From Candidatus Latescibacterota bacterium (GTDB taxonomy: Bacteria; Latescibacterota; UBA2968), in contig OZ242320.1 of NCBI GenBank assembly GCA_965208125.1, positions 4,448,001 through 4,512,000 on the forward strand: a stretch of DNA of 64,000 nt. The letters are read 5' to 3'. Below are positions 1 to 64,000 of the stretch, in pieces. Made by a program: the position numbers and the translations under genes. Below the pieces are notes generated by a model. The model worked only from the letters and a program-made list of their open reading frames with translations. It was not told where the DNA came from and did not search any database. How positions within the stretch are numbered: position 1 is the stretch's first letter; the number at the start of each line of letters is the position of its first letter.

Positions 1-253
1 AGATCTCTACCTTACGTTCCCTAAAATGCGCTTCGACTGCCTGTTTCCGCTCAAGATACTTACCTATTGTAACAGTGAGAGTTGCACCGAGTACTGTGGT
101 GAATGCAGCCACTATCCCAACAGCGAGTTTTGTGTCAACTGATACGAGGGCATCCCATATTGAGGAGATAATCCAATATATACCCCAGATCAAGGCACCG
201 ACTACAGCAAGTGCTAAAAGGATACTCGCGGTTTTTTTGATAAATGACTTCAT
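1..253 (-). CDS. Hypothetical membrane protein (partial, runs off the window edge)
   Basis: Not in the ORF track. Manual translation from ATG at 253 gives MKSFIKKTASILLALAVVGALIWGIYWIISSIWDALVSVDTKLAVGIVAAFTTVLGATLTVTIGKYLERKQAVEAHFRERKVEI..., open to base 1. It has two hydrophobic segments and an AGGA-like RBS upstream. Confidence 0.7.
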   Translation of the reverse strand, partial: MKSFIKKTASILLALAVVGALIWGIYWIISSIWDALVSVDTKLAVGIVAAFTTVLGATLTVTIGKYLERKQAVEAHFRERKVEI

Positions 254-286
254 TGCCCTGTTTCCTACATATTGTTATGCGATTAT

Positions 287-1009
287 TTATTTTGCCGATC
301 TATTTTGTGTGAGCTTCGACAACACCTCGTGAAGGAGAATTTCAAACTGGGGTTTGTAAGGTTCAATTTGGGATTTTGAGGGATAAATGTCCAACTTGGC
401 AATGGTCCTATGAGCATGGAGATCGCTGATTTTGCGTAATCCTTCTTGTAGATGTATGAAACTTTCTTTGAGGCTACGTCCGCTGTGTGCAAGCACTTGG
501 CCAAAGGTTGTATGCCCCAAAATGGGTGGCACATAATTGAGGACAGCACGCATAGTTAATGCCGTAGCCACGATGTTGCCGTGCGAAAAACATGAATTGA
601 TCTCTTTGCACAGTTGGACCAGAAATGTGGTATCAAAATTTGATGACGACACTTCTTGAAGTTGATCGATTACTACTGGCTGAATAATTTGGTTGGGAGT
701 TGCTACACTAAGTGCATCGCTATTGACATGATTCAGCGCGGTTTCAATGTCTATGAGGAGGACTTCAAGTTCTGCATGGGCCTCATAGACGGAAAAAATA
801 TTATCGATTTCAACATCAAGGTTATTGAGCCGTTCCCTTTCGGGTTCTGGAAGTAGCGGAGATGCCAACCTTTGGAGTTGGATTACAAGATGGCGAAACC
901 CAATGCAAACCGCTGTTTGCCTATCGAGGTCATCACCAGGTCCACAAAATCTAAAAGCCCGCGTATCTTCAATAATTTCAAAAATGCGTTCAATTTTAGT
1001 CGTGGGCAT
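287..1009 (-). CDS. Hypothetical protein with possible C-terminal HEPN/DUF4145-like domain
   Basis: 240 aa ORF. 'INSCFSHGNIVATALTMRAVL' helix and an R-x5-H motif (RKISDLH) resemble HEPN-like nucleases. Confidence 0.5.
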   Translation of the reverse strand: MPTTKIERIFEIIEDTRAFRFCGPGDDLDRQTAVCIGFRHLVIQLQRLASPLLPEPERERLNNLDVEIDNIFSVYEAHAELEVLLIDIETALNHVNSDALSVATPNQIIQPVVIDQLQEVSSSNFDTTFLVQLCKEINSCFSHGNIVATALTMRAVLNYVPPILGHTTFGQVLAHSGRSLKESFIHLQEGLRKISDLHAHRTIAKLDIYPSKSQIEPYKPQFEILLHEVLSKLTQNRSAK

Positions 1010-1069
1010 TTTCCTATTGTCCAGAGCTTAATGTAAATAGAGATAACATTTGTCGGTTTCCAATGATCT

Positions 1070-1579
1070 CTATTTTTTTTCTCCCAAGTAAGCATCAGGT
1101 TCGTTATCCGGTTCCCAGGCTTTCAGAGCTTCGTCTGTGGTCCAGATATGCACTGGCGAACCCCGTCTCTGATATCTTTCGCGCTTGAGCCTGTGGGCCT
1201 CGTCAATTAAGGTACTGTCGCTTAAATCAATGTCCTGGATGACGTGATTATTGACAAAGCTCACGATCAAGTTTTTGAAGGTATCGGGTTGTTGGGAGGG
1301 GATGATCGTCCACGGCATTCCATCGTTGAGGCTCGATAGAACGGTATCTCGCACCTGTTCTGCCAATGACCGACGTACGTTGCCGTTAGGGACATCAGAG
1401 ATGTGATTCGCTAATTCGTATATGGATGGGACAGTGACGTACAGCCGTGCTTTATTCTCGACAGCGGAGGTAAGGAGGCTTTTTATCTTATCTTGTGCTT
1501 TTGGGTTAGTGCACTTGGGAACTGCAAATATCTCCAGCAAATAACTCGTATCAATCACATACACTCGCGGCGAGTTCAT
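1070..1579 (-). CDS. PIN-domain protein (putative ribonuclease)
   Basis: N-terminal VIDTSYL, E in 'PSIYEL', 'LSDS' and 'WTTDEAL' give the PIN acidic tetrad pattern. Start overlaps the ATPase stop by 4 nt (ATGA). Confidence 0.7.
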   Translation of the reverse strand: MNSPRVYVIDTSYLLEIFAVPKCTNPKAQDKIKSLLTSAVENKARLYVTVPSIYELANHISDVPNGNVRRSLAEQVRDTVLSSLNDGMPWTIIPSQQPDTFKNLIVSFVNNHVIQDIDLSDSTLIDEAHRLKRERYQRRGSPVHIWTTDEALKAWEPDNEPDAYLGEKK

Positions 1580-2859
1580 GGTAGAGCCTCAACCCACTCT
1601 CGCATCTTTTGGTGATGCTGTTTCTCGAACTCGGGCGCGAGATATTGCTCAATGACACGGCGTGATACGAGATCTCCTAACTGTCCACGCTCGAGCAATT
1701 CATCGGATCTCGGTAAGCTGTCCAAAGCAACAAGATCGGCGGCTTGCTTTTCCTCGCTCCAGGTACAAAGAACGACCCCTTTCATCTGCTCGGCAGTCAA
1801 ATTGTTCATGGTAGCGGGATTATGCGTCGTGACCAGCACGCGCAGGTCCCGGCGTTCAATCGCATCCGCTATTGCAGAGGTCAGAACGCCTACGCGACTT
1901 GGATGCAGGCCATTATCAAACTCTTCCACAATAATATGCGAACCTTGCTGGACGGTCTCCAGAGCCGTCAGAATAGCGAGCATTCGCAAGGTGCCATCAG
2001 ACAATGAACGGGCATCGGCTGTATAACCCGTTTTTTCGCGTAACCTAAAAATCACGTCGCCGAGATCTGTTGCTGTAAAGCTAAACTCTTCATAAGGCTC
2101 GTCCGGAAGCTGACTTATTTGCGAAAGCAACCGATCTAAAGATGCCCGCTGAGTCTCGTTTCCATCGGTAAGCGAGTAAAGCACTGCCGATAGATTTGCT
2201 CCATCTTTAGAGAGAATATTGTTCCCGATCCGCTCGTAGCCGTGCATCAATTTTGGATTTGGATCGAAGACAAATGAGGCTTGCAAGTGGCGCATGACTG
2301 CTCGCACCAGCCGATTGCATTCTTTGATGTTGCGATTTTTCTGTGCGATTTCTCGATACTGAGATAGGACGGAACGCTCTGATGAGGCCGCTGTTTGGGG
2401 ATTCTTTCCGCCGCGGGCAAAGTTGTCATATTTCACCGCTAAGTCACGAGATGGTGATTCAGGGTTCTTGGGCAGTGTTTCGTAGATTATACGGCCATCG
2501 AATCTCAACTCCTCTTTCAGTATCTGAGGGTGTGGTTGAGTACAAATATGTAGTGAGTAGATGACTGGTTTGTATGCACCACGGCCAAGCCTTAAAGTAG
2601 CCTCAAACTCTAATGAGAATATGTCTTGACCCGTGCGACCACAAGCCTGAAGACCGCCGCGGATCTGGAGGCCAGTTTCGGTGCGACCAACATCAGCAAT
2701 CTCATAGAGGGGTTGACCTCGTGAGACAAAGGAAAGCAACTCGATTGCTTCAATGACGTTCGTCTTGCCCGATCCGTTTGGGCCGATCAGCAGTGTGAAC
2801 GGGTGCAGCAGTTCAATACTGACGTCTTTGAATCCTTTGAAGTTCTTGAAGTAGTGCAT
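1576..2859 (-). CDS. AAA_21/AbiEii-like ABC-type ATPase
   Basis: FKNFKGF N-terminus, Walker A GPNGSGKT, signature LSDGT, Walker B/D-loop IVEEFDNGLHP, switch TTHNP. ATG at 2859 preferred over TTG at 2883. Confidence 0.85.
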   Translation of the reverse strand: MHYFKNFKGFKDVSIELLHPFTLLIGPNGSGKTNVIEAIELLSFVSRGQPLYEIADVGRTETGLQIRGGLQACGRTGQDIFSLEFEATLRLGRGAYKPVIYSLHICTQPHPQILKEELRFDGRIIYETLPKNPESPSRDLAVKYDNFARGGKNPQTAASSERSVLSQYREIAQKNRNIKECNRLVRAVMRHLQASFVFDPNPKLMHGYERIGNNILSKDGANLSAVLYSLTDGNETQRASLDRLLSQISQLPDEPYEEFSFTATDLGDVIFRLREKTGYTADARSLSDGTLRMLAILTALETVQQGSHIIVEEFDNGLHPSRVGVLTSAIADAIERRDLRVLVTTHNPATMNNLTAEQMKGVVLCTWSEEKQAADLVALDSLPRSDELLERGQLGDLVSRRVIEQYLAPEFEKQHHQKMREWVEALP

Positions 2860-2879
2860 TGGGAAGCCTTTTGGTCCGC

Positions 2880-4805
2880 TCAATATTCAACGGGTTCTCG
2901 CGCAACAACGCGCTGGGCGGTTGCTGCTATTGCTTCGGGTGAGATGCCCGCTTCGTCGCGCAGCGCGCCTTGTGAGCCGTGTTGGAAAAAGCGATCGGGA
3001 ATGCCCAGGGTGTGTACGCGCTGGCCCTCTCGCATCTGGTCGCTCAAGTAACGCGCAACGCCCGATCCAAACCCGCCTTCAATGGTGTTTTCTTCAACGG
3101 TGATCAGTACCTGATAGCGGTCGGCCAGATTGTCGAGCATTTCCAGATCCATGGGTTTGACAAATCGGCAATTGATTACAGCGGCAGAAATGCCGGCTTC
3201 CATGAGTTTTTCTCGCGCCTGGCAGGCGTGATCTACCATTGTGCCCACTGCGAGGAAAACCAGATCCTCACCATCGGCCAATGCTTCCCAGGAACCGATT
3301 TTCAAGACTTCGGGAGCGCGCCCTGTAAGCGGTGTATGCACGTTGCCGCGGGGATACCGAATGGCAAAGGGGTTATCGACTTGCTGCACCGCCGTGTATA
3401 ACAAATCGCGCAATTCGTCGCCGTCTTTTGGCGCGCTTACAATCATATTGGGCACGCAGGTTAAATAGGACAGATCAAAATCGCCGTGATGCGTGGGGCC
3501 ATCTGCACCCACCAGTCCGGCGCGGTCCATACAGAAAATCACCGGTGCCGATTGCAGGGCGACATCGTGGATGATCTGGTCGTAAGCCCGTTGTAAAAAT
3601 GTGGAATAAATCGCTGCGACGGGGCGCATGCCTTCAAGTGCCATTCCGGTTGAAAATGTCACGGCGTGCTGTTCGGCAATGCCCACATCAAAAAAGCGGT
3701 CGGGATGCGCTTCGGAAAAAATGTCCAGACTCGTGCCTTCGGACATTGCGGCTGTCACGCCTACAATGCGGCTGTCATTATTGGCAAGCTCAATCATTGC
3801 TTCGCCAAAAACCGTCTGATATTTGGGCAGTGGGGTTTTGGGGGATGGCGGGCTGATCGAATGATATTTTATCGAAGCGGCACCATACGGATCTTCCTCA
3901 TCTTCTTGAATTGCGCCCTTGCCCTTAATGGTGTGTACGTGCAATAGCACAGGACCCTTCAGATCCCGCACATTCTTCAGGGTTTTTACCATCTCTTCCA
4001 GATTATTGCCGTCCAGAGGTCCCAGGTACAAAAATCCCAGTTCTTCAAAAAGAATGCCCGGTACCAGCAGGCCCTTTAACCCTTCTTCGAACCCACTCAG
4101 CGCGCGGCGTAGATTTTCGCCTACGACGGGAATGCGCCCGGCCAAATTCCAGACTTCTCTTTTGATTTTTTTGTAAAGCGGATCATTTGTGATCCGATCT
4201 CTCACGCGATTGTAAATCGGATCGGTGATAATGCGCGTCAAATAATGCGAAATAGCGCCGACATTGGGCGAGATTGACATGCGATTGTCATTGAGAATGA
4301 CGAGCAGGTCGCGATTGGATGCACCGGCATTGTTCAATCCTTCAAGCGCGATCCCACTCGTTATAGCACCGTCGCCAATAACGGCGACTACTTTGTGCTT
4401 TTCGCCCATCAAATCGCGCTGTGTCGCAAATCCCAGTGCTGCGGAGATCGATGTGCCCGCATGTCCTACGGCAAATGTGTCGTACGGACTCTCTGATCGC
4501 ATCGGGAACCCACTGATGCCGCCCGGCTGGCGAATGGTTTTGAGTGCTTCGCGCCGCCCGGTAAGTACTTTGTGCCCGTACGCCTGATGCCCCACATCCC
4601 ACACAATTTTGTCCTGAGGCGTGTTGTATAGATGGTGCAGAGCCACCGTCAATTCCGCCGCCCCCAGGCTGGATCCAAAATGTCCACCAATCTCAGTCAC
4701 TACGTCAATGATATATTGCCGCAATTCCGCACAGACCTGGTGCAATTCTTCTATTGACAGGGACTTTAAGTCGTCAGGTGAATTGATTGTTTCGAGAAGG
4801 GACAT
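2880..4805 (-). CDS. dxs: 1-deoxy-D-xylulose-5-phosphate synthase
   Basis: GGHFGSSLG, WDVGHQAYGHK, GDGA...LNDN TPP motif, IAEQHA, DRAGLVGADGPTHHG. Confidence 0.98.
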   Translation of the reverse strand: MSLLETINSPDDLKSLSIEELHQVCAELRQYIIDVVTEIGGHFGSSLGAAELTVALHHLYNTPQDKIVWDVGHQAYGHKVLTGRREALKTIRQPGGISGFPMRSESPYDTFAVGHAGTSISAALGFATQRDLMGEKHKVVAVIGDGAITSGIALEGLNNAGASNRDLLVILNDNRMSISPNVGAISHYLTRIITDPIYNRVRDRITNDPLYKKIKREVWNLAGRIPVVGENLRRALSGFEEGLKGLLVPGILFEELGFLYLGPLDGNNLEEMVKTLKNVRDLKGPVLLHVHTIKGKGAIQEDEEDPYGAASIKYHSISPPSPKTPLPKYQTVFGEAMIELANNDSRIVGVTAAMSEGTSLDIFSEAHPDRFFDVGIAEQHAVTFSTGMALEGMRPVAAIYSTFLQRAYDQIIHDVALQSAPVIFCMDRAGLVGADGPTHHGDFDLSYLTCVPNMIVSAPKDGDELRDLLYTAVQQVDNPFAIRYPRGNVHTPLTGRAPEVLKIGSWEALADGEDLVFLAVGTMVDHACQAREKLMEAGISAAVINCRFVKPMDLEMLDNLADRYQVLITVEENTIEGGFGSGVARYLSDQMREGQRVHTLGIPDRFFQHGSQGALRDEAGISPEAIAATAQRVVAREPVEY

Positions 4806-4910
4806 GATGTCTCTCCTTGTGACAGGGTCAGTAATGCTGTCCGCAATATAGGTTTAATATAAGCAACACTTGAAAAATCACAAAGTTCTAAAAGATAAAC
4901 CATAAACACA

Positions 4911-4947
4911 AAATCGGGCATGCCGAGTCATTCGATATGCCCGATTT
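4911..4947 (-). terminator. Rho-independent terminator after the SDR gene
   Basis: Inverted repeat AAATCGGGCAT / ATGCCCGATTT, followed on the minus strand by a T-rich tract. Confidence 0.75.
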
Positions 4948-4961
4948 CATTGTGCGATGGC

Positions 4962-5741
4962 TCAAAAAGCCGTGGGTCTTCCCTGCGCGCCATCTACGGG
5001 AATGGATGCGCCGTTGATCCAACTCGCGCGATCGGATGAGAGAAATACGACGACATCGGCGACTTCAAAGTCCGTGCCGAGTCGCTGTGCGGGAAATTCG
5101 CGCGTGCGGAATATCTCGTATTCTTCCGGCGTTTCGTTTTGGAAGCGTTCCCAGCCGCCGCCTGAGAAAAGGAGCGAGCCTGGGCAGACGGTGTTGACGC
5201 GGATGTTGTGGTCTGCCAGTTCCCACGCGAGCGCGCCAGCGAGAAATATTTCAGCCGCTTTGGTCGCGCCGTATTGCGCGCCCCTGTTTGCGGGTTTCCA
5301 ACCGGATATGGAAGAGATGGTGACGATACTGCCGCCATTTCTTTTTGTCATGTGGGGAACAGCTTCGCGGCTGGCGCGAACCGCGTGAAAGAGGTTGAGG
5401 TCAAAGGTTTGCTGCCAATCGGCGTCTGTGGAGGTGAGCAGTTCGCGCGATCCGGCTGTGCCGCCCACGTTGTTGACGAGGATATCAACGCCGCCGAGTG
5501 CATCTGCGGCTGTATTGACAAATCGCTCGGTTTCGCCGGGTTCGGCTACATCGAGCGCGAGTCCAAATACCTCGACGTCGTGTGCGCGAATTTCGTCGAG
5601 TGTTTTGTCTATGCCTGCTTGCCCGCGCGCGCACAGGGCGATGTTGCAACCTTCTGCGGCAAATCGCAATGCGGTTGCGCGACCAATACCGCGGCTGCCC
5701 CCGGTGATGAGGGCGATTTTATTGGTGAGATTGAGGTCCAT
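4962..5741 (-). CDS. Short-chain dehydrogenase/reductase (FabG-like)
   Basis: TGGSRGIG, NNVG, YGATK (YxxxK), NTVCPG, VDG. ATG at 5741 has a GAAGGA RBS. Confidence 0.93.
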   Translation of the reverse strand: MDLNLTNKIALITGGSRGIGRATALRFAAEGCNIALCARGQAGIDKTLDEIRAHDVEVFGLALDVAEPGETERFVNTAADALGGVDILVNNVGGTAGSRELLTSTDADWQQTFDLNLFHAVRASREAVPHMTKRNGGSIVTISSISGWKPANRGAQYGATKAAEIFLAGALAWELADHNIRVNTVCPGSLLFSGGGWERFQNETPEEYEIFRTREFPAQRLGTDFEVADVVVFLSSDRASWINGASIPVDGAQGRPTAF

Positions 5742-5752
5742 GATCAAATCCT

Positions 5753-6922
5753 TCAATCCTGTTCAACCTGCGGTGGGTGGGCGAAGTCGTGATACCGCTC
5801 GCGGATATTGCCATCGGTGGCGTCGCCTTTGTGAAAATAATAGCGATAAATACCGACGAGCGACTCGCCCTGCGAGAGTGTGTGATGCCCGCGGCGACTT
5901 TCATCGCCGTAAAAATACGAGTGTCCAAAAGGATTGGCTGTCATCAACCCGTAATTGCGTACGTGCCAGTGCGTGGGATGCCGGAAGCTGTCGGGGTGAT
6001 CCATGATGGCAACGCCTGTTATATTGCCGTTTACTGGACCTGAATAATGGCACCACGGCGCGCGTTTTCCCCAGGTCTCGTCTTCATCGATGCCGCCAAT
6101 GCCGTTCTCGATTTTGCCGCCGAGGTCGCGCTTGACTTCCATTGACTCTTCTACGCGAATAGACGCCAGACCGCCTTCTTTTGTGTCGCCGAATAACACA
6201 TCCATATTTTGGGCGGTGAGCGTGAGGCGCAAATCCATGATTCGTATGGAAGAGGGCGTGTTGTACACAATCCACTCGGCACGCTGATCCAAAATCTCAC
6301 GATTTCTACCCGGAGGTCCTGTCCAACCATCCATGCCGACCCAGTCGCTATTTGATACAATTCGCCCCAATACGGGTCCGCTTTCGAGCAATTCAAAGTC
6401 CCGATGCAAAATGCGCCCGTGAGATTCGCCTTCTGACCAGTTGTCCGCGCCGTTCACTTCTCCGTGTGCAATCCAGATTGAACGATGGTGATGGTGATCC
6501 ATTTCCCGTCCGTCTGCCGGTGTAGCCAATCGCCGCGTTACCGGATCGCCATAAGGCCCGATGACGGGATACAAAAGTGGTCGCGCGAGTTCTTTGCCAT
6601 AGCAATAGGTCGTAAAATGCTGGCCGCCAATCGAGACAGAGACTTCACTTTCCCCTTGTGATACTTCCACACCGCGTCCAGAGTCCGCTGGTTCTTTTCC
6701 TATTGCGAGTTCGTACTCAGCGGTTTGTCCCGCTTCGAGATTATCGACAATGAAATTGACCTGCAAACCGTCGCTTAGGGGCGTTACCTGACAGGGAACT
6801 TCTGCATTTTCCGTGCTCAAGGTTGCCGTTGTCGCGCTTTCTGGTATTTCGACCACCGCCGAAACCGGACAGTTGATCCGATTGTGAGGGCCTGCGTGAA
6901 CGGTCAGTTTTACTGTTGCCAT
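5753..6922 (-). CDS. DUF6807 / 'PmoA family' (PF14100-like) protein
   Basis: RPLLYPV, DHHHHRSIW, GDTKEGG, WHVRNYGLM motifs typical of this family. ATG at 6922 has a GGAGG RBS. Confidence 0.75.
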   Translation of the reverse strand: MATVKLTVHAGPHNRINCPVSAVVEIPESATTATLSTENAEVPCQVTPLSDGLQVNFIVDNLEAGQTAEYELAIGKEPADSGRGVEVSQGESEVSVSIGGQHFTTYCYGKELARPLLYPVIGPYGDPVTRRLATPADGREMDHHHHRSIWIAHGEVNGADNWSEGESHGRILHRDFELLESGPVLGRIVSNSDWVGMDGWTGPPGRNREILDQRAEWIVYNTPSSIRIMDLRLTLTAQNMDVLFGDTKEGGLASIRVEESMEVKRDLGGKIENGIGGIDEDETWGKRAPWCHYSGPVNGNITGVAIMDHPDSFRHPTHWHVRNYGLMTANPFGHSYFYGDESRRGHHTLSQGESLVGIYRYYFHKGDATDGNIRERYHDFAHPPQVEQD

Positions 6923-7012
6923 TGTTATCCTCCGTAATAGTGATATAAGAATATATGTCGCGTATGAGGTTACGAAATCCATTGCCAAAGTCAAGCCTTT
7001 CGCACAAAGCCG

Positions 7013-7041
7013 TTGACATCCCCCAGGGGGGCAATTATCAT
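7013..7041 (+). promoter_or_regulatory. Sigma70-type promoter
   Basis: TTGACA (7013-7018), 17 bp spacer, TATCAT (7036-7041), upstream of the epimerase operon. Confidence 0.75.
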
Positions 7042-7084
7042 AAGGCCGAAAAATTGTCATTATTTATTTTATCTGGAGATCAAT

Positions 7085-8011
7085 ATGTCCATTCTCGTTA
7101 CCGGAGGCTCTGGCTTTGTCGGTTCTTGGGTCGCCAAACTCCTCGCCGAAGAGGGCGAAGACGTCATCGCTTTTGATATGTTTGAACGGCACGACGATTT
7201 TTTGTCCCAGGTGTCTGATCGCATCACCTTTGTTGAAGGCAATATCCTGGGCTTCGCACATATTAATGAGATTGTGTGCAATAACCCGGACCTCACGGGT
7301 ATTGTTCACACGGCCGCGCTTTTGGGAGGAGATGTGCGCGACAATCCCCATTTTGCGACACAGGTCAATGTGGGGGGGACGCACAACATCCTCGAAGTTG
7401 CGCGACAGGCTGGCAGTCTGAAGGTGGTATATGTATCCAGCGGCGCGGTTTATGGCAAGCAAGACGGACCGCTGACTGAAGACACCCCCATGATTCCCAG
7501 CGATCCCTATGGCGCGACCAAGGCTATGTCAGAACATCTCTGCCACCAGTATTATGCGACTTATGGCGTTGATGTTCTATGTGCTCGCCTCTTTTTTTTA
7601 TATGGTCCTCCCAATGCACCTGGTCCGGACGCGGGTTTTAATACGCGCATTTTTGCCGGGCTAAGTGGACAGGATGTAAGCCTGCCCAAAGGCCGCGATC
7701 AAAAGGCGGATTGGACTTATATCGAAGATGCAGCACGGGGTGTTTTGCTCATGCTCAGGGCGACAAATGCCGCCAGTCGATCTTTTAATATAGCGACGGG
7801 CACGTACAATCCCATTGACGAAATTATCGAAGTCGTGCGGCGGCATTCGCCGGGCAATCCCCGGTATGAGGTTGGACCGGGCGTCAACCTCGAGCGCGGC
7901 GCGCCACTCGATATTACCCTTGCCCGAGACCAGCTCGGTTACGAGCCTAAATACGATCTCGAATCCGGCGTGCGGGCTTACCGCGCCTGGTTTGATCAAC
8001 GGAGTGTGTAA
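7085..8011 (+). CDS. NAD-dependent epimerase/dehydratase (extended SDR)
   Basis: VTGGSGFVG, SSGAVYG, YGATK. ATG at 7085 follows GGAGA. Confidence 0.92.
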   Translation: MSILVTGGSGFVGSWVAKLLAEEGEDVIAFDMFERHDDFLSQVSDRITFVEGNILGFAHINEIVCNNPDLTGIVHTAALLGGDVRDNPHFATQVNVGGTHNILEVARQAGSLKVVYVSSGAVYGKQDGPLTEDTPMIPSDPYGATKAMSEHLCHQYYATYGVDVLCARLFFLYGPPNAPGPDAGFNTRIFAGLSGQDVSLPKGRDQKADWTYIEDAARGVLLMLRATNAASRSFNIATGTYNPIDEIIEVVRRHSPGNPRYEVGPGVNLERGAPLDITLARDQLGYEPKYDLESGVRAYRAWFDQRSV

Positions 8012-8027
8012 ATAACAGGAGAAGACG

Positions 8028-8966
8028 ATGTCAAATAAAACGCTTCGCTATTTAGACGATGGCAGTATTGAACTGTTTGAACAGGTGGTGTCCGATCCCG
8101 GTGAGAACGAAGTGCAAATTGAAGGCGGCGCGTGTGGGATATGTTCGTGGGATGTGGTTACGGCTAAGCTCGGCAATCAGATGTACCCGATGGCACCACC
8201 GGGACACGAAGGCGTTGGTTATATCGCCAAAATAGGTGCTGGTGTTACGGATTTCAAAGAGGGCGATCGGGTTGCTGGCGGTGGTTTTGCCAATGTTCGC
8301 AACTTATCCGCTCAGCGCGTTTTCAAAATTCCAGAATCCGATTTGCCGGATGAATACTGGATTGTCGAACCCGTGTCCTGTGCTGTTACGGGTATTGACC
8401 ATTGCCAGATTCAGCCCGGGAATCGCATTGTGGTCGTCGGCTGTGGATTTATGGGCTTGCTGATTTTGCAAGGGCTTCTGCGCTATCCGCTCGACGAGTT
8501 GATCGTTCTGGATATTGTTCAAAGCCGTCTGGATTTGGCACAACAACTCGGCGTTGGCGAGGTGTATAATACGGCTGAGGTTGATCTTTCTGATCTATCG
8601 TGGGAACTCAAGAGCAGAGAGATTGACGTGGTTGTCGATACTTCTGGCAGCCAGGCCGGTCTGGATCTATCTACCGATATTGTGAAACGGGGCGGGCGCA
8701 TCAATCTCTTTGGCTGGCTCAAAGGGCAGACCGCCTCTTTTGACCCCACAAAGTGGCATTTGGGGGGATTCACCGTTGTCAATTCCGCGCCGGCTTCAAA
8801 ATTGCGAGATACTTTTGGCCCTGCAATTCGCCTCATTCACAAAGGTATTATTGATCTCAAACCGCTGGTGACACATACGGCAGCGCTCGAAGATTATCCG
8901 TCTTTGATGGCGCAAATTTTGGCGGGTGATGAGAGCTATATCAAAGGGGTTGTGACACTGAAATAG
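8028..8966 (+). CDS. Zinc-binding alcohol dehydrogenase (MDR family)
   Basis: CGICSWD, GHEGVG, EP, GCGFMG. Lacks the structural Zn Cys cluster. Confidence 0.9.
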   Translation: MSNKTLRYLDDGSIELFEQVVSDPGENEVQIEGGACGICSWDVVTAKLGNQMYPMAPPGHEGVGYIAKIGAGVTDFKEGDRVAGGGFANVRNLSAQRVFKIPESDLPDEYWIVEPVSCAVTGIDHCQIQPGNRIVVVGCGFMGLLILQGLLRYPLDELIVLDIVQSRLDLAQQLGVGEVYNTAEVDLSDLSWELKSREIDVVVDTSGSQAGLDLSTDIVKRGGRINLFGWLKGQTASFDPTKWHLGGFTVVNSAPASKLRDTFGPAIRLIHKGIIDLKPLVTHTAALEDYPSLMAQILAGDESYIKGVVTLK

Positions 8967-8982
8967 AATATGGGATGAGATT

Positions 8983-10611
8983 ATGAATGCATCAGGTGAA
9001 ACGCTGTACAATGGGATTGTGTTGCCAGAGACCTGGCCCCCTCGCGATGTGGATGAAGGCGGCACGGCACCTGTTCCCGTTCCCTATTTGGACGATCCGC
9101 CAGAGGTAATTTGCATCGATCTGGGCAGGCAGTTATTTGTAGATGATTTTTTGATTGCATCTACTTCTCTAACGAGGGTTTTTGGCGAGGCAAAAGTCCA
9201 CGAGGCGAGTCCCGTTCTGAGTCCCGAGACGGATGAAGAGATGGACAATGGCTATTGTCCGATGGCTGCACCGTTTAATGACGGTGCGTGGTACGACCCC
9301 GAAGATGGTTTGTTTAAGCTGTGGTACATGCCGGGCTGGTTTCACAGTACGGCAATGGCAATGAGTCGAGATGGTATCCACTGGGAGCGTCCGGATCTCG
9401 ATGTTGTGCGCGGTACAAATCTCGTATGGCCCAATCGGGATGGATACGATAGAGATGGGTGTCTGGTGTGGCTGGACTATGATGCGGAAAGATCTGAAGA
9501 ACGTTTTAAGATGTTTCAATATTATCGGTATGATACAAGGAGAAACGCGACTGTATCAGAAGGCTGGTTGCACACATCGCCCGATGGGATTCACTGGTCT
9601 GATCCTGTTGTGACAACACCCGTGGGCGATAATTCGTCATTTTTTTACAATCCATTTCGCAAAAAGTGGTGTATGAGCATTCGGCGGCAGAGTGCCAATT
9701 TGCGCGCGCGATTTTATCGGGAGTGCGATGATTTTTTACCTACATGGGATCAGGATAGAGATGAGGTTCTCTGGCAGCGCATTGACAGTCTCGCACTGCC
9801 CGATCCCGCACTGCCCGATCACCGAGTCGCACTTTACGATGTGAATGCAACGCCTTATGAGAGTTTGATGCTGGGGCTGTTCGCAATTTTTCGCGGGCCT
9901 GAAAATGATATTTGTGCGGAGAAGGGTGTACCCAAAACAATGGATTTGGAACTGGGGTATAGCCGCGATGGGTTTCATTTTAGCCGCCCAAATCGCACGC
10001 CTTTTCTCGCCTCGTCGCGCCGTATTGGCGATTGGAATCGGGCGTATTTGCACGCGGTGGGCGGCGTTTGTATGGTTGTGGGGGATGAAGTGTGGATTTA
10101 TTTTACGGGTTTTTCCGGTCAGTCGCCAAAGCTCGGTAAGACAGATGTGGGAGCGTTTGGGCGAAGTCGGCGCGTGATGTATGCGGGCGCGAGTACGGGG
10201 TTGGCGACTATTCGGCGAGACGGCTTTGCATCTATGGATGCAGATGCCAGTGGCGGTATCCTGACCACGCGTCCTGTGGTTTTTAAGGGGCACAGGTTAT
10301 TTGTGAATGTGGAGGTGCCGAAGGGTGAATTGCGGGTGGAAGTGCTGGAAGAAAATGGGCGGCCAGTCGAGGGTTTAAGTGCGGATCAGTGTGTACCGCT
10401 TTGTGTGGATCGCACCTGTTGCGAGGTTTTGTGGACTTCTGGAAAAAATTTATCTTCGATTGCTGGGCGTCCTGTGGTATTCAGGTTTTATTTGCGATCG
10501 GGGCGATTATTTTCGTTTTGGGTTACGGATGATCCCAATGGGGCGAGTTCTGGATATATGGCGGCCGGTGGACCCGGTTGTACAAAGGGTCGGGATTTGC
10601 CTGGGGGATGA
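8983..10611 (+). CDS. Five-bladed beta-propeller glycoside hydrolase-like protein (GH32/43 clan-like)
   Basis: RQLFVDD N-terminus, repeated S-x-D-G-x-H-W/F motifs (SRDGIHW, SPDGIHW, SRDGFHF), RRDGFAS and a C-terminal beta-sandwich. Confidence 0.6.
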   Translation: MNASGETLYNGIVLPETWPPRDVDEGGTAPVPVPYLDDPPEVICIDLGRQLFVDDFLIASTSLTRVFGEAKVHEASPVLSPETDEEMDNGYCPMAAPFNDGAWYDPEDGLFKLWYMPGWFHSTAMAMSRDGIHWERPDLDVVRGTNLVWPNRDGYDRDGCLVWLDYDAERSEERFKMFQYYRYDTRRNATVSEGWLHTSPDGIHWSDPVVTTPVGDNSSFFYNPFRKKWCMSIRRQSANLRARFYRECDDFLPTWDQDRDEVLWQRIDSLALPDPALPDHRVALYDVNATPYESLMLGLFAIFRGPENDICAEKGVPKTMDLELGYSRDGFHFSRPNRTPFLASSRRIGDWNRAYLHAVGGVCMVVGDEVWIYFTGFSGQSPKLGKTDVGAFGRSRRVMYAGASTGLATIRRDGFASMDADASGGILTTRPVVFKGHRLFVNVEVPKGELRVEVLEENGRPVEGLSADQCVPLCVDRTCCEVLWTSGKNLSSIAGRPVVFRFYLRSGRLFSFWVTDDPNGASSGYMAAGGPGCTKGRDLPGG

Positions 10612-10626
10612 ATATAGGAGAAAAAA

Positions 10627-11631
10627 ATGAGTCGAGAAATGGGTGTTGGTATTGTCGGGTATGGGAAAGTTGCTACGGGAGCACACAGGAACTGGATTAA
10701 CAACCGAGAAGATACGCGGTTGACAGCCGTGTGCGATATGACCGAGGTGCGCCGTCAGGCGGCGGCAAAAGATAATCCCGAAGCGGCGATTTACGAGCAT
10801 TTTGGCGATTTGCTATCGGATGATGGCGTTCAGTTGGTTATTGTGACCACACCGCCGAATACGCATTGTGAACTTGCGGTACAGGCTGCTGAGGCGGGTA
10901 AGCATGTGTTTGTGGATAAGCCGTTTGCGATGACGCGCGCCGAAGCCGAACAGATGATTGATGCTGCCGAGCAGGCCGGTGTGGTGATTCATTGCCATCA
11001 GTCGCGGCGATATGATGGGGAGTATCGGGCGATTGTGAAGTGTGTGGCAAGTGGGCGCATCGGGGAGGTGCAGCATGTGCGTCGGGTGTGGTCGCAATAC
11101 GGCGAAGGATGGACTAAGTGGGGGATTGAGGGCTTTAATCCGACGTGGCGCATTCAACGCGATTATGGCGGTGGGATGGTGTACGATTATGCGCCGCACT
11201 GTGGCGATCAGGTGCTTCGGCTCGTCGATCGTCCGTTAACTGACGTGTCGGCAGATGCGCGCGGCATTGTATTCAGCGATGAGGTAGATGACCATTTTTC
11301 ATGTCTGATGCGGTTTGAAGGGGGTGTGACAGCGTATCTGGAGGCGAGCAATATGACGATTCTTCCCGCGCCTCACTGGTATGTGGTGGGTACGAAGGGA
11401 TGTATTACCGCACAGGGGGTCAATAGCCAAATCACTGTGCAGACGGAAGATATGGATTCTGCCGAGACGATAGAGGCCATTCACGAACGCAATCAGCTCT
11501 ATGAAAATTTGATCGCCGCGTGCCGGGGAGAGGCAAAGCCGAATGTGACGCCCGATCAATTGCGTGCCTCAATGGGGTTGATTGACGCGATTTTTAAATC
11601 GGCAAAGACGGGACAGCAGGTGGCGATTTAG
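10627..11631 (+). CDS. Gfo/Idh/MocA family oxidoreductase
   Basis: GIVGYG, H...AGKHVFVDKP, GGGMVYDYAPH. Confidence 0.92.
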   Translation: MSREMGVGIVGYGKVATGAHRNWINNREDTRLTAVCDMTEVRRQAAAKDNPEAAIYEHFGDLLSDDGVQLVIVTTPPNTHCELAVQAAEAGKHVFVDKPFAMTRAEAEQMIDAAEQAGVVIHCHQSRRYDGEYRAIVKCVASGRIGEVQHVRRVWSQYGEGWTKWGIEGFNPTWRIQRDYGGGMVYDYAPHCGDQVLRLVDRPLTDVSADARGIVFSDEVDDHFSCLMRFEGGVTAYLEASNMTILPAPHWYVVGTKGCITAQGVNSQITVQTEDMDSAETIEAIHERNQLYENLIAACRGEAKPNVTPDQLRASMGLIDAIFKSAKTGQQVAI

Positions 11632-12353
11632 CCGGGTTTTGTCCAGTAGGCTTCAAGTTTGTCCCGGGGATCAAAGCCGAGTATTGTGCGTGCGCGCGCA
11701 TTTGGGAAGCGGTTGTGCGGCAGGTCTGTGGTGATGAAGAAGGCTTCAAAGCGCGATGGGAGTGTTTGAATATCGACTTCTATGGCGCACTTAACGGCTT
11801 GTGCGGCATCTCTGGCCGATATGCTGAGGGTGCTGTCATCGGTGTTGTGTGGATCGGCGGTGGGTTCTCGAAAGCGCGAGAAGATGAGCGAGAGGACGTG
11901 CAGCGGATGGTGTTCGCTGAAGAGTCGGCAGATTTCGAGGCCGAGGCCTTTGCTCATCGCATAGAGTTCTGTGCCGGGTTGTGGAGGGATTTTTTCAGAA
12001 ATGGTATGGTCGTAATCGAGGTAGGAAGGGCCGACGAGTGAGAAGCGCGGTCCCGTGTTGATAAAGCGTTTCATGTTACAGGCCACTGCGGCGCGGAGTG
12101 CATTGTGCGTTCCCATTGTGTTCACGCCAAAAGCGATTTTGCGATGGGTGCGCTGAACAGAGCAGTTGATGATGACGTCCATGCCCTCTGCAGCGGACAT
12201 GACCTGGGCGAAATCGGATACATCGATCTGCCGCGTGTCGTGCGGTGTATCGATGGGCATGAGGTCGGTGACGCGAAGCTGGTGGTGGTCTTCGAGCGCT
12301 TTGACGACATAAGGACCGAGAAAGCCGTTGCCACCGAGGATGAGGATATTCAT
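11628..12353 (-). CDS. NAD-dependent epimerase / uronate dehydrogenase-like SDR
   Basis: LGGNGFLG Rossmann motif and YAMSK. Confidence 0.8.
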   Translation of the reverse strand: MNILILGGNGFLGPYVVKALEDHHQLRVTDLMPIDTPHDTRQIDVSDFAQVMSAAEGMDVIINCSVQRTHRKIAFGVNTMGTHNALRAAVACNMKRFINTGPRFSLVGPSYLDYDHTISEKIPPQPGTELYAMSKGLGLEICRLFSEHHPLHVLSLIFSRFREPTADPHNTDDSTLSISARDAAQAVKCAIEVDIQTLPSRFEAFFITTDLPHNRFPNARARTILGFDPRDKLEAYWTKPG

Positions 12354-13162
12354 GGGATTTGGGTAACGCGCGGGCGATTTGTGCGGTAGGGAGGTTCGAG
12401 CAGAGCGCGTTGTGTGGGTGTGAATTCGTCGAGCGCGTTTTCAACATCTGGCGGCAAATACCGCGCTGAATAGGTCAGCGTGCCGGGCGAGTATTTGTAG
12501 AGAATAGATCTGCGTTGATGGTCGGCTGTCCAGGGGAGCGTGCCATGTGCCAGTGCTTCTGTGAATATGATGGCCGATCCCGCTTTTGCCGGGACTTGCT
12601 TTACTACGCCCATATCCCGATCTACACGTGCGACATCGCGAGGAGTTCTGTAGTTGGATTTGTGGCTGCCGGGAATGCAGGCAAATCCGCCCTCGCCGGG
12701 GTTGCAATCGGTGAGTACCCACGAGACGACGGTGAGGCCACAGCGCATGCGTCCGTTGTGAAATTGATAGAAGTGCGTCAGGTCGTCAGCGGTGCCCCCG
12801 CCGTGGATGACATGGCCCTCGGCTCCTTTTTCCATGATGATGCCATAGAGGTGGTCCAGACGACAGTCTTCGCGCAGCAATTCCGCGACGTAGGGCACGA
12901 TGTTTGGATGGGCGAGTAAATCGCGGAAGGGTTGGCACCAGGGTTTGGGCCAGGTGAGCATGCCACCCAAATCGGTGCGCCCGTGTTTGCCCTTGAGTGT
13001 TTTGGACTCACCGGAGAGGGATTGCTCTGGCGGACGAATGCGCATCCTGTCGGGGTTGTTGTCAATGGCTTTGTTACACGCGGCAATTTCGTCGGGTGTT
13101 AGAGCGTCTTCGACGACGAGGTAGCCGTTGAGGTCAAAGAAGAATTTTTCATGTTCGTCCAT
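12350..13162 (-). CDS. Phytanoyl-CoA dioxygenase (PhyH) family protein
   Basis: FFFDLNGYLVV, IPGSHKSN, FTEALAHG, RRSILYKY. Confidence 0.85.
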   Translation of the reverse strand: MDEHEKFFFDLNGYLVVEDALTPDEIAACNKAIDNNPDRMRIRPPEQSLSGESKTLKGKHGRTDLGGMLTWPKPWCQPFRDLLAHPNIVPYVAELLREDCRLDHLYGIIMEKGAEGHVIHGGGTADDLTHFYQFHNGRMRCGLTVVSWVLTDCNPGEGGFACIPGSHKSNYRTPRDVARVDRDMGVVKQVPAKAGSAIIFTEALAHGTLPWTADHQRRSILYKYSPGTLTYSARYLPPDVENALDEFTPTQRALLEPPYRTNRPRVTQIP

Positions 13163-13200
13163 GTTCGGGATTCCTGTGTAAATTTGGGAGAGAAGGTCTG

Positions 13201-13401
13201 TTAATCGTCGTCACCCTCTTCCCGCCTCATTCGATAGCGACCAATTCGCCGGATTAAAATCCACACGAGCCCAATGAGTGCGATATATTGCACCATATCC
13301 CAGATCCAGCCCTGCCAGCCCAGGATGCCGGGCCAGAGTGCTCCGATGCACATGATGATAAATGCGTCTTCCAGAATTAGCCACAGCGGTCGCTCATTCA
13401 T
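13201..13401 (-). CDS. Small two-TM hypothetical membrane protein
   Basis: 66 aa with two hydrophobic helices and a charged tail. Start overlaps the end of the slt-like gene. Confidence 0.6.
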   Translation of the reverse strand: MNERPLWLILEDAFIIMCIGALWPGILGWQGWIWDMVQYIALIGLVWILIRRIGRYRMRREEGDDD

Positions 13402-15580
13402 TTTTATATCCCAATGATATTTCTACCTCTGGCTGTGCATCGTTGAGGTAAGAATAAACTCGATAATTGCGGTACACGAGTTTCACATAATTGCGGGTTT
13501 CTTTGTAGGGAATGCGCTCTATAAATTCATCGACATCTTGTTTTGTGAGGCGTTTCGCCCACCGCTTTGCAGCATCCAGACCTGCATTATAAGCCGATAG
13601 TGCCAAACTGAGTTGCCTGTGCTTATCTTTTCGAAATGCCCTCATGTGGTCGGAGAGGTGTTTTGCGCCCAATAAAATCGATGTATGGGGATCGTGCAAG
13701 TCTTGTGTTGAAAAATTTTTGAGCTTGATAAGTCGGGCCATGTCCCGTCCCGTTTGTGGCATTACTTGCATCAGGCCGCGTGCGCCCGCGCGAGATACAG
13801 CAGTTGTATTAAACGCGCTTTCCTGTCGCATGATGGCAATCATGAGATTGGGGTCCAAATTCATTTTTCGCGCTATCTGGTTGATCTCGCCCCAATAATA
13901 CGTTGGATACAACCGCCGGAATGAAGCTCGTGTCATGGATATCCCGTGTGCGCGTTCCAACATTACAATCTGCGCGGAAATTTGAAGTGCCTTGTGCATG
14001 GCGCGAACGCGCTCATAGCGCGGCTTCAAATCATCCAGGGCAAATAAATTGCGCCCGAGAATTTGCCGAGCGCGGTCGTATTCTCGCTCGGCATCTCGAT
14101 ATAACCCGATAGACGCCAATATATCTCCTTTTGGGATATACGGCGAAGGCGTATAGGATTGACCAACTGACAGGTGTTCGCCCGGTTGGGGCACTTCGAT
14201 ATAGGCATTTTCTGTTTTGCCCAGGACCGCATGTGCTCGTGTTGAGTAATAAGAGGTTGGAAACCCTTCTGAGGCGCGTTCAATCCAGAATCGCGCTTCT
14301 GCTTTTTGTCCCAATTTTTGATAACTTTTGCCCGCCCAGTAATACCCTTGATCGCGCAGATGGCTCGCAGAGGTTTGGCGCGCCAGGCGCAAAAAGGCTT
14401 TGGAAGCAGCCGTGTATTGCCGCGTTTGATAAAGCGCGAATCCCGCACGCCACGCCGCCTGGTCGGCATAAGTGCTTTTGGGATAGGCTTTTGCCAGTGC
14501 TATAAATAGTTTGCGTGCATCGCTATGACGCCCCCGCCGCTCGTAAGCCATGGCGGCCTGCCAGAGTGCTTCGGGTGCGGTCTTTGCATTGGGATAGCGG
14601 CGCACAAATTCTCGAAACCGCGTTGTTCCCGTTAAATCGTGTCCGCGCTTGATGGCACATCGGCCCAGGTAAAATAGTGCTTCGGGCACATGATACACTT
14701 TGAAGGCGCGGTCAAACGCGCTTTCGGCTTTGAGATATTTTCGATTGCGATAATACACATGGCTCAGTTCATATTGCGCTTTCCCGCGCCATGTGGCATC
14801 TTGAGACTCGTCGATCACTCGGCGCAATAAATCGATAGCCTGTTGATATTTTTCGGCATGCATACAGGCGACGCCCGCGTAAAACAGTTCTTCAACATCG
14901 CGCATATCACTCGGCGCGGGGAGTATTTTGTAAGCGGATGGATGTTTGGGATAATTTTTGATCAATTGCAACCGCATCTCGCGCGCAGCAACAGAATCGC
15001 CCAGAGCAATCCAGGCCTTGAACAGTCCTGCCAGTGCATCGGCTTCGCGCGGATGCTTGCCAACAAGTGTTTGATAATATGCGATAGCACCTTCTGCATT
15101 GCCCTGTGCAAGCGCGGCCCGTGCGGCATTGAGTGTCGCCTGATTGCCAAGCAAACTCACTGGTTTCATGCGCAGAATTTTTGCATAATGATTTTCAGCG
15201 TCTTTGGCTTGTCCCAAGGCCTCGGCGCATTGTCCCATCCAAAAGGTCACATAATCGGCAATTTCTGGGCGCGTGGTGCCTGAAGACTGAAAAATTGTCA
15301 GTGCGTCTGGATATTTGCCCTGGTGCATCAGACAAATCGCGCGTTGTAACGCGGTGATGTGCGTATCCCAGGCATCGCGTTTGTCGGCGTCCAGATTGTC
15401 GAGTGCAGATAATGCTTCGGAAAAATTTTGCCGTGCAATTAGTTCTGAAACTCGAAAAATGGGATCGCGTTGTTCTCCTATTCCCAAATATCCCACTATT
15501 AAAAATATGGCGATAAAGGGAAAGGCAAATAGCGCAATACGGCTCAATAGGAGATTAAATTTATTTTTATAAAATGACAT
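13394..15580 (-). CDS. Lytic transglycosylase (Slt family) with TPR repeats
   Basis: N-terminal TM segment, TPR helices, C-terminal SLT motifs RQESAF, GARGLMQVMP, AYNAG, ETRNYV. Confidence 0.93.
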   Translation of the reverse strand: MSFYKNKFNLLLSRIALFAFPFIAIFLIVGYLGIGEQRDPIFRVSELIARQNFSEALSALDNLDADKRDAWDTHITALQRAICLMHQGKYPDALTIFQSSGTTRPEIADYVTFWMGQCAEALGQAKDAENHYAKILRMKPVSLLGNQATLNAARAALAQGNAEGAIAYYQTLVGKHPREADALAGLFKAWIALGDSVAAREMRLQLIKNYPKHPSAYKILPAPSDMRDVEELFYAGVACMHAEKYQQAIDLLRRVIDESQDATWRGKAQYELSHVYYRNRKYLKAESAFDRAFKVYHVPEALFYLGRCAIKRGHDLTGTTRFREFVRRYPNAKTAPEALWQAAMAYERRGRHSDARKLFIALAKAYPKSTYADQAAWRAGFALYQTRQYTAASKAFLRLARQTSASHLRDQGYYWAGKSYQKLGQKAEARFWIERASEGFPTSYYSTRAHAVLGKTENAYIEVPQPGEHLSVGQSYTPSPYIPKGDILASIGLYRDAEREYDRARQILGRNLFALDDLKPRYERVRAMHKALQISAQIVMLERAHGISMTRASFRRLYPTYYWGEINQIARKMNLDPNLMIAIMRQESAFNTTAVSRAGARGLMQVMPQTGRDMARLIKLKNFSTQDLHDPHTSILLGAKHLSDHMRAFRKDKHRQLSLALSAYNAGLDAAKRWAKRLTKQDVDEFIERIPYKETRNYVKLVYRNYRVYSYLNDAQPEVEISLGYKNE

Positions 15581-15612
15581 TGTGGAAGCCTTTGCGATGA
15601 GGTCTCAAAAAA

Positions 15613-15641
15613 ATTGTAGTCCATAATGCACGCAATGTCAA
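15613..15641 (-). promoter_or_regulatory. Sigma70-type promoter for the slt-like gene
   Basis: Minus strand TTGACA (15641-15636), 17 bp spacer, TACAAT (15618-15613). Confidence 0.75.
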
Positions 15642-15737
15642 GATACAAAAGCATCCGCAGAAAAAAACGCGAGTAATGTGAGCGTTTTTCGCAGATGAAC
15701 GCAGATAAAAATAAAGTGACAGGCGGAGGGCTGGGGG

Positions 15738-15764
15738 CACTTCACACTTCATACTTCACACTTT
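15738..15764 (+). repeat. Short heptamer tandem repeat
   Basis: cacttca cacttca tacttca cacttt immediately upstream of the nucleotidyltransferase RBS. Confidence 0.6.
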
Positions 15765-15778
15765 ATCCCGGAGTTTCT

Positions 15779-17152
15779 ATGAAAGCACTGATTCTCGCGG
15801 CGGGAAAGGGCGAACGTTTTTTTCCATTTAATGTCTTTCGTCCCAAGCCGATGTTTCCAATATGCAATCGTCCGCTTTTGGAGTGGACGGTTTCGCGTCT
15901 GGTCGATGCGGGTATTACCGATATTGGCATTGTAGTGGGACATCGGGGCGGTCGGGCGCGCAATTATTTTGGCAGTGGGCAGCGATTTGGCTGTCGCATT
16001 ACTTATATCGAGCAACCGCAGCCAAAAGGCACGGCGCATGCGGTGGGGCTGGCGTCTGATTTTATTGGTACTGATGATGTTCTGGTTATTTTCGGAGATG
16101 TTTTCTTTGGTGCGGATGCAGTCCCACGCCTGTTAGATGTGTTTGGAGATAGAAACTGTTCTGGTGTCGCTGGTATTGTACAGGTTGATGATCTCACATC
16201 CCATATACGCGCACACATGGAAAAGGACCAGAGCTTGTCTTCTTACACCTATAAACCCCGAGGCGGATCGGGCCATGCCCTGTCAGGTCTCTATGTTTTT
16301 AAAAATGAAATTTTGTCCGATCTGGATAATACTTCCGATTTTGTGCCGAGGACCCAATACGGTATTTTTCCGCCTGAGGGGCAGGAAATTTGTGATGTTA
16401 TTCCACTGCTCTACGGCGAAGGCCGCGCGCTTATTGCGGTCGATTTGCCCGGTCCGTGGTTCGATATGGACATGCCCTGGCACCCGAAAAATGTTGCGTT
16501 TATGGCACTTGCCGAAATGGCTGATGGACTTACAGAAGCGGTTGTTGCGCCAACAGCTACGGTCGATCCCGACGCCCGCATTCGCGGTCCCATTTTTGTC
16601 GATGAAAATACCACGATTGCCCGAGATGCTTATATTGAGGGGCCGGTCTGGATTGGGAAAGATACGCAGATATTAGAAGGCTCTCACATCGCATCTCGCA
16701 CTGTGATCGGCGATCGCTGCAAAATTGGTCCTTTTGCCAAGGTATCGGGTACGGTAGATACCAACTGCCACATTACCTATTTGGGCGAGTTTAGCGGTAT
16801 TATGCTCGAAGAAGGTCGTGTGACTCATCAGATTCAGCTTTCGGGTATTTTTGGCGAGCGTGCAGAAATAGGCGCGGGTACACAGGTGGGCACGCTGCGC
16901 TTTGACGATGCGGAGATTGAGGTCGAAGTTCAGGGTATTCGTCGAAAAGCGCCCGGTTTTACCGGCGTGTTGTTTGGAGATTATTCGCGTACGGGTATCG
17001 GTGCTATGATTATGCCCGGTCGCATTGTGGGGCCATGTGCAATGGTGGGCGCGGGCGTGGTGCTGATGAAAAATGCGCCGCCGTATAAGGCCGTGCTCGT
17101 CAAACAGGAACTCGATGTCGTTGACTGGTCTCCTGATATTTATAACAAATAA
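15779..17152 (+). CDS. Sugar-phosphate nucleotidyltransferase with left-handed beta-helix (archaeal GlmU-like bifunctional type)
   Basis: ILAAGKGERF..PKPM, GTAHAV, GD, then hexapeptide repeats. ATG at 15779 follows GGAG. Confidence 0.85.
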   Translation: MKALILAAGKGERFFPFNVFRPKPMFPICNRPLLEWTVSRLVDAGITDIGIVVGHRGGRARNYFGSGQRFGCRITYIEQPQPKGTAHAVGLASDFIGTDDVLVIFGDVFFGADAVPRLLDVFGDRNCSGVAGIVQVDDLTSHIRAHMEKDQSLSSYTYKPRGGSGHALSGLYVFKNEILSDLDNTSDFVPRTQYGIFPPEGQEICDVIPLLYGEGRALIAVDLPGPWFDMDMPWHPKNVAFMALAEMADGLTEAVVAPTATVDPDARIRGPIFVDENTTIARDAYIEGPVWIGKDTQILEGSHIASRTVIGDRCKIGPFAKVSGTVDTNCHITYLGEFSGIMLEEGRVTHQIQLSGIFGERAEIGAGTQVGTLRFDDAEIEVEVQGIRRKAPGFTGVLFGDYSRTGIGAMIMPGRIVGPCAMVGAGVVLMKNAPPYKAVLVKQELDVVDWSPDIYNK

Positions 17153-17163
17153 GAATTTTGTCT

Positions 17164-20160
17164 ATGCCAGAACTCGATCCCATCACATTAAACGCACGCC
17201 AGCGCGAAGCCGTCACTGCGCCGATAGGTCCCGTTCTCGTGCTGGCGGGGCCAGGCACGGGGAAGACACGGGTACTGACCGAACGCATTGCGTATCTGGT
17301 CTCGCGTCGCGGCGTCCATCCGGAAAATATCCTAGCGCTTACATTTACAAATAAGGCCGCGGCAGAACTGCAAATCCGCTTATCGCGCACGTTGAGCAAA
17401 GAAACTGCGGAGGTTATTACCGCAGGTACATTTCACAGGTTTTGTATCTCAATTCTGCGTGAGCATCGAGAAAAGGTTGGGTTGCCGCCGCATTTTGGCA
17501 TTGCCGATGAAGACCTTCAGCGCACGCTGATCTATCGCGCATTTCCACGCTTGAATCCCAATGAAAGCAATTTGAATAATGTGATGCAAAATGTGAATCG
17601 CCTGAAGTGGCAGCGGCGATACAAGTCGCATGTTCCGATGAAAAAAGGGGATGCGGCATTGCTCGATCAGTACGAAGCTGAGCTTAAAAAAAACCGATTG
17701 ATCGATTTTGATGATCTCATCTTTCTCGCGCATGATTTGCTGCATTCGCATCGCCAGATTCTGTCGGATTACCGCGCGCAGTTTCAACACATCCTCGTCG
17801 ATGAGTTTCAAGATACCGATCCGGTTCAATACGCTCTCGTTTGTTTATTGGGCGCGGCTCATCGCAGTGTGTTTGTGGTTGCAGATGACGAGCAATCCAT
17901 TTATGGGTGGCGCTATGCCAGGCCAGAACATATCGAACAATTTCGGGATGACTTTCTCAAAGGTCGTTCACCCATTTTTCTGGAGGAAAATTATCGGTCA
18001 TCCGCAGAAATTTTGCGGTTGGCGCGCGTGTTTATCGCCAATAACGACGTGTTGTTTGAACGCAGCATCCATACCCAGAGATCGGGACACCGCGTGCGGG
18101 GACTGGCTTTTGACACATTTGAGGAAGAGGGACAGTTTATTGCGGGCGATATCTGGGATCGCATCCGGGAAACACCCGATCTGATCCACCGGGATATTGC
18201 GGTGCTTTATCCCCAACATGCAATAGGCAGCGAACTCGAGCGCATTTTTATGCGCGCCAATGTACCTTGTCTGATGGCTCATCGCAGGGGCTTGTTTGAC
18301 CAGCCCGTGATCCGCCGCGCTCTGTCTGTGTTGCGCTATGCTCTCGATGGCGCAAATGACGCGAGCCTGGAGTTGTTTTTGCGACGCGAACTCGAAGCGG
18401 TAGATCCCAAATTATACCCGGCGGTGCGGGGATTTCAGAAACAAAAAAATATTGGGAGTTTCAAACAGGCTGCTTTTCTGTATCCGCGAACGGTTTCGGA
18501 AGAAGAGGGCGTGGAGGTGGAACGCGCCCTGGGGCTGGCAGGTGTGGTACACAATGCCGTGCAAAGAGGCGCGGTCGCATCTTTGCCCCATCTGGTGGAT
18601 GATATTCTGGATCAATTGAATACATCGGAGTTGCCATCCCTGAAAAATCATCTTGATGATATTGTAGATCCGCTCGAACTTTCGGGACTCGATACTGTGC
18701 TGAATCGCGTGTTGCCGCTCTGGCGCAGGGGCGGTACCTTATATGTAGCGTGTCGAGATGAGGTGCTGCGACATATGCTCACAACTCTGATCCGGGATGC
18801 ACTGGCGCGGCCGGGTCTTATTATACGAGAGGCTGTGTCTGGCAGTCGATTGGATGTTTTATCCGATACTCTGGTTTTGTCATTTGACGAAGATCCACCT
18901 AAGACCCCCGAACACTTTTTACATTTGGGAGGCATGGCGTGTGGTGCGATGCTCGCTGCTCTCAAATTGTGTCAGGCGATCCGTTGCGCAGATTTGCCAG
19001 CGTATATGCCGGAATACACTACATTTGCGCTGGAAACCGAGAGTGATGATCCCGAGCATGCACAAATTACGGGTCTGGGGGCTGTGCGCGTGCGAGATGG
19101 GCGCGTTGTCGATACATTTTATTCGCCCGTGCGCCTGCGAGAAGACAAAGGCACGGTTCCTACATTTCAGGAAATTTATCTCGCGTTTCAGGCGTTTGTC
19201 GGTATTGATATTCTGGTCGCACACAATGGCTATGCGTTCGATTTTCAGGTTTTGCACCGCGAAGCCCGTCGCAATGGCAGGTCTCGCATGCCCAATCCGA
19301 CGGTTGATATATTGCCTATGGCGCGAAGCTATGGCGCGACCACTGTACGCGATCTGCGTCCTCTTTGCGAGCGATATGATATTGCGTCAGATTCAAGTGA
19401 TCCGCCAGCACTCGCACGGGCATTAGCCTTGTATCGCGTGTTTGAATCTATGAAAAAAGAACGCGCCTCTCGCTACCGGTGCATGACGCATGAACGCCTT
19501 TTGGATCACGTTGCTCTGGGCTTGCTTTTTCGCACGCGCGATGGGGTAAGGAATTCGGAATTTTCCCGCGAAGAACACGTGCATTTCAATCTGGGGGCGC
19601 AGCGTCTTTTGGGGCCGGCCAATTTGTGTATTCGCAATCTCGTGCAGCACTACCCTCGATTGGATGCCGACCGGCTGCGGGGACAGACGCGGATGTTGCT
19701 CGGCGAAGATCCTCGTCCCGATGTGCTCGCATTGCACGCTCCCGATCAGATTCAGCGCTTTCGCGATCTGTGCGAACGCCACGGTGCCGCCGCGCCATCT
19801 CTTCAGGAGGGCATTCGCAATTTGCTCGATTTTGCCGATCTCTACAAAGTGGAATTGGATACCCCAGACCGCGATGCCGTGCATTTGCTGACGTTGCATG
19901 CGGCAAAGGGGCTTGAGTTTCGAGAGGTCTATATTTGCGGCCTCGAAGATCGCATTTTGCCCAATGCACGCGCCCTGAACAGTGCAGATTTAGCCGAACA
20001 GCGTCGGTTGTTGTACGTGGGGATCACCCGCGCGATGGATCGCCTCACGCTTTCCTGCGTGCGTCATCGTCCAGGTAGAAATATGGCGCCTTCTCGATTT
20101 TGGGATGAACTCGGTTTAGAACGCGATGATCGCGGGGTGGATGCCGCTCCAACGGCGTGA
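17164..20160 (+). CDS. UvrD/PcrA-family helicase with an inserted degenerate DEDDh exonuclease domain
   Basis: AGPGTGKT, TFTNKAA, VDEFQDT, DDEQSIYGWR, ENYRS, TLHAAKGLEF, RRLLYVGITRA. The insert carries FALET...VAHNGYAFD. Confidence 0.9.
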   Translation: MPELDPITLNARQREAVTAPIGPVLVLAGPGTGKTRVLTERIAYLVSRRGVHPENILALTFTNKAAAELQIRLSRTLSKETAEVITAGTFHRFCISILREHREKVGLPPHFGIADEDLQRTLIYRAFPRLNPNESNLNNVMQNVNRLKWQRRYKSHVPMKKGDAALLDQYEAELKKNRLIDFDDLIFLAHDLLHSHRQILSDYRAQFQHILVDEFQDTDPVQYALVCLLGAAHRSVFVVADDEQSIYGWRYARPEHIEQFRDDFLKGRSPIFLEENYRSSAEILRLARVFIANNDVLFERSIHTQRSGHRVRGLAFDTFEEEGQFIAGDIWDRIRETPDLIHRDIAVLYPQHAIGSELERIFMRANVPCLMAHRRGLFDQPVIRRALSVLRYALDGANDASLELFLRRELEAVDPKLYPAVRGFQKQKNIGSFKQAAFLYPRTVSEEEGVEVERALGLAGVVHNAVQRGAVASLPHLVDDILDQLNTSELPSLKNHLDDIVDPLELSGLDTVLNRVLPLWRRGGTLYVACRDEVLRHMLTTLIRDALARPGLIIREAVSGSRLDVLSDTLVLSFDEDPPKTPEHFLHLGGMACGAMLAALKLCQAIRCADLPAYMPEYTTFALETESDDPEHAQITGLGAVRVRDGRVVDTFYSPVRLREDKGTVPTFQEIYLAFQAFVGIDILVAHNGYAFDFQVLHREARRNGRSRMPNPTVDILPMARSYGATTVRDLRPLCERYDIASDSSDPPALARALALYRVFESMKKERASRYRCMTHERLLDHVALGLLFRTRDGVRNSEFSREEHVHFNLGAQRLLGPANLCIRNLVQHYPRLDADRLRGQTRMLLGEDPRPDVLALHAPDQIQRFRDLCERHGAAAPSLQEGIRNLLDFADLYKVELDTPDRDAVHLLTLHAAKGLEFREVYICGLEDRILPNARALNSADLAEQRRLLYVGITRAMDRLTLSCVRHRPGRNMAPSRFWDELGLERDDRGVDAAPTA

Positions 20161-20182
20161 AATTTCTTTTTTTATTTTGCCA

Positions 20183-20974
20183 ATGAGAAAAAACAAAGTT
20201 TATTTTATTTCTGACGCGCATATAGGTGGGGGCAGATATATCCGTCCACCGCGCGTTCGGGAAGACGCGCTGATCGATTTTCTACGCGCTATTCGCAAAG
20301 ATGCCGAATGTCTGTATATTGTGGGGGATTTGTTCGATTTTTGGTTTGAATATCGGTCTGTTATTCCCGCACATGGCGCGCGTGTGATCTTTGAGCTCTA
20401 TTATCTCGTTCAAAGTGGAACGCGCGTCATTTATCTGCCGGGCAATCACGATAGCTGGCTGGGAGACTATTTATCAGAGCAGGTGGGGGCGGAGCTTCCC
20501 GGGCCTTTTTGCGACGTCGTACACCAGAATCGCCGTTTGTATGTGACACACGGCGATGTTTTTCAGCAAAATTGGAAATTTGAGTTGCGACGGCGCATTT
20601 TGAAGCATCCACTTTGCATCGCCCTGTTTCGGTGGTTACATCCAGATATCGGCGCTTATCTGGCGCGTATTGTGTCGCGGTCTTCAGACGTTGGTATGAA
20701 GAAAGGGACTCGAAAGACCAAGAAAACATATCTGCCTTTATATTTTATTAAAAGCGCGACAGAGAAATTTGCTGAGGGATTTGATTTTGTGATTTGTGGA
20801 CACTATCACGCGCTGCGTGTTGAGCCGATGGACGGCGGGACACTTGTTGTGTTGGGCGATTGGCTGAGATACGACGCTTATGCTGTGCTCGAAAATGGCG
20901 AGATTGTATTAAAACACTGGCATACAGCACCAGAAAAGCCGCTGTTGACTGCTGATACAGGAGAGCGCAAATGA
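20183..20974 (+). CDS. lpxH: UDP-2,3-diacylglucosamine diphosphatase (LpxH-like metallophosphoesterase)
   Basis: FISDAHIG, GDLFDFW, GNHD, THGD, GHYH, LGDW. Confidence 0.8.
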   Translation: MRKNKVYFISDAHIGGGRYIRPPRVREDALIDFLRAIRKDAECLYIVGDLFDFWFEYRSVIPAHGARVIFELYYLVQSGTRVIYLPGNHDSWLGDYLSEQVGAELPGPFCDVVHQNRRLYVTHGDVFQQNWKFELRRRILKHPLCIALFRWLHPDIGAYLARIVSRSSDVGMKKGTRKTKKTYLPLYFIKSATEKFAEGFDFVICGHYHALRVEPMDGGTLVVLGDWLRYDAYAVLENGEIVLKHWHTAPEKPLLTADTGERK

Positions 20975-22449
20975 TTTTGAGTATTGATCAGGGCACTACG
21001 GGAACAACTGCGTTGGTGTTGGATTCCCAGGGAGAAATTTTGGGACGGGGATATTCGGAATTTCGACAAATTTTTCCGCGTCCCGGGTGGGTATCGCACG
21101 ACGCAACGGAGATATGGGATACGACACTGAAAGTTATTGGCATTGCGGTAACAGAGGCAGGGATAGATGCCTCGGATATAAAGGGTATTGGTATTGCCAA
21201 TCAGCGCGAGACAACTGTCTTGTGGGACCGGAGAACGGGTGAACCTGTTCACGATGCGATTGTCTGGCAGTGCCGACGCACAGCGGATTTGTGTGCCCAA
21301 TACCGCGCAGATGGTCTGGAAGATCTGGTGCGCGAAAAGACGGGGTTGGTGATTGACGCTTATTTTTCGGCGAGTAAGATTGCGTGGTTACTCGATCGCA
21401 TCTATGGCCTGCGCGAGGGGGCAGAGCAGGGTGAGGTGTGTTTTGGCACTGTGGATAGTTTTTTGTTGTACAAACTCACGGGGGGGGCTGTTCACGCGAC
21501 CGATTATACCAATGCATCTCGCACGATGATTTACAATATTCACAAGAGGAAGTGGGATGGCGAGTTGTTGGAGATTTTTGATATTCCCGAAGGCATACTC
21601 CCCGAAGTGCGATCATCGGCAGGTGACTTTGGGACGACTGTGGATTTGGACATCTTGCCTGCGGGGATTCCCATTGGGGGAATTGCGGGCGATCAGCAAG
21701 CCGCGCTTTTTGGGCAACGGGGCGTTTTCAAAGGTGATATTAAAAATACGTATGGCACAGGGTGTTTTACACTTTTTCAAACGGGTAATCGGGCTGTACA
21801 ATCCGCGCATGGTCTGTTGACGACGCTTGCATGTGGACCTTCTGGGCGCGTATCTCACGCGCTTGAGGGCGCGGTGTTCAGCGCTGGTGCGACGGTTCAA
21901 TGGTTGCGCGATGGTCTGGGGATTGTTGATACAGCCGCTGAGACCGAGGCCTGGTCCCAGGCGATAGACGATACGGGTGGCGTGTATTTCGTTCCAGCAT
22001 TTACTGGCCTGGGCGCGCCGCACTGGGATGCGGATGCGCGGGGGACGATTGTGGGGCTTACGCGCGGCACCGGATGCGCACATCTCATCCGTGCGGCACT
22101 GGAGTCCATTGCCTATCAGTCCGCCGATCTCGTCCATGCGATGGCCGCCGATGCAGGGCAGTCTGTGACGAGTTTGCGCGTGGATGGGGGGGCTGTGGTG
22201 AATGATTTTTTGATGCAGTTTCAAGCGGATATTCTGGATGTGCCGGTGATTCGTCCAAAGTACGTGGAGACGACTGCATTGGGGGCAGGGATGCTGGCGG
22301 GATTGGCAACGGGCGTGTGGGATGATGCTGGCGCGCTTGCAGATATTAACCCACCGCAACGCACCTTTGAGCCTGCGATGTCGCAAGACCGCCGGAAAGC
22401 ATTGCTGGCGGGCTGGCACAAAGCAGTGGAGCGAACCCTGTTGGCATAA
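20971..22449 (+). CDS. glpK: Glycerol kinase
   Basis: IDQGTT, NQRETT, WQCRRT, DAYFSASK, TNASRT, GDQQAALFGQ, KNTYGTGCF. Confidence 0.96.
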   Translation: MILSIDQGTTGTTALVLDSQGEILGRGYSEFRQIFPRPGWVSHDATEIWDTTLKVIGIAVTEAGIDASDIKGIGIANQRETTVLWDRRTGEPVHDAIVWQCRRTADLCAQYRADGLEDLVREKTGLVIDAYFSASKIAWLLDRIYGLREGAEQGEVCFGTVDSFLLYKLTGGAVHATDYTNASRTMIYNIHKRKWDGELLEIFDIPEGILPEVRSSAGDFGTTVDLDILPAGIPIGGIAGDQQAALFGQRGVFKGDIKNTYGTGCFTLFQTGNRAVQSAHGLLTTLACGPSGRVSHALEGAVFSAGATVQWLRDGLGIVDTAAETEAWSQAIDDTGGVYFVPAFTGLGAPHWDADARGTIVGLTRGTGCAHLIRAALESIAYQSADLVHAMAADAGQSVTSLRVDGGAVVNDFLMQFQADILDVPVIRPKYVETTALGAGMLAGLATGVWDDAGALADINPPQRTFEPAMSQDRRKALLAGWHKAVERTLLA

Positions 22450-22462
22450 CCTGTAGGCATTC

Positions 22463-23629
22463 TTATCGTATTTGTTTCAAATAGGCAAGATGGGTTTGGG
22501 CGGCTTTGTTTTCAGGATCAATGGCGAGTATATCGCGGTAGTGCTGACAGGCTACCGCGATATCGTTTTTTTGTTCAGCAATGATGGCCAATCCGTGTAG
22601 AATGCGGGTATTTTTCGGGCGCTGTTCTCGAATGTGCTGCAGCAGTATTTCAATATCATCAATATAGTCGGGATAATGCAGTGGATCATTATTTTTTTGG
22701 GACAATACCAGGAGATTTAACAACGGATTCACACTGCCTGCAGCGCCACTGCCTCGACGCGGTTTGAGATCAATTTTATCCCCAATTTCGGGAAGGCTGA
22801 GAACAACGGCTTCAATCAAGGATTCTGCCGCTTCATCTAACCGATCCAGTTCGATTAAAACATTACCTCGGTTATAATGCACAGCGAGGTTATCGGGCAC
22901 CAGTTCGGATAAGATATCGTAAATCCTCAGTTCCTGTTCAGAATTTTCTGTCTCGGCCAAATGTTCAGCCCGATCGTAGAGTTGCTCAATTTTAGTATGA
23001 TTTCTATCCACGATCTCTTGTGCTTGCTTCTCACATTCTGGATGTACCAGCAAGACGAGTTGTCCCTTTTGATCTTGTGAAAACAGGGGCGTTTTGACAG
23101 TGTGCAAAATGTCGCTCAATTCCGAAATAATTTTGTTCAAAAACGCAGGGGATCGCGATTGAAAAATGGGTTTCCAGGTATTGAGATCATGCGATACATC
23201 AACCGTCCACGATTCGAGAGATAAAAAACGTCTGAGTGTTGACTTCAACTGTTCTGTGGTTTGAAAAAAAAACGACGTTAAGTAACCATCTTCTACATAG
23301 TGGTGAACGAGCCATTGACGGTATTCGCGCTGAATAACCCAGGCGTTCTCCATGCAATTGGTGAGCGTGAGAATCGACCAGAGCGGAATATCCGAATGTA
23401 CTTTTGCCAGTGCCTGATCAATGGTACACGGCTCACCTTCCTCATCATCTTGAGCCAGGTAGATATCATCGATAAAGTTTTCAATGGACAATGCGCGTTT
23501 TTCTCGTTCACTTTCTGCAATAACGAGAAAAGTCTCCTGGAAATTTTTTCGGTCAGTCGTCAGTGTGCGCACAAGTTCCCGATCGCTCATCACAGCACAC
23601 TGCTGTATAACCCGATCACTCATGTTCAT
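22463..23629 (-). CDS. TPR-containing hypothetical protein
   Basis: C-terminal TPR-like repeats (VHYNRGNVLIEL; HYRDILAIDPEN). ATG at 23629 chosen to pack after the upstream small ORF; the longest ORF starts at 23713. Confidence 0.7.
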   Translation of the reverse strand: MNMSDRVIQQCAVMSDRELVRTLTTDRKNFQETFLVIAESEREKRALSIENFIDDIYLAQDDEEGEPCTIDQALAKVHSDIPLWSILTLTNCMENAWVIQREYRQWLVHHYVEDGYLTSFFFQTTEQLKSTLRRFLSLESWTVDVSHDLNTWKPIFQSRSPAFLNKIISELSDILHTVKTPLFSQDQKGQLVLLVHPECEKQAQEIVDRNHTKIEQLYDRAEHLAETENSEQELRIYDILSELVPDNLAVHYNRGNVLIELDRLDEAAESLIEAVVLSLPEIGDKIDLKPRRGSGAAGSVNPLLNLLVLSQKNNDPLHYPDYIDDIEILLQHIREQRPKNTRILHGLAIIAEQKNDIAVACQHYRDILAIDPENKAAQTHLAYLKQIR

Positions 23630-23633
23630 AAAC

Positions 23634-23852
23634 TCAACGGTGATATGCTCGCAAAGACAAACGCTTTCGCGGTCGTTGGAAGCCTGTGGGGTTTTCAGAT
23701 ACACTAACGTCATTGCGCATCTTGCGGCTGAGCTTGCGAATTAGATGAACACCCCACCAGATTATCGCCCCGATTACGGCCAGTACCATCCCTATGCTGC
23801 GACCACTGGCACTTTCAAGGGTCTTAAGCAAACTGTTAATCAGATCTTCCAC
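23634..23852 (-). CDS. Small single-TM hypothetical protein
   Basis: 72 aa with one hydrophobic helix. Fills the gap between purC and the TPR gene. Confidence 0.5.
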   Translation of the reverse strand: MEDLINSLLKTLESASGRSIGMVLAVIGAIIWWGVHLIRKLSRKMRNDVSVSENPTGFQRPRKRLSLRAYHR

Positions 23853-23867
23853 TGTTGATCGCTTCTT

Positions 23868-24833
23868 TTAAAAGTACGGCGCAATATTGTTTTCGATGCG
23901 CTCGAGTATGGGCGTATCATCCACTTCGGTTTCAAATGGTTCGCCTGTTACGCGCTCGAACAGGTCGATGTATCGCGCGGAGACTTGTGTGCGAATTTCG
24001 TCATCCAATTCGGGAATATTATCGTCGGAAATTCCCTTATCCACGAGCCAGAGACGCAAAAATTCTTTGTCCAGGCTTTCGGGTTCTTCGCCACGCGCAT
24101 GGAGGTCTTCATAAGAGTCCAGGATCCAGTAGCGCGAAGAGTCGGGCGTGTGAATCTCATCGGCAACGGTCAGATTGCCCTCTGGGTCCAGTCCCATTTC
24201 GTATTTTGTATCCACGAGAATCAAACCGCGCTGTGCTGCCAGTTCTGTACCGCGGGCGAATAATTCCAGAGCTACTTTCTCGACTTCTGCCCATCTTTCT
24301 GCATCGACCAGACCGCGTTCGACAATTTCCTCTGGCGAGATCGATTCGTCGTGATCTTCTGCTTTTGTGGTCGGCGTAATAATCGCTTCCTCAAATTTTT
24401 GATTTTTCACCATGCCATCGGGCAAATCTACGCCGCAGAATTTCCGTACACCGTTATTGTAATTCGTCCATACCGAGGTGTCTGTGCTGCCGGTCAGGTA
24501 CCGCCGCACGACGATTTCGACGAGTAACATATCGAGTTCTCGCGCAACCGTCACATTGGGGTCGGGTACGTCGAGCACCTGATTGGGTACGATATCTGCG
24601 GTCTGATCAAACCAGTATTTTGCCGTTTTGTTCAATACCTGTCCCTTCAGGGGGATCGCACCGAGTACATGGTCAAACGCACTTTGTCGATCTGTGGTGA
24701 TGAGAATGCGCTTGTCTTCGAGCAGATAGATGTCCCGCACTTTCCCCTTTTGGTAATGATTCGACCAACGGTCAAATTTTGCTTCCAACAAACAGTTATT
24801 CAGTTGTGAACGGATTTGTGCTTGAGAGATCAT
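23868..24833 (-). CDS. purC: Phosphoribosylaminoimidazole-succinocarboxamide synthase
   Basis: GKVRDIY, TDRQSAFD, KGQVLN, TPTTK, LVDTKYEMG, DEIHTPDSSRYW, DKEFLR. Confidence 0.97.
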   Translation of the reverse strand: MISQAQIRSQLNNCLLEAKFDRWSNHYQKGKVRDIYLLEDKRILITTDRQSAFDHVLGAIPLKGQVLNKTAKYWFDQTADIVPNQVLDVPDPNVTVARELDMLLVEIVVRRYLTGSTDTSVWTNYNNGVRKFCGVDLPDGMVKNQKFEEAIITPTTKAEDHDESISPEEIVERGLVDAERWAEVEKVALELFARGTELAAQRGLILVDTKYEMGLDPEGNLTVADEIHTPDSSRYWILDSYEDLHARGEEPESLDKEFLRLWLVDKGISDDNIPELDDEIRTQVSARYIDLFERVTGEPFETEVDDTPILERIENNIAPYF

Positions 24834-24869
24834 GAATACACTCCTTGGAAAAAATTATTTATGGTTGCT

Positions 24870-26858
24870 TTAAGCCGCGCGGAAATGTACGGCGTGGCCC
24901 CTTTCTGGAAACCAGATTATATCCAGCATCATCGACAGGGCTACGCCCAGGACATAGCCGACGAGCAAACCGATGAAAAAGGGACGCGATTTGTGATAGA
25001 CAGAGGGACCGCCCACTTTGAGCATCACCAGCTTAATCAGCCAGGCGATAAATAATGTGAAACTGCTGGCGCGAATCAATGGCGTTCCAGAAAGCGCGAG
25101 GCCCACCGGGTGCAGGGGCCACCACACAAACCGATGGCGCATAAAAATGAGGCCAACCATCGCCAAGCCGCCTATGCCGAAAAAGGCCAGATTTTCGGGG
25201 TTATCCACGTAAAAGGGCGGATTGTCGGCATTCTTGACCGCGTTGGCGGAATTCCTAAAATAATTGCGCGCGCTTCTGGGAATCTCGGCGACATTAAAAT
25301 TAAACGCGCCTTCATTATAGCCCAGGTTCAAAGTGAGAAAGATGCTCGTCACAAAACTTACCGCAAAAGCCATATAAAGCGCGGCTATCAATTTGCGGCG
25401 GTTATCGGTGATGCCTTCAGACAACTTACCGACCTGTGCGGTCGCTGGTAAAAACAAGCCTTTGGCATTTCCCGTAATCAAATTGGCAAAGCGAAACGCC
25501 ACATGTGTGGTGGGTGGAATCCCGACATTACCGAAAAAGGGCGCCACATAATTCCACGCAATTCCCGGTATCTGTGTGTAGGGCATGCCAGTGTCTGACA
25601 GAATTTTCGCCATCCCAATATATCCACACACACACGCCATCAGCAGAAGGGCACTGATGATGGGATCCATGTTCATCTGCATCATCCAGATAAACAAAAA
25701 CGCGAGGCCCGCCACCACACCGACCACGGCGGCGCGATAGGACAATAGCTCATCGCGGTCATCTATGCTGTCGTCTTTGCCAAGGGCTTTCATTATCACA
25801 TCTCGCAAATGCAGTCGCGCTACCCAGAACATCGAAATCACCAGCACGACAAACGCTCCGCGCGTCTGCCATTGGTACACGCCGCGATAGGCAGCAGGGA
25901 CCATGGATTTATATCCCAACTTATTGAGCCAGCCGCCTTCGACAATGAAGAGGAGATCGAATACCCACAAACTGAGCAACACATCAAGGCTGGCAAAATA
26001 AGAAAAGAAGATGGAAAACAAGCCCACCGATGCCCGAATGCGCGGGAATTGAGGATCTATGATATGCCATCTGCCGCCGTGAATGGGAAAGCGCGGGAAA
26101 TTTGGCAAAAAATAATTGATACAATTCCAGGCGATCATGCAAAATGCCAGGGCGAATCCAATCCAGAACAGGCGATTGTACATAAAGCCCGGCAATGCGC
26201 ATTTATCGCCTCCCGGTTCGGACATCATATTGATCAGAGGGGCCATGGCCGGATATGCCAGGCGTTCGTTTTGCACCCACTGTTTTCTAAAGATGACGCC
26301 TATACAGACCAGTACCACAAATGCCGCCGTAAAGGCCATGAACCACCAGAACAGCGGCAGAACCCATATATCCCAGGGGATGGGTGCGCCTTCGGGACGG
26401 CCTTCAAAAAACCAGGCGATTCCATTGCCATCATTGGTGGGGATTAAAAAATCGGGCAGATGTGGGTGCAGTAATTCGGCCCAGTTGTTGTCTTCGGTTG
26501 CATAAAAATAAGGCGCGGAAATATACCCGATCAAAAATCCTGTACTGCCCCAGATCGGCATGGTTGCACCCACGAGGCCCATCGACAAAATTGTGTGCCA
26601 TTCTCCGGATTGAAGTGAGAATCGCGCAAGCCTGCCCATTATTGCGATCGCGATGAGCATGGTAATAAACACGATGAGCATGGCCATTGGAATGTGCGAT
26701 AGTACCATGCGCGAGCCGTGATAATAAAACCGAACATAGACCGCTATCACATCCAGCAGTACCACCAGGAGCAGCCCCAGACCGATGGCCCGCGGCGTAA
26801 TACCCCCGCGAGGGGATTGTTCGGCCTCGCGTTCAATATTTGGTACTTGTGTTGCCAT
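24870..26858 (-). CDS. Multi-pass membrane protein, DUF6785 / OPT-like putative peptide transporter
   Basis: 662 aa with many TM helices. RKQWVQNERLAYP, WWPLHPVG and PFFIGL motifs. Confidence 0.7.
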   Translation of the reverse strand: MATQVPNIEREAEQSPRGGITPRAIGLGLLLVVLLDVIAVYVRFYYHGSRMVLSHIPMAMLIVFITMLIAIAIMGRLARFSLQSGEWHTILSMGLVGATMPIWGSTGFLIGYISAPYFYATEDNNWAELLHPHLPDFLIPTNDGNGIAWFFEGRPEGAPIPWDIWVLPLFWWFMAFTAAFVVLVCIGVIFRKQWVQNERLAYPAMAPLINMMSEPGGDKCALPGFMYNRLFWIGFALAFCMIAWNCINYFLPNFPRFPIHGGRWHIIDPQFPRIRASVGLFSIFFSYFASLDVLLSLWVFDLLFIVEGGWLNKLGYKSMVPAAYRGVYQWQTRGAFVVLVISMFWVARLHLRDVIMKALGKDDSIDDRDELLSYRAAVVGVVAGLAFLFIWMMQMNMDPIISALLLMACVCGYIGMAKILSDTGMPYTQIPGIAWNYVAPFFGNVGIPPTTHVAFRFANLITGNAKGLFLPATAQVGKLSEGITDNRRKLIAALYMAFAVSFVTSIFLTLNLGYNEGAFNFNVAEIPRSARNYFRNSANAVKNADNPPFYVDNPENLAFFGIGGLAMVGLIFMRHRFVWWPLHPVGLALSGTPLIRASSFTLFIAWLIKLVMLKVGGPSVYHKSRPFFIGLLVGYVLGVALSMMLDIIWFPERGHAVHFRAA

Positions 26859-26879
26859 TCGGTGTTCCTTAAAAAAAAT

Positions 26880-27003
26880 TCAGCGAATCAACGAATCAAC
26901 GAACTCCACCCATCCCCCCAAAGGCAGTGTGCATTGCCATTCGTCTATTCGTCTATGAACTGACCTGAGAGGCGGCCAGTTGTACCCCGCTCCGTCTATT
27001 CGC
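26880..27003. repeat. Intergenic octamer tandem repeats in inverted arrangement
   Basis: gcgaatca acgaatca acgaa, then ttcgtcta ttcgtcta, and later ccgtcta ttcg. Confidence 0.55.
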
Positions 27004-27008
27004 GCTTT

Positions 27009-27743
27009 TTACAGTGCGTGTCCGCGTAAAACCTCGCGGCATTGTCCCTCACTATTGCCCGTCACATTATAGGCAAAAGTATTCATGCGGCGATCTCGAT
27101 GCGATGTGTTTGGTCCCGATCCGTGAATGGTCAAGGCACTGAAAAACACGCCATCACCCGGTTCCATCGGAACGGGCACCGCGTCTTCTCGCTCGCGATA
27201 GTGCCCCGGCAAAAATACGCCAAAACTCATTTGTGCACGTTCGTGTTCTTGCAGACCCCATTTCTGGCTGCCGGGGATGAACTGAATACATCCATTTTCA
27301 TCATCTGCGCCGTCAATGGCGAGTTGACAATTTACCATCAAGGGCCGATTGTCTTCGCGTTTCCAATACGCGTAATCCTGATGCCAGGGTATTGCCGTGC
27401 CATCGCGCGCGGCTTTCATCAATAGCTTGCTGTGATACAATGAGATATTCGGCCCGATCAGTGTCTCTATAATATCCAACATATCATCGCAGCGCAATGC
27501 GCGATTTAACCCCTCGCAGATCACTTCGCTGTGCATCAACTGTCGGATGCGCCTGGGCAGGTGTTCATCCTCAAATTCTTCCCATGAGATTCCGACTCTG
27601 TCGGGCGTGTTTTCTGCCATTCGCTCGTGCAAGTCCGCAATTTCGCGTTCGATATGCGAAATTTCACAGGATGGAATCAATCCCTTTTTCAACACATATC
27701 CGTTTTTGTCGTAAAATGCCTTTTCTGCATCCGTTAGCCCCAT
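27009..27743 (-). CDS. Phytanoyl-CoA dioxygenase (PhyH) family protein
   Basis: FYDKNGY, PWHQDYAYW (HxD), IPGS, IHGSGPN...RR. ATG at 27743 has an AAGGAG RBS. Confidence 0.92.
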   Translation of the reverse strand: MGLTDAEKAFYDKNGYVLKKGLIPSCEISHIEREIADLHERMAENTPDRVGISWEEFEDEHLPRRIRQLMHSEVICEGLNRALRCDDMLDIIETLIGPNISLYHSKLLMKAARDGTAIPWHQDYAYWKREDNRPLMVNCQLAIDGADDENGCIQFIPGSQKWGLQEHERAQMSFGVFLPGHYREREDAVPVPMEPGDGVFFSALTIHGSGPNTSHRDRRMNTFAYNVTGNSEGQCREVLRGHAL

Positions 27744-27882
27744 TGGACACTCCTTTGTAGTTTCAACCAGCATCTAATTTACAAATTATGACACGCTCTT
27801 GCAAAATCAATTATATTTATAGGGTGGAAATTAGAAATAGGGAACAGAAAGAGAATGATTAACGTCATAATAAACTGATGTG

Positions 27883-27911
27883 TTTTACCCCATGTATGCT
27901 CTGGGGTAAAA
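27883..27911. promoter_or_regulatory. 10-bp perfect inverted repeat upstream of the propeller cluster (possible operator or hairpin)
   Basis: TTTTACCCCA-N9-TGGGGTAAAA. Confidence 0.5.
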
Positions 27912-27975
27912 TTATGTTAGAGAAAAAACCGACCTTTTTTCACCGCCCAATTGGGCACTAAAATAAGGAAAGCCG

Positions 27976-30132
27976 ATGAAAATACGTATTCTTTTTGCTT
28001 TGTTGTTCTGTATCTCTCTTTTGGGAAGTATTTCCGAGGCGTCTGATTGGACGCACTGGCGCGGTCCCATGCAAACTGGTGCTTCGCCGGAGACAGGACT
28101 CGTTTCCTCCTGGTCTCTTGATGGAGAAAATTTGATCTGGCGTCGCGAGTTTATCGGCAGATCTACACCGATTATTGTAAATGGTCGGGTCTATGTTATC
28201 GGGCGAACCGGTGAAGACATAACCGAGCAGGAGCACATCGCGTGTTTTGATGCGGAAACAGGCGATCTCTTATGGGAAAAAAAGTTCAATGTCTGGCATT
28301 CGACCATAACCTTCAATCGTCTGGGATGGGCAAGCCTGGGGGCCGATGGCGAGACCGGTAATATTTACGCCCATCTCGTCAGTGGATTATTGATCTGTTT
28401 TGATACCGATGGCTATGTCCAATGGCAGCGGTCTCTAACCGAAGAATTTAACCGATTCTCCGGTTATGGCGGGCGGTTGCACACGCCTGTTGTAGATGGC
28501 GATCTGGTCATCATCAGCATGGGCAATCGCGGATGGGCCGGCGCACCGCCTTCTCATCGGTATGTTGCCTTTAATAAACATACGGGTGAGACCGCTTGGA
28601 TGGCTCGTCCAGGTGGTGGTGGACAGGTTGATTTAACCGTTTACTCAACGCCTGTTGTCACGACAATTGACGGGCAGCGCGTGTTGGTTGCCGGCAATGG
28701 CAATGGCGGCATTTTTGCCTTTAAAGTCGCAACGGGCGAAAAAGTATGGGGTTTTCCATTCAGTAAGCGCGGCATCAACACCTCGCCTGTCGTGGCTGAC
28801 AATCGCGTTTATGTCGCACACAGCGAAGAAAATGTCGATAATACCTCTCTTGGTCGCGTTGCGTGTTTGGATGCGCGCACGGGCAAAGAAATCTGGCGAC
28901 AAGACGGTATGACCGCGGGCTATGCTTCGCCAGCAGTCCACGCGGGGCGCGTCTATGTTATAGACAATTCGGCCAATGTGCATTGTCTGGACGCCAAAAC
29001 GGGTAAGCAATATTGGGAGCAAAATATCGGCACTGTGGGCAAGGGATCGCCGACCTGGGCCGATGGCAAACTCTATGTTACTGAAGTCAATGGCGGCTTC
29101 CAGATTCTTAAAGCGGGAAATATGAGCGCGGAAGTGCTCGACAAAAAGAAAATCGCAATGCCCGAGGGCGGGCATGCCGAGATCTACGGATCAGTCGCTG
29201 TTGCATATCGCCGCATCTATTTTGCGACGGAAGCCGGGTTGTTTTGCCTGGGCGATAAAAACGCGCGCTTTGAAGTCACATCTTCTCCTCATACAAAGCA
29301 CGAAAGCGCGCCTTCGGGTGCCGAACCCGCATCTATTCTTTCTATTCCAGCTGAGGCGACCATACAACAGGGCGAGGTATTGCCCCTGCGGGCAGAGGCT
29401 TATGATGAGAAGGGATGCTTGATCGGCAATGCCGACGCCGAGTGGTCGTTGAATGGTCTGGATGGAGAAATAAAGAATAATCAGTTTATACCATCCCGGG
29501 CGGGACAGGGCGGCTGGATCACGGTCAAACTCGATGAATTAACCCGCCAGACATGGGTGCGCGTGGTGCCCGATGTGCCCTGGACAGAGGATTTTGAAAA
29601 TATCGAAGTCGGCACAAATCCATTGCACTGGGTGTGGGGAGGCAGGGGTTTTGTGGTGGAGGAAAAAGATGGCAATAAGGTGCTGGCAAAACCTCCGGCT
29701 GCACGCGGCTTAGATCGCTCAAATCTCTATGTGGCGCCGTACAAGCTCAGTGGCTATACTATTCAGGCCGATCTTATGGGCACGCAAAACAAGCGGCGGC
29801 GTCCCGATATGGGGCTTATAGCGCATCGTTATATCCTCGACCTTCAGGGCATTCATCAACGCCTTGAAGTGCGATCGTGGTCGTCGGATTTGCGCATGGC
29901 AAAACGCATTGATTTTAGCTGGGACATGGGGGTGTGGTACACCATGAAAATGAGAGTTGATATCGAAGGTGGTAAAGCCATTGTTCGGGGCAAAGTTTGG
30001 GAAAAAGGCAATCCCGAACCCGATGCGTGGAGTATCGAAGTAGAGGATCCCCTGCCTATAGAAGAGGGCAGCCCCGCGCTTTATGGCTATTCACCTGCCA
30101 CGATTTACTACGATAATGTGAAACTTTGGTAA
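27976..30132 (+). CDS. Secreted PQQ-binding-like beta-propeller protein with extra C-terminal beta-sandwich domain(s)
   Basis: Signal peptide, DWTHWRGP..TG, repeated D.KTG...W blade motifs and a Trp-rich jelly-roll-like C-terminus. Confidence 0.85.
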   Translation: MKIRILFALLFCISLLGSISEASDWTHWRGPMQTGASPETGLVSSWSLDGENLIWRREFIGRSTPIIVNGRVYVIGRTGEDITEQEHIACFDAETGDLLWEKKFNVWHSTITFNRLGWASLGADGETGNIYAHLVSGLLICFDTDGYVQWQRSLTEEFNRFSGYGGRLHTPVVDGDLVIISMGNRGWAGAPPSHRYVAFNKHTGETAWMARPGGGGQVDLTVYSTPVVTTIDGQRVLVAGNGNGGIFAFKVATGEKVWGFPFSKRGINTSPVVADNRVYVAHSEENVDNTSLGRVACLDARTGKEIWRQDGMTAGYASPAVHAGRVYVIDNSANVHCLDAKTGKQYWEQNIGTVGKGSPTWADGKLYVTEVNGGFQILKAGNMSAEVLDKKKIAMPEGGHAEIYGSVAVAYRRIYFATEAGLFCLGDKNARFEVTSSPHTKHESAPSGAEPASILSIPAEATIQQGEVLPLRAEAYDEKGCLIGNADAEWSLNGLDGEIKNNQFIPSRAGQGGWITVKLDELTRQTWVRVVPDVPWTEDFENIEVGTNPLHWVWGGRGFVVEEKDGNKVLAKPPAARGLDRSNLYVAPYKLSGYTIQADLMGTQNKRRRPDMGLIAHRYILDLQGIHQRLEVRSWSSDLRMAKRIDFSWDMGVWYTMKMRVDIEGGKAIVRGKVWEKGNPEPDAWSIEVEDPLPIEEGSPALYGYSPATIYYDNVKLW

Positions 30133-30164
30133 TCTTCATAAACCCTTACAGGTAAAGGAATAAA

Positions 30165-31592
30165 ATGAAATTGAAACGACTTTTTAGCGGATGTGTTATC
30201 GTTGGTTTGATCGTATCGACTGGTATTGCCGAAGAGGTTATGTGGGGATTTACTCCAGATCGCAACCTCGTGTCAGACGCAAAAAATTTGCCGATGAACT
30301 GGAATGTAGAAACGGGTGAAAATATCGCTTGGAAAGCAGATCTCGGTTCGCAGTCCTACGCCGGTCCCATCAGGATTGGTGGCAAAATATTTATGGGGAC
30401 AAATAATCAGATTGAGCGCAATCCCAAAATTACGGGTGACAAGGGCGTAATCATGGCTTTTCAGGAATCCGATGGAAAATTTCTCTGGCAAGCAGCGCAT
30501 CCCAAGCTGCCCGCGGGGCGCGTCAATGACTGGCCACAACAGGGCATTTGCTCCACGCCTTATATTAGCGGAGATCGGATGTATTATATCTCGAATCAAT
30601 GTCGCGTAGTGTGCGCGGATACAGAGGGTTTTTTGGATGGGGAAAATGACGGTCCATATACCGGAGAAGAGGATACGAGCGATATCGGTGTGGATATTAT
30701 CTGGGAATACGACATGATGGAAGAACTGGATGTGTTCCCTCACAATCTGGCGACCTGTTCGCCCGTGGGAGCGGGCAATCTCCTGTTTGTCATCACCGCT
30801 AATGGTGTTGACGAGGGTCACATTGCCATCCCTTCGCCTCTGTCGCCCAGCTTTATTGCGGTCGATCTCAATACGGGGGAACTGGTTTGGGAAAAAGCCT
30901 ATCCCGGTGAAAGTATCTTGCACGGGCAGTGGTCCAATCCCGCTTATGGTATTATCAATGGCAAGCCGCAAGTGATCTGCCCTGGGGGCGATGGCTGGGT
31001 TTATTCAGTAGAACCCGCGACCGGCGACCTGATCTGGAAATTTGACTGCAATCCAAAAGACTCTGTATGGGAGTTGGGCGGGCGCGGTACGCGCAATGCG
31101 ATTATCTCCACTCCAGTTATTTACGATAACAAGGTTTTTATCGGCGTTGGGCAAGACCCGGAGCACGGCGAGGGCATTGGACACCTGTGGGCTATTGACG
31201 CGACGGGTACAGGGGATGTGACGGGAAGCCATGCAGTGTGGCATTTTGGCAATGAAAATTATAACCGTACCATTTCAACGGTGGGCATCAGCGATGGCCT
31301 GCTCTATGCAGCAGATCTGAGTGGCTTTGTCTATTGTCTCGATCTGAAAACCGGTACACAGCACTGGAAATACGATACATTTGCCGCGATATGGGGATCG
31401 CCTTTTGTGGCTGACGGGAAGGTGTACATTGGCGATGAAGATGGCGATGTGGCGATTTTGAAAGCCGGAACACAATTTGAATTGATCAACGAAATCAATA
31501 TGGGTAGCGCCGTATATACCACGCCTATTGCAAAAGATGGCATGCTCTACATTGGCACGCGCAATACGCTGTATGCGATTAAGGGCGAGTAG
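30165..31592 (+). CDS. Secreted PQQ-binding-like beta-propeller protein
   Basis: Signal peptide, MWGFTPDRN, blade motifs (DLNTGELVW, DLKTGTQHW) and acidic/His-rich loop inserts. Confidence 0.85.
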   Translation: MKLKRLFSGCVIVGLIVSTGIAEEVMWGFTPDRNLVSDAKNLPMNWNVETGENIAWKADLGSQSYAGPIRIGGKIFMGTNNQIERNPKITGDKGVIMAFQESDGKFLWQAAHPKLPAGRVNDWPQQGICSTPYISGDRMYYISNQCRVVCADTEGFLDGENDGPYTGEEDTSDIGVDIIWEYDMMEELDVFPHNLATCSPVGAGNLLFVITANGVDEGHIAIPSPLSPSFIAVDLNTGELVWEKAYPGESILHGQWSNPAYGIINGKPQVICPGGDGWVYSVEPATGDLIWKFDCNPKDSVWELGGRGTRNAIISTPVIYDNKVFIGVGQDPEHGEGIGHLWAIDATGTGDVTGSHAVWHFGNENYNRTISTVGISDGLLYAADLSGFVYCLDLKTGTQHWKYDTFAAIWGSPFVADGKVYIGDEDGDVAILKAGTQFELINEINMGSAVYTTPIAKDGMLYIGTRNTLYAIKGE

Positions 31593-31605
31593 AAGGGGTC
31601 ACAAT

Positions 31606-32694
31606 ATGGAAGTTCTGGCAACACCAGCGGTCGATAAGGTCAAAGAAGCGCGCGATATCCTTGACGCCCAGGTGCGAGATATGGTCGCCTGGCATTTTAA
31701 TCCCAATACGGGATGTCCGTTCTGGCTGGAATTTGCGGCGGAACTGGATTTTGATCCGCGGCGGGAGATCGGCGGGTACAGCGATTTGAAATATCTCGGG
31801 CATTTCCAGGACGAATGGCTGCGCGGTGGCCCCGTGCGGCGATGGATCCCGAGGGGTAGCGAGGGGCAGCGGACTTATGTCTTTGAGACGGGTGGCTCAA
31901 CAGGGGTTCCCAAATATCGGATCAGCCAAAACGATTTTCAGATCGACTACGAAATGTTTAGCGAGCACCTTTCTGAAGAAACATTTCCGAAGGGGGCGGA
32001 CTGGTTGATGCTGGGACCAACAGGTCCCCGGCGATTGCGCTTGGCTGTCGAATATCTCTGTCAGATTCGCGGTGGGATTTGCTTTCTCGTGGATCTCGAT
32101 CCCCGATGGGTTAACAAGCTGATCAAGCGCGGCGCACTCCAGGAATTGGAACTCTACAAAGCCCATGTCATCGATCAGGCGCTCACTATTTTGCGCGCGA
32201 ATGATAATGTGAAGTGCATGTTTACGACCCCCAAACTTCTCGAAGAATTGTGCGAAAAAATTTCTCTGCAAAAAGCCGGGATCAGCGGCATTTTTTGCGG
32301 GGGAACAGAGATGAACGCACAGTTTAATAGATTTGCGAGAGAAGAGCTTATCCCTGGCATCGATTTTGTTCCTACCTACGGCAATACCCTGATGGGACTG
32401 GCTTATTCCAAGCCGCTGGAACCCGGAGACAATTACGCGATTACGTATTACCCGCCCGTGCCCCGCGCGTTTATCGAACTGGTGAATCCAAATAATCCCG
32501 ATGAAGAGGTCGGTTACGACGAAGTCGGGCGCGTGATGCTGACGACACTTACGAAAGAATTTTTTATGCCCCGCTTTCTCGAACGCGATGAGGCCGAACG
32601 CGCCAAACCAATTGAAGCCTATCCCTGGGATGGCGTGAGAAATCTGGGTTTGTTCTCCGAGTTGCAGGAATCAGTCGTCGTTGGGGTGTATTAA
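31606..32694 (+). CDS. EhpF/EsmB1-like atypical ANL-superfamily adenylating enzyme
   Basis: WHFNPNTGCPFW, ETGGSTGVPK, PTGP, DLDPRWV, TTP, GGTE, YGNT, ERD and C-terminal GVY match my recollection of Pantoea EhpF motifs along the whole length. Confidence 0.8.
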   Translation: MEVLATPAVDKVKEARDILDAQVRDMVAWHFNPNTGCPFWLEFAAELDFDPRREIGGYSDLKYLGHFQDEWLRGGPVRRWIPRGSEGQRTYVFETGGSTGVPKYRISQNDFQIDYEMFSEHLSEETFPKGADWLMLGPTGPRRLRLAVEYLCQIRGGICFLVDLDPRWVNKLIKRGALQELELYKAHVIDQALTILRANDNVKCMFTTPKLLEELCEKISLQKAGISGIFCGGTEMNAQFNRFAREELIPGIDFVPTYGNTLMGLAYSKPLEPGDNYAITYYPPVPRAFIELVNPNNPDEEVGYDEVGRVMLTTLTKEFFMPRFLERDEAERAKPIEAYPWDGVRNLGLFSELQESVVVGVY

Positions 32695-32753
32695 ATCGAA
32701 CGGATCTTTTATATCCCATACTGTGGTTTCAGTCTTTCAAAGAGGCGAAATAT

Positions 32754-34178
32754 ATGATTCACTTACCTATTTTACGTGCGGGGGAACCGTACACGAGTTT
32801 GAATGTTCAGGAAGTGTCGCATATTCAAACTGGCGAGCCGCTCGTTCAGGTCAGTCAGGCAAATCGGGGGCTGGTTGCGAAAGACTTAAATGCGGCGGTG
32901 GCGAACAAACGGGTGCTCGACAGGCTGAGTGTATCCGAACTCGCAGGTATAACCCGCGAAGCCGCACGCTTATTTGCAAAAGCCGATTTGCCCATTGGCG
33001 ATCATATACAGACGCCCGATGACTATGTCAAACAGGTGTCTGGCACAACGGGTATGCCCGAAGCGCTCTGCCGCGCGAATATGGAAAAAATTCAGCTCGT
33101 GTGTACGGAGATCGAAGCTATTTTAGGGGGTCTCACGCGTGGGTTAGATCTCGCTGTGCTCGATGAAGGCTGGCACAATCAGGATGGTCGCTCTCTCAGC
33201 TATATTTGCCAGGCCGATGCCCTCGGAGCTATATTGCCGAGCAATTCACCGGGTGTACACGCCCTGTGGGTTCCATCCATACCGCTCAAGGTGCCCCTCG
33301 TTCTCAAACCTGGACGCGAAGAGCCATGGACGCCTTTCCGAATTGCACAGGCATTTATCGAAGCGGGGTGCCCGCCAGAAGCGTTTGGGTTTTATCCTAC
33401 GGATCACGGAGGTGCCACTGAAATTTTGCTTCGCTGCGGTCGCTCCATGCTATTTGGGGGCGGGGCGACGGTTGCGCCCTGGCTGAGCGATCCCCGCGTG
33501 GAAATTCACGGGCCTGGACAGAGTAAGGTCATTATTGGCGAAGATGTGATAGACCGCTGGGAAGACTATCTCGACATCGCGGTAGCCTCGATTGCTGCAA
33601 ATGGCGGTCGCTCTTGCATCAATGCGTCAGGCGTGTGGGTTCCCGCGTATGGTCGAGAAATTGCCGAAGCACTCGCAGAGCGATTGGCAAAAATTGTCGG
33701 GAGACCTCTGGATGATCCAGAAGCGCAGATCGCGGCATTTACCAATCCCGCATTCGCCGATCAAATTTCGACAACGATAGACATCCATCTGAAAACCCCA
33801 GGGGCTGAAGATCTGACCGAGAAATTGCGCGGTGATCGGCTGGTCGAGATCGATGGCTTGAAATTCTTAAATCCCACGGTTGTCTGGTGCGATGATTTTG
33901 AACATCCTCTTGCAAATACCGAATATTTGTTCCCATACGCGAGCGTGGTCGAAGTTCCGCAATCGGAAATTCTGGATAAGATCGGACCGAGCCTCGTGGT
34001 GACAGCAATAACAGAGGACCGTGCATTTATCGATAAATTGCTCAATTCTCCCCATGTAGAAAGACTCAATGTGGGGGCGATTCCCACGCCTCAGATTTCA
34101 TGGGATCAACCACACGAGGGCAATTTGTTTGAACATCTTTACCGACAACGCGCGCTGCAATGGGCGAAACAGGCTTAG
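32754..34178 (+). CDS. Aldehyde dehydrogenase-fold acyl reductase (EhpG/EsmB2/LuxC-like)
   Basis: LPSNSPG, LKPG, catalytic Cys in NGGRSCINAS. HGPG replaces the canonical ELGG. EYLFP. Confidence 0.8.
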   Translation: MIHLPILRAGEPYTSLNVQEVSHIQTGEPLVQVSQANRGLVAKDLNAAVANKRVLDRLSVSELAGITREAARLFAKADLPIGDHIQTPDDYVKQVSGTTGMPEALCRANMEKIQLVCTEIEAILGGLTRGLDLAVLDEGWHNQDGRSLSYICQADALGAILPSNSPGVHALWVPSIPLKVPLVLKPGREEPWTPFRIAQAFIEAGCPPEAFGFYPTDHGGATEILLRCGRSMLFGGGATVAPWLSDPRVEIHGPGQSKVIIGEDVIDRWEDYLDIAVASIAANGGRSCINASGVWVPAYGREIAEALAERLAKIVGRPLDDPEAQIAAFTNPAFADQISTTIDIHLKTPGAEDLTEKLRGDRLVEIDGLKFLNPTVVWCDDFEHPLANTEYLFPYASVVEVPQSEILDKIGPSLVVTAITEDRAFIDKLLNSPHVERLNVGAIPTPQISWDQPHEGNLFEHLYRQRALQWAKQA

Positions 34179-34181
34179 GAG

Positions 34182-35297
34182 ATGATAGCATTTGATTTTT
34201 GTCCCACTACGCGCGTGGTGTTTGGGGAGGGCACACTCGCGCAATTGGGGAAATTATCGAAAGAATTGGGCGGAAGCCGCATTCTTTTTGTGACTGATCC
34301 AGGGATTGTAAGTGCCGGGCTTGCAGACCGTGCGATTGCGCCGCTTCAAAGCGCTTCCCTGGATTTTTTTGTGTTTGATGGGGTGGGCGAAAATCCCACG
34401 ACCGCGCATGTAGAGGCCGGTGTCGCGTTTGCAAAGGCACATGGAAATATTGATCTGATTGTCGGGATGGGAGGAGGTAGTGCGATGGATTGCGCCAAGG
34501 GGATCAATTTTATCCTGACAAACGGCGGACAGATGGCCGATTATATGGGTATGGGCCAGGCGGCGAATCCCATGTTGCCCTCGATTGGGGTTCCAACAAC
34601 TGCGGGTACGGGGAGCGAAGCGCAGTCCTACGCGCTTATTTCCGATGCCAAAACGCATGTCAAGATGGCCTGTGGCGATCTTAAAGCGCGATTTCGAAGT
34701 GTTATTCTCGATCCGCCACTGATCGAAAGTGTGCCGAAAAATGTCGCAGCAGCAGCGGGAATAGACGCCATTGCACACGCTATTGAGAGTTATGTTTGCA
34801 CGCGCCGCAATGCCATTTCTATGATGTTCGCGCAAAAGGCGTGGCAATTGCTTTCATCGAGTTTTGAATGCGTGTTGAAGGATGCTTCCGATAGCGATGC
34901 GAGGAGCAAAATGCTTTTGGGTGCGCACTTTGCCGGTGCGGCTATTGAGAATGCCATGTTGGGTGCAGCTCATGCGTGTGCCAATCCATTGACCGCGCAT
35001 TTTGGTATTGTACATGGCATCGCTGTGGCACTTTTGCTGCCCGCTGTCGTCCAATTTAATGGCGAAACCCAAAGTACGCGCTATCGCGGACTCGGAGTTG
35101 ATGTTGATGAACTCGTCGAGAAGGTCGTTTTTTTGAAGGAATGTGCGAATCTGCCTTCTCGATTGCGCGACCTCGGCGTAGCGCGTGACAGCCTCCCAAT
35201 GCTGGCAAAAGATGCAACTGAACAATGGACGGGTACTTTTAATCCGAGACCCGTAGGCGAAAAAGATTTTCTCGCCCTTTACGAATCTGTGTATTGA
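34182..35297 (+). CDS. Iron-containing alcohol dehydrogenase
   Basis: GGGSAMD, PTTAGTGSE, metal ligands DAIAH, AH, VHG. Confidence 0.93.
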   Translation: MIAFDFCPTTRVVFGEGTLAQLGKLSKELGGSRILFVTDPGIVSAGLADRAIAPLQSASLDFFVFDGVGENPTTAHVEAGVAFAKAHGNIDLIVGMGGGSAMDCAKGINFILTNGGQMADYMGMGQAANPMLPSIGVPTTAGTGSEAQSYALISDAKTHVKMACGDLKARFRSVILDPPLIESVPKNVAAAAGIDAIAHAIESYVCTRRNAISMMFAQKAWQLLSSSFECVLKDASDSDARSKMLLGAHFAGAAIENAMLGAAHACANPLTAHFGIVHGIAVALLLPAVVQFNGETQSTRYRGLGVDVDELVEKVVFLKECANLPSRLRDLGVARDSLPMLAKDATEQWTGTFNPRPVGEKDFLALYESVY

Positions 35298-35303
35298 TCT
35301 GCA

Positions 35304-36404
35304 ATGAGAATAATTCTTTTTTTTCTTGGTTTTCAATTATTTTTAATTCCCGTCCAGGCAGAAGAATGGAATCGATTTCGCGGGGATGCACAATCTACAG
35401 GTGTTGCACATAGTAGCTTGCCTGCTGAACTGGATGTGTTGTGGACGGCACAGATCGAAATAGGGATTGAATCCACCGTCGCAATTTGGCAAGATGCGGT
35501 GTATGTGGGCGGGTTGGATGAAAAGCTATACGCTTTTAATTTTGATAGCGGTGCGCTCAAGTGGACGTATGTGGCTACGGGTGAGATCAAGTCGTCGCCA
35601 TTGGTTTTTGAAAAAACCGTGTATTTCGGCGATGGCAATGGCGTTTTTCACGCTGTTGATGCACAAACGGGTAACGCACTTTGGACGTTTCAAACGGATG
35701 GGGAGATTATCTCATCGGCAAATGCAACCGGGGGGCGCGTCCTGTTTGGGTCTTATGATCAGTTCTTATACTGCCTCGCGCCGGGCGATGGAGCTTTGTT
35801 GTGGAAGATAGAAACGGATGGTTATGTTCACGGCATGCCAGCTATCGCGCAAACGCACGCACTCATCGCGGGCTGTGATGGTCTTTTGCGCGTTATCGAT
35901 ATTGCCAGTGGAAAAGAGCAATCGCAAATCGAACTCGGTGCTTATGTGGGCGCCAGCGCAGCCGTTCATCAGACGCGCGCTTATGTGGGGACTTATGAAA
36001 GCCAGATCTTGTGCATTGACTTAACGGCAAAAGAAATTGTCTGGCGATACGAACATCCGCAGCGAAAATTGCCTTATTTTGCATCGCCATCCGTGACCCC
36101 TGAGCGGGTTATTGTTGCAGGGCGCGACAAAATGATTCACGCACTTGATCCCGACACGGGCGATGTTTTGTGGACTTATACGTCCCGATCTCGATTTGAA
36201 GCATCTCCGGTTGTGGTGGGTGATCGCGTTTTTGCAGGGACTACGGGTGGCAGAATCGTGGCATTAAATCTCGAGACCGGTGAACTCGGTTGGGAATTTG
36301 TGACCGGATCGGAATTTGTTGCCTCGCCCAGCGTGGCACGCGAGCGGCTGATTATTGGCACAACAGATGGTACGTTATATTGTTTTGGAAAGGCGGAAGA
36401 ATGA
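35304..36404 (+). CDS. Secreted PQQ-binding-like beta-propeller protein (BamB-like repeats)
   Basis: Signal peptide, EWNRFRGD..STG and eight regular SP...G..D...A.D..TG...W blades. Confidence 0.88.
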   Translation: MRIILFFLGFQLFLIPVQAEEWNRFRGDAQSTGVAHSSLPAELDVLWTAQIEIGIESTVAIWQDAVYVGGLDEKLYAFNFDSGALKWTYVATGEIKSSPLVFEKTVYFGDGNGVFHAVDAQTGNALWTFQTDGEIISSANATGGRVLFGSYDQFLYCLAPGDGALLWKIETDGYVHGMPAIAQTHALIAGCDGLLRVIDIASGKEQSQIELGAYVGASAAVHQTRAYVGTYESQILCIDLTAKEIVWRYEHPQRKLPYFASPSVTPERVIVAGRDKMIHALDPDTGDVLWTYTSRSRFEASPVVVGDRVFAGTTGGRIVALNLETGELGWEFVTGSEFVASPSVARERLIIGTTDGTLYCFGKAEE

Positions 36405-37747
36405 GCGAGCAAATTCAGATTCCAGAGCCAGCGACAACCCGCAAGGTGTGGAGGGAAACAGATGTTGGTAGCGTGTTTGTTTCCAATTATCCGCCTTACT
36501 CTTTCTGGCGCGATGAAAATACGGCGCAGATTGTAGAGATGTTGCATTCATCTGATTCGGGGGATAGAGAAATACCTCTGGGCCTTTACATGCATATTCC
36601 ATTTTGCCGAAAACGGTGCAAGTTCTGTTATTTTCGGGTTTATACAGATCGCAATAGCGCGGAAATTCAGACGTATTTGGATACCCTGGCAAAAGAAGTG
36701 GAAACTTATAGCACGTTGCCGCGTATTGCAGGCCGAAAATTGAACTTTGTTTATTTTGGCGGTGGCACGCCGTCTTATATTAGTGTTAAACACTTAAAGG
36801 TACTGGTTGACCGGATCAAGGCTGTGATGCCGTGGGATGATGCGGAAGAAGTGGCATTTGAGTGCGAGCCGGGTACGCTGTCAAAATCCAAAGTCGAGGC
36901 TATTCGTGAGATTGGCGTCACGCGCTTGAGTCTGGGATTGGAGAATTTAAACGATGATATTTTGCGGGAGAATGGCCGCGCACACGTCAGCAAAGAAATT
37001 TACAGGGTTATGCCGTGGGTCAAGGCGCAGGAATTTGCACAGGTCAATGTAGATTTAATCTCCGGTATGGTTGGGGAGACGTGGGAGACGTGGCGAGATA
37101 CGGTGCAGGGTACTATTGATCTCGACGCGGATAGTGTTACCATTTATCAGATGGAATTGCCGTTTAATACGACGTATTCAAAATCGATACGCGATGGAGG
37201 AGGCTTGCAGGTCGCAGATTGGCCTACTAAGCGCGCATGGCACAATTATGCGATTGAAGAGTTTACCAAAGCGGGTTATGAAACATCGAGTGCTTATACG
37301 CTGGTGAAAAAAGGTCGCCTGAACAAATTCGTCTATCGAGATGCCCTGTGGCGCAGCGCAGATCTCATCGGTACGGGTGTGGCTTCTTTTTCGCATGTGG
37401 GAGGTATGCATTTTCAAAACCAGACGCATTGGGATCCCTATATCGAAACCATTGACAAAGGACAACTTCCGATCAATCGCTCTTTTGTGCCGACAAAAGA
37501 AGAACGGCTGATAAGGGAGATGATTTTGCAACTCAAGCTCGGGCGGATTGAAACAGCTTATTTCCAGGATAAATTTGGTGTCAATATCCTGCACCAATTT
37601 GATGATGCCTATCAGAAGCTCAGGGATTACGAGATGCTGGATTTCGATTCGCAAAGTATCACTCTGAGCCGGGAGGGACTTTTGCGCGTCGATCAGTTGC
37701 TGCCCGAATTTTACCACGAAAAATATCGCAATTCGCGCTATACATGA
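36401..37747 (+). CDS. HemN-like radical SAM enzyme (class C methyltransferase-like)
   Basis: NYPP, YMHIPFCRKRCKFC (CxxxCxxC), GGGTPS, RLSLG, VDLISG. Start overlaps the upstream stop (ATGA). Confidence 0.88.
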   Translation: MSEQIQIPEPATTRKVWRETDVGSVFVSNYPPYSFWRDENTAQIVEMLHSSDSGDREIPLGLYMHIPFCRKRCKFCYFRVYTDRNSAEIQTYLDTLAKEVETYSTLPRIAGRKLNFVYFGGGTPSYISVKHLKVLVDRIKAVMPWDDAEEVAFECEPGTLSKSKVEAIREIGVTRLSLGLENLNDDILRENGRAHVSKEIYRVMPWVKAQEFAQVNVDLISGMVGETWETWRDTVQGTIDLDADSVTIYQMELPFNTTYSKSIRDGGGLQVADWPTKRAWHNYAIEEFTKAGYETSSAYTLVKKGRLNKFVYRDALWRSADLIGTGVASFSHVGGMHFQNQTHWDPYIETIDKGQLPINRSFVPTKEERLIREMILQLKLGRIETAYFQDKFGVNILHQFDDAYQKLRDYEMLDFDSQSITLSREGLLRVDQLLPEFYHEKYRNSRYT

Positions 37748-37771
37748 GTGATCAATAACTATGGAGGATTT

Positions 37772-39013
37772 ATGAAATACAGGTATTATTTGTTAATCGC
37801 TGTTGTGCTTTGCTTTTCTTCCGCACACGCGGATTGGCCCCAATGGTTGGGACCCAACCGAACGGGTATTTCATCTGAAACGGGGTTGTTGACAACCTGG
37901 GCAAAAGATGGACCAGCGGTTGTGTGGGAAAAAGAACTCGGTGAGGGGTTTTCCGGTATCTCGGTCGCAGATGGACGGGTCTATACGATGTTTTCTGCTG
38001 GGGAGGACGAATTTGTCATTTGTTTGAATGAAAAAACGGGCGAGGAAATCTGGCGTTTCAGGACCGGTGCCAAATACTATGAGCGTCAAGGTGGAAATGG
38101 CCCCCGTTCTCAGCCTACTGTGGATGGCGAGCGGGTTTTTGTGCTCAGTGCCGAAGGCTGGTTGTACGCGCTCAATGCAAAAGATGGAAAAAAACTATGG
38201 CTGGTCGATCTCTACGATGGGTTGGGCAGTCGCGTGCCAAAATTCGGTTTTTCGACGTCGCCGCTGGTCGAGGGCGATTTATTGCTTTTAGAAGTGGGCA
38301 CACGGCAGGGGACGTTTATCGCTCTGGATAAGACAAATGGTGCTGTCAAGTGGGCGTCTCAAAACGATATTGTGTCCTATTCATCGCCTATTGCTGTAGA
38401 TATTGCGGATATTCGCCAGGTGGTTTTTGTTTCGGGCGAAGCCGCAGTTGGACTTTCTCCCACAGATGGATCGCTCTACTGGCGATTGCCCTGGTCCACA
38501 TCTTATGATCTGAATATTGCAACACCAATTTTAGTGCCCCCAGATCACATATTTATTTCTTCGGGTTATGACCACGGGGCAGCTCTGTTGCAAATATCCC
38601 GAGAGGGAGATGGTTTGAGCGTTCAAAAGGTGTGGGAAAGCCGCGGCATGAAAAACCATTTTGGAACATCGCTCCTGATCGGCGACTATATCTACGGTTT
38701 TGACAATGCGATTTTGAAATGTATTGAGGCAAAGACTGGCAAAGAACAGTGGAGACGCCGGGGGTATGGCAAGGGATCGCTTATTTATGCCGATGGACGT
38801 TTGATCATTTTGAGCGATAAAGGTAAGCTCGCATTGGCAGACGCATCGCCCACAGAGTTTCGGGAAAAGGCCGGCGCGCAAGTGCTGTCGGGTAAATGCT
38901 GGACACCACCAACACTTGCCAATGGCAAAATTTTTGTGCGCGATATGCACAGAATTGTATGCATGGATGTGTCGGGCACGCAGACGAAACCTGCGGACAC
39001 GGAGAGCGAGTAA
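37772..39013 (+). CDS. Secreted PQQ-binding-like beta-propeller protein
   Basis: Signal peptide (AHA|DW), DWPQWLGPNRTG, GPRSQP, YSSP, WTPPTLANG. GGAGG RBS. Confidence 0.88.
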   Translation: MKYRYYLLIAVVLCFSSAHADWPQWLGPNRTGISSETGLLTTWAKDGPAVVWEKELGEGFSGISVADGRVYTMFSAGEDEFVICLNEKTGEEIWRFRTGAKYYERQGGNGPRSQPTVDGERVFVLSAEGWLYALNAKDGKKLWLVDLYDGLGSRVPKFGFSTSPLVEGDLLLLEVGTRQGTFIALDKTNGAVKWASQNDIVSYSSPIAVDIADIRQVVFVSGEAAVGLSPTDGSLYWRLPWSTSYDLNIATPILVPPDHIFISSGYDHGAALLQISREGDGLSVQKVWESRGMKNHFGTSLLIGDYIYGFDNAILKCIEAKTGKEQWRRRGYGKGSLIYADGRLIILSDKGKLALADASPTEFREKAGAQVLSGKCWTPPTLANGKIFVRDMHRIVCMDVSGTQTKPADTESE

Positions 39014-39062
39014 TAGTCGGAAAAGGCCGGGGGACTGATATCTGACAATTGGAGAAGTCGCA

Positions 39063-41183
39063 ATGCGTTATTTTCGACAGCTTTTGATTTTTACCTGTAT
39101 TCTGGGCCTGACGAGTAATTTTATTTTTGCACAGAATACAGAAGAGGAAGAGAAGAAGGAAGAACTACCCGTTTATGCGGGTGAAGAGATTGTGGTGACG
39201 GAGAGCAAGGAAAAAGTGCCTACCGTGAGCACTATCGCGACGAAGGTTCCCGTCCCAATCCGTTTGACACCTGCGAGTATCGGGGTTGTCAATCACGGGT
39301 TGTTTCAACATCAAAGCGGCGTGGTTTTAGGGGATGCACTGCGAAATGTGAGCGGGGTCAATATTCAGACCGTATTTGGCGTTACGGATTTCTTTGTCAT
39401 TCGCGGTTTCGATTCGCTTTCCAGCGGGCTGGTGCTCACCGATGGCGCATCGGAGCCGGAAGCCACATTTTACAATCTCTACAATCTGGAGCGCGTGGAG
39501 GTGCTCAAGGGTCCGGGCGCATTTTTATACGGCGGCAATCCGCTTTCTGGATCGGTGAATCTGAGTCGCAAACAACCGATTTTTACAAATGCGCTCCAGG
39601 TTGGGGGTTCTTACGGTCCGTACAAAACGGGACGCGGAACAGTAGATGCGAATTGGGCGGATGTCGATCAGGGTATTGCCCTGCGAGTCAATGCACTACG
39701 ACAGGTATCTGATAGCTATCGAGATGATAAAGACAGCGGTTTGTGGGCTATGAATCCCGCAGTGACCTGGCGGCCCAGTGACAGAACCACAGTGACCGCC
39801 AATTTCGAATATGTCACCAGCAGATACAAATCGGATGCGGGCCTGCCCATTATCAATGGGGCGGTCGCAGATGTGCCGCGCACACAATCGTATCAATCGC
39901 CGTTTGATGCGTCAGATCAAGATATTTATCGGGCGCGCGTGGATCTCCACTCCCGCTTGTCGAGACAGGTCACGCTTCGCAACAAGTTCTATTATACAGA
40001 TTTTTCATGGGTGTCTCAGGGCACATTGTTCAGCGGCGTTTTTCCCAATGCTCAGGGGAGTCTGGATATTCTGCGATCACTCGTTCTTTTGGATGACCGT
40101 CAGAAAGTGTTGGGCAATCAGTTTGAGTTTTTATCTACATTCCGCACGGGACACGTAGAACACACGCTGCTTACCGGACTGGAATTGATGCAGTGGAAAG
40201 ACAAATTTACCTTAGATGTGGCTGCTTTGCCCAATATCGACGTGTTCAACCCCGTGGAAACTGCGAGCCAGCCATTTTTTATTATTCCGGGGCAATCGCA
40301 GGGGGCGGATTCAAAAAGTCTCGTTGTCGCGCCCTATGTCGTGAATCGCATTGTCTTTTGTCCATGCTATGAGGCATTTGTAGGTGTGCGATATGACCGC
40401 ATTGATTACGATGATCCCATGACTTCCACGTCTCGCAATTACAACAAACTGAGTCCTATGGCAGGTATGGTGTTTTCGCTTAAGGAGGATCTCTCGTTTT
40501 ACGCCAATGTGGGTAAAGCATTTGCCCCTCCTTCGAGCCTGGTCGCAGGCCCGCGAGAGACCGAAGAGAGTTTGCAGATGGAAGTGGGCGCGAAAAAATA
40601 CCTGTTAGACGACCGCCTGCACGCGAGTTTTGCTGTTTATCATTTGGCAAAAGACAACATCGGAATCCCCGATGCGACAGGTGTCACACAGCAAGATGGC
40701 GATCAACGGTCTCGCGGTGTCGAGCTGGAGATGATGGTGCGCCCCGTGAAAAATTGGCACACATTTTTGTCCTACGCTTTTTCCAATGCCATACTCACGC
40801 GCTTTACCGAGTTTGTCCCCGTGTTCACGCAAACGGGTATTACATACCAGCTTATGGATCGTTCGGGAAATAGGGCAGCTTTTTCGCCGCGCCATATTTT
40901 CAATGTGTGGACAGCGAGAGGATTTGACAACGGGTTGGAATTTGGGATTGGCGTGCGCTATGTCACCAACCAGTTTATTGCCGCAGACAATCAATTTCAA
41001 ATTGGGGATGTGTTGACGCTGGATGCATCCGCGTCTTATACGTACAAGCAGATGAAATTTCGGATTAATGCGAAAAATTTAACCAATCGGGAATACGAAA
41101 CGCAGGGTAGCCTTGGCGCCCCTACCTCAGTTATTCCGGCCAATCCATTTGGCATGTACTGTGCTTTTGAAGTCAATATTTGA
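39063..41183 (+). CDS. TonB-dependent receptor (siderophore receptor-like)
   Basis: Signal peptide, TonB-box-like EIVVT, plug motifs TPASI, IRGF, ERVEVLKGP...YG...G.VN, C-terminal NLTNREY. Confidence 0.92.
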   Translation: MRYFRQLLIFTCILGLTSNFIFAQNTEEEEKKEELPVYAGEEIVVTESKEKVPTVSTIATKVPVPIRLTPASIGVVNHGLFQHQSGVVLGDALRNVSGVNIQTVFGVTDFFVIRGFDSLSSGLVLTDGASEPEATFYNLYNLERVEVLKGPGAFLYGGNPLSGSVNLSRKQPIFTNALQVGGSYGPYKTGRGTVDANWADVDQGIALRVNALRQVSDSYRDDKDSGLWAMNPAVTWRPSDRTTVTANFEYVTSRYKSDAGLPIINGAVADVPRTQSYQSPFDASDQDIYRARVDLHSRLSRQVTLRNKFYYTDFSWVSQGTLFSGVFPNAQGSLDILRSLVLLDDRQKVLGNQFEFLSTFRTGHVEHTLLTGLELMQWKDKFTLDVAALPNIDVFNPVETASQPFFIIPGQSQGADSKSLVVAPYVVNRIVFCPCYEAFVGVRYDRIDYDDPMTSTSRNYNKLSPMAGMVFSLKEDLSFYANVGKAFAPPSSLVAGPRETEESLQMEVGAKKYLLDDRLHASFAVYHLAKDNIGIPDATGVTQQDGDQRSRGVELEMMVRPVKNWHTFLSYAFSNAILTRFTEFVPVFTQTGITYQLMDRSGNRAAFSPRHIFNVWTARGFDNGLEFGIGVRYVTNQFIAADNQFQIGDVLTLDASASYTYKQMKFRINAKNLTNREYETQGSLGAPTSVIPANPFGMYCAFEVNI

Positions 41184-41186
41184 ACT

Positions 41187-42458
41187 ATGCCTGACTTGAC
41201 CACAGATCGAAACGCGCTTTGGCAGCGGCAATTGAAGCGGTTGCGAGGTATGCTGTCTTCAGTGCTGAATGGCAATGATTTTTATCGCAATAAGTTGAAT
41301 CGGGCAGGTATTTATCGACCCGAGGATATTCAGACGCGCAATGATTACAGGCTGTTGCCCTTCACTACTAAAGAGGAATTATCGGCTGACCAGATGGCGT
41401 ATCCACCTTATGGCAGCAACGTGACTTTTCCGCCAGATCACTATATCCGCGTCCATCAAACATCGGGGACTACGGGAGAGCCTTTGAACTGGTTGGATAC
41501 GGTAGAGAGTTGGGATTGGTTTGCGCGTTGCTGGACTTATGTGTATCGCGGGGCGGGCGTGACGGCAAATGACAGATTGTTTTTTGCCTTTTCTTTTGGT
41601 CCTTTTATCGGATTCTGGACCGGGCATGAGAGCGCGCGTTTAATGGGTGCGATGTCCATCTCTGGGGGGTCCATGTCGTCGATTCAGCGTTTGCAAGCGA
41701 TTCAGGATCATCGGGTTACTGTTCTGATCTGTACGCCGACATATGCCCTGCATCTGGCAGAGGTGGCTGAGGCAGAAGGTTTTGATATTGCGGGTGGGGG
41801 TGTTCAGACTACGATTCACGCGGGTGAACCCGGTGCGGGGTTGCCGGCGACCAGACGACGCATTGAGCAGGCCTGGGGAGCGCGTTGTTATGACCACGCC
41901 GGGGCGACTGAGGTGGGTGCGTGGGGATTTGAATGTGCGTTTCGAGATGGCATGCATATCAACGAAGCTGAATTTATTTGCGAAGTGATTGATCCCGATA
42001 CGGGCGAACAAGCGAGAGAGGGGGAGTTGGTGCTCACCAGTTTGGGGCGTGCTGGTATGCCCGTTATCCGCTATCGCACAGGAGATCGCGTAAAGCTGCA
42101 TGCGGGAATATGTGATTGCGGTTCGAGTTTCTCGCGTCTTGAAGGGGGCGTGATTGGACGTATCGACGATGCATTGATTATCCGCGGCGTCAATTTTTAT
42201 CCCAGCGCGATTGAAAATATCGTTCGGGGATTTCCCGAAGTGACCGAGTTTGCGGTGGATATCTACCGACAAAGCGAAATGGATGATATGAAAATTCGCA
42301 TCGAGTTAAATGGTGGAGAGCCGGGGGCAATTTCCGAGACGATTGGCAGAGAGGTGCGACATATTCTGGGCATACGCGCTGGCGTTCAAACCGTGCCGCA
42401 TAATACTTTGCCGAGATTTGAACTGAAAGCGAGACGGTTTACTGATCACCGAGTTTAA
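41187..42458 (+). CDS. Phenylacetate-CoA ligase (PaaK) family protein
   Basis: LPFTTK, TSGTTG, TPTY, GEP, HAGATE, RYRTGD, GRIDD...IRGVN. Confidence 0.88.
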   Translation: MPDLTTDRNALWQRQLKRLRGMLSSVLNGNDFYRNKLNRAGIYRPEDIQTRNDYRLLPFTTKEELSADQMAYPPYGSNVTFPPDHYIRVHQTSGTTGEPLNWLDTVESWDWFARCWTYVYRGAGVTANDRLFFAFSFGPFIGFWTGHESARLMGAMSISGGSMSSIQRLQAIQDHRVTVLICTPTYALHLAEVAEAEGFDIAGGGVQTTIHAGEPGAGLPATRRRIEQAWGARCYDHAGATEVGAWGFECAFRDGMHINEAEFICEVIDPDTGEQAREGELVLTSLGRAGMPVIRYRTGDRVKLHAGICDCGSSFSRLEGGVIGRIDDALIIRGVNFYPSAIENIVRGFPEVTEFAVDIYRQSEMDDMKIRIELNGGEPGAISETIGREVRHILGIRAGVQTVPHNTLPRFELKARRFTDHRV

Positions 42459-42472
42459 TAGAAAGCGTTTCT

Positions 42473-43732
42473 ATGATTGCAGATCAATACGATGTCATTG
42501 TCATTGGTGGAGGACCTGCGGGGAGTACGACAGCCGCGCTTGTCGCTGAATATGGGCACCGCGTACTGTTGCTGGAAAGGGAGGAGTTTCCCAGGTTTCA
42601 GATTGGCGAGTCCCTGATGCCGGGTACTTACTGGTCATTCAAACGGCTGGGGTTGCTGGATAAGCTAAAAAAAAGTGCGTTTGTCAAAAAGTACAGTGTT
42701 CAGTTTTTCAGCGGTTCGGGAAAAGGCTCTGCGCCATTTTATTTTCACTTACACGATCCCCACGAGAGTTCTATCACGTATCAGGTGTTGCGCAGCGAAT
42801 TTGATCTTATGATGATGGACAATGCCCGCGAGAAAGGCACTGTGGTCGAGCAGGGGGCGAGTGTGCATCAGGTGCATTTTAGTGGAGAGCGCGCAACGGG
42901 TGTTCAGGTGAGATACCGCGATGGACAGATCAGAGATGTGTCTGCCAGTGTTATTGTAGATGCGACGGGGCGAAGCGCGCTTATTTCGAGAAGGCTAAAG
43001 ACCAAGACGATTGAGCCAGAGCTAAAAAAGGCGTCTATTTTCACCCACTACAAAGGCGCGTTCCGAGACGAGGGTATTGACGAAGGCGCAACGCTGATTT
43101 TACATACGCAAGATAAGGATTCCTGGTTCTGGTACATCCCGCTGGCAGATGATGTGGTCAGCGTGGGTGTTGTTGGGGGATTGGATTATCTGTTGCAAAA
43201 CCGCAAGAGAACCCCTCAGGAAATTTTTGAAGAAGAGTTAGCAAAGTGTGTCCGCATGCAAGAACGGCTCGCAGGGGCAGATCAGTTATTTCCGATGAAA
43301 GTCACGCAGGACTTTTCATACCGATCCAATACTGTCGCGGGTGAGGGATGGGTGCTGGTAGGCGATGCTTTTGGTTTTATAGATCCCGTTTATTCCTCGG
43401 GTGTGTTTCTCGCGCTCAAATCGGGCGAGATGGCCGCCGATGCAATCCACGAGGCCATTGAAAAACGCGATTTCTCTGCCGAACAACTCGGCAAATGGGG
43501 GCCAGAATTTCTTCCGGGCATGGAGGCGATTCGCAAATTGGTCTATGCTTTTTATACCAAAGATTTCAGTTTTGCCAGATTTTTAAAAGCGCATCCAGAA
43601 TGTATAGATGGCATTATCAATATCTTAAAAGGCAATGTCTATCGCGAGGATGTCACCCCTATTTTTGAGCCTATGGGGCAAATGTGCGATCTGCCCGAAA
43701 CTGTGGATCACTACACTGAGGTATCTGCTTAA
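42473..43732 (+). CDS. Flavin-dependent halogenase-like FAD oxidoreductase
   Basis: GGGPAG, FPRFQIGES, Lys in FVKKYS, WFWYIP (WxWxIP), GDAFGFIDPVYSSGV. Confidence 0.8.
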   Translation: MIADQYDVIVIGGGPAGSTTAALVAEYGHRVLLLEREEFPRFQIGESLMPGTYWSFKRLGLLDKLKKSAFVKKYSVQFFSGSGKGSAPFYFHLHDPHESSITYQVLRSEFDLMMMDNAREKGTVVEQGASVHQVHFSGERATGVQVRYRDGQIRDVSASVIVDATGRSALISRRLKTKTIEPELKKASIFTHYKGAFRDEGIDEGATLILHTQDKDSWFWYIPLADDVVSVGVVGGLDYLLQNRKRTPQEIFEEELAKCVRMQERLAGADQLFPMKVTQDFSYRSNTVAGEGWVLVGDAFGFIDPVYSSGVFLALKSGEMAADAIHEAIEKRDFSAEQLGKWGPEFLPGMEAIRKLVYAFYTKDFSFARFLKAHPECIDGIINILKGNVYREDVTPIFEPMGQMCDLPETVDHYTEVSA

Positions 43733-43747
43733 ACGGGATTGCTGTAT

Positions 43748-45034
43748 ATGCGAATTGCTTATATTGCCGCGGGTGCAGCGGGCATGTATTGTGGCAGTTG
43801 TATTCACGACAATGCGCTGGCCTCCGCTCTTCAGCGCAGGGGGATAGACTTCGCGCTTATTCCGACGTACACGCCCCTGCGTACCGATGAACCGGGCGCG
43901 AGTATCGATCGGGTTTTTTATGGCGGCATCAATGTTTATCTCCAGCAGAAAATGGGTATTTTTCGGCACACGCCCTCTTTTATCGATAAGTTATTGAATA
44001 GCCGAATACTGCTCAATAGTCTCGCCCGTTTCAGTGGTTCAACGCGTGCTGAAGACCTCGGCGCGCTCACGGTATCGGTTTTAGAAGGGGAAGAAGGCGC
44101 ACAAAAAAAAGAACTCGCAAAGCTGGTGCACTGGTTAAAAGAGGATTTTCAGCCCGATCTCGTGCAATTGACCAATTCGATGTTTTTGGGCATGGCCAGA
44201 GAAATGAAACGGGAACTCGGCGTTCCCGTTTTGTGTTCTCTGCAAGGTGAGGATATCTTTCTCGAAGGATTGATAGAACCGTACAACGCGCAGGCGCGGC
44301 AGTGCTTACAGGATCGGGCAAAAGATGTCGATGGATTTGTAGCTACGTGTGACTATTATGCCGATTTTATGGCTGATTATCTCGATGTGCCGCGCAATAG
44401 GATTCACGTCGCTCCTTTGGGCATCAAATTAGACGGGCATGGGGAAAGCGATGTAAAGCCGGATCCATTGCCTTTTGCGATAGGTTATCTCGCCCGAATA
44501 TGTCCCGAGAAAGGGTTGCATGCGCTGGTAGATGCGTTTCATCAACTGGCTGAGCAAGTCGGTAAGGAGAATGTAAGACTTAGTGTTGCCGGTTATCTCG
44601 GACAAAGAGACGCGCCGTATTTTCAGCACGTATGCGAACAAATCGCATCCCGGGGACTTTCCGATGTTTTTGATTATCGCGGGGAAGTCAATCGAGAAGA
44701 AAAAATTGCATTCCTGAATAGTATCCATATCTTATCCGTGCCCACGCCTTATAAAGAGCCTAAAGGACTATCGCTGCTCGAAGCTATGGCCAATGGCGTT
44801 CCCGTTGTTCAGCCCCGGCACGGTATTTTTCCTGAATGGATTGAAAAAACGGGTGGGGGAATTCTGGTAGAGCCAGATTCTTCAGAGGCTCTGGCGGCAG
44901 GGTTAATGCGGATGATGAATGACGCAGATGGGCGAGAGGCGATGGGGCAAAAAGGCAAAGAAGCAGTACATCAAAATTTTAGCGACGACGATATGGCGGA
45001 AGCAACACTGGCGGTATATCGTCAGTATGTGTGA
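43748..45034 (+). CDS. Glycosyltransferase family 4
   Basis: GT-B C-terminal motifs RICPEKG and EPKGLSLLEAMANGVP. Unusual N-terminal YCGSC. Confidence 0.88.
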   Translation: MRIAYIAAGAAGMYCGSCIHDNALASALQRRGIDFALIPTYTPLRTDEPGASIDRVFYGGINVYLQQKMGIFRHTPSFIDKLLNSRILLNSLARFSGSTRAEDLGALTVSVLEGEEGAQKKELAKLVHWLKEDFQPDLVQLTNSMFLGMAREMKRELGVPVLCSLQGEDIFLEGLIEPYNAQARQCLQDRAKDVDGFVATCDYYADFMADYLDVPRNRIHVAPLGIKLDGHGESDVKPDPLPFAIGYLARICPEKGLHALVDAFHQLAEQVGKENVRLSVAGYLGQRDAPYFQHVCEQIASRGLSDVFDYRGEVNREEKIAFLNSIHILSVPTPYKEPKGLSLLEAMANGVPVVQPRHGIFPEWIEKTGGGILVEPDSSEALAAGLMRMMNDADGREAMGQKGKEAVHQNFSDDDMAEATLAVYRQYV

Positions 45035-45059
45035 TTAAAAACTTAACACGGGAGGGCAA

Positions 45060-45551
45060 ATGCCGACTTCTTCTTCTGGACTTACGTGGTTGATTTTTGC
45101 GTTGATGACTGTGGGCGCGTGGGGTTTGTACGGGATTTTTCTGCACACCGGACAGATCGCTATGGGCGATCCCGAAAATGGACGCTACAAAGCTTTTCTC
45201 TTTGTGGGTATTGCCTATCTTTTGACAGCTGTTATTGGATCCCTCATTGTGCTGGCGATCAACGGATCGGACTGGTCATTTCCGACAAAGGGGCTGACCT
45301 GGTCGCTGCTGGCTGGTATTGTGGGGGCCATCGGTGCATTTGGCGTGCTTCTCGCCTTTGGGGCGAAGGGGACACCGCCCGTGGTTATGTCTATTGTTTT
45401 TGCCGGCGCGCCTATTGTCAATGCCGTCGTATCCCTCATCTTGCATCCGCCAGCAGGTGGGTGGGGTGGGTTGAACTGGCAATTTGTGCTGGGTATTATA
45501 CTGGCTGCGATGGGAGGTTGTCTGGTGACATTATTTAAACCTTCGTCTTGA
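45060..45551 (+). CDS. Five-TM DMT/EamA-like membrane protein
   Basis: About five hydrophobic helices with WGLYG and APIVN motifs. Confidence 0.65.
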   Translation: MPTSSSGLTWLIFALMTVGAWGLYGIFLHTGQIAMGDPENGRYKAFLFVGIAYLLTAVIGSLIVLAINGSDWSFPTKGLTWSLLAGIVGAIGAFGVLLAFGAKGTPPVVMSIVFAGAPIVNAVVSLILHPPAGGWGGLNWQFVLGIILAAMGGCLVTLFKPSS

Positions 45552-46003
45552 TGACGGATAGCACTATGCACAGTGAATTTCACACTACTCGCAGGGTTGC
45601 ATTTTCCGATACGGACATGGCCGGGATTGTACACTTTTCCCGGTTTTTTGTCTTTATGGAAGCTGCCGAGCATGCTTTTTTGCGCGCGTTGGGTACGAGT
45701 GTTTCAACAGAATGGGATGGGAATAAAATTGGATGGCCGCGATTGGAAGCGACATGTACATATCTCAGTCCAGCCGTATTTGAAGATGTGCTGGATATTC
45801 ATCTGAAGGTGATACGCAAAGGCACAAAATCCCTGACTTATCGGTTTGATTTTTTTCGCGGAGAGACAGCTATTGCTAGCGGCGAATTGAGTGCGGTATG
45901 TTGTATATGCAATCCCGGCGAAAAAATCAGGTCCATACCGATTCCAGATTTTATTGCGGATCAGATCGCGGATGAAGCAGATGGCGCAGATAGACGCGGA
46001 TGA
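45551..46003 (+). CDS. Acyl-CoA thioesterase (YbgC / 4-hydroxybenzoyl-CoA hotdog family)
   Basis: RVAFSDTDMAGIVHFSRFF.FME motif. Translationally coupled to the upstream gene (TGATG). Confidence 0.9.
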   Translation: MTDSTMHSEFHTTRRVAFSDTDMAGIVHFSRFFVFMEAAEHAFLRALGTSVSTEWDGNKIGWPRLEATCTYLSPAVFEDVLDIHLKVIRKGTKSLTYRFDFFRGETAIASGELSAVCCICNPGEKIRSIPIPDFIADQIADEADGADRRG

Positions 46004-46014
46004 AGATCGAGAAA

Positions 46015-46042
46015 GTAGGGGCGCGGCCCCTGTGCCCGCCCG
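46015..46042 (+). repeat. GTAG-type REP-like palindrome
   Basis: GTAG followed by the imperfect hairpin GGGCGcGGC-CCCTGT-GCCCGCCC, intergenic. Confidence 0.6.
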
Positions 46043-46061
46043 AATATTTAAGAGGTCGCAA

Positions 46062-46715
46062 ATGGCACTAAAAGTTGAAAACCTTTCCAAACGCTTTGGC
46101 GATGTAAATGTTCTGCAGGGTATATCTTTTGAAATGACAATGGGGCAGTCGCTGAGTGTTATGGGGCCTTCGGGGTCGGGGAAGAGCACCTTGTTGCATG
46201 TGCTTGGTACGCTGGATCGGCCATCTGAAGGGAGCCTCGAAATTGAAGGCCAGGATCCCTTTGCACTGTCGGAAATCGACCTTGCGCGGTTTAGAAATCA
46301 GGGGATTGGATTTGTGTTTCAAGAGCACCATCTTTTGCCGCAATACTCGGTTTTGGAAAATGTTTTGATTCCGACGCTGGCATTTCGAAATGGCGATGCT
46401 CGAGATCGCGCCCGAGAGATTATTGATCGCGTGGGCTTGTCGCATCGCATTGATCACCGGCCCGCCGAATTATCTGGTGGCGAGCGACAGCGCACAGCTG
46501 TTGCGCGTGCGCTCATCAATTCTCCGGCATTGCTCTTGTGCGACGAGCCAACGGGTAGCCTGGATGGGGCGCGGGCAGAGGAAATAGCCGATTTGCTATT
46601 TGAATTGCACAAGCGAGAAAATAATATCCTGATCTGCGCGACGCACAGCTCGGCACTGGCTCGTCGCTTTGAGCGGCGGTTTGACCTGCGGGAGGGGACG
46701 TGCGTCGAAGTCTGA
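46062..46715 (+). CDS. ABC transporter ATP-binding protein (LolD/MacB type)
   Basis: GPSGSGKST, GFVFQ, LSGGERQR, CDEPTG. ATG at 46062 follows GAGG. Confidence 0.93.
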   Translation: MALKVENLSKRFGDVNVLQGISFEMTMGQSLSVMGPSGSGKSTLLHVLGTLDRPSEGSLEIEGQDPFALSEIDLARFRNQGIGFVFQEHHLLPQYSVLENVLIPTLAFRNGDARDRAREIIDRVGLSHRIDHRPAELSGGERQRTAVARALINSPALLLCDEPTGSLDGARAEEIADLLFELHKRENNILICATHSSALARRFERRFDLREGTCVEV

Positions 46716-49700
46716 TTTATTTCTGGCGAATTAATCTGGCTGTTGTGTTCGGCGTGGCAGTGGCGACAGCTGTTCTGACGGGTGCTTTGATCGTGGGCGA
46801 TTCCGTACGCGGCAGCTTGCGGGATTTGTCACTGAGTCGCCTGGGCAAAATTGATCACGCTCTGGTATCCGAGCGATTTTTCCGCGCAAGTCTGGAGCGC
46901 GACCTCGAGCGTGAACTCGACACTCAGGATGTTGTATCGGCCATTAGCTTGGGCGGAACGGCTGTTCACGTGGAATCGAATACGCGGGCTTCTCGCGTTC
47001 AAATTCAGGGTATTGATAATCGCTTTGCAAATCTGTTTGATCAAATATTGCCCGAGTTGACGCTCGAGGGAATATTTCCATCGGTTGTCGTCAACGAATC
47101 CCTCCAAAAAGAACTCAATGCACAGATTGGCGATGCCATTCTGCTGTCTTTTGAACAATCAGATGATATTCACCGCGAATCGCTATTTGGACGTGCCGAT
47201 GGTGCGGTTCAAACAATTCGATTGACACTCGCAGGCGTGCTTCCCGATAGGGGAATGGGGCGCTTTGGCTTTTTCGCTCGCCAGAGCGTTCCCCTCAATG
47301 CATATCTGTCGCTGCCGGTTTTACAAAAAGCGTTGGGGCAAAGAGGCCGCGTGAATACATTGCTGGTGTCGGGTGATCCTGATGCCGACGTTCGGGAAGC
47401 TCTTTCCCGCGTTGCAACGCCGGATGATCTTGGCATTGTCATCCGCCATGAAGCAGATTATTTCGCTGTCGAGAGCACGCAGTTTATTCTCAAATCCCAT
47501 ATTGTAGAGACTATTCAAAAAGTATCTGCTGAATTAAACGCGCCCCACATGTCTATTCTCACCTATCTGGCGAATACCACACAGGTGGGGGAGAGAGAAC
47601 TGCCCTATTCCACAATTTCTGCGATGGATGTTGAGAATCTGGGGACTTTTCAGCTTGTAGATGGATCACTACAACTCGGGGAAGACGATATTTTGCTGAA
47701 TATCTGGGCGGCTGAGGATTTGAACGCACGAGTTGGCGATGAAGTGAAAGTTGCCTATTACGAAGTTGCGCCAGGAGAAGAACTCCTGACCCGTTGGGAG
47801 ACGTTCCAACTCAAGGGTATTGTGGCAATGGCGGGATTGGGCGCAGATGAAAAGTTGTCCCCCGATTATCCGGGCCTGGGTGATGCAAATAATATGGCAG
47901 ATTGGGAAGCGCCCTTTCCCATAGACCTGAATAGTGTTCGTCCCGAGGATGAAGATTATTGGGATACCTATCGCGACGCGCCAAAAGCCTTTGTGTCTGC
48001 CGCGACTGGGCAGCGATTGTGGCAAAGTCGATTTGGCGTATTAACCGCCATACGCGTTGGGGCTATTGCGGGAGAAGATATCGAAACAACAGCGAAGCGA
48101 TTTGAGGATCGCTTGCTAAAAAACATTGCGCCCGAATCGGCTGGTCTGATATTTCAGCCCGTCAAACAACAGGGCCTGGCTGCTTCTGCGGGAGCGACGG
48201 ACTTTAGCGGGCTGTTTATTGCATTCAGCCAATTTCTGATTATCTCTGCGGCGCTTCTGGTCGGATTATTATTTCGCCTGAGTGTGGAGCAGCGAGGCAG
48301 AGAAGTTGGCCTGCGGATGGTGTCGGGATATACGGGAAAAAAAATTCGCCAACTCTTTAGTTGCGAGGGCCTTGTACTGGCCTGTGTGGGCGGTATTTTG
48401 GGGCTGGCAGGCGGTGTTTTCTACGCCTATCTGATTATGGCGGGATTGCGTACTTACTGGGTGGGCGCGGTTGGCACATCTGATCTCGTGCTTCATATCA
48501 ATGCATCGAGTCTGTTGTTGGGCTATGCCATTTCACTCATCGTGATTCTGCTGGCAATCTGGCTCACGCTTCGCCGTTTGGGTCATATTTCTGTTCGCGC
48601 ATTATTATCGGGTATTACGGAAGTGGTGCGCGCAAAGTCGCGCACTAAATGGTATGCTCTGGGCAGCCTCGTTCTTGCCGCGCTCAGTCTGGGGGGGGCT
48701 GTGGTGGTGGATCCATCGGCGGGTACGGTTTTGTTTTTTATTAGTGGCGCGTTGTGGATGGTTTCGGGGTTGTGCTTTCTCTCGCTCTGGTTTAGACGCG
48801 GGCATCGCGCCATAAGAGAGGGTATTATTGGGATGGGGGTACAAAATAGCAAGCGGCAGCCCGGGCGGAGTTTGCTGTGTGCCTCACTCATCGGTTGTGC
48901 GTGTTTTGTCATTGTTGCAGTAGGCGCGAACAGGCGAACTGATCTGACTCAAAATATCGCGCAGGATAAAGCCTCTGGCACGGGGGGTTTTGCCCTCATC
49001 GCCGAAGTTGATGTGCCGATTTATTGGGATTTCAATTCAAAAGACGGGCAATTTGAACTCGGATTCTCGCAAGCAGATGCAGAACTTTTGGATCAAGCGC
49101 GGTTTATTCCACTACGCGTTTTGCCCGGTGAAGATGCAAGTTGTCTCAATCTTTACAAGCCCGAAAGCCCGCGCGTTCTGGGCGTTCCCGAAGCTCTGCG
49201 TCAGCGAGGTGGTTTTACATTTCAGCAAACGAGTACCGAAGTGGAAAATCCCTGGACGCTATTATCCGAGGATCTGGGCGCAGATGTGGTCCCGGCAATT
49301 GGGGATTATAATTCGGCTATGTGGATCTTGCACAAGCAATTGGGCGATGATATTGTGTTGCAGAATGAAATAGGGGAGACCGTCAGACTGAGATTGGTGG
49401 GCTTGCTGAAGACGAGTATTTTTCAAAGTGAATTGCTGATTTCCGAAGACAATTTTTTGCGGCACTTTCCCGACCGGAGTGGGTATGAGGCTTTTCTCAT
49501 TGAAACGCAACAACCCGTTCAGCTTACTGCGCTTGTAGAGAGCAGATTAAAAGACATCGGGTTAGACGCCGTATCCACAACGCAAAAACTCGCGCATTTT
49601 CAGGAGGTCGAAAATACGTATCTCACCACCTTTCAAACACTGGGGGGATTGGGATTGCTGTTGGGTACGCTTGGATTGGGAATTGTTCTATTGAGAAATG

Positions 49701-49999
49701 TGATTGAAAGACGCGGTGAATTGGCCGTTCTTCGCGCCTTTGGATTTCGCCGCGCTGTGCTGTCGCGCATGTTGCTCGCGGAGAACGGTTTTTTAATGCT
49801 CGTGGGTCTGGCTATCGGTAGCGTCTCTGCGCTTATTGCAGTAGCGCCCCATGTCATGAGCTATGGTGCGTTAATTCCCTGGGGATCGCTGGCTCTCACG
49901 CTTGTCATCATATACGGTGCGGGCCTCATCGCAAGCGCGATAGCTGTTTTCTTTGCCTTGCGAGCACCTTTATTGCCCGCGTTGAAACAGGAGATATGA
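46700..49999 (+). CDS. ABC transporter permease, duplicated FtsX/MacB-like
   Basis: 1099 aa with two FtsX-like modules (EQRGREVGLRMVSG; ERRGELAVLRAFG) and two large periplasmic domains. Confidence 0.9.
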   Translation: MRRSLIYFWRINLAVVFGVAVATAVLTGALIVGDSVRGSLRDLSLSRLGKIDHALVSERFFRASLERDLERELDTQDVVSAISLGGTAVHVESNTRASRVQIQGIDNRFANLFDQILPELTLEGIFPSVVVNESLQKELNAQIGDAILLSFEQSDDIHRESLFGRADGAVQTIRLTLAGVLPDRGMGRFGFFARQSVPLNAYLSLPVLQKALGQRGRVNTLLVSGDPDADVREALSRVATPDDLGIVIRHEADYFAVESTQFILKSHIVETIQKVSAELNAPHMSILTYLANTTQVGERELPYSTISAMDVENLGTFQLVDGSLQLGEDDILLNIWAAEDLNARVGDEVKVAYYEVAPGEELLTRWETFQLKGIVAMAGLGADEKLSPDYPGLGDANNMADWEAPFPIDLNSVRPEDEDYWDTYRDAPKAFVSAATGQRLWQSRFGVLTAIRVGAIAGEDIETTAKRFEDRLLKNIAPESAGLIFQPVKQQGLAASAGATDFSGLFIAFSQFLIISAALLVGLLFRLSVEQRGREVGLRMVSGYTGKKIRQLFSCEGLVLACVGGILGLAGGVFYAYLIMAGLRTYWVGAVGTSDLVLHINASSLLLGYAISLIVILLAIWLTLRRLGHISVRALLSGITEVVRAKSRTKWYALGSLVLAALSLGGAVVVDPSAGTVLFFISGALWMVSGLCFLSLWFRRGHRAIREGIIGMGVQNSKRQPGRSLLCASLIGCACFVIVAVGANRRTDLTQNIAQDKASGTGGFALIAEVDVPIYWDFNSKDGQFELGFSQADAELLDQARFIPLRVLPGEDASCLNLYKPESPRVLGVPEALRQRGGFTFQQTSTEVENPWTLLSEDLGADVVPAIGDYNSAMWILHKQLGDDIVLQNEIGETVRLRLVGLLKTSIFQSELLISEDNFLRHFPDRSGYEAFLIETQQPVQLTALVESRLKDIGLDAVSTTQKLAHFQEVENTYLTTFQTLGGLGLLLGTLGLGIVLLRNVIERRGELAVLRAFGFRRAVLSRMLLAENGFLMLVGLAIGSVSALIAVAPHVMSYGALIPWGSLALTLVIIYGAGLIASAIAVFFALRAPLLPALKQEI

Positions 50000-50005
50000 G
50001 GCGCG

Positions 50006-51541
50006 TTAATTTATTTTTTTAAGTGCGAGTTCATAGCACGCCGCTTCCCGATCATTTCGCACGAGGAGATAGGGTGCGGCAAGTGTGGGGGCGTTCCAGG
50101 TATGGCTGCCCAGGGCGGGAAACCGCGCGCGTTCATTGTGTTCTATTGGCGAGGCATCGACGAGGACGACATCGCCCGATTCGGTCTGGATGAGCAAAAG
50201 GTCATCTACGAGAATGAGTTGCCCGTGCCCGTAGCGCCCTTGCTTCCATTTGCGCTGTCCATCCGCCAGGTCCAAACACACGAGGACGCCGTCGTCCAGT
50301 CCGTAAATATATCCGTCTTTATAGACCATATTGGCAAATTTGGCTTTGAGACGAGGGCTTTTCCATATCCGTTCGGTAGTAAATTCATCCCGACTATTTT
50401 TTGCAATTTGAATCAATTCACTACCAATGCCATAACCCGTTGATACAAAGATGCTGTCTCCGGACAGTGGGATGGGTTGGGCAACGTGTTGCGTCATCCC
50501 AGCATACCAGGGATATTCCCATAGCAACTTGCCGGAAATTGGATCGTGACCCGCGACTTGCCCCCTGTTAAAAATGAGTATTTGATCCATTCCCGCTATG
50601 GAGGCCAGGCTGGGCGAGCTATGACCCGCTCTTGCACGGCCACCTCCCCAGATAATAGCACCGGTTTCTTTGTCATAAGCCATTAGTGATTGCTCGGTTT
50701 GTCCGCCCGGACTCACGATTACCTTGTCGTCTAAAACGAGAGGCGAACCGCTCATGCCCCATTCTTTAACGCGCGCATTGGTTTCTTTCACGGTATCGCG
50801 CGACCAGATTTCTCGACCGGTTTCTAAATCGAGACAGGTGAGAATGCCGGTTGCGCCAAAAGAATAGACGCGGTTGCCCGATATGGTTGGCGTGGCTCGC
50901 GGACCAATTCCGGCAATCGCGGTTTCATATCGCGCGTGCGCGCTGTGACGCCATTTCTCTTTTCCGGTCAATAGATCGTAACAGGCTATGGTTTCGTCTT
51001 CGCCTTTTTGCTCTTGAGTCACAGCCGAGCGTCCAACAACGGCAAAGGCGGAATAGGCTTCACCAACGGGTACGCGCCAGAGTAATTTGGGGGGATTTTG
51101 AACCCAATCGGATTCCAGTTTTATTCCATTGAGGATGGCGTTGCGGTGAGGACCCAAAAATTGAGGATAGTCTATATCGGGACCGCCTGAAGATTGTCCC
51201 GCCACGGATATTGATGTAACAGAAGACCAGCGCCACTCTATCTTGGGAGCCAGATCGCCCGTAAAACCGCGAATTTGAAATAGTGAAACCGCCAGGATGA
51301 ACAGGAGTATAAGAATAATTAGCCCACGCAGGCGGATTTTCCGGCTCGCTCGAGAGAATGCAAAGAACCATAGACAGAGTAAAAAAAAGCCGACTGAGCA
51401 GACGAGTATGGTCGGCATAACCTGCATCTGGCGGTTTGGCCTGTCGGGAAGCCAGATTGCCGATAATACAACGAGCATTAATGCGGCGATAGCAATAGCG
51501 GGCCACCAGCGAATGGATTTGGGATAAAGAGGAGCAGGCAT
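50006..51541 (-). CDS. Membrane-anchored PQQ-binding-like beta-propeller protein
   Basis: Three N-terminal TM helices, then DYPQFLGPHRN, GPRATP, HSSP, WNAPTLA. Confidence 0.85.
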   Translation of the reverse strand: MPAPLYPKSIRWWPAIAIAALMLVVLSAIWLPDRPNRQMQVMPTILVCSVGFFLLCLWFFAFSRASRKIRLRGLIILILLFILAVSLFQIRGFTGDLAPKIEWRWSSVTSISVAGQSSGGPDIDYPQFLGPHRNAILNGIKLESDWVQNPPKLLWRVPVGEAYSAFAVVGRSAVTQEQKGEDETIACYDLLTGKEKWRHSAHARYETAIAGIGPRATPTISGNRVYSFGATGILTCLDLETGREIWSRDTVKETNARVKEWGMSGSPLVLDDKVIVSPGGQTEQSLMAYDKETGAIIWGGGRARAGHSSPSLASIAGMDQILIFNRGQVAGHDPISGKLLWEYPWYAGMTQHVAQPIPLSGDSIFVSTGYGIGSELIQIAKNSRDEFTTERIWKSPRLKAKFANMVYKDGYIYGLDDGVLVCLDLADGQRKWKQGRYGHGQLILVDDLLLIQTESGDVVLVDASPIEHNERARFPALGSHTWNAPTLAAPYLLVRNDREAACYELALKKIN

Positions 51542-51613
51542 AAAATTCCTTTTTTTAGTTGTTAGAGTTAGTCCACCGACTCTCTATCTCCAACGTAAAC
51601 AAAAAAGAAGGGT

Positions 51614-51642
51614 TTGACAACCATTCATTAAATGGATATTTT
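51614..51642 (+). promoter_or_regulatory. Sigma70-type promoter
   Basis: TTGACA, 17 bp spacer, TATTTT. The spacer contains the inverted repeat CCATT-N5-AATGG. Confidence 0.6.
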
Positions 51643-51687
51643 GAATCTCTGAATTGCAAAATATCACATCACAGAAAGGAGTTTGCG

Positions 51688-53001
51688 ATGAAGAAATGGC
51701 TTTTGATTTTGATGGGGTTCTGTCTGATTCCGATTCTGGTTCAGGCAAAACACCATGCGGCGAAGGAAACGCAGAATTGGCCCCACCTGCGGGGACCGAA
51801 TGTAAATGGACTCGTAGATACGGGCAATCCCCCTGTGGAGTGGAGCGAAGATACCAATATCCGCTGGAAAGTAAAAATTCCGGGTACTGGTCACGCCACG
51901 CCTATTGTATGGGGCGACAAAATTTTTGTTCAGACAGCAGTTAAAACTGACAAGACCGTAGAAGTCGCCCAGACAGCCAGAAAGGTGCTGCCCACTCATA
52001 TCTATCAATTTAAGCTGCTTGCACTGGATCGCAAAAGTGGCGATGTGGTGTGGGAAAAGACCGTGCGCGAGGCACTGCCCCACGAAGGCACTCATAAAAC
52101 GGCTAATTATGCTTCCACATCGGGTGTTACAGATGGCGAACACCTGTACGCGTTTTTCGGTTCATGGGGCTTGTACTGCTTTGATTTCGACGGCAATTTG
52201 AAATGGGATAAGGACCTGGGTGATATGAGAGTTGCAGGCTCTTTTGGAGAAGGTTCATCGCCGACGATTCACGGTAATACGCTGATTATCAACTGGGATC
52301 ACCAGGGTGCTTCGTTTATTGTCGCGCTGGACAAGCGCACGGGTGAGGAAATCTGGCGCACGGCGCGACGGGAAAGAACGACGTGGACCACGCCCATCGT
52401 TGTCGAACACAAGGGCACGCAACAGATTATTGTGGGCGCGAGCGGAAAGACCCGAAGTTACGATCTCAAAACTGGTGATGTATTATGGGAATGCGCGGGA
52501 CTGGGATCAAATGTCATTCCCACCGCCGTCTATGCCGATGGCATCGTCTATGTTACAAGTGGCCATAGAGACCCGGCCATGCTGGCGATTTCACTCGATA
52601 AAGCCAAAGGCGATATTACGGGTACAGATGCCGTGCTCTGGACTGTTACTGGCAACTTTACCCCTTATGTTTCCTCGCCTCTTCTTTCCGGAAACAATAT
52701 CTATAGCATGAGAAAAACTACTAACATTTTGTTCTGTTTCAATGCCAAAACAGGCGAAAAAGTTTTCGGTCCCGAGCGGCTCCAGGGCCTGAATCGCATA
52801 TACTCTCCGCTGGTTGGCACAAGCGACCGCATTTACCTCGCCGGGCTGGCTGGCACGACATTTGTGATCAAGAACGGTGGCGAATTTGAAGTGCTCGCAA
52901 AAAACGAACTCGACGAGGGTACCGGTGCATCTCCCATTATCGCGGGTGATGAGTTGTATTTGCGCGGCAGTGAACATCTCTATTGTATTGCGGCAAATTA
53001 A
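51688..53001 (+). CDS. Secreted PQQ-binding-like beta-propeller protein
   Basis: AAGGAG RBS, signal peptide, NWPHLRGP, GHATP, FGEGSSP, WTTP, ASP...LYLRG. Confidence 0.88.
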   Translation: MKKWLLILMGFCLIPILVQAKHHAAKETQNWPHLRGPNVNGLVDTGNPPVEWSEDTNIRWKVKIPGTGHATPIVWGDKIFVQTAVKTDKTVEVAQTARKVLPTHIYQFKLLALDRKSGDVVWEKTVREALPHEGTHKTANYASTSGVTDGEHLYAFFGSWGLYCFDFDGNLKWDKDLGDMRVAGSFGEGSSPTIHGNTLIINWDHQGASFIVALDKRTGEEIWRTARRERTTWTTPIVVEHKGTQQIIVGASGKTRSYDLKTGDVLWECAGLGSNVIPTAVYADGIVYVTSGHRDPAMLAISLDKAKGDITGTDAVLWTVTGNFTPYVSSPLLSGNNIYSMRKTTNILFCFNAKTGEKVFGPERLQGLNRIYSPLVGTSDRIYLAGLAGTTFVIKNGGEFEVLAKNELDEGTGASPIIAGDELYLRGSEHLYCIAAN

Positions 53002-53013
53002 AAGAGGATAGCT

Positions 53014-53964
53014 ATGCGGCACAAAGCATTACTCATCTTTGCTGTAGCTTTGTTCATCGGGTGTGGCGCGCCTCAGGATCGAGAGGATAAATTTCTCAGC
53101 GTGGGCACGGCGCCGCCCGGTGGTGCGTTTTTTGTCGTGGGGGGGGCGATTGCTCAGGTTGTCAACGATCACATGACCTGGGAGGTCTCTGCCGAGGCGA
53201 CCAAAGGCACGCAGGAGAATATTCGCCGCCTTTCGAGTGGGGAACTGGATTTCGCGCTGGCCAATGCCGCGATTTCCTATTTTGCCGTGCGCGGAGAAGG
53301 CGCGTGGGGAGAGAAACAGAATATCAATGCGGTTATGACATTGGCGCCGAATGTCGCGCTTTTTATTGCGCCACAAAGCGCGGGTGTCAATGGTTTGGGG
53401 GACCTCAAGGGCAAGCGCGTTGTCGTGGGACCAGCAGGGGCGGGATTTGAGTATTTCTTAAGACCCATCCTGAACGCGCACGGAGTCACTTATGACGATT
53501 TCACACCGCTTTACAATACGCAGGCGGGAACGGTTGACATGCTCGCCGACGGATCGGCTGCGGCTGCTTTTTTAGGGGGCGCAGTGCCCACGGCCTCGAT
53601 CACTCAGGCCAGTGCGTCTCAGGATATTTATTTTATTCCCTACGATGAATCGGCCAAACAAAGCCTTTTTGAGACCTATCCCTTCTTTTTTGCCGCAACG
53701 ATTCCCGCCAATACGTACCGGGGGCAAGCAGAAGATTTCGCCGGGATGAATGTCGGTTCTATGCATCTCATCACGCGGGCGAGTTTGAGCGAAGATACGG
53801 TTTACAATTTTACCAAAACGCTCTATGAACGCCGTGAAGAAGTCGTAAAAAAACACCCGGCGGGCAGGGCGATAAATCCCAAGAATATCGTTCGAGATAC
53901 AGGGACGCCTTTTCATCCGGGTGCGATAAAATATTTCAAAGAAATTGGTATCTGGAGCGAATAG
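53014..53964 (+). CDS. TAXI-family TRAP transporter solute-binding lipoprotein
   Basis: Lipobox-like FIGC, GTAPPGGAFF, TKGTQEN, PFHPGA. Confidence 0.9.
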   Translation: MRHKALLIFAVALFIGCGAPQDREDKFLSVGTAPPGGAFFVVGGAIAQVVNDHMTWEVSAEATKGTQENIRRLSSGELDFALANAAISYFAVRGEGAWGEKQNINAVMTLAPNVALFIAPQSAGVNGLGDLKGKRVVVGPAGAGFEYFLRPILNAHGVTYDDFTPLYNTQAGTVDMLADGSAAAAFLGGAVPTASITQASASQDIYFIPYDESAKQSLFETYPFFFAATIPANTYRGQAEDFAGMNVGSMHLITRASLSEDTVYNFTKTLYERREEVVKKHPAGRAINPKNIVRDTGTPFHPGAIKYFKEIGIWSE

Positions 53965-53968
53965 ACGC

Positions 53969-55855
53969 ATGACGCGCCTCTATTCCCACCTGTTTCGCAT
54001 TATCTCTGCGCTGCTCGGTCTTTTTATTCTGGTCGAAGTCAATTATCCGCAACTCTCACCACAAGCCCAGCTATCGGTTTTTGCCCTGCTGGGCTTGTGT
54101 CTTGTGTTCCTCAAATATCCGATCCACTCCAATAAATCCCTTCAGATCCTCGATCTCTTTTTCGTTCTGGCAGTTGTTTTCTGTTTTGGTTATGTCCTGA
54201 CCCAGACTGAATCCCTCTTTCAATTTTCCTGGCTCAATGGGCAATCCCTGGGCAATCGCGCGGGACTCGAACACGCGCTCGATCACGTTGTCGGACTCAT
54301 CGGGCTTATCCTGGTCTTGGAAGCAACCCGTCGCGCCATTGGTCTCACCCTGCCCCTGCTCGCATTCGTCTTTTTGATTTATGCCGCTTATGGATATCTC
54401 CTGCCCGACTGGCTCTTTCCACACCGCGGATATAACTGGGAGCGCATTGTCTCTCAGACCTATCTCCACTCTCAGGGCGTTTTTGGCATCGCGTTGAAGG
54501 TGATGTTTACCTACGTTTTTCTTTTTGTGCTTTTTGGCACTGTACTCGAAGAGACTGGCGCTACGGGATATATTCTGAATACGGCTCGGCGCATTTTTCG
54601 CCGTAGCACCGGGGGACCAGCCAAAGTGGCTGTTATTTCTTCGGGTATGATGGGGTCGCTTTCGGGCAGTGCCGTGGCCAATACGGCGACTACTGGCACG
54701 TTTACCATTCCGCTGATGCGCTCAACGGGTTTTCGTCCAACTGTGGCTGGCGGCATTGAAGCCGCAGCGAGTTCGGGTGGTGCGCTCGTTCCGCCCATTA
54801 TGGGGGCGGGGGCATATATGATGCTCGAAATCGTCGAACCGGCTGTCACGTATTTGGAGATCATCAAAGCTGCTCTGGTTCCGGCGATTCTCTATTACGC
54901 AGCTCTTTTGCTGATTGTCCATTTCCACGCCAAGCGCATTGGCGTGTCTGCAAGTGATGGAGAGACTCCTGAGCGTCCTCCCAGACCCCGTGGCCTGGTA
55001 TTTCTCGTCGCATTCATCACACTTATTGTGTTTCTCATTTTGGGATATACACCTTTTCGCGCCGTGAGTATCGCCCTGCTCTTTGTCCTCATTGTCGGTG
55101 CGTTTAGCTCCACAACGCGCGTTGGGCCTCGCGCTATGATCCGCGCATTGGAAAAGGCCGCGCACGGCGGTGTCTCGCTTATTGCAGCGGCTTCATGCGT
55201 GGGTATTATTATCGGTGTTGTGACGCTCACGGGGATTGGCACAAAATTGCCGAGCACTTTGTTGCCACTGGCACAGAATAATATCATTCTGGCACTAATT
55301 CTCCTTATGGTCTCCACCATTATCCTGGGGATGGGCTTGCCTTCAGCCGTGTGTTATCTGCTTATGGCGACTCTGGTGGGACCTGTTCTGAGCGATCTCG
55401 GCATTGTGCCATTGGGCGCGCATCTGTTTATTTTTTATTTTGGCATGATGTCTATGGTTACGCCTCCGGTTGCGCTGGCGGCGTACACGGCTGCCGCTAT
55501 TGCAAAGGCGAGTATTATGCAAACCGGCGTTACGGCTTTCCGCTTTGCCCTTGTGGGCTTTGCTTTGCCTTATGCCTTTGTTCTGCATCCAGAAATTTTG
55601 CTTTTGTCCTCTGATATTCCCGCTATAATCGCCAATATTCTCGTCGTCCTGCTCGGTATTTTACCCCTATCAGCCGCGGCGGCCGGGCATGCTTTTGCCC
55701 CTTTGCCCACTTATCAGCGCGTCCTTTTACTCGCCGCAGCCCTTCTCTTATTCCTCACGCCGTCGGGGGATGCCCGCCTTTATTTGCAGGGTATCGCGCT
55801 GCTCATCGCCGGTGTCACCGCGATCTCAAACTATCGGTCTGCTCATCAGGATTGA
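53969..55855 (+). CDS. TRAP transporter fused permease (4TM/12TM)
   Basis: GGPAKVAV, GSAVAN, EAAASSGG, PPIMGAGAY, LGMGLP, TPPVALAAY. Confidence 0.93.
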   Translation: MTRLYSHLFRIISALLGLFILVEVNYPQLSPQAQLSVFALLGLCLVFLKYPIHSNKSLQILDLFFVLAVVFCFGYVLTQTESLFQFSWLNGQSLGNRAGLEHALDHVVGLIGLILVLEATRRAIGLTLPLLAFVFLIYAAYGYLLPDWLFPHRGYNWERIVSQTYLHSQGVFGIALKVMFTYVFLFVLFGTVLEETGATGYILNTARRIFRRSTGGPAKVAVISSGMMGSLSGSAVANTATTGTFTIPLMRSTGFRPTVAGGIEAAASSGGALVPPIMGAGAYMMLEIVEPAVTYLEIIKAALVPAILYYAALLLIVHFHAKRIGVSASDGETPERPPRPRGLVFLVAFITLIVFLILGYTPFRAVSIALLFVLIVGAFSSTTRVGPRAMIRALEKAAHGGVSLIAAASCVGIIIGVVTLTGIGTKLPSTLLPLAQNNIILALILLMVSTIILGMGLPSAVCYLLMATLVGPVLSDLGIVPLGAHLFIFYFGMMSMVTPPVALAAYTAAAIAKASIMQTGVTAFRFALVGFALPYAFVLHPEILLLSSDIPAIIANILVVLLGILPLSAAAAGHAFAPLPTYQRVLLLAAALLLFLTPSGDARLYLQGIALLIAGVTAISNYRSAHQD

Positions 55856-58113
55856 ATGGTCAAATCTTCTGATCCAGATGATAGAGAAAGAACGGTGCTT
55901 TCATCGGGGCACAGGTTGATTTGCGCCGTTGTATTTCCAGCAGAAAGTGCGATTTGATTTTCTGATGCAGTTATTGAGAAGTCGGGAGCACTCTCTCCGG
56001 GACCTCGGACAGAGAAAATCGCGGCAATCCGACAGCGTTTTACGCGTTCTGTCTCGGCTGTAAAATGCCATCGTTTTTCCGGCAATTCTTTATCGAGGGT
56101 TGGATAGCCTTTATCTGGCGGTACGGGCCAGTCGTCTGTCTGGCTGAGGCTAAGGTCTGTTGATCCAAAAAGCTGACCCTTTAATGATGCGCCGTTGCGA
56201 CTGGATGTGACAGTCGTCGCATTGAGATCAAACTTTTCGAATGCGTGCAGCAACCACTGGAATGTCGATGCTTCGGGGGCTTCCAATTCATCGACGAGAA
56301 TTGTGATCGACGGACGGATCATCACGAGATGTCGTCTGTATCGGTTCAACTGGTCCCCATAAGCGTTTTCCGCTTTGCCACAGACATATCCAAACGGATG
56401 CGTGGTCTTAAAATCGATAATTTCGCCTCCGCGGTTGCCATCCCGGTTGATCGCGCCTTCGCCATTGACGAGAACGCAGTTGTGTGAAATCGAGTGCTGT
56501 GCGTATTCGTTGTGAAATGGTGTGCCGTGATGCGGAAAACGAAGGCCACCAGTGCATATTAAAGCGTGTCCGCCTTTCATTACTGCAAAGTCATTCTGGC
56601 TCGCATGACCGTGGCTTACGCCGCCAAAGGGCGATGAACGAAAGAGGACCATAAAATCACTGTCCGGGTGTTCGATATCGCTGTGCAATGCGCCCCAGCC
56701 GACGCCCCGAAAGGCGCGGTCTTGTGATATTGTATCTTTTTCTTTTGGGATGGGCTTGTCTTCGAGGAGAATGCCGGGGAAGGGATCTATTTCTGCGGGA
56801 TGCCCATCGGGGTCGCGCACCTGATCCGCCCAGACGCGCAGCCGGTGATTTTGCAGTCTGAGACCGTGAAATTGAAGAAAGGTTCTGGCTTGCGAGGCGC
56901 GAACGGGCTGATCTTCGGTATCGCCAAATGGCATAAGCTCGCCAATAGGGGAAACGACGTAATAAAAAAACCACGGCATGTTCTGATAATAGGGTTTGAG
57001 CCATATATCGTGTCCGGTCGCCAGTTTCCAGGCGTGAAAAGGCATTGCGTCCCGCGAGTTGTAAGACAGGCCATAGGGTACGCCCTGTGCCCAGCCACCT
57101 TCATGTCCGGCCCAATGGGGAAAATTCGTGGCAATAAGTTTGAGTGCGTATTCCGCCCATGAAGGCGCGCGTTCATCTTCGGCACGGGCTATGGCGTGTT
57201 CGAGTAAAAAGCCCGGTAGGCGACCGTTGTGGCTCTCTTCGGGCGTGAATGTATAATCGTGTTTCTCCAGTCTGCGAATCATCTGGTCCGCCCGCGCGTC
57301 GAGCATGCGCGCGACGAGTTCCCGTTCGTCTTCGGTAAAAATATCGTATATCCAATCATAGACTTCCGCGCCCGCTCTGAGCAATCCGAGGCCGACTTCG
57401 TCGCCATAAGGCGCGAGAATAGAGGATATGCCCTCCACATCCCACTGCGCGGCGTCAACAATAAAGCGCCGGGCGGCCTCGCCGTATCGCTTTTCTCCAG
57501 TGAGTAAATAAAAGAGGGCAAGTGTTCGCATGCCACCATCGTGATATTTTCGCATGGTGCCAAAACACTCGACATAAGCCAGCCTGCGTTCGGCGGGGTC
57601 TTCAATCTGATCGTATGTCGGTTCTGGTGGTAGTTCGAGTGTGAGCGCGTGGTCGGCGTCTTTTTTCAGAGCTTCATAAGCTTCTGCTCGGGTGGATGTT
57701 AGCGAGCGTCGCACGTCTTTTAGGTCAGATGCCAGAAAGAAGAGACGCGGGCGTTCTTTTGGGACATTTGCCAGCAGTGTAGCGGCGTCTGGATGAGGTT
57801 GTTCGGCAGCGCAATCGGCAATTTCAAAAGATCGGCATTCCGAGCGCGCTTGAACTGCGCCAGCTACAATGGCCTGTACATGCCAGTCGTAAGTTCCGGG
57901 GGCAAAAGCGCGGTCTGGATGGTGTATGGGATCGGAGAGCAGGGGAGATTCATAGTAGGGTTTTCCATCGCGTACGACAATGACGCGATACTGACATGCA
58001 CCCCGATCAGCAGCCCGCCACCAGCTAAAGCCGGGGGGTGAGAGTGTGAGTGTTTCACCGTGAAGTGGACGAATATAATTAGATCGTGGTGGACGAATGG
58101 ATGGAAAGTTCAT
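55846..58113 (-). CDS. Heparinase II/III-like / oligo-alginate lyase (DUF4962) protein
   Basis: RPRLF, alpha-barrel region, GGWAQG..Y, PFGD, SHGHASQN, HNCVLVNG. Confidence 0.8.
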   Translation of the reverse strand: MNFPSIRPPRSNYIRPLHGETLTLSPPGFSWWRAADRGACQYRVIVVRDGKPYYESPLLSDPIHHPDRAFAPGTYDWHVQAIVAGAVQARSECRSFEIADCAAEQPHPDAATLLANVPKERPRLFFLASDLKDVRRSLTSTRAEAYEALKKDADHALTLELPPEPTYDQIEDPAERRLAYVECFGTMRKYHDGGMRTLALFYLLTGEKRYGEAARRFIVDAAQWDVEGISSILAPYGDEVGLGLLRAGAEVYDWIYDIFTEDERELVARMLDARADQMIRRLEKHDYTFTPEESHNGRLPGFLLEHAIARAEDERAPSWAEYALKLIATNFPHWAGHEGGWAQGVPYGLSYNSRDAMPFHAWKLATGHDIWLKPYYQNMPWFFYYVVSPIGELMPFGDTEDQPVRASQARTFLQFHGLRLQNHRLRVWADQVRDPDGHPAEIDPFPGILLEDKPIPKEKDTISQDRAFRGVGWGALHSDIEHPDSDFMVLFRSSPFGGVSHGHASQNDFAVMKGGHALICTGGLRFPHHGTPFHNEYAQHSISHNCVLVNGEGAINRDGNRGGEIIDFKTTHPFGYVCGKAENAYGDQLNRYRRHLVMIRPSITILVDELEAPEASTFQWLLHAFEKFDLNATTVTSSRNGASLKGQLFGSTDLSLSQTDDWPVPPDKGYPTLDKELPEKRWHFTAETERVKRCRIAAIFSVRGPGESAPDFSITASENQIALSAGNTTAQINLCPDESTVLSLSSGSEDLTIQS

Positions 58114-58131
58114 ATTTATGTCCTTTCTGTT

Positions 58132-59292
58132 TTAAGACCACAATTCCGTGCCATCGGGCAGGTGTTTTAATATTTCTTCTTCGTCTAATTCGATGCCCAG
58201 TCCGGGACCATCTGGCACAGTGATGTATCCATTTTGAATCGGATTTTTGATATTTAACATGGTTGACCAGAGTGGGATATTGGCCGAGTGATATTCCAGA
58301 GCCAAAAAGTTAGGTATGGTGGAACAGATGTGTACGGCAGCTATGCCGGCTACTGTGCTCGCCATATAATGCGGTGCGATCGACATGTGATACATTTCTG
58401 CCAATTCTGCAATGCGCCGAGTTTCTATGGCACCACCACTGCGCGGTATGTCGGGTTCGAGCAGGTCGCACGCGCCCTTTTCCATGAGTTCTCGAAATAG
58501 CTTTGCGCCGTAAAAGATCTCGCCTGTACAAATCGGCGTTTCTGTTTGCATACAAATTTTTGCCAGGGCATCTACGTTACCCCATTCCCATCGGATCGGG
58601 TCTTCCAACCACAATAAGTCGAGGTGTTCCACATCTTTGCATATCCGCAGACCATCAATCGCGTTAAACGATCCGTGCAGGTCAATCGACAAATCGATAT
58701 ACGGCCCAATTGCATCGCGTAACGCTTCAATTGTCGTCACGATATGTTCGTGTTGCCGCCGTCCGACAGACCGATCGTACACGTCTATTTTCCAGGGGTT
58801 GGGAACGTCCAGGTCGAATTTTAGGGCTGTAAATCCTTCGGCAACGCGTTCTTTTGCCCGCGCTACATAGCTCGATGTTTCATATACGGGGTCTAATTCA
58901 TCCGATGCCCGGACTTCATCCCAGCGCCGATTATAGTCTTCTTGTGTCCAGTACGCGCCCGAATGGCAATCGCAATACATGCGCACTTTGTCGCGCAGCT
59001 TGCCTCCCAGGAGGTCGCACATCGGCACGCCCAATGCTTTGCCTTTAATATCCCAGAGTGCGATTTCCACTCCGGCACCAGCGCCCTGCATACGCCACAG
59101 GTGATCGTGATGCAATTGGTTCACGTTAGTCGGGTCTTGTCCGAGTAGCGTATTCTTCAGTTGATCAACCGATTGTCCTCCGCGCCATTCACCCAATCCC
59201 TCAATGCCTTCATCTGTGACAATTTTCAATAACGACCAGTGTCGGCAGGCAGCCCCCAAAGAGGGCGTTTTTTGTATATCTACGATTTTCAT
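58132..59292 (-). CDS. Mandelate racemase/enolase-superfamily acid-sugar dehydratase
   Basis: EIALWDIKGK, KFD, DLH, LEDP, TGE, EPD, APH, PGLGIE. Confidence 0.9.
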   Translation of the reverse strand: MKIVDIQKTPSLGAACRHWSLLKIVTDEGIEGLGEWRGGQSVDQLKNTLLGQDPTNVNQLHHDHLWRMQGAGAGVEIALWDIKGKALGVPMCDLLGGKLRDKVRMYCDCHSGAYWTQEDYNRRWDEVRASDELDPVYETSSYVARAKERVAEGFTALKFDLDVPNPWKIDVYDRSVGRRQHEHIVTTIEALRDAIGPYIDLSIDLHGSFNAIDGLRICKDVEHLDLLWLEDPIRWEWGNVDALAKICMQTETPICTGEIFYGAKLFRELMEKGACDLLEPDIPRSGGAIETRRIAELAEMYHMSIAPHYMASTVAGIAAVHICSTIPNFLALEYHSANIPLWSTMLNIKNPIQNGYITVPDGPGLGIELDEEEILKHLPDGTELWS

Positions 59293-59305
59293 GTTACCTC
59301 CTGTA

Positions 59306-60706
59306 TCAATATCCCCAAATTCGTTTTTTTGGCCGTTCCATTTCGATCAATCTTTTGATCAATAGATGTCGATGTTCAATCCGCGCATTTGTGTGGTCTG
59401 GATCTTGCGCCACATCGCGGTATTCGCCCCATTCGGCGTTGAGGTCATAGAGAGATTCTCGTCCATCGTCATGCGCGATGTAGCGATAGTTCTCAGAACG
59501 AATCATTTTCCAACCCGTGGCCTCCATCAATGCGACTGGTTTGTCTGGATCTTTTTCTCCGTTGAAAACGGGATATAGCGATTGGCCCTGTAAATGGGGT
59601 GGAGTGGGGACACCGCAGGCTTCGAGCAAGGTGGGGAGTACATCCACGCCTTCGACGATGCTCGATACACGACGCCCGCTTTCTTTTCCGGGGATGCGCA
59701 TCAGCAGGGGGACGCGGCTGACACAATCGTGTCCCGGGTAGCCTTTTCCATAGCGCAAATGTTCGCCCAACCACTCGCCGTGGTCGGATGTGAAGACTAC
59801 AATTGTTTCATCTGCAATGTCCAATTCATCCAGCGCGTCTAACATGCGTCCCACATGGTGATCGACTTCGCTGACCATGCCGTAATATCCCTGTCGCGCG
59901 AGGCGAAGCTCGCGATCGCCGTAGTTATTTTCATTGCGTTTTTTATCGATTTCTGGCGGGAAGGATGGCAAGGTCATTTGATCGGGATCGTACAGGTCCA
60001 GAAAACGCTGTGGCGCAACCCAGGGCGAATGTGGGGAGTAAATTCCCGCGATGCACAAAAACGGGCGGCCTTCACGCGCGCGTTCAGCCATGTATTGTAT
60101 TGACCGGCCCGCCACCCACGCCGTGTGTGTGTATTCATCTTTTCCGCGAAAGGGGATGGGATGTTTGGGGAATCGCTCATCGGGATGATGCACACCGTCT
60201 TTTACGCCCATCATTTGATGCCAGCGCTCTGCCAGTGGCGGCAATCCGAGGCTCAAATGATCGAGTTGGTCCGGGGCTTCTATGCGTACCCAGGCGCGAT
60301 AAGCGTCTTCGTAACAGCCGGGTTCGTCGCTGATCTCCAGATGGTTAAATCCATAATCGGGATGTGTTTCGCTGTGGTCCCGGTTGGCGTGTGGCAAAAA
60401 GTGCAATTTGCCGATATTTGCCGAGTGATATCCCGAATTGTGCAGCAATTTGGGCAATGTCATAAAGTCTTCGGGCACGGGTACACCCATGTGCGTAATG
60501 CCGAGTGTGGAGGGATATTGTCCGGTCAAAAAACTCACCCGACTGGGCATGCACACGGGGTTCTGGACAAAGTAGTGATCGAAGTTTATACCCTCGCTTG
60601 CCAGACGATCCAGATTTGGCGTCTGGATATCGGTATTTCCATTCACACCCATGGCATCCCACCGCTGCTGGTCGGTGTAAATCAATAATATATTCGGTCG
60701 TTTCAT
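59306..60706 (-). CDS. Sulfatase (Cys-type, formylglycine-dependent)
   Basis: PNILLIYTDQQR, CMPSRVSFLTG (CxPxR), GKLH, SDHGE. ATG at 60706 has an AAGG RBS. Confidence 0.93.
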   Translation of the reverse strand: MKRPNILLIYTDQQRWDAMGVNGNTDIQTPNLDRLASEGINFDHYFVQNPVCMPSRVSFLTGQYPSTLGITHMGVPVPEDFMTLPKLLHNSGYHSANIGKLHFLPHANRDHSETHPDYGFNHLEISDEPGCYEDAYRAWVRIEAPDQLDHLSLGLPPLAERWHQMMGVKDGVHHPDERFPKHPIPFRGKDEYTHTAWVAGRSIQYMAERAREGRPFLCIAGIYSPHSPWVAPQRFLDLYDPDQMTLPSFPPEIDKKRNENNYGDRELRLARQGYYGMVSEVDHHVGRMLDALDELDIADETIVVFTSDHGEWLGEHLRYGKGYPGHDCVSRVPLLMRIPGKESGRRVSSIVEGVDVLPTLLEACGVPTPPHLQGQSLYPVFNGEKDPDKPVALMEATGWKMIRSENYRYIAHDDGRESLYDLNAEWGEYRDVAQDPDHTNARIEHRHLLIKRLIEMERPKKRIWGY

Positions 60707-60849
60707 GCTGTTCCTTTCTTTTATGTGATAAGGTTGTCCATAATACCCAAATTTACCGCCAAAATCCACTGCCTTTTCCCTTGACACATCGCCCTTTTGA
60801 TGCGACTTTGACGGACCTCTGGTGCCATATATAAACTGTGGAGTTGAGC

Positions 60850-62259
60850 ATGAAAAAAATGACGTATTTTATCATTGTGGTCACTTTTTTAACGGGATTT
60901 GTTTGGGCATCAGATACGGTTGACCTGGTGGTGTTGCATATCAATGATACACACGGGAAATTATCTCCCTACGATTTGGGAGGACACAATATTGGGGGGA
61001 TAGGCCGTTTGTCAACGCTGGTAAAGCAGATTCGCGCAGAAAATCCCGGGCGCGTTTTGCTTTTGCACGCGGGTGATATTTTTTCGCGTGGAGAGCCTGT
61101 GGTGATTTATACGGGGGGGTATGTGAATCTGTTGGCTTTTGAAAAAATGGGGTTTGATGCCATTACACCGGGCAATGGAGAGTTTTATTTTGGGATTGAG
61201 AATCTGAAGCGACAGACCTCGCGCGTATCCACGCCTTTTGTTCACGCGAATGTGACGTATAAGCATCACAATGGACCGATTTTTCCACCCTACTTGATCA
61301 AAGAAGTTCAAGGCGTGAAAGTGGGGATTTTGGGGCTTGGTCTCATTCGGCCCTGGCATCAGTCGTCTCAGATGCTGAAGTTGCATGACGCAGTAGAGAC
61401 GGCGAAGCAATACATGCCAGAATTGCGTCCAAAGGTCGATTTTTTGATTGCATTGACGCATATTGGCGTTAAAAACGACAGTTTGTTGGCCGCGGCTGTG
61501 CCCGAATTGGATTTGATTGTGGGCGGCGATACTCACACGCGGTTAAATACGCCTTCGCGTATTGCAAGGGCCAATGGGAATGGAAGCGTAGCCATTGTGC
61601 AAGCGCGGCATTATTACCAGTTTTTAGGGCGTGTGGATGTGCAATTGCAAAAGGCGGCGCGTGGATATCGGGTGATGCGGTTGAATGGAAAATTGTTGCC
61701 TCTTAAGGAGGCAATTGCGCGCGATTCAGAGATTGAAGTGCTCATCGATAAATACGCCATGCCTTTAAATGAGGTGATTTGTCGAACAGAACGCGACTTG
61801 TCCAATGCGCGCGATGGACGGTCGGCATTGGGCGATCTGGTGGGGCAGGCAGTGTTATATCAAACTCGCGCCGATGTTGCGATTTTGGAACGCAATGGAG
61901 ATACGCACGGTGTTGCTGCGGGCGATATTTTTTTGAACGATATTTATCGGCTGCGACAATACAGACCGCCCGTAATGCTCACACGTCTTTCGCGGGATCA
62001 GATTCAGGCGGTTTTTGAGGCGCGGATGTATCTGACAGCAGGTTGCTCGTTTGAGCGCGAGGATCAAACCATCTCAAATCTGAAGATAGGGGCAAAGCCC
62101 GATTCTGCGGGCACCTATCTCGTCGCGATAGAGAGACAGGTTGCATTTCGCCATTTTCTCCGCGATGCCGCATCTGATTCTGTTGCATTCGATTTTACGG
62201 GGCAGCGCGTGGATACGGCATTGGAGCGATATTTGCGCGATGTGAAAGTAATTCGCTAA
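60850..62259 (+). CDS. Secreted bifunctional metallophosphoesterase/5'-nucleotidase-like protein with atypical active site
   Basis: Signal peptide, HINDTHG, AGD, GNGEF, LTHIG, GGDTH and a C-terminal 5'-nucleotidase-like domain. Confidence 0.8.
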   Translation: MKKMTYFIIVVTFLTGFVWASDTVDLVVLHINDTHGKLSPYDLGGHNIGGIGRLSTLVKQIRAENPGRVLLLHAGDIFSRGEPVVIYTGGYVNLLAFEKMGFDAITPGNGEFYFGIENLKRQTSRVSTPFVHANVTYKHHNGPIFPPYLIKEVQGVKVGILGLGLIRPWHQSSQMLKLHDAVETAKQYMPELRPKVDFLIALTHIGVKNDSLLAAAVPELDLIVGGDTHTRLNTPSRIARANGNGSVAIVQARHYYQFLGRVDVQLQKAARGYRVMRLNGKLLPLKEAIARDSEIEVLIDKYAMPLNEVICRTERDLSNARDGRSALGDLVGQAVLYQTRADVAILERNGDTHGVAAGDIFLNDIYRLRQYRPPVMLTRLSRDQIQAVFEARMYLTAGCSFEREDQTISNLKIGAKPDSAGTYLVAIERQVAFRHFLRDAASDSVAFDFTGQRVDTALERYLRDVKVIR

Positions 62260-62302
62260 GGCTTTTTGGTCCTCTTCTATTCACTGATTTCAGGAGATTT
62301 CA

Positions 62303-63592
62303 ATGCATTATAAAACACCGATTACCGATGGTCAAATTGAAGCCAATTTCGAGCACGCCGCCGAACAGTACGCCGCTTTCGGCGTGGATATTGAACGGGC
62401 TGTGGATAGAGCACTCGAAGTGCCGATCTCGCTCCATTGCTGGCAGGGTGATGATGTGGCGGGTTTTGAAGTGAAAGATGAAGCAGTTGAAGGCGGCGGC
62501 ATTATGGCTACGGGCAATTATCCCGGTCGCGCACGCAATGGAGATGAGCTTCGTCGAGATCTGAAAAAAGTGGTTGATCTGTTGCCGGGACCACACAGGG
62601 CAAATATCCACGCTTCTTATGGTGATACAGGTGGCAAAGTCGTCGATCGCGATGCTCTGGAGCCTGAGCACTTTGCAAGCTGGATTGATTGGGCAAAGAC
62701 ATACGATATTGGTATTGATTTTAATCCCACTTATTTTGCACATCCCAAAGCGAATGATGGTTTTACCTTGAGCCATCCAGATAAGGGTATTCGCGATTTC
62801 TGGATTCAACACGGTATTGCGAGCCGCCGCATCTCTGAAGCTATTGGGAAAGCACTGGGGGATGAGGTTGTCAACAATCACTGGATTCCCGATGGTGCCA
62901 AAGACCATCCCGCTGATCGGTGGACGCCTCGCGAGCGTCTGGTGGAGGCATTGGATACTGTTTTTGACGATGGTCTGGGCATAGGTCCCGAAAGCGTTGA
63001 TGCGGTTGAAGGCAAGCTCTTTGGATTGGGTATGGAGGACTATACGGTCGGGTCCAATGATTTTTATGCCAATTACGCGTTGACCCGGGGCGTACTTCTC
63101 TGTCTCGATATGGGACATTTTCATCCGACTGAGTCGATTGCCGACAAGCTCTCAGCGCATTTTGCATTTCACGATAAGCTGCTCATCCACACGAGCCGCC
63201 CCATTCGCTGGGACTCGGATCACGTCGTTCTCTTTAGCGATGATGTGCGCCATGTTTTTCTGGAACTCGCCCGCCACAATGCGATTGACCGCATGTATCT
63301 CGCGCTCGATTTCTTCGATGCGAGCATCAATCGCACAGCAGCTTATGTTATTGGCACGCGCGCCACGCGCAAAGCCCTCCTCTATGGCCTCGTTGATCCG
63401 ACTGATCGCCTGCGCCAACTCGAAGCTGAGGGCAAGCTCGCGCAAAAACTCGCGCTGATGGAAGATATGAAGACGATGCCATTTTCCGCTGTGTGGGATA
63501 TGTGCTGCCTCAAAGCCAATGTGCCTATTGGCGCTTCATGGCTCGATGAGATAGAGGCTTACGAACGCGATGTGTTGTCGCAACGCGATTGA
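62303..63592 (+). CDS. rhaA: L-rhamnose isomerase
   Basis: SLHCWQGDDV, TGNYPGRARN, DFNPT.F.HP, WIPDG, EGKLFG, DMGHFHPTE, RWDSDHVV, LDFFDASINR. Confidence 0.95.
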   Translation: MHYKTPITDGQIEANFEHAAEQYAAFGVDIERAVDRALEVPISLHCWQGDDVAGFEVKDEAVEGGGIMATGNYPGRARNGDELRRDLKKVVDLLPGPHRANIHASYGDTGGKVVDRDALEPEHFASWIDWAKTYDIGIDFNPTYFAHPKANDGFTLSHPDKGIRDFWIQHGIASRRISEAIGKALGDEVVNNHWIPDGAKDHPADRWTPRERLVEALDTVFDDGLGIGPESVDAVEGKLFGLGMEDYTVGSNDFYANYALTRGVLLCLDMGHFHPTESIADKLSAHFAFHDKLLIHTSRPIRWDSDHVVLFSDDVRHVFLELARHNAIDRMYLALDFFDASINRTAAYVIGTRATRKALLYGLVDPTDRLRQLEAEGKLAQKLALMEDMKTMPFSAVWDMCCLKANVPIGASWLDEIEAYERDVLSQRD

Positions 63593-63611
63593 GCTACTTT
63601 GATCCAGATAC

Positions 63612-63646
63612 AAAAACGCCCGTCAGAACAATTTGGCGGGCGTTTT
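63612..63646. terminator. Bidirectional Rho-independent terminator
   Basis: AAAAACGCCCGTCAG ... TTGGCGGGCGTTTT hairpin between convergent genes. Confidence 0.8.
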
Positions 63647-63670
63647 GTTATGTGCAGATGAATCAGTCGC

Positions 63671-64000
63671 TCAAATCGTCAATGTCACGAAATCCTTTTT
63701 TACGATCTCTTTTTCATGCGTATAAGATTGTGTTTCGAGAAGCTCTCGCGTTTCGGGTGAAAGCCGCGCCAGTATTGAATCGGGATATTCGCGGATTTGT
63801 CGGTGATATTGCGGGCGGTATCTGAGAATAAAGAAACGACGATCCCGATCTTTGGGTTGCCAGGCCATTGCCCCATGTGTCATCAATTCTGTGGTTACGA
63901 CAATATCGCCAGCCCGGGCTGTGATATTTGCCACGCCGAGGGGTACGTCTTTTTCGATCCATCCGTCGTTGAACACATCGGGTGGTCGCTTAAAATCGCT
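63671..64000 (-). CDS. PhyH-family dioxygenase, C-terminal part (partial)
   Basis: AGDIVVTTELMTHG...W...DRRFFILRY, paralleling the protein at 12350. The ORF continues past the window edge. Confidence 0.75.
   Translation of the reverse strand, partial: SDFKRPPDVFNDGWIEKDVPLGVANITARAGDIVVTTELMTHGAMAWQPKDRDRRFFILRYRPQYHRQIREYPDSILARLSPETRELLETQSYTHEKEIVKKDFVTLTI

Follow-up and report, generated by a model that had tools for sequence, protein, structure and literature searches.

The window, a 64,000-nucleotide stretch from the genome of an uncultured Latescibacterota bacterium, harbors 16 co-directional open reading frames which, according to the ORF listing, tile the whole region from 27976 to 49999 on the + strand. 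They are given below together with two adjoining propeller genes, whose membership in the operon is uncertain.

27976..30132, + strand: g01 (P1), secreted protein of 718 aa, N-terminal PQQ_2/BamB-like propeller (Pfam PQQ_2 1.6e-36)
30165..31592, + strand: g02 (P2), secreted, 475 aa, eight-bladed BamB-like propeller (PQQ_2 1.9e-23)
31606..32694, + strand: g03, EhpF/GriC-like protein of 362 aa (counted from the ATG), adenylating subunit of a carboxylate reductase made of two proteins (PDB match EhpF)
32754..34178, + strand: g04, ALDH-fold, LuxC/EhpG-like reductase subunit (Aldedh 1.6e-14)
34182..35297, + strand: g05, iron-containing alcohol dehydrogenase (Fe-ADH 5.8e-48, ADH_Fe_C 6.2e-36)
35304..36404, + strand: g06 (P3), secreted, 366 aa, BamB/ACSF4-like propeller (Beta-prop_ACSF4 199.8 bits, cut-off 133; PQQ_2 1.4e-44)
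36401..37747, + strand: g07, HemN-like (class C type) radical SAM enzyme (rSAM), the cluster family marker (Radical_SAM 6.4e-20)
37748..39013, + strand: g08 (P4), secreted, 421 aa, PQQ_2 propeller (PQQ_2 2.1e-35)
39063..41183, + strand: g09, TonB-dependent receptor, siderophore-receptor subfamily (TIGR01783 248.5 bits, cut-off 223.5)
41187..42458, + strand: g10, PaaK-like aryl/acyl-CoA ligase, accessory member (AMP-binding_C_2 4.7e-18)
42473..43732, + strand: g11, flavin-dependent halogenase of phenol/pyrrole type (nearest solved proteins all flavin halogenases)
43739..45034, + strand: g12, GT4 glycosyltransferase with a conserved N-terminal CxxC (Glycos_transf_1 2.6e-29)
45060..45551, + strand: g13, half-size EamA/DMT membrane protein of 163 aa, candidate inner-membrane exporter (Atlas neighbours)
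45548..46003, + strand: g14, 4HBT/YbgC-type thioesterase (4HBT 1.4e-10)
46062..46715, + strand: g15, LolD/MacB-type ABC ATPase (ABC_tran 4.4e-34; start uncertain, other ATGs at 45972 and 45981)
46700..49999, + strand: g16, duplicated FtsX permease of 1099 aa, type VII ABC, YbbP/ADOP-like (FtsX 3.9e-19, MacB_PCD 1.1e-07)
50006-51541, - strand: adjoining PQQ_2 propeller gene (PQQ_2 4.8e-31)
51559-53001, + strand: adjoining PQQ_2 propeller gene (PQQ_2 1.8e-21)

Intergenic distances, computed with the gene starts judged likely from the translated ORFs, were 32, 13, 59, 3, 6, -4, 0-24, 49, 3 and 14 nt from g01 to g11, followed by 6-15, 25, -4 (-1 with an alternative g14 ATG, one codon downstream), 58 (unless the two genes overlap) and -16 nt up to g16. 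Within 27976-49999 these spacings are too short to accommodate a further gene outside the listed ORFs. The ORF listing thus bore out the layout of the original prediction, 16 same-strand genes with spacings up to about 60 nt and several overlaps. Its domain content was likewise recovered, every item agreeing with the Pfam and NCBIfam searches or, for the EhpF-like and EamA/DMT proteins, with PDB and Atlas matches: four PQQ_2 propellers, an EhpF-like adenylating protein, an ALDH/LuxC-like protein, an Fe-ADH, a HemN-like radical SAM enzyme, a TonB receptor, a PaaK-like ligase, a flavin halogenase-like protein, a GT4, a half-size EamA/DMT protein, a 4HBT protein, a LolD-like ATPase and an FtsX permease. 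As claimed, the same searches disclosed no PKS, NRPS, ACP, phz or pqq member among the 16 products.

The 16-gene operon is genuine and is kept across several little-studied phyla. In the phylum, the rSAM marker was detected in 98 of 168 genomes, with 27/30, 20/22, 1/3 and 49/76 genomes of the families f1 to f4 and 0/36 of the other ten families. Eight of ten distant genomes of the class showed the same order of EhpF-like, EhpG-like, Fe-ADH, P3, rSAM, ligase, halogenase, GT4, EamA, thioesterase, ATPase and permease genes; P1 and P2 were at the locus in seven of the ten. Since this order, including propeller orthologues, recurs in genomes belonging to other genera and families of the class, it reflects more than chance. 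The cluster was also found in many metagenome loci, so that the suggested synteny across lineages held in both data sets, the operon recurring as a unit. Relatives with 90-95% identity were present in sponge and coral RNA libraries, and brominated phenolics are common in such habitats. Orphan clusters of sponge microbiomes have been classed as a 'Halo_AMP' pseudoclass, 9% of whose cluster families were assigned to Latescibacterota (bioRxiv 10.64898/2026.08.03.742642). Its defining pair of flavin halogenase and AMP-binding enzyme is also present here, and its accessories include a PQQ-like domain 'at high frequency', GT, TE, rSAM and TonB receptor; however, the accessible part of that preprint does not resolve the present architecture or name a product, a substrate or a role of the PQQ-like proteins (10.64898/2026.08.03.742642).

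EhpF/EhpG and GriC/GriD are the aromatic carboxylate reductases of the D-alanylgriseoluteic acid pathway of Pantoea agglomerans and the grixazone pathway of Streptomyces griseus, respectively. The product of g03 aligned to EhpF over 340 residues (PDB 3l2k/3hgu, E 3.3e-43, residues 10-349), and as in these pairs its neighbour is an ALDH-fold protein possessing the catalytic Cys but not the general-base Glu: Cys288 of g04 aligns to the ALDH catalytic Cys, while a conserved His252 occupies the position of the Glu. Unlike in the known systems, g03/g04 are not surrounded by a phenazine or 3,4-AHBA pathway and are coupled to exported propellers. Cross-phylum conservation of g03 is also far higher, as the matches listed included 72-78% identical proteins from source records of KSB1, Calditrichia, Poribacteria and Acidobacteria. 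At E<=0.001 at least 8000 homologues were obtained, the best 120 listed being all 72-90% identical. The Fe-ADH g05 scored under every NCBIfam equivalog cut-off; its gene was present in 25/38 metagenome loci with enough flank.

In the radical SAM enzyme g07, Cys69, Cys73 and Cys76 are at least 95% conserved. Its PDB matches were HemN (1olt, 7e-32) and NocN (9p2u, 2e-25), and it scored under the NCBIfam cut-offs for HemN, ChuW and HemW. Ligase g10 gave 222-251 bits with PaaK models, below the cut-offs, and thioesterase g14 59.8 bits with TIGR00051 (cut-off 68.7). The halogenase g11 matched 8zop (1.7e-67), CndH (3e1t, 1.6e-53), 5buk (1.4e-52), CmlS and PltA. It contains the motifs GxGxxG and WFWYIP (WxWxIP), a Lys aligned to the CndH Lys, chain position 76 (manual count), and Lys73, Trp218 and Trp220 conserved at 95% or more in 27 sequences. 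Judged by these alignments, the halogenase signatures including the catalytic Lys are intact. The gene occurred in 18/27 metagenome loci with enough flank. The nearest solved relatives of g12, in which Cys18, Cys21, Asp24 and Asn25 are conserved, are small-molecule GT4s, namely MshA (7qsg, 1.5e-11), sucrose-phosphate synthase, BshA and pterin glucosyltransferase.

Among the envelope genes, the receptor g09 is optional, being at the locus in 5/10 class genomes and 14/33 metagenome loci. An SSF symporter gene resides between halogenase and GT4 in 5/10 class genomes and in 11/81 metagenome and genome-contig loci. For g13, which has five hydrophobic segments and 66-84% identical counterparts in 8/10 class genomes, Pfam and NCBIfam gave no family; its Atlas neighbours at 0.97 are clusters of 'putative EamA domain-containing protein'. 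The ATPase g15 reached 242.5 bits with LolD TIGR02211 (cut-off 307.75). In g16 the FtsX match falls in two stretches, and two large periplasmic domains of ~470 and ~235 residues lie between hydrophobic segments. The pair resembles MacAB-TolC, LolCDE, DevBCA and YbbAP in combining a LolD/MacB-type ATPase with an FtsX-fold permease containing the MacB periplasmic core domain. It differs in that a single 1099-aa chain contains the permease unit twice, that the operon encodes no adaptor, LolA or TolC partner and that g15/g16 miss all NCBIfam equivalog cut-offs. MacB/FtsX-type (type VII) ABC systems are known for work done in the periplasm and not for transport of substrates across the inner membrane. 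The half-size EamA protein is therefore a likelier exporter to the periplasm than the ABC system.

P1 to P4 each possess an N-terminal signal-peptide-like segment. With the BamB equivalog model they yielded 62-183 bits (cut-off 285), with the PQQ alcohol dehydrogenase model 36-76 bits (cut-off 480). P2 is the best conserved propeller (69-78% identity in 7/10 class genomes). Its AF2 model (pLDDT 86.1, pTM 0.87) was searched with Foldseek, where BamB topped the list (E 2e-22 to 1e-18; TM 0.73-0.81 normalised to BamB) and the PQQ dehydrogenase PedH appeared at rank 38. BamB, an eight-bladed OMP assembly factor, is a lipoprotein, whereas P1-P4 have ordinary signal peptides without a lipobox, as read from the translations; moreover, four paralogous types occur in one operon and P1 carries additional C-terminal domains. 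No Pfam family was found at E<=0.01 in the C-terminal 289 aa (~290) of P1, whose orthologues (50-59% identity) exist in 7/10 class genomes; 103 of its 718 positions are at least 95% conserved in an alignment of 14 sequences. Of the four propellers, P3 shows the tightest linkage to the operon. The end of its gene overlaps the rSAM start by 4 nt, and it is located upstream of rSAM in 43/56 metagenome loci with enough flank. At least 95% conservation was seen at 26/366 positions (43 sequences), mostly structural Gly and Trp. P4 orthologues (>=40% identity) are at the locus in 7/10 class genomes, and P4 follows rSAM in 17/52 metagenome loci. Orthologues of all four propellers were found in four of the eight order-conserving class genomes.

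The substrate is suggested by the relatives. After rSAM, 21/81 loci contain a conserved ORF of ~200 aa with a predicted chorismate-lyase fold. Its AF2 model (pLDDT 87.7) matched the DUF98 protein AF1396 (E 2.4e-8, TM 0.77) and E. coli chorismate lyase (E 1e-5 to 2e-4). In hhalign, comparison with the Rv2949c-like lyase of the source genome gave a probability of 55.9% (E 1.1e-4), and some of the Atlas neighbours bear a chorismate lyase annotation. A PF01947 lyase gene is located between TonB receptor and PaaK-like ligase in G077 and G162 and adjoins a P4-type propeller in G105. PF01947 was found in 35/168 genomes of the phylum, 34 of these 35 also having the rSAM marker; this corresponds to 34/98 marker-positive versus 1/70 marker-negative genomes, related genomes not being independent samples. 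The source genome's own cluster contains no lyase gene, g09 and g10 being separated by only 3 nt; its chorismate lyase gene lies 0.9 Mb from the operon. Because of the chorismate-lyase genes inside the cluster of relatives and the lyase-fold gene after rSAM, 4-hydroxybenzoate (4-HBA) is most likely the substrate, which supports the aromatic acid of the original prediction; as just 34/98 marker-positive genomes show a PF01947 lyase, another acid or uptake is possible. The in-cluster lyase gene of two relatives and the lyase-fold gene behind rSAM are new findings. A chorismate lyase and brominase pair, BaaA/BaaB of Planctomycetales strain 10988, was proposed for 3,5-dibromo-p-anisic acid by genome mining, with no knockout in the accessible text, which also describes the chorismate lyase and flavin halogenase locus Bmp6/Bmp5 of Pseudoalteromonas (10.1101/723874). 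Cluster relatives likewise combine a lyase-fold gene with a flavin halogenase, and 4-HBA halogenation is the expected chemistry, the likeness being one of locus content. In contrast to the window, which has no lyase gene in cis, those loci lack a carboxylate reductase, radical SAM enzyme, GT4, ABC machine and propellers.

We give about even chances to a pathway that makes a small halogenated phenolic compound from 4-HBA and handles it in the cell envelope. Its foundations, i.e. gene content, conservation, catalytic signatures and the chorismate lyase link, come from homology. 4-HBA would be formed from chorismate by chorismate lyase, or taken up, and activated by the PaaK-like ligase. The halogenase would act on the activated compound beside the hydroxyl group, after which the 4HBT thioesterase would free the halogenated acid. 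The probable role of the radical SAM enzyme is attachment of a carbon substituent. Carboxylate reduction by the EhpF/EhpG-type pair would then give an aldehyde, and its reduction by the Fe-ADH the benzyl alcohol, to which the GT4 would attach a sugar. After passage over the inner membrane by the half-size EamA protein, the product may be bound, moved or processed in the periplasm by the type VII ABC machine together with the four secreted BamB-like propellers. We infer in what order the steps occur, that a methyl group is added, what accepts the sugar, which protein exports the product and all that concerns the propellers. The homologies of g03, g04, g05, g11 and g12 fit the tailoring foreseen originally (halogenation, carboxylate to aldehyde to alcohol, glycosylation). 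Several facts run counter to the pathway. Many loci that are otherwise complete lack the PaaK-like ligase, among them six complete-looking metagenome loci with none between receptor and halogenase, and the ligase-halogenase-thioesterase sequence is therefore not universal. Solved g11 relatives include enzymes using carrier-bound substrates, but the operon encodes no carrier protein. SSF symporter and TonB receptor are as compatible with import as with recapture, and conservation across phyla is unusually high for a secondary-metabolite route.

These transporters might instead import an aromatic or halogenated compound of host or environment, to be modified or detoxified, with the propellers as periplasmic binders or processors. 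The receptor here and in half of the class genomes, the symporter loci and the sponge and coral relatives agree with such uptake. We nevertheless consider it improbable in view of the intact halogenase signatures, the GT4 and exporter-type ABC system and the internal supply indicated by in-cluster chorismate-lyase genes; furthermore, ALDH-fold g04 lacks the Glu required for aldehyde oxidation, and Pfam and NCBIfam revealed no ring-cleavage or dehalogenase family among the 16 products. Synthesis, export and recapture of a metal-binding compound would explain why g09 passes the siderophore-receptor cut-off, and a MacB-type ABC system, PvdRT-OpmQ, exports pyoverdine. Such a metallophore system is equally improbable: the receptor is optional, the lyase-fold loci (21) and the loci with receptor or symporter (22) show zero overlap, and enzymes of catechol, hydroxamate or carboxylate assembly were not found among the 16 products in the same searches. 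The block of GT4, EamA, thioesterase, ATPase and double-FtsX permease, conserved as a unit, may also point to an envelope glycolipid or surface modification, in which the GT4 would glycosylate a membrane-bound alcohol, EamA flip the product, a Lol/Dev-like ABC system extract it towards the outer membrane and the propellers serve as carriers. The ATPase is similar to proteins of the LolD and DevA families, and Halo_AMP clusters are reported to match the exporter cassette of the bartoloside glycolipids (10.64898/2026.08.03.742642). To this reading, too, we assign a low probability, as Pfam and NCBIfam detected no fatty-acid, polyketide or prenyl-building gene among the 16 products, g03/g04 are closest to aromatic-acid pathway enzymes, and both a LolA-like carrier and a membrane-fusion adaptor are absent.

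According to the original prediction, 'PQQ-like' propellers at large would use the product as their missing ligand or redox cofactor, which would make the locus a cofactor operon with client proteins. The propellers are indeed integral, orthologous cluster members, and P3 is translationally coupled to rSAM. PqqC was not found in the source genome, which is weak since control genomes were equally silent. First-look PQQ_2 candidates had a median of 40.5 in marker-positive genomes (n=98) compared with 14 in marker-negative genomes of the same class (n=34) and 11.5 in those of other classes (n=36). Cluster carriers thus do have more candidates, but within four genera (g9, g3, g17, g31) the excess of ~12-30 candidates about equals the cluster's own copies, and 22/70 marker-negative genomes still have at least 20. 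Nor are the propellers 'hugely expanded': the source genome has just 12 PQQ_2 proteins, six of which, giving 9/15 hits, are at the locus. Together with the BamB-like fold of P2, the low PQQ dehydrogenase scores, the nearly exclusive Gly and Trp conservation of P3 and two compact variants (L108, L114; rSAM, lyase, halogenase, thioesterase, EamA and ligase) without a propeller within 10 kb, this makes a general cofactor unlikely. pqqABCDE and mycofactocin mftABCDEF are cofactor operons with client enzymes, and the present locus likewise places genes for a radical SAM enzyme and a glycosyltransferase next to those of possible users of the product. The radical SAM enzyme, however, is HemN-like and not SPASM-type, and the glycosyltransferase is a GT4 and not a GT2; a precursor peptide is absent, and the putative clients are secreted BamB-like scaffolds.

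The product may be a dedicated ligand of the four co-encoded propellers. Contact prediction lent weak support to an interaction of P1 and P2, with a score of 0.38 (runs 0.38, 0.00 and 0.54) against 0.00 for the best of three controls; the runs shared at least 12% of contacts, with a partner pLDDT of at least 86. The mark was reached by 58/80 solved complexes and 2/110 mismatched pairs, scores up to 0.60 accounting for only 7 of the 80 complexes and both mismatches. In G021 and G025, homologues of the two adjoining propellers (51% and 62% identity, respectively) lie next to the cluster.

Sixteen plus-strand open reading frames, g01 to g16 (likeliest starts chosen from the translations), tile positions 27976-49999 of the window with gaps of at most 59 nt. 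Four junctions overlap, namely g06/g07 by 4 nt, g13/g14, g15/g16 by 16 nt and possibly g14/g15. Thus, the 16-gene same-strand operon of the original prediction, with its small gaps and several overlaps, was borne out, and the gene content claimed for it agreed with the Pfam and NCBIfam calls on the 16 products.

Products of the operon genes (window 27976-49999; assigned by Pfam and NCBIfam, except for g13)
g01, g02, g06 and g08, plus strand: PQQ_2 propellers P1, P2, P3 and P4
g03, plus strand: AMP-binding-like protein
g04, plus strand: ALDH-fold protein
g05, plus strand: Fe-ADH
g07, plus strand: HemN-like radical SAM enzyme
g09, plus strand: TonB-dependent receptor, above the siderophore-receptor cut-off
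g10, plus strand: PaaK-like ligase
g11, plus strand: Trp_halogenase/FAD_binding_3 protein
g12, plus strand: GT4 glycosyltransferase
g13, plus strand: 163-aa membrane protein without Pfam or NCBIfam family, placed by the Atlas among half-size EamA/DMT proteins
g14, plus strand: 4HBT thioesterase
g15, plus strand: LolD-like ATPase
g16, plus strand: 1099-aa permease with two FtsX domains

N-terminal segments resembling signal peptides were found in P1 to P4 and in the receptor g09. Scans for promoters (26 sites; 22.6±3.8 in shuffled sequence) and terminators (25 sites; 23.5±5.0) disclosed no excess over the shuffled level and were therefore uninformative on the operon boundaries.

The genome carrying the window consists of a single contig of 5.75 Mb. 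For all conservation counts, the radical SAM protein g07 was used as marker of the cluster. Orthologues with at least 66% identity occurred in 37 of 41 relatives, and at E<=1e-80 the marker was detected in 98 of the phylum's 168 genomes. The positive genomes are confined to a single class, in which they fall into four families (27/30, 20/22, 1/3 and 49/76), and none of the 36 genomes of the remaining ten families gave a match at this threshold. To assess synteny, 40 kb around the marker from ten genomes of other genera or families were searched with all proteins of the window. Eight of the ten revealed the genes for the EhpF-like protein, the ALDH-fold protein, the Fe-ADH, P3 and the radical SAM enzyme, then those for the ligase and halogenase, and finally those for the GT4, the EamA protein, the thioesterase, the ATPase and the permease in the order of the window, as had been anticipated. 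P1 and P2 were found at the locus in seven of the ten genomes, a P4 of at least 40% identity likewise in seven and the TonB receptor in five; G101 and G167 possess a partial cluster at the marker site. Identities were high for each member (e.g., P2 69-78%, EhpF-like protein 71-87%, EamA protein 66-84%). A sodium:solute symporter gene (PF00474) lies between the halogenase and GT4 genes in five of the ten genomes; the window's own genome harbors a homologue (52% identity) approximately 1 Mb away. Long open frames around the radical SAM gene in some genomes had suggested a fusion with P3, which was dropped as the two genes of genome G102 are in different frames. A search of genome contigs with one protein disclosed almost exclusively close relatives: the titles of 20 among 21 loci name Latescibacterota or Latescibacteria, and the remaining one, 61% identical, was labelled Deferribacteres. 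We conclude that the operon is real and strongly conserved.

Relatives also exist beyond the phylum. The EhpF-like protein g03 has at least 8000 relatives at E<=0.001, the best 120 of which are 72-90% identical to it; among the matches listed, the sources named were KSB1, Calditrichia, Poribacteria and Acidobacteria. For g07, at least 7980 relatives were obtained at E<=1e-100, including proteins named Poribacteria (65% identity) and KSB1 (63%). Metagenomes were scanned with an alignment of the marker, and the best 80 of more than 568 matches were kept. The following gene counts include loci with enough flanking sequence, depend on the tblastn thresholds and pertain to the nearer relatives of the marker, not to the whole family: P3 (5′ of the marker) 43/56, Fe-ADH 25/38, ALDH-fold gene 11/26, EhpF-like gene 10/23, P1 7/20, P2 7/21, P4 17/52, receptor 14/33, halogenase 18/27, GT4 12/25, thioesterase 10/25 and ATPase 10/24. 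In six complete-looking loci the halogenase gene directly follows the receptor gene, which is why we regard the PaaK-like ligase as an accessory member. In four studies, RNA libraries of sponges and corals yielded contigs that align to the stretch with 90-95% identity and stem from relatives, not from this strain. Since one of them spans 31.8 kb, DNA carry-over into these libraries is possible. This sponge contig is approximately 91% identical along the operon and contains 3944 extra letters at window 32693-32731, i.e., an insertion between the EhpF-like and ALDH-like genes of a relative.

In a phmmer search of the PDB, residues 10-349 of g03 matched EhpF (3l2k and 3hgu, E 3.3e-43), and g03 is thus a short adenylating subunit homologous to EhpF, as in two-protein carboxylate reductases. 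The adjacent g04 is a divergent ALDH-fold protein whose Cys288 is aligned to the catalytic cysteine of ALDH, while His252 stands in place of the general-base glutamate. Both residues are at least 95% conserved in 19 sequences. A neighboring ALDH-fold partner with the cysteine and without this glutamate is also what EhpF/EhpG and GriC/GriD possess, and the residues of g04 fit an enzyme that reduces an acyl-enzyme better than one that oxidizes an aldehyde. Among solved structures, those closest to g11 are flavin halogenases throughout (8zop, E 1.7e-67; CndH; 5buk; CmlS; PltA). The protein contains the motifs GGGPAG (GxGxxG) and WFWYIP (WxWxIP), and by our own count on the 3e1t alignment one of its lysines is aligned with the lysine at chain position 76 of CndH, which we take to be the catalytic one. 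Lys73, Trp218 and Trp220 of g11 are at least 95% conserved in 27 sequences. With all these signatures, g11 is a predicted flavin-dependent halogenase of the phenol/pyrrole type. For g12, the nearest solved relatives are GT4 enzymes that glycosylate small molecules.

The radical SAM protein g07 is well conserved: 119 of 448 positions reach at least 95%, the cysteines of the CX3CX2C motif do so in 83 sequences, and they are invariant in the 12-sequence alignment A1. It remained below the NCBIfam equivalog cut-offs for HemN (187.9 bits; cut-off 324.95), ChuW (186.7; 400) and HemW (171.4; 205.4), and the solved structures closest to it are those of HemN and of NocN, a class C methyltransferase. 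By sequence we place it in the HemN-like superfamily only. A role in heme degradation or synthesis was rejected, because g07 misses these three cut-offs and no heme gene is located nearby.

The main new result is the link of the cluster to chorismate lyase and hence to a candidate substrate. In 21 of 81 loci, a conserved ORF of approximately 190-230 aa resides 3′ of the radical SAM gene; the marker of this more divergent branch of the family is 51-55% identical. Three of three ORF products of these sister clusters gave no Pfam family, an NCBIfam search did not disclose any family either, and a profile of the ORF gave a chance match alone (E 0.81) against the PDB sequences. As sequence models alone missed the ORF family, a fold comparison was needed. 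The AF2 model, based on 18 sequences (pLDDT 87.7, pTM 0.82), matched in Foldseek the DUF98 protein AF1396 (E 2.4e-8) and four entries of the Escherichia coli chorismate lyase UbiC (E 1e-5 to 2e-4), and also UTRA domains, which have the same fold. The modelled ORF product thereby appears to be a stand-alone protein of about 200 aa with the UbiC/Rv2949c fold, as expected of a chorismate lyase. Alignment by hhalign to the Rv2949c-like lyase of the window's own genome gave a probability of 55.9% (E 1.1e-4, 164 columns), and part of the Atlas neighbors are annotated as chorismate lyase. Loci L102 and L119 were excluded from alignment A3 owing to a stop codon in the references.

Recognizable lyases point in the same direction. 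PF01947 lyases were detected in 35 of the 168 genomes, 34 of which also possess the radical SAM marker. In G077 and G162 the gene of such a lyase, which scored above the cut-off, is part of the cluster and separates the receptor gene from that of the PaaK-like ligase, and in G105 it adjoins a P4-type propeller. The window's own genome contains a lyase gene at C1:3539018-3539476, and a UbiC-type lyase (PF04345) was not found there. The 21 loci with the lyase-fold ORF do not overlap with the 22 loci that contain the receptor or the symporter, a split which reflects one division between two family branches and not many independent events. Because of the lyase evidence and the precedent of the planctomycete chorismate lyase and brominase pair BaaA/BaaB, as proposed in 10.1101/723874, 4-hydroxybenzoate is the best candidate substrate of the cluster. 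The lyase, ligase, halogenase and 4HBT thioesterase read as a coherent module. Ambigol biosynthesis follows a similar logic, its substrate being carrier-bound. Most likely, 4-hydroxybenzoate is halogenated, reduced and glycosylated by the operon and then handled in the envelope. With 4-hydroxybenzoate as likely start, this chemistry can be tested in a standard host. The compact variant L114 encodes after the ligase (14376-20015) an esterase, a GCS2-type glutamate-cysteine ligase-like protein, an M29 peptidase-like protein and a cytochrome b561-domain protein; these genes hint that an amine or thiol is coupled to the phenolic acid in some branches.

The ABC system g15/g16 has the type VII fold (FtsX 69.3 bits in two stretches, MacB_PCD 32.8, ABC_tran 118.5) and is not identical with LolCDE or MacB, as it stayed below the cut-offs of LolD (242.5 bits; 307.75), lolCE (34.5; 362) and MacB (21.5; 966). 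Among the 16 operon products, Pfam detected no adaptor family. Systems of the FtsX/MacB fold pass ATP-driven motion to the periplasm and are not known to provide a channel through the inner membrane. For this reason we assigned the inner-membrane passage to the EamA protein g13, which retains several polar residues within its membrane segments. The product would thus cross the inner membrane through g13, and g15/g16 may act on the periplasmic side.

The link of the propellers to the cluster is genuine. They are orthologous and integral members of it, and translation of P3 is coupled to that of the marker. The original prediction had proposed that the operon product could be the ligand or redox cofactor of PQQ-like propellers in general, which were said to be hugely expanded in lineages such as Planctomycetota, and that the operon parallels those for PQQ and mycofactocin. 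Against the PQQ dehydrogenase model TIGR03075, P1 to P4 scored 36-76 bits (cut-off 480), against BamB (TIGR03300) 62.5-182.8 bits (cut-off 285.2); they are fold relatives of BamB, not orthologues. The model of P2, the sole propeller modelled (pLDDT 86.1), matched BamB with E values of 2e-22 to 1e-18, while the PQQ dehydrogenase PedH ranked as low as 38, so that quinoprotein dehydrogenases are not its closest fold. A pqqC gene (TIGR02111) was matched neither in the window's own genome, 96% complete, nor in any of the 14 control genomes. PQQ and mycofactocin operons encode a SPASM-type maturase, whereas g07 is HemN-like; a precursor peptide with such a maturase is not encoded here, and the gaps between the operon genes are too short to hold a further ORF.

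A huge expansion was not seen in the window's genome, which gave 15 PQQ_2 matches in 12 proteins, six of them (9 matches) encoded at the operon locus; matches per genome saturate at 15 scored candidates. Across the phylum, counts are looser first-look candidates and not validated copy numbers. Their median was 40.5 in marker-positive genomes versus 14 and 11.5 in the marker-negative groups, and the same tendency was observed within genera (marker-negative versus marker-positive: g9, 7 versus 27-32; g3, 8 versus 20-22; g17, 16 versus 45-48; g31, 12-25 versus 26-49). Thus, candidate counts are higher where the cluster is present, as predicted, but the surplus roughly equals the contribution of the cluster's own copies. 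Moreover, 22 of 70 marker-negative genomes contain at least 20 first-look candidates. In 43 sequences of P3, 26 of 366 positions are conserved, nearly all of them Gly or Trp; P1 and P2 retain more polar residues in smaller and less diverse sequence sets. In the compact variants L108 and L114, which comprise marker, lyase, halogenase, thioesterase, EamA protein and ligase, no propeller was detectable up to a distance of 10 kb. In view of the BamB-like fold of P2, the origin of the excess, the weak conservation of P3 and the propeller-free variants, a general cofactor for PQQ-like propellers is unlikely. A narrower alternative, in which a halogenated molecule derived from 4-hydroxybenzoate serves the operon's four secreted BamB-like propellers as dedicated ligand or as prosthetic group, appears rather improbable to us. 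If true, it would constitute a new kind of periplasmic holo-protein system, in Latescibacterota and, going by the source names of related proteins, in Poribacteria and KSB1, and give a first function to part of the PQQ_2 propeller family. A contact prediction for P1 and P2 scored 0.38 (best of three controls 0.00). This lies in the score range up to 0.60, in which no more than 7 of 80 solved complexes reached the mark and into which both of the passing pairs among 110 mismatched ones fell; the prediction thus lends weak support to a possible contact.

Clusters termed Halo_AMP have been defined in sponge microbiomes in an August 2026 preprint (bioRxiv 10.64898/2026.08.03.742642). As far as its available text shows, genes for PQQ-like domains, GT, TE, radical SAM and TonB proteins are frequent in them, 9% of the study's cluster families were assigned to Latescibacterota, and a product name is not given there. 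Halo_AMP clusters are defined by the joint presence of genes for a flavin halogenase and an AMP-binding enzyme, and the operon belongs to this group with g11 together with g10 and g03. Our literature search found no paper assigning a product or a propeller function to the cluster, and the literature on EhpF/EhpG and GriC/GriD yielded nothing on it. Within several little-studied phyla, the cluster ranks among the orphan operons with the widest conservation. It links secreted BamB-like PQQ_2 propellers to a defined enzyme set and, for a very large family (P2 matched 32,100 representatives) with almost no assigned function, offers a first practical handle on the ligands of some members. Sponge and coral samples harbor relatives of the organism; halogenated phenolics from these habitats are of ecological and pharmacological interest.

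The operon flanks are unrelated to it. Upstream are genes for SAICAR synthetase, a DUF6785 membrane protein and a divergent PhyH dioxygenase, downstream those for two further PQQ_2 propellers, a TRAP transporter and polysaccharide utilization. The PhyH-family gene (27009-27773, minus strand) lies 202 nt upstream of the operon, and its product is weakly similar to the non-heme iron 'chlorinating enzyme' model TIGR01762 (49.5 bits; cut-off 226). Homologues with 25-26% identity are encoded less than 20 kb from the cluster in G101, G102 and G098, and a second PhyH-like ORF, read by eye, adjoins the symporter homologue elsewhere in the window's own genome. The membrane protein (24870-26858, minus strand; 662 aa) has about 13 hydrophobic segments and the domains DUF6785 (1.2e-93) and DUF6784. 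Further upstream, 17158-20160 (plus strand) encodes a 1000-aa UvrD-type helicase with an RNase_T exonuclease domain inserted between the helicase halves.

The two propeller genes directly 3′ of the operon are located at 50006-51541 (minus strand) and 51559-53001 (plus strand); the former product possesses three N-terminal hydrophobic segments, not a simple signal peptide. In G021 and G025, homologues adjoin the cluster. In G077, P4 is adjoined by a glucose/sorbosone dehydrogenase gene (PF07995, 2.4e-80; L020:889-2088), next to which aldo/keto reductases and GFO_IDH_MocA oxidoreductases are encoded, and G101 contains an ORF homologous to this protein approximately 2 kb downstream of P4. Members of the PF07995 family use PQQ. 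Finally, the region 53014-63592, encoding the TRAP transporter, a heparinase II/III-like protein with DUF4962, an enolase-superfamily enzyme, a sulfatase and L-rhamnose isomerase, looks like a sulfated-polysaccharide utilization region.

Follow-up and report, generated by a model that had tools for sequence, protein, structure and literature searches.

A predicted acid-reducing gene module within a conserved 16-gene operon of Latescibacterota

The genome of a Latescibacterota bacterium (a single contig of 5.75 Mb, completeness 96.4%) codes for relatives of EhpF and EhpG, which are followed by an iron-containing alcohol dehydrogenase (31606-35297 of the window, the stretch of 64,000 nucleotides that was analyzed). 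What is the function of these genes if phenazines are not made? The first-pass annotation offered two options, scavenging of phenazines from other organisms or a two-component carboxylic acid reductase with another substrate, a planar heteroaromatic acid. We drop the first and retain the second in its general form; nothing in our data points to a planar heteroaromatic acid in particular. Based on sequence comparison, we consider it probable (about 60%) that the three genes form the reducing module (acid to aldehyde to alcohol) of a conserved two-part operon, which is unrelated to phenazines and would feed an exported glycoside.

As already noted on first pass, the window is devoid of phz genes (none among 47 ORFs of at least 150 aa in a Pfam scan). 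The search was extended to the whole 5.75 Mb genome, where neither the PhzF family nor PhzA/B had a match. As controls, the PhzF search had matches in 10 of 14 genomes, and the PhzA/B search matched the Pantoea plasmid (E 1.9e-75). The phenazine core is thus absent from the genome, which excludes ordinary phenazine tailoring.

The EhpF/EhpG-like pair and the alcohol dehydrogenase

All genes of the operon are encoded on the forward strand. The EhpF-like protein (31606..32694, 362 aa) consists of only the N-terminal domain of an ANL adenylating enzyme. Its reading frame extends upstream to a TTG at 31528; the ATG at 31606 agrees with the alignments. The assignment as EhpF-like over the whole length is confirmed: a phmmer search against PDB returned, at E<=1, two distinct sequences, both being EhpF (3HGU/3HGV and 3L2K; best E 2.9e-43), with the match spanning residues 11-354 of the 369-residue EhpF chain. 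Sequence identity to EhpF from the Pantoea agglomerans plasmid is 30% (349 columns, E 1e-45). Homologs from Streptomyces plasmids, named "arylcarboxylate reductase" by NCBI, are 32-37% identical. The P-loop (E94-G-G-x-T-G-x-P-K103) is strictly conserved among 34 orthologs, and the gene has a single copy in the genome. Two results weigh against our preferred reading. The Pfam AMP-binding score (23 bits) is below the cut-off (29.9), and the protein is matched by no NCBIfam model.

The partner (32754..34178, 474 aa), also a single-copy gene, has an ALDH fold (Pfam Aldedh, E 1.6e-14) and is EhpG-like, as had been claimed, with homology from end to end. It is 26% identical (478 columns, E 1e-37) to the ALDH encoded after EhpF on the Pantoea plasmid, which we call EhpG because of this position, and the alignment runs from residue 4 to residue 466. 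The catalytic Cys is retained ("GGRSCINAS"), while the ELGG motif is replaced by HGPG ("IHGPGQSK", aligned with "LEAGGKSP" from KauB). The alignments thus agree with the earlier observation that the general-base Glu is missing. Among 23 orthologs, H252, G253, G255, C288, N164, K185 and E390 are invariant; the general-base position is His in all 23 and never Glu, and it is Gln in EhpG. The structure model (pLDDT 87) shows a classical ALDH fold (TM 0.72-0.74).

The third gene codes for an intact iron-containing alcohol dehydrogenase (34182..35297, 371 aa; Pfam Fe-ADH, E 5.8e-48; ADH_Fe_C, E 6.2e-36) and starts 3 bp downstream of the ALDH stop codon, as annotated. It carries GGGS, D-x-x-x-H and two further His motifs, which presumably include the metal ligands. 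Its nearest NCBIfam families (ErcA, lactaldehyde reductase, and choline and threonine dehydrogenases) all score below their cut-offs. These families use small aliphatic substrates, which is a poor fit to a bulky aromatic aldehyde and counts against our reading.

We infer the following order of reactions. The EhpF-like enzyme, lacking the C-terminal domain, would adenylate a carboxylic acid at the expense of ATP. The acyl group would then be passed to Cys288 of the EhpG-like partner, from where NAD(P)H would release the aldehyde. The missing general-base Glu may block the hydrolytic (oxidizing) direction. Finally, the aldehyde would be converted to the alcohol by the Fe-ADH. The acid is most likely aromatic or aryl-alkyl.

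The reactions might instead run in the opposite direction, with the ALDH-like protein being an ordinary aldehyde dehydrogenase that acts after the Fe-ADH in a catabolic pathway from alcohol via aldehyde to acid. An Fe-ADH followed by an ALDH is frequent in catabolism, and the ALDH fold with its NAD(P)-binding residues is retained. We nevertheless regard this as highly improbable, given the invariant His (Gln in EhpG) in place of the general-base Glu and the strict co-inheritance with an ATP-using adenylating partner. In addition, Pfam and NCBIfam detect no catabolic genes for the acid product in the operon.

The 16-gene operon

The pair had been described as orphan. This description has to be revised, because the three genes occupy positions 3 to 5 in a compact operon of 16 genes (27976-49999; spacing of 3-60 bp or overlaps), which is conserved across phyla. 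Contigs from RNA libraries span the operon, which may also reflect DNA carry-over. The first gene is preceded by 200 bp that are rich in promoter-like sites (6 observed versus 1.5 expected).

Four operon genes code for exported propellers. The first (27976..30132, 718 aa, PQQ-like beta-propeller; Pfam PQQ_2, E 1.6e-36) has a signal-peptide-like N-terminus. The second (30165..31592, 475 aa; Pfam PQQ_2) is eight-bladed and unusually conserved, with 59-91% identity among 16 orthologs and numerous invariant polar residues. Its model (pLDDT 78) has BamB as its top fold match, followed by PQQ alcohol dehydrogenases. The third (35304..36404, 366 aa), which also has a signal-peptide-like N-terminus, is assigned to Pfam Beta-prop_ACSF4 (199.8 bits; cut-off 133). 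The fourth (37748..39013, 421 aa; Pfam PQQ_2, E 2.1e-35) has a hydrophobic N-terminus. Two further PQQ-like propellers (Pfam PQQ_2) are encoded beside the operon (50006-51541, reverse strand; 51559-53001, forward strand), and this locus holds six of the roughly 13 PQQ_2 genes found genome-wide.

Among the enzymes is a HemN-like radical SAM protein (36401..37747, 448 aa; Pfam Radical_SAM). The ATG of its gene overlaps the stop codon of the preceding propeller gene (ATGA). It resembles the NCBIfam models hemN and ChuW/HutW (E about 1e-55, below the cut-offs), and its PDB matches are HemN (1OLT) and the radical SAM methyltransferase NocN. A PaaK-like aryl/acyl-CoA ligase (41187..42458, 423 aa) has the small C-terminal domain (Pfam AMP-binding_C_2). 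It matches NCBIfam PaaK below the cut-off (E 1.4e-74) and the phenylacetate-CoA ligases 4R1L and 2Y27 from PDB (E 1e-52 to 1e-56). The next gene codes for a flavin-dependent halogenase (42473..43732, 419 aa), which matches the PDB halogenases 8ZOP (E 1.7e-67), CndH (3E1T), PltA and CmlS. Its motifs are complete (GGGPAGS, WFWYIPL), and a Lys aligns to residue 76 of CndH. A thioesterase with 4HBT fold (45548..46003, 151 aa; Pfam 4HBT, E 1.4e-10) matches YbgC/FadM families below their cut-offs. These four enzymes of the second half of the operon may supply the acid and tailor it. The product would be glycosylated by a GT4 glycosyltransferase (43739..45034, 431 aa; Pfam Glycos_transf_1, E 2.6e-29).

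Export of the product may start with a small polytopic membrane protein (45060..45551, 163 aa), which is probably an EamA/DMT transporter of half size and by which the product would cross the inner membrane. No Pfam family matched this protein at E<=0.001. The EamA assignment is a lead from an atlas feature search ("putative EamA domain-containing protein", score 0.97). Two further families within the phylum have copies with 74-75% identity that adjoin the GT4 gene. In the periplasm, the product would be handled by an ABC machine. Its ATPase is of the LolD/MacB type (46062..46715; Pfam ABC_tran; NCBIfam LolD, E 3.4e-72); the ORF is open from 45891, and the start was set where homology begins (the LolD match covers the long form from its residue 60 onward). 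The permease, encoded by the last gene of the operon (46700..49999, 1099 aa), has two FtsX domains (two Pfam stretches) and a MacB-like periplasmic domain (MacB_PCD), with weak ADOP and LolC/E matches. The exported propellers and a TonB-dependent receptor (39063..41183, 706 aa; Pfam Plug and TonB_dep_Rec_b-barrel) would then deal with the product. The receptor is assigned to the siderophore-receptor subfamily TIGR01783 (248.5 bits; cut-off 223.5).

Divergent from the operon is a gene for a PhyH-type Fe/2-oxoglutarate dioxygenase (27009..27773, reverse strand; Pfam PhyH, E 3.3e-37). It is a lineage-specific neighbor, with orthologs nearby in just 6 of 45 loci, all from close relatives.

Conservation and co-inheritance

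As judged by sequence, the operon is kept almost unchanged in many little-studied bacterial phyla. The EhpF-like protein shows 57-78% identity among members of Latescibacterota, Poribacteria, Acidobacteriota and Planctomycetota. The branch between this clade and Pantoea EhpF plus an arylcarboxylate reductase from Streptomyces is very long. The EhpF-like gene occurs in 95 of 153 genomes of Latescibacterota. Of these, 93 also have the ALDH-like gene, while two have the EhpF-like gene alone (both fragmented assemblies, with the gene at a contig end); the ALDH-like gene is never found alone, and 58 genomes have neither. A GT4 ortholog is present in exactly the same 95 genomes, even where it is 0.3-3 Mb apart from the pair.

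The gene order was compared for 45 fully flanked loci. The ALDH-like gene is within 10 kb of the EhpF-like gene in 38 of them, and where it seemed to be missing, it was found elsewhere or just past the flank in all five genomes checked. Orthologs of the Fe-ADH are present in 27 loci, those of the second propeller in 25, and those of the third in 23. In 23 loci, the gene for the first propeller lies upstream of that for the EhpF-like protein. In two genomes (G118 and G093), the genes from the TonB receptor via PaaK-like ligase, halogenase, GT4 and EamA-like protein to the thioesterase move as one block, accompanied in G118 by a propeller pair on the 5' side and by ABC-FtsX on the 3' side. A short form in acidobacteria consists of the EhpF-like, ALDH-like, GT4, ABC and FtsX genes, with the permease orthologs following GT4-ABC. 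No Fe-ADH, PaaK-like ligase or halogenase is encoded near these short loci; a halogenase ortholog was found in just three of five such genomes when the window halogenase was used as query. This counts against our reading, as halogenated aromatic chemistry may be a tailoring step of certain lineages and not what all these loci have in common.

These data make scavenging or tailoring of foreign phenazines very unlikely. Homology to EhpF/EhpG and a TonB receptor that could take up a foreign compound are in line with it. However, the phenazine core is absent, the long branch to Pantoea EhpF contrasts with high identity within the clade over at least four phyla, and the pair is co-inherited with a glycosyltransferase. 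The operon looks biosynthetic, since it codes for a ligase, a halogenase, a glycosyltransferase and an exporter of its own.

The short form is compatible with a fatty-acid substrate, as it is devoid of aromatic-acid enzymes. In this case, a LuxE/LuxC-like pair would take a fatty or hydroxy-fatty acid as substrate, and a fatty alcohol would be formed by the Fe-ADH. GT4 would turn this into an alkyl glycoside, to be brought to the outer envelope by the FtsX-type ABC machine. Export of heterocyst glycolipids by DevBCA would be analogous, and the ATPase is LolD/MacB/DevA-like. The strict co-inheritance of GT4 also fits, and Halo_AMP clusters (see below) are reported to match a glycolipid exporter cassette from the bartoloside cluster (bioRxiv 10.64898/2026.08.03.742642). 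We consider a fatty-acid substrate possible but unlikely. Pfam LuxE and LuxC had no match at E<=0.001 (for the EhpF-like protein none at E<=5). The only characterized relatives, EhpF and GriC, use aryl acids, in line with the NCBI name of the plasmid homologs. Neither acyl carrier nor fatty-acid genes were detected in the operon (Pfam, NCBIfam), where both the PaaK-like ligase and the halogenase suggest aromatic substrates.

Alternatively, the PaaK-like ligase may provide acyl-CoA that is reduced by the ALDH-like protein, with the EhpF-like protein catalyzing a separate ester or amide ligation in the manner of BagE. The CoA ligase of the operon is complete and accompanied by a thioesterase, and LuxC-type reductases can accept acyl-CoA directly (bioRxiv 10.1101/2025.08.11.669332). 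We regard this as improbable. The genes for the EhpF-like and ALDH-like proteins are distributed alike (93 of 95 genomes) and stay together in acidobacterial loci without a PaaK-like gene nearby, while in split genomes the PaaK-like gene accompanies GT4, apart from the pair. Also, the pairwise identities of the two proteins co-vary (r 0.90; 820 pairs from 41 loci), which indicates shared history only.

Comparison with known systems

The reducing module that we propose resembles EhpF/EhpG from the D-alanylgriseoluteic acid operon of Pantoea agglomerans in architecture: the gene for an ANL enzyme of about 360 aa without C-terminal domain directly precedes that for an ALDH-fold protein (about 474 aa), which has the Cys and lacks the general-base Glu. 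Homology covers the full length of both proteins, yet identity is just 30% and 26%, the ELGG position has His rather than Gln, the phz core is absent, and the neighboring genes are wholly different.

Single-polypeptide carboxylic acid reductases (Nocardia CAR, Lys2) combine adenylation, carrier and reductase domains and catalyze the same net ATP- and NAD(P)H-dependent reaction. In contrast, the task would be shared here by two separate proteins, without a carrier domain or an SDR-type reductase domain, and the putative reductase has an ALDH fold.

A two-protein enzyme is GriC/GriD from Streptomyces griseus (grixazone biosynthesis), shown to reduce 3-amino-4-hydroxybenzoate; the AMP-binding protein adenylates the acid and the partner reduces it to the aldehyde (PMC10179220, citing Suzuki et al. 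2007). By description rather than by sequence, this is the mechanism class proposed here, so that GriC/GriD is a precedent for the pair being a carboxylic acid reductase. A GriH-type 3,4-AHBA synthase was not found in the genome. LuxE/LuxC, where an ATP-dependent acyl-activating protein passes the acyl group to a reductase of the ALDH superfamily (bioRxiv 10.1101/2025.08.11.669332), is alike in outline. Pfam finds no luciferase or LuxD-like genes in the window.

Orphan "Halo_AMP" clusters, defined by a Trp_halogenase Pfam and an AMP-binding match, were described from sponge microbiomes in Acidobacteriota, Latescibacterota and Poribacteria, often with PQQ-like, GT, TE, rSAM and TonB genes and with BagE-like PaaK-type ligases (Loureiro et al., bioRxiv 10.64898/2026.08.03.742642). 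By Pfam, the window falls under this rule. The main text of the preprint has no occurrence of aldehyde dehydrogenase and names neither EhpF/EhpG nor a reductase module or product. The putative reducing module sits in a kind of cluster that this 2026 preprint already lists as orphan.

The EhpF-like protein and its ALDH-like partner

The gene at 31606-32694 (+ strand) codes for an ANL adenylating protein of 362 aa with homology to EhpF. Only two distinct PDB sequences match it at E<=1, and both are EhpF (E 2.9e-43, covering chain residues 11-354 of 369). EhpF from the Pantoea agglomerans plasmid shares 30% identity with it over 349 columns. The protein has the EhpF architecture (about 360 aa, devoid of the C-terminal ANL subdomain), and the homology extends over its full length, in line with the EhpF-like motifs noted in the first-pass annotation. 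The P-loop (S/T-G-G-S/T-T-G-x-P-K) is present, with 'ETGGSTGVPK' aligned to 'ESGGTTGAPK' of EhpF. Among 34 orthologues, E94, G96, G97, T99, G100, P102 and K103 are invariant; many positions beyond the P-loop are invariant too, and the mean column identity is 74%. In a tree built with a quick method and with very long outgroup rows, a very long branch separates all 70 members of the clade from Pantoea EhpF and a Streptomyces 'arylcarboxylate reductase'. Phylum labels cluster within the clade (13 changes versus 35.8 in shuffles). The structure of EhpF was reportedly described by Bera et al. in 2010. Judged by title, none of the EhpF papers among the matches listed concerns this clade, and no paper was found on 'arylcarboxylate reductase' or on 8ZOP.

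The next gene starts 60 bp downstream (32754-34178) and codes for an ALDH-like protein of 474 aa. It is homologous from end to end to EhpG, here taken as the ALDH encoded directly after EhpF on the Pantoea plasmid (26% identity, E 1e-37, residues 4-466 of 474). Alignment with classical ALDHs bears out the earlier description of the active site: the Cys is kept, and 'HGPG' is found at the 'ELGG' site. In 23 orthologues, C288, N164, K185, E390, H252-G-x-G and a C-terminal WDQPHEGNLF motif are invariant. The nucleophilic Cys and the oxyanion Asn are therefore retained, while the general-base Glu is missing in 23/23 orthologues (H252-G-x-G for E-L-G-G). EhpG itself differs from this clade in having Q-G-P-G at the site. 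The predicted structure (pLDDT 87) resembles classical ALDHs (TM 0.72-0.74).

Two other types of carboxylic acid reductase were considered. The first is the LuxE/LuxC fatty acid reductase, with Pfam families of these names. Pfam scans assigned only AMP-binding and Aldedh to the pair and detected no lux-like genes within the window. The second is the single-polypeptide A-T-R enzyme, and no operon protein has a PP-binding or NAD_binding_4 domain in Pfam.

Natural fusions of the two proteins were sought and rejected. Open frames of 833-835 aa in one genus are accidental upstream extensions, with a stop codon between both genes. Fifteen long database proteins are all singletons, and several are devoid of the EhpF-like end or of part of the ALDH-like portion. 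Because one part's end is missing in several of them, these joined sequences look like frameshift read-throughs from assembly and not like true fusions. Such singletons (P0122-P0131) join EhpF-like and ALDH-like parts (once with an Fe-ADH part) or a propeller and an EhpF-like part. Close relatives carry inserts exactly between the two genes, where the window has 60 bp (L001:11112-12308, - strand; L003:11184-16238). One of these inserts is an antisense AAA_14/DUF4143 ATPase gene, and L003 additionally has two DUF3857/transglutaminase-like genes in this region.

The operon and its surroundings

The first-pass annotation called the pair an orphan. This does not hold, as the two genes are the third and fourth of a conserved operon of 16 + strand genes (27976-49999), in which neighbouring genes overlap slightly or are 3-60 bp apart. 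Gene 5 (34182-35297) begins 3 bp past the ALDH-like gene, as noted before, and codes for an Fe-ADH whose cofactor and metal motifs are intact. Genes 1 and 2 (the latter at 30165-31592) code for exported PQQ-like propellers. Two further propellers are the products of gene 6, which scores above the Pfam Beta-prop_ACSF4 cut-off, and of gene 8. Between them, gene 7 codes for a HemN-like radical SAM enzyme, with HemN and the methyltransferase NocN as nearest structures. The second half of the operon consists of a TonB-dependent receptor of the siderophore-receptor subfamily (gene 9), a PaaK-like CoA ligase (gene 10), a flavin-dependent halogenase (gene 11, 42473-43732), a GT4 glycosyltransferase (gene 12), a polytopic membrane protein of 163 aa (gene 13), a 4HBT thioesterase (gene 14), a LolD/MacB-type ABC ATPase (gene 15) and a permease of 1099 aa with two FtsX domains (gene 16). 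A feature search suggests that gene 13 may code for an EamA/DMT half-transporter, which we consider a lead only.

The halogenase has GGGPAGS, WFWYIPL and a Lys aligned with residue 76 of CndH. These correspond to GxGxxG, WxWxIP and the active-site Lys, the characteristic features of flavin-dependent halogenases. Halogenases from the PDB match with E 1.7e-67 to 1e-38. A protein maturase of the QhpG/LodB type was ruled out on the grounds of the WxWxIP motif and of the far better matches to halogenases.

Contigs of four RNA libraries (three studies; sponge and coral) give depth in 30/30 bins of 27900-46100. They are mostly 90-95% identical to the window and thus come from relatives, not from this strain. 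One of them is 24 kb long and has a 5.3 kb insert (5316 extra letters at window 32693/32731; contig record 24, run X18) between the EhpF-like and ALDH-like genes. The coverage may therefore be due to DNA carry-over.

Several features were observed in the surroundings. Divergent from the operon, 24870-27773 (- strand) codes for a PhyH-type Fe/2-oxoglutarate dioxygenase and a DUF6785/DUF6784 membrane protein, which are conserved in the closest relatives only (6/45 and 5/45 loci, respectively). Downstream, 53014-63592 codes for a TRAP-type transporter, a heparinase II/III-like protein, an enolase-superfamily enzyme, a sulfatase, a 5'-nucleotidase-like phosphoesterase and L-rhamnose isomerase, which looks like a neighbourhood for sulfated-polysaccharide utilisation. 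In a UvrD-type helicase of 1000 aa (17158-20160, + strand), the N- and C-terminal helicase domains are separated by an inserted RNase_T-like exonuclease domain. An AAA_21/AAA_15 ATPase with an AbiEii-like family name (1576-2883, - strand) adjoins DXP synthase, and neither of the two small ORFs downstream of the ATPase gene matches a Pfam family.

Distribution and co-inheritance

In a word-indexed search, 8000 of 8000 scored candidates had E<=0.001. The best 120 of these 8000 share 72-90% identity and include records from KSB1, Calditrichia, Poribacteria and Acidobacteria, among others. With one genome per species, at least 587 of at least 599 matched stretches code for a relative.

Gene neighbours were counted in the 45 of 80 fetched loci that extend at least 9 kb to both sides, an ortholog having at least 40% identity over at least half the length of the window's gene; genes more than 10 kb away are outside the reach of this count. 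The ALDH-like protein has orthologues in 38/45 loci, the Fe-ADH in 27/45, the propeller just upstream of the pair in 25/45, that just downstream of the Fe-ADH in 23/45, the radical SAM enzyme in 18/45 and GT4 in 14/45. Two forms of the cluster are seen. The long form, with more operon genes beyond the pair, is found in loci labelled Latescibacterota, Poribacteria, Gemmatimonadota, Acidobacteriota (Mor1, Sulfidibacter) and Planctomycetota. The short form (EhpF-like, ALDH-like, GT4, ABC and FtsX) is that of most loci labelled Blastocatellia or Bryobacteraceae. For five acidobacterial or planctomycete loci devoid of an ALDH-like gene within 10 kb, the gene was found in the genome in 5/5 cases (one hit being partial), and a halogenase ortholog in only 3/5.

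One set of 153 genomes from the window's phylum, each at least 80% complete, was searched for the EhpF-like, ALDH-like and GT4 proteins. These genomes are relatives and not independent, so that the pattern is not to be read as a statistic. The EhpF-like gene occurs in 95/153, always as a single copy; it is present in 20/20 genomes of the window's genus versus 0/28 in ten other families. The ALDH-like gene is found in 93/95 of the carriers and in 0/58 of the remaining genomes. The two exceptions are fragmented genomes, in which a short contig breaks off at the EhpF-like gene. GT4 orthologues (E<=1e-90) occur in exactly the same 95 genomes as the EhpF-like gene. In several closed genomes, GT4 is nevertheless far from the pair, as in two genomes from other families of the phylum (1.15 versus 4.27 Mb in G118; 0.43 versus 1.98 Mb in G093). 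In both, the TonB receptor, PaaK-like ligase, halogenase, GT4, EamA-like protein and thioesterase move together as one block, which in G118 is accompanied by a propeller pair upstream and by ABC and FtsX downstream. The retention of both operon halves after unlinking speaks for a common function.

In a second phylum (that of L041, a related locus labelled Blastocatellia), the EhpF-like gene was detected in 25/101 genomes, with 57-76% identity. This is an even sample of genomes at least 90% complete, and one of the 25 carriers is an unpublished genome. From the species-level count, the carriers in both phyla and the strict co-inheritance of GT4, it follows that a widespread exported metabolite should exist. 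Its predicted makers are mostly uncultured, often sponge- or coral-associated bacteria. The cultured carriers Sulfidibacter corallicola M133 (L063) and Acidobacteria bacterium Mor1 (L039) make the question testable.

Proposed chemistry and relation to known systems

The sequence features recorded in the first-pass annotation are confirmed throughout. For their interpretation, it left a choice between scavenging of phenazines and a two-component carboxylic acid reductase for another acid. The genome is a single contig of 5.75 Mb (completeness 96.4%, contamination 5.0%), and its nearest relatives in public records carry the label Candidatus Latescibacterota. It contains no match to PhzA/B (PF03284) in a search that detects the Pantoea plasmid gene with E 1.9e-75, and no member of the PhzF family (PF02567), for which controls matched in 10/14 genomes. 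The absence of a phenazine core, first noted in the window, thus extends to the whole genome, and the core genes that would accompany phenazine tailoring of the ehp/esm type are not encoded. As a substrate, 3-amino-4-hydroxybenzoate (3,4-AHBA) was rejected, the genome being devoid of a GriH-type DHQS-II (control matches in 3/14 genomes). The lack of PhzF, PhzA/B and a GriH-type synthase therefore excludes ordinary tailoring of the phenazine or grixazone type. Phenazine scavenging finds no support. The evidence supports a two-component carboxylic acid reductase with an alcohol dehydrogenase, unrelated to the phenazine pathway.

Every chemical step, including the reduction of a free acid to its aldehyde at the expense of ATP and NAD(P)H, we infer from homology to EhpF and EhpG and from the precedent of GriC/GriD for two-protein acid reduction, as cited in PMC10179220. 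The EhpF-like protein would adenylate a carboxylic acid, Cys288 of the ALDH-like partner would take up the acyl group, and NAD(P)H would release the aldehyde. The Fe-ADH would then make the alcohol, the hydroxyl group of which would be available to GT4 for glycosylation. The PaaK-like ligase, halogenase, thioesterase and radical SAM enzyme may, in this lineage, serve to provide or modify the acid as a CoA thioester. FtsX-type ABC machines act on the periplasmic side. The product would be moved through the envelope by the EamA-like protein and the FtsX-type machine, and would meet the propellers and the TonB receptor there. An aromatic acid is favoured by the characterised relatives, the PaaK-like ligase and the halogenase. 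However, small aliphatic substrates are typical of the families nearest to the Fe-ADH, and neither a ligase nor a halogenase is encoded near the short acidobacterial form.

The propellers allow a further speculation. Six of about 13 PQQ_2 genes in the genome are located at this locus (27976-53001). The propeller upstream of the pair (30165-31592) shares 59-91% identity with 16 orthologues. Its model (pLDDT 78) is an 8-bladed propeller, with BamB as nearest match, followed by PQQ dehydrogenases; all fold matches, which also include tetrathionate hydrolase and YxaL, are generic 8-bladed propellers, and Atlas matches are only to PQQ-repeat clusters. Invariant polar motifs (e.g. GRVNDWPQQG, GVDEGH, GQDPEHGEG and GDEDGD) are located in low-confidence loops of the model. 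The conservation appears enzyme-like or ligand-site-like, and no known family matched. The operon might be a self-contained system that makes, exports and retakes a conserved glycosylated, here halogenated, alcohol or aldehyde, to be used as a ligand or cofactor by the operon's own exported 8-bladed propellers. We consider this improbable. It is kept in view because of the share of PQQ_2 genes at the locus, the identity of one propeller across phyla with its many invariant polar loop residues, the TonB receptor beside an exporter, and the lack of a PqqC match in the genome, where the control likewise gave no match at all. If true, a PQQ-independent 'quinoprotein-like' periplasmic system would be common to Latescibacterota, Poribacteria, Acidobacteriota and Planctomycetota.

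Returning to the reductase, the pair adds a new and very conserved branch to a known kind of enzyme and is part of a conserved operon. To our knowledge, two-protein carboxylic acid reductases are known only from a few antibiotic and pigment pathways; here, a predicted one forms a slowly evolving, single-copy orthologous group. As a predicted compact ATP/NAD(P)H-dependent acid-to-aldehyde catalyst, the pair could serve biocatalysis. On the Pantoea plasmid, EhpF is preceded by PhzA/B, isochorismatase, PhzE-like, PhzF and PhzG-like genes. A literature search combining halogenase, phenylacetate-CoA ligase, radical SAM, TonB-dependent and aldehyde dehydrogenase retrieved no paper. A related known class is that of the 'Halo_AMP' orphan clusters, defined by Trp_halogenase and AMP-binding Pfam hits in one neighbourhood (Loureiro et al. 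2026, bioRxiv 10.64898/2026.08.03.742642). The operon falls under this rule, with PF04820 (E 2.6e-26) and PF00501/PF14535 in adjacent genes. According to that preprint, these clusters are from sponge metagenomes (Acidobacteriota, Latescibacterota and Poribacteria), with PQQ-like, GT, TE, rSAM and TonB genes being frequent. Its main text names no product and mentions neither an aldehyde dehydrogenase nor a reductase pair.
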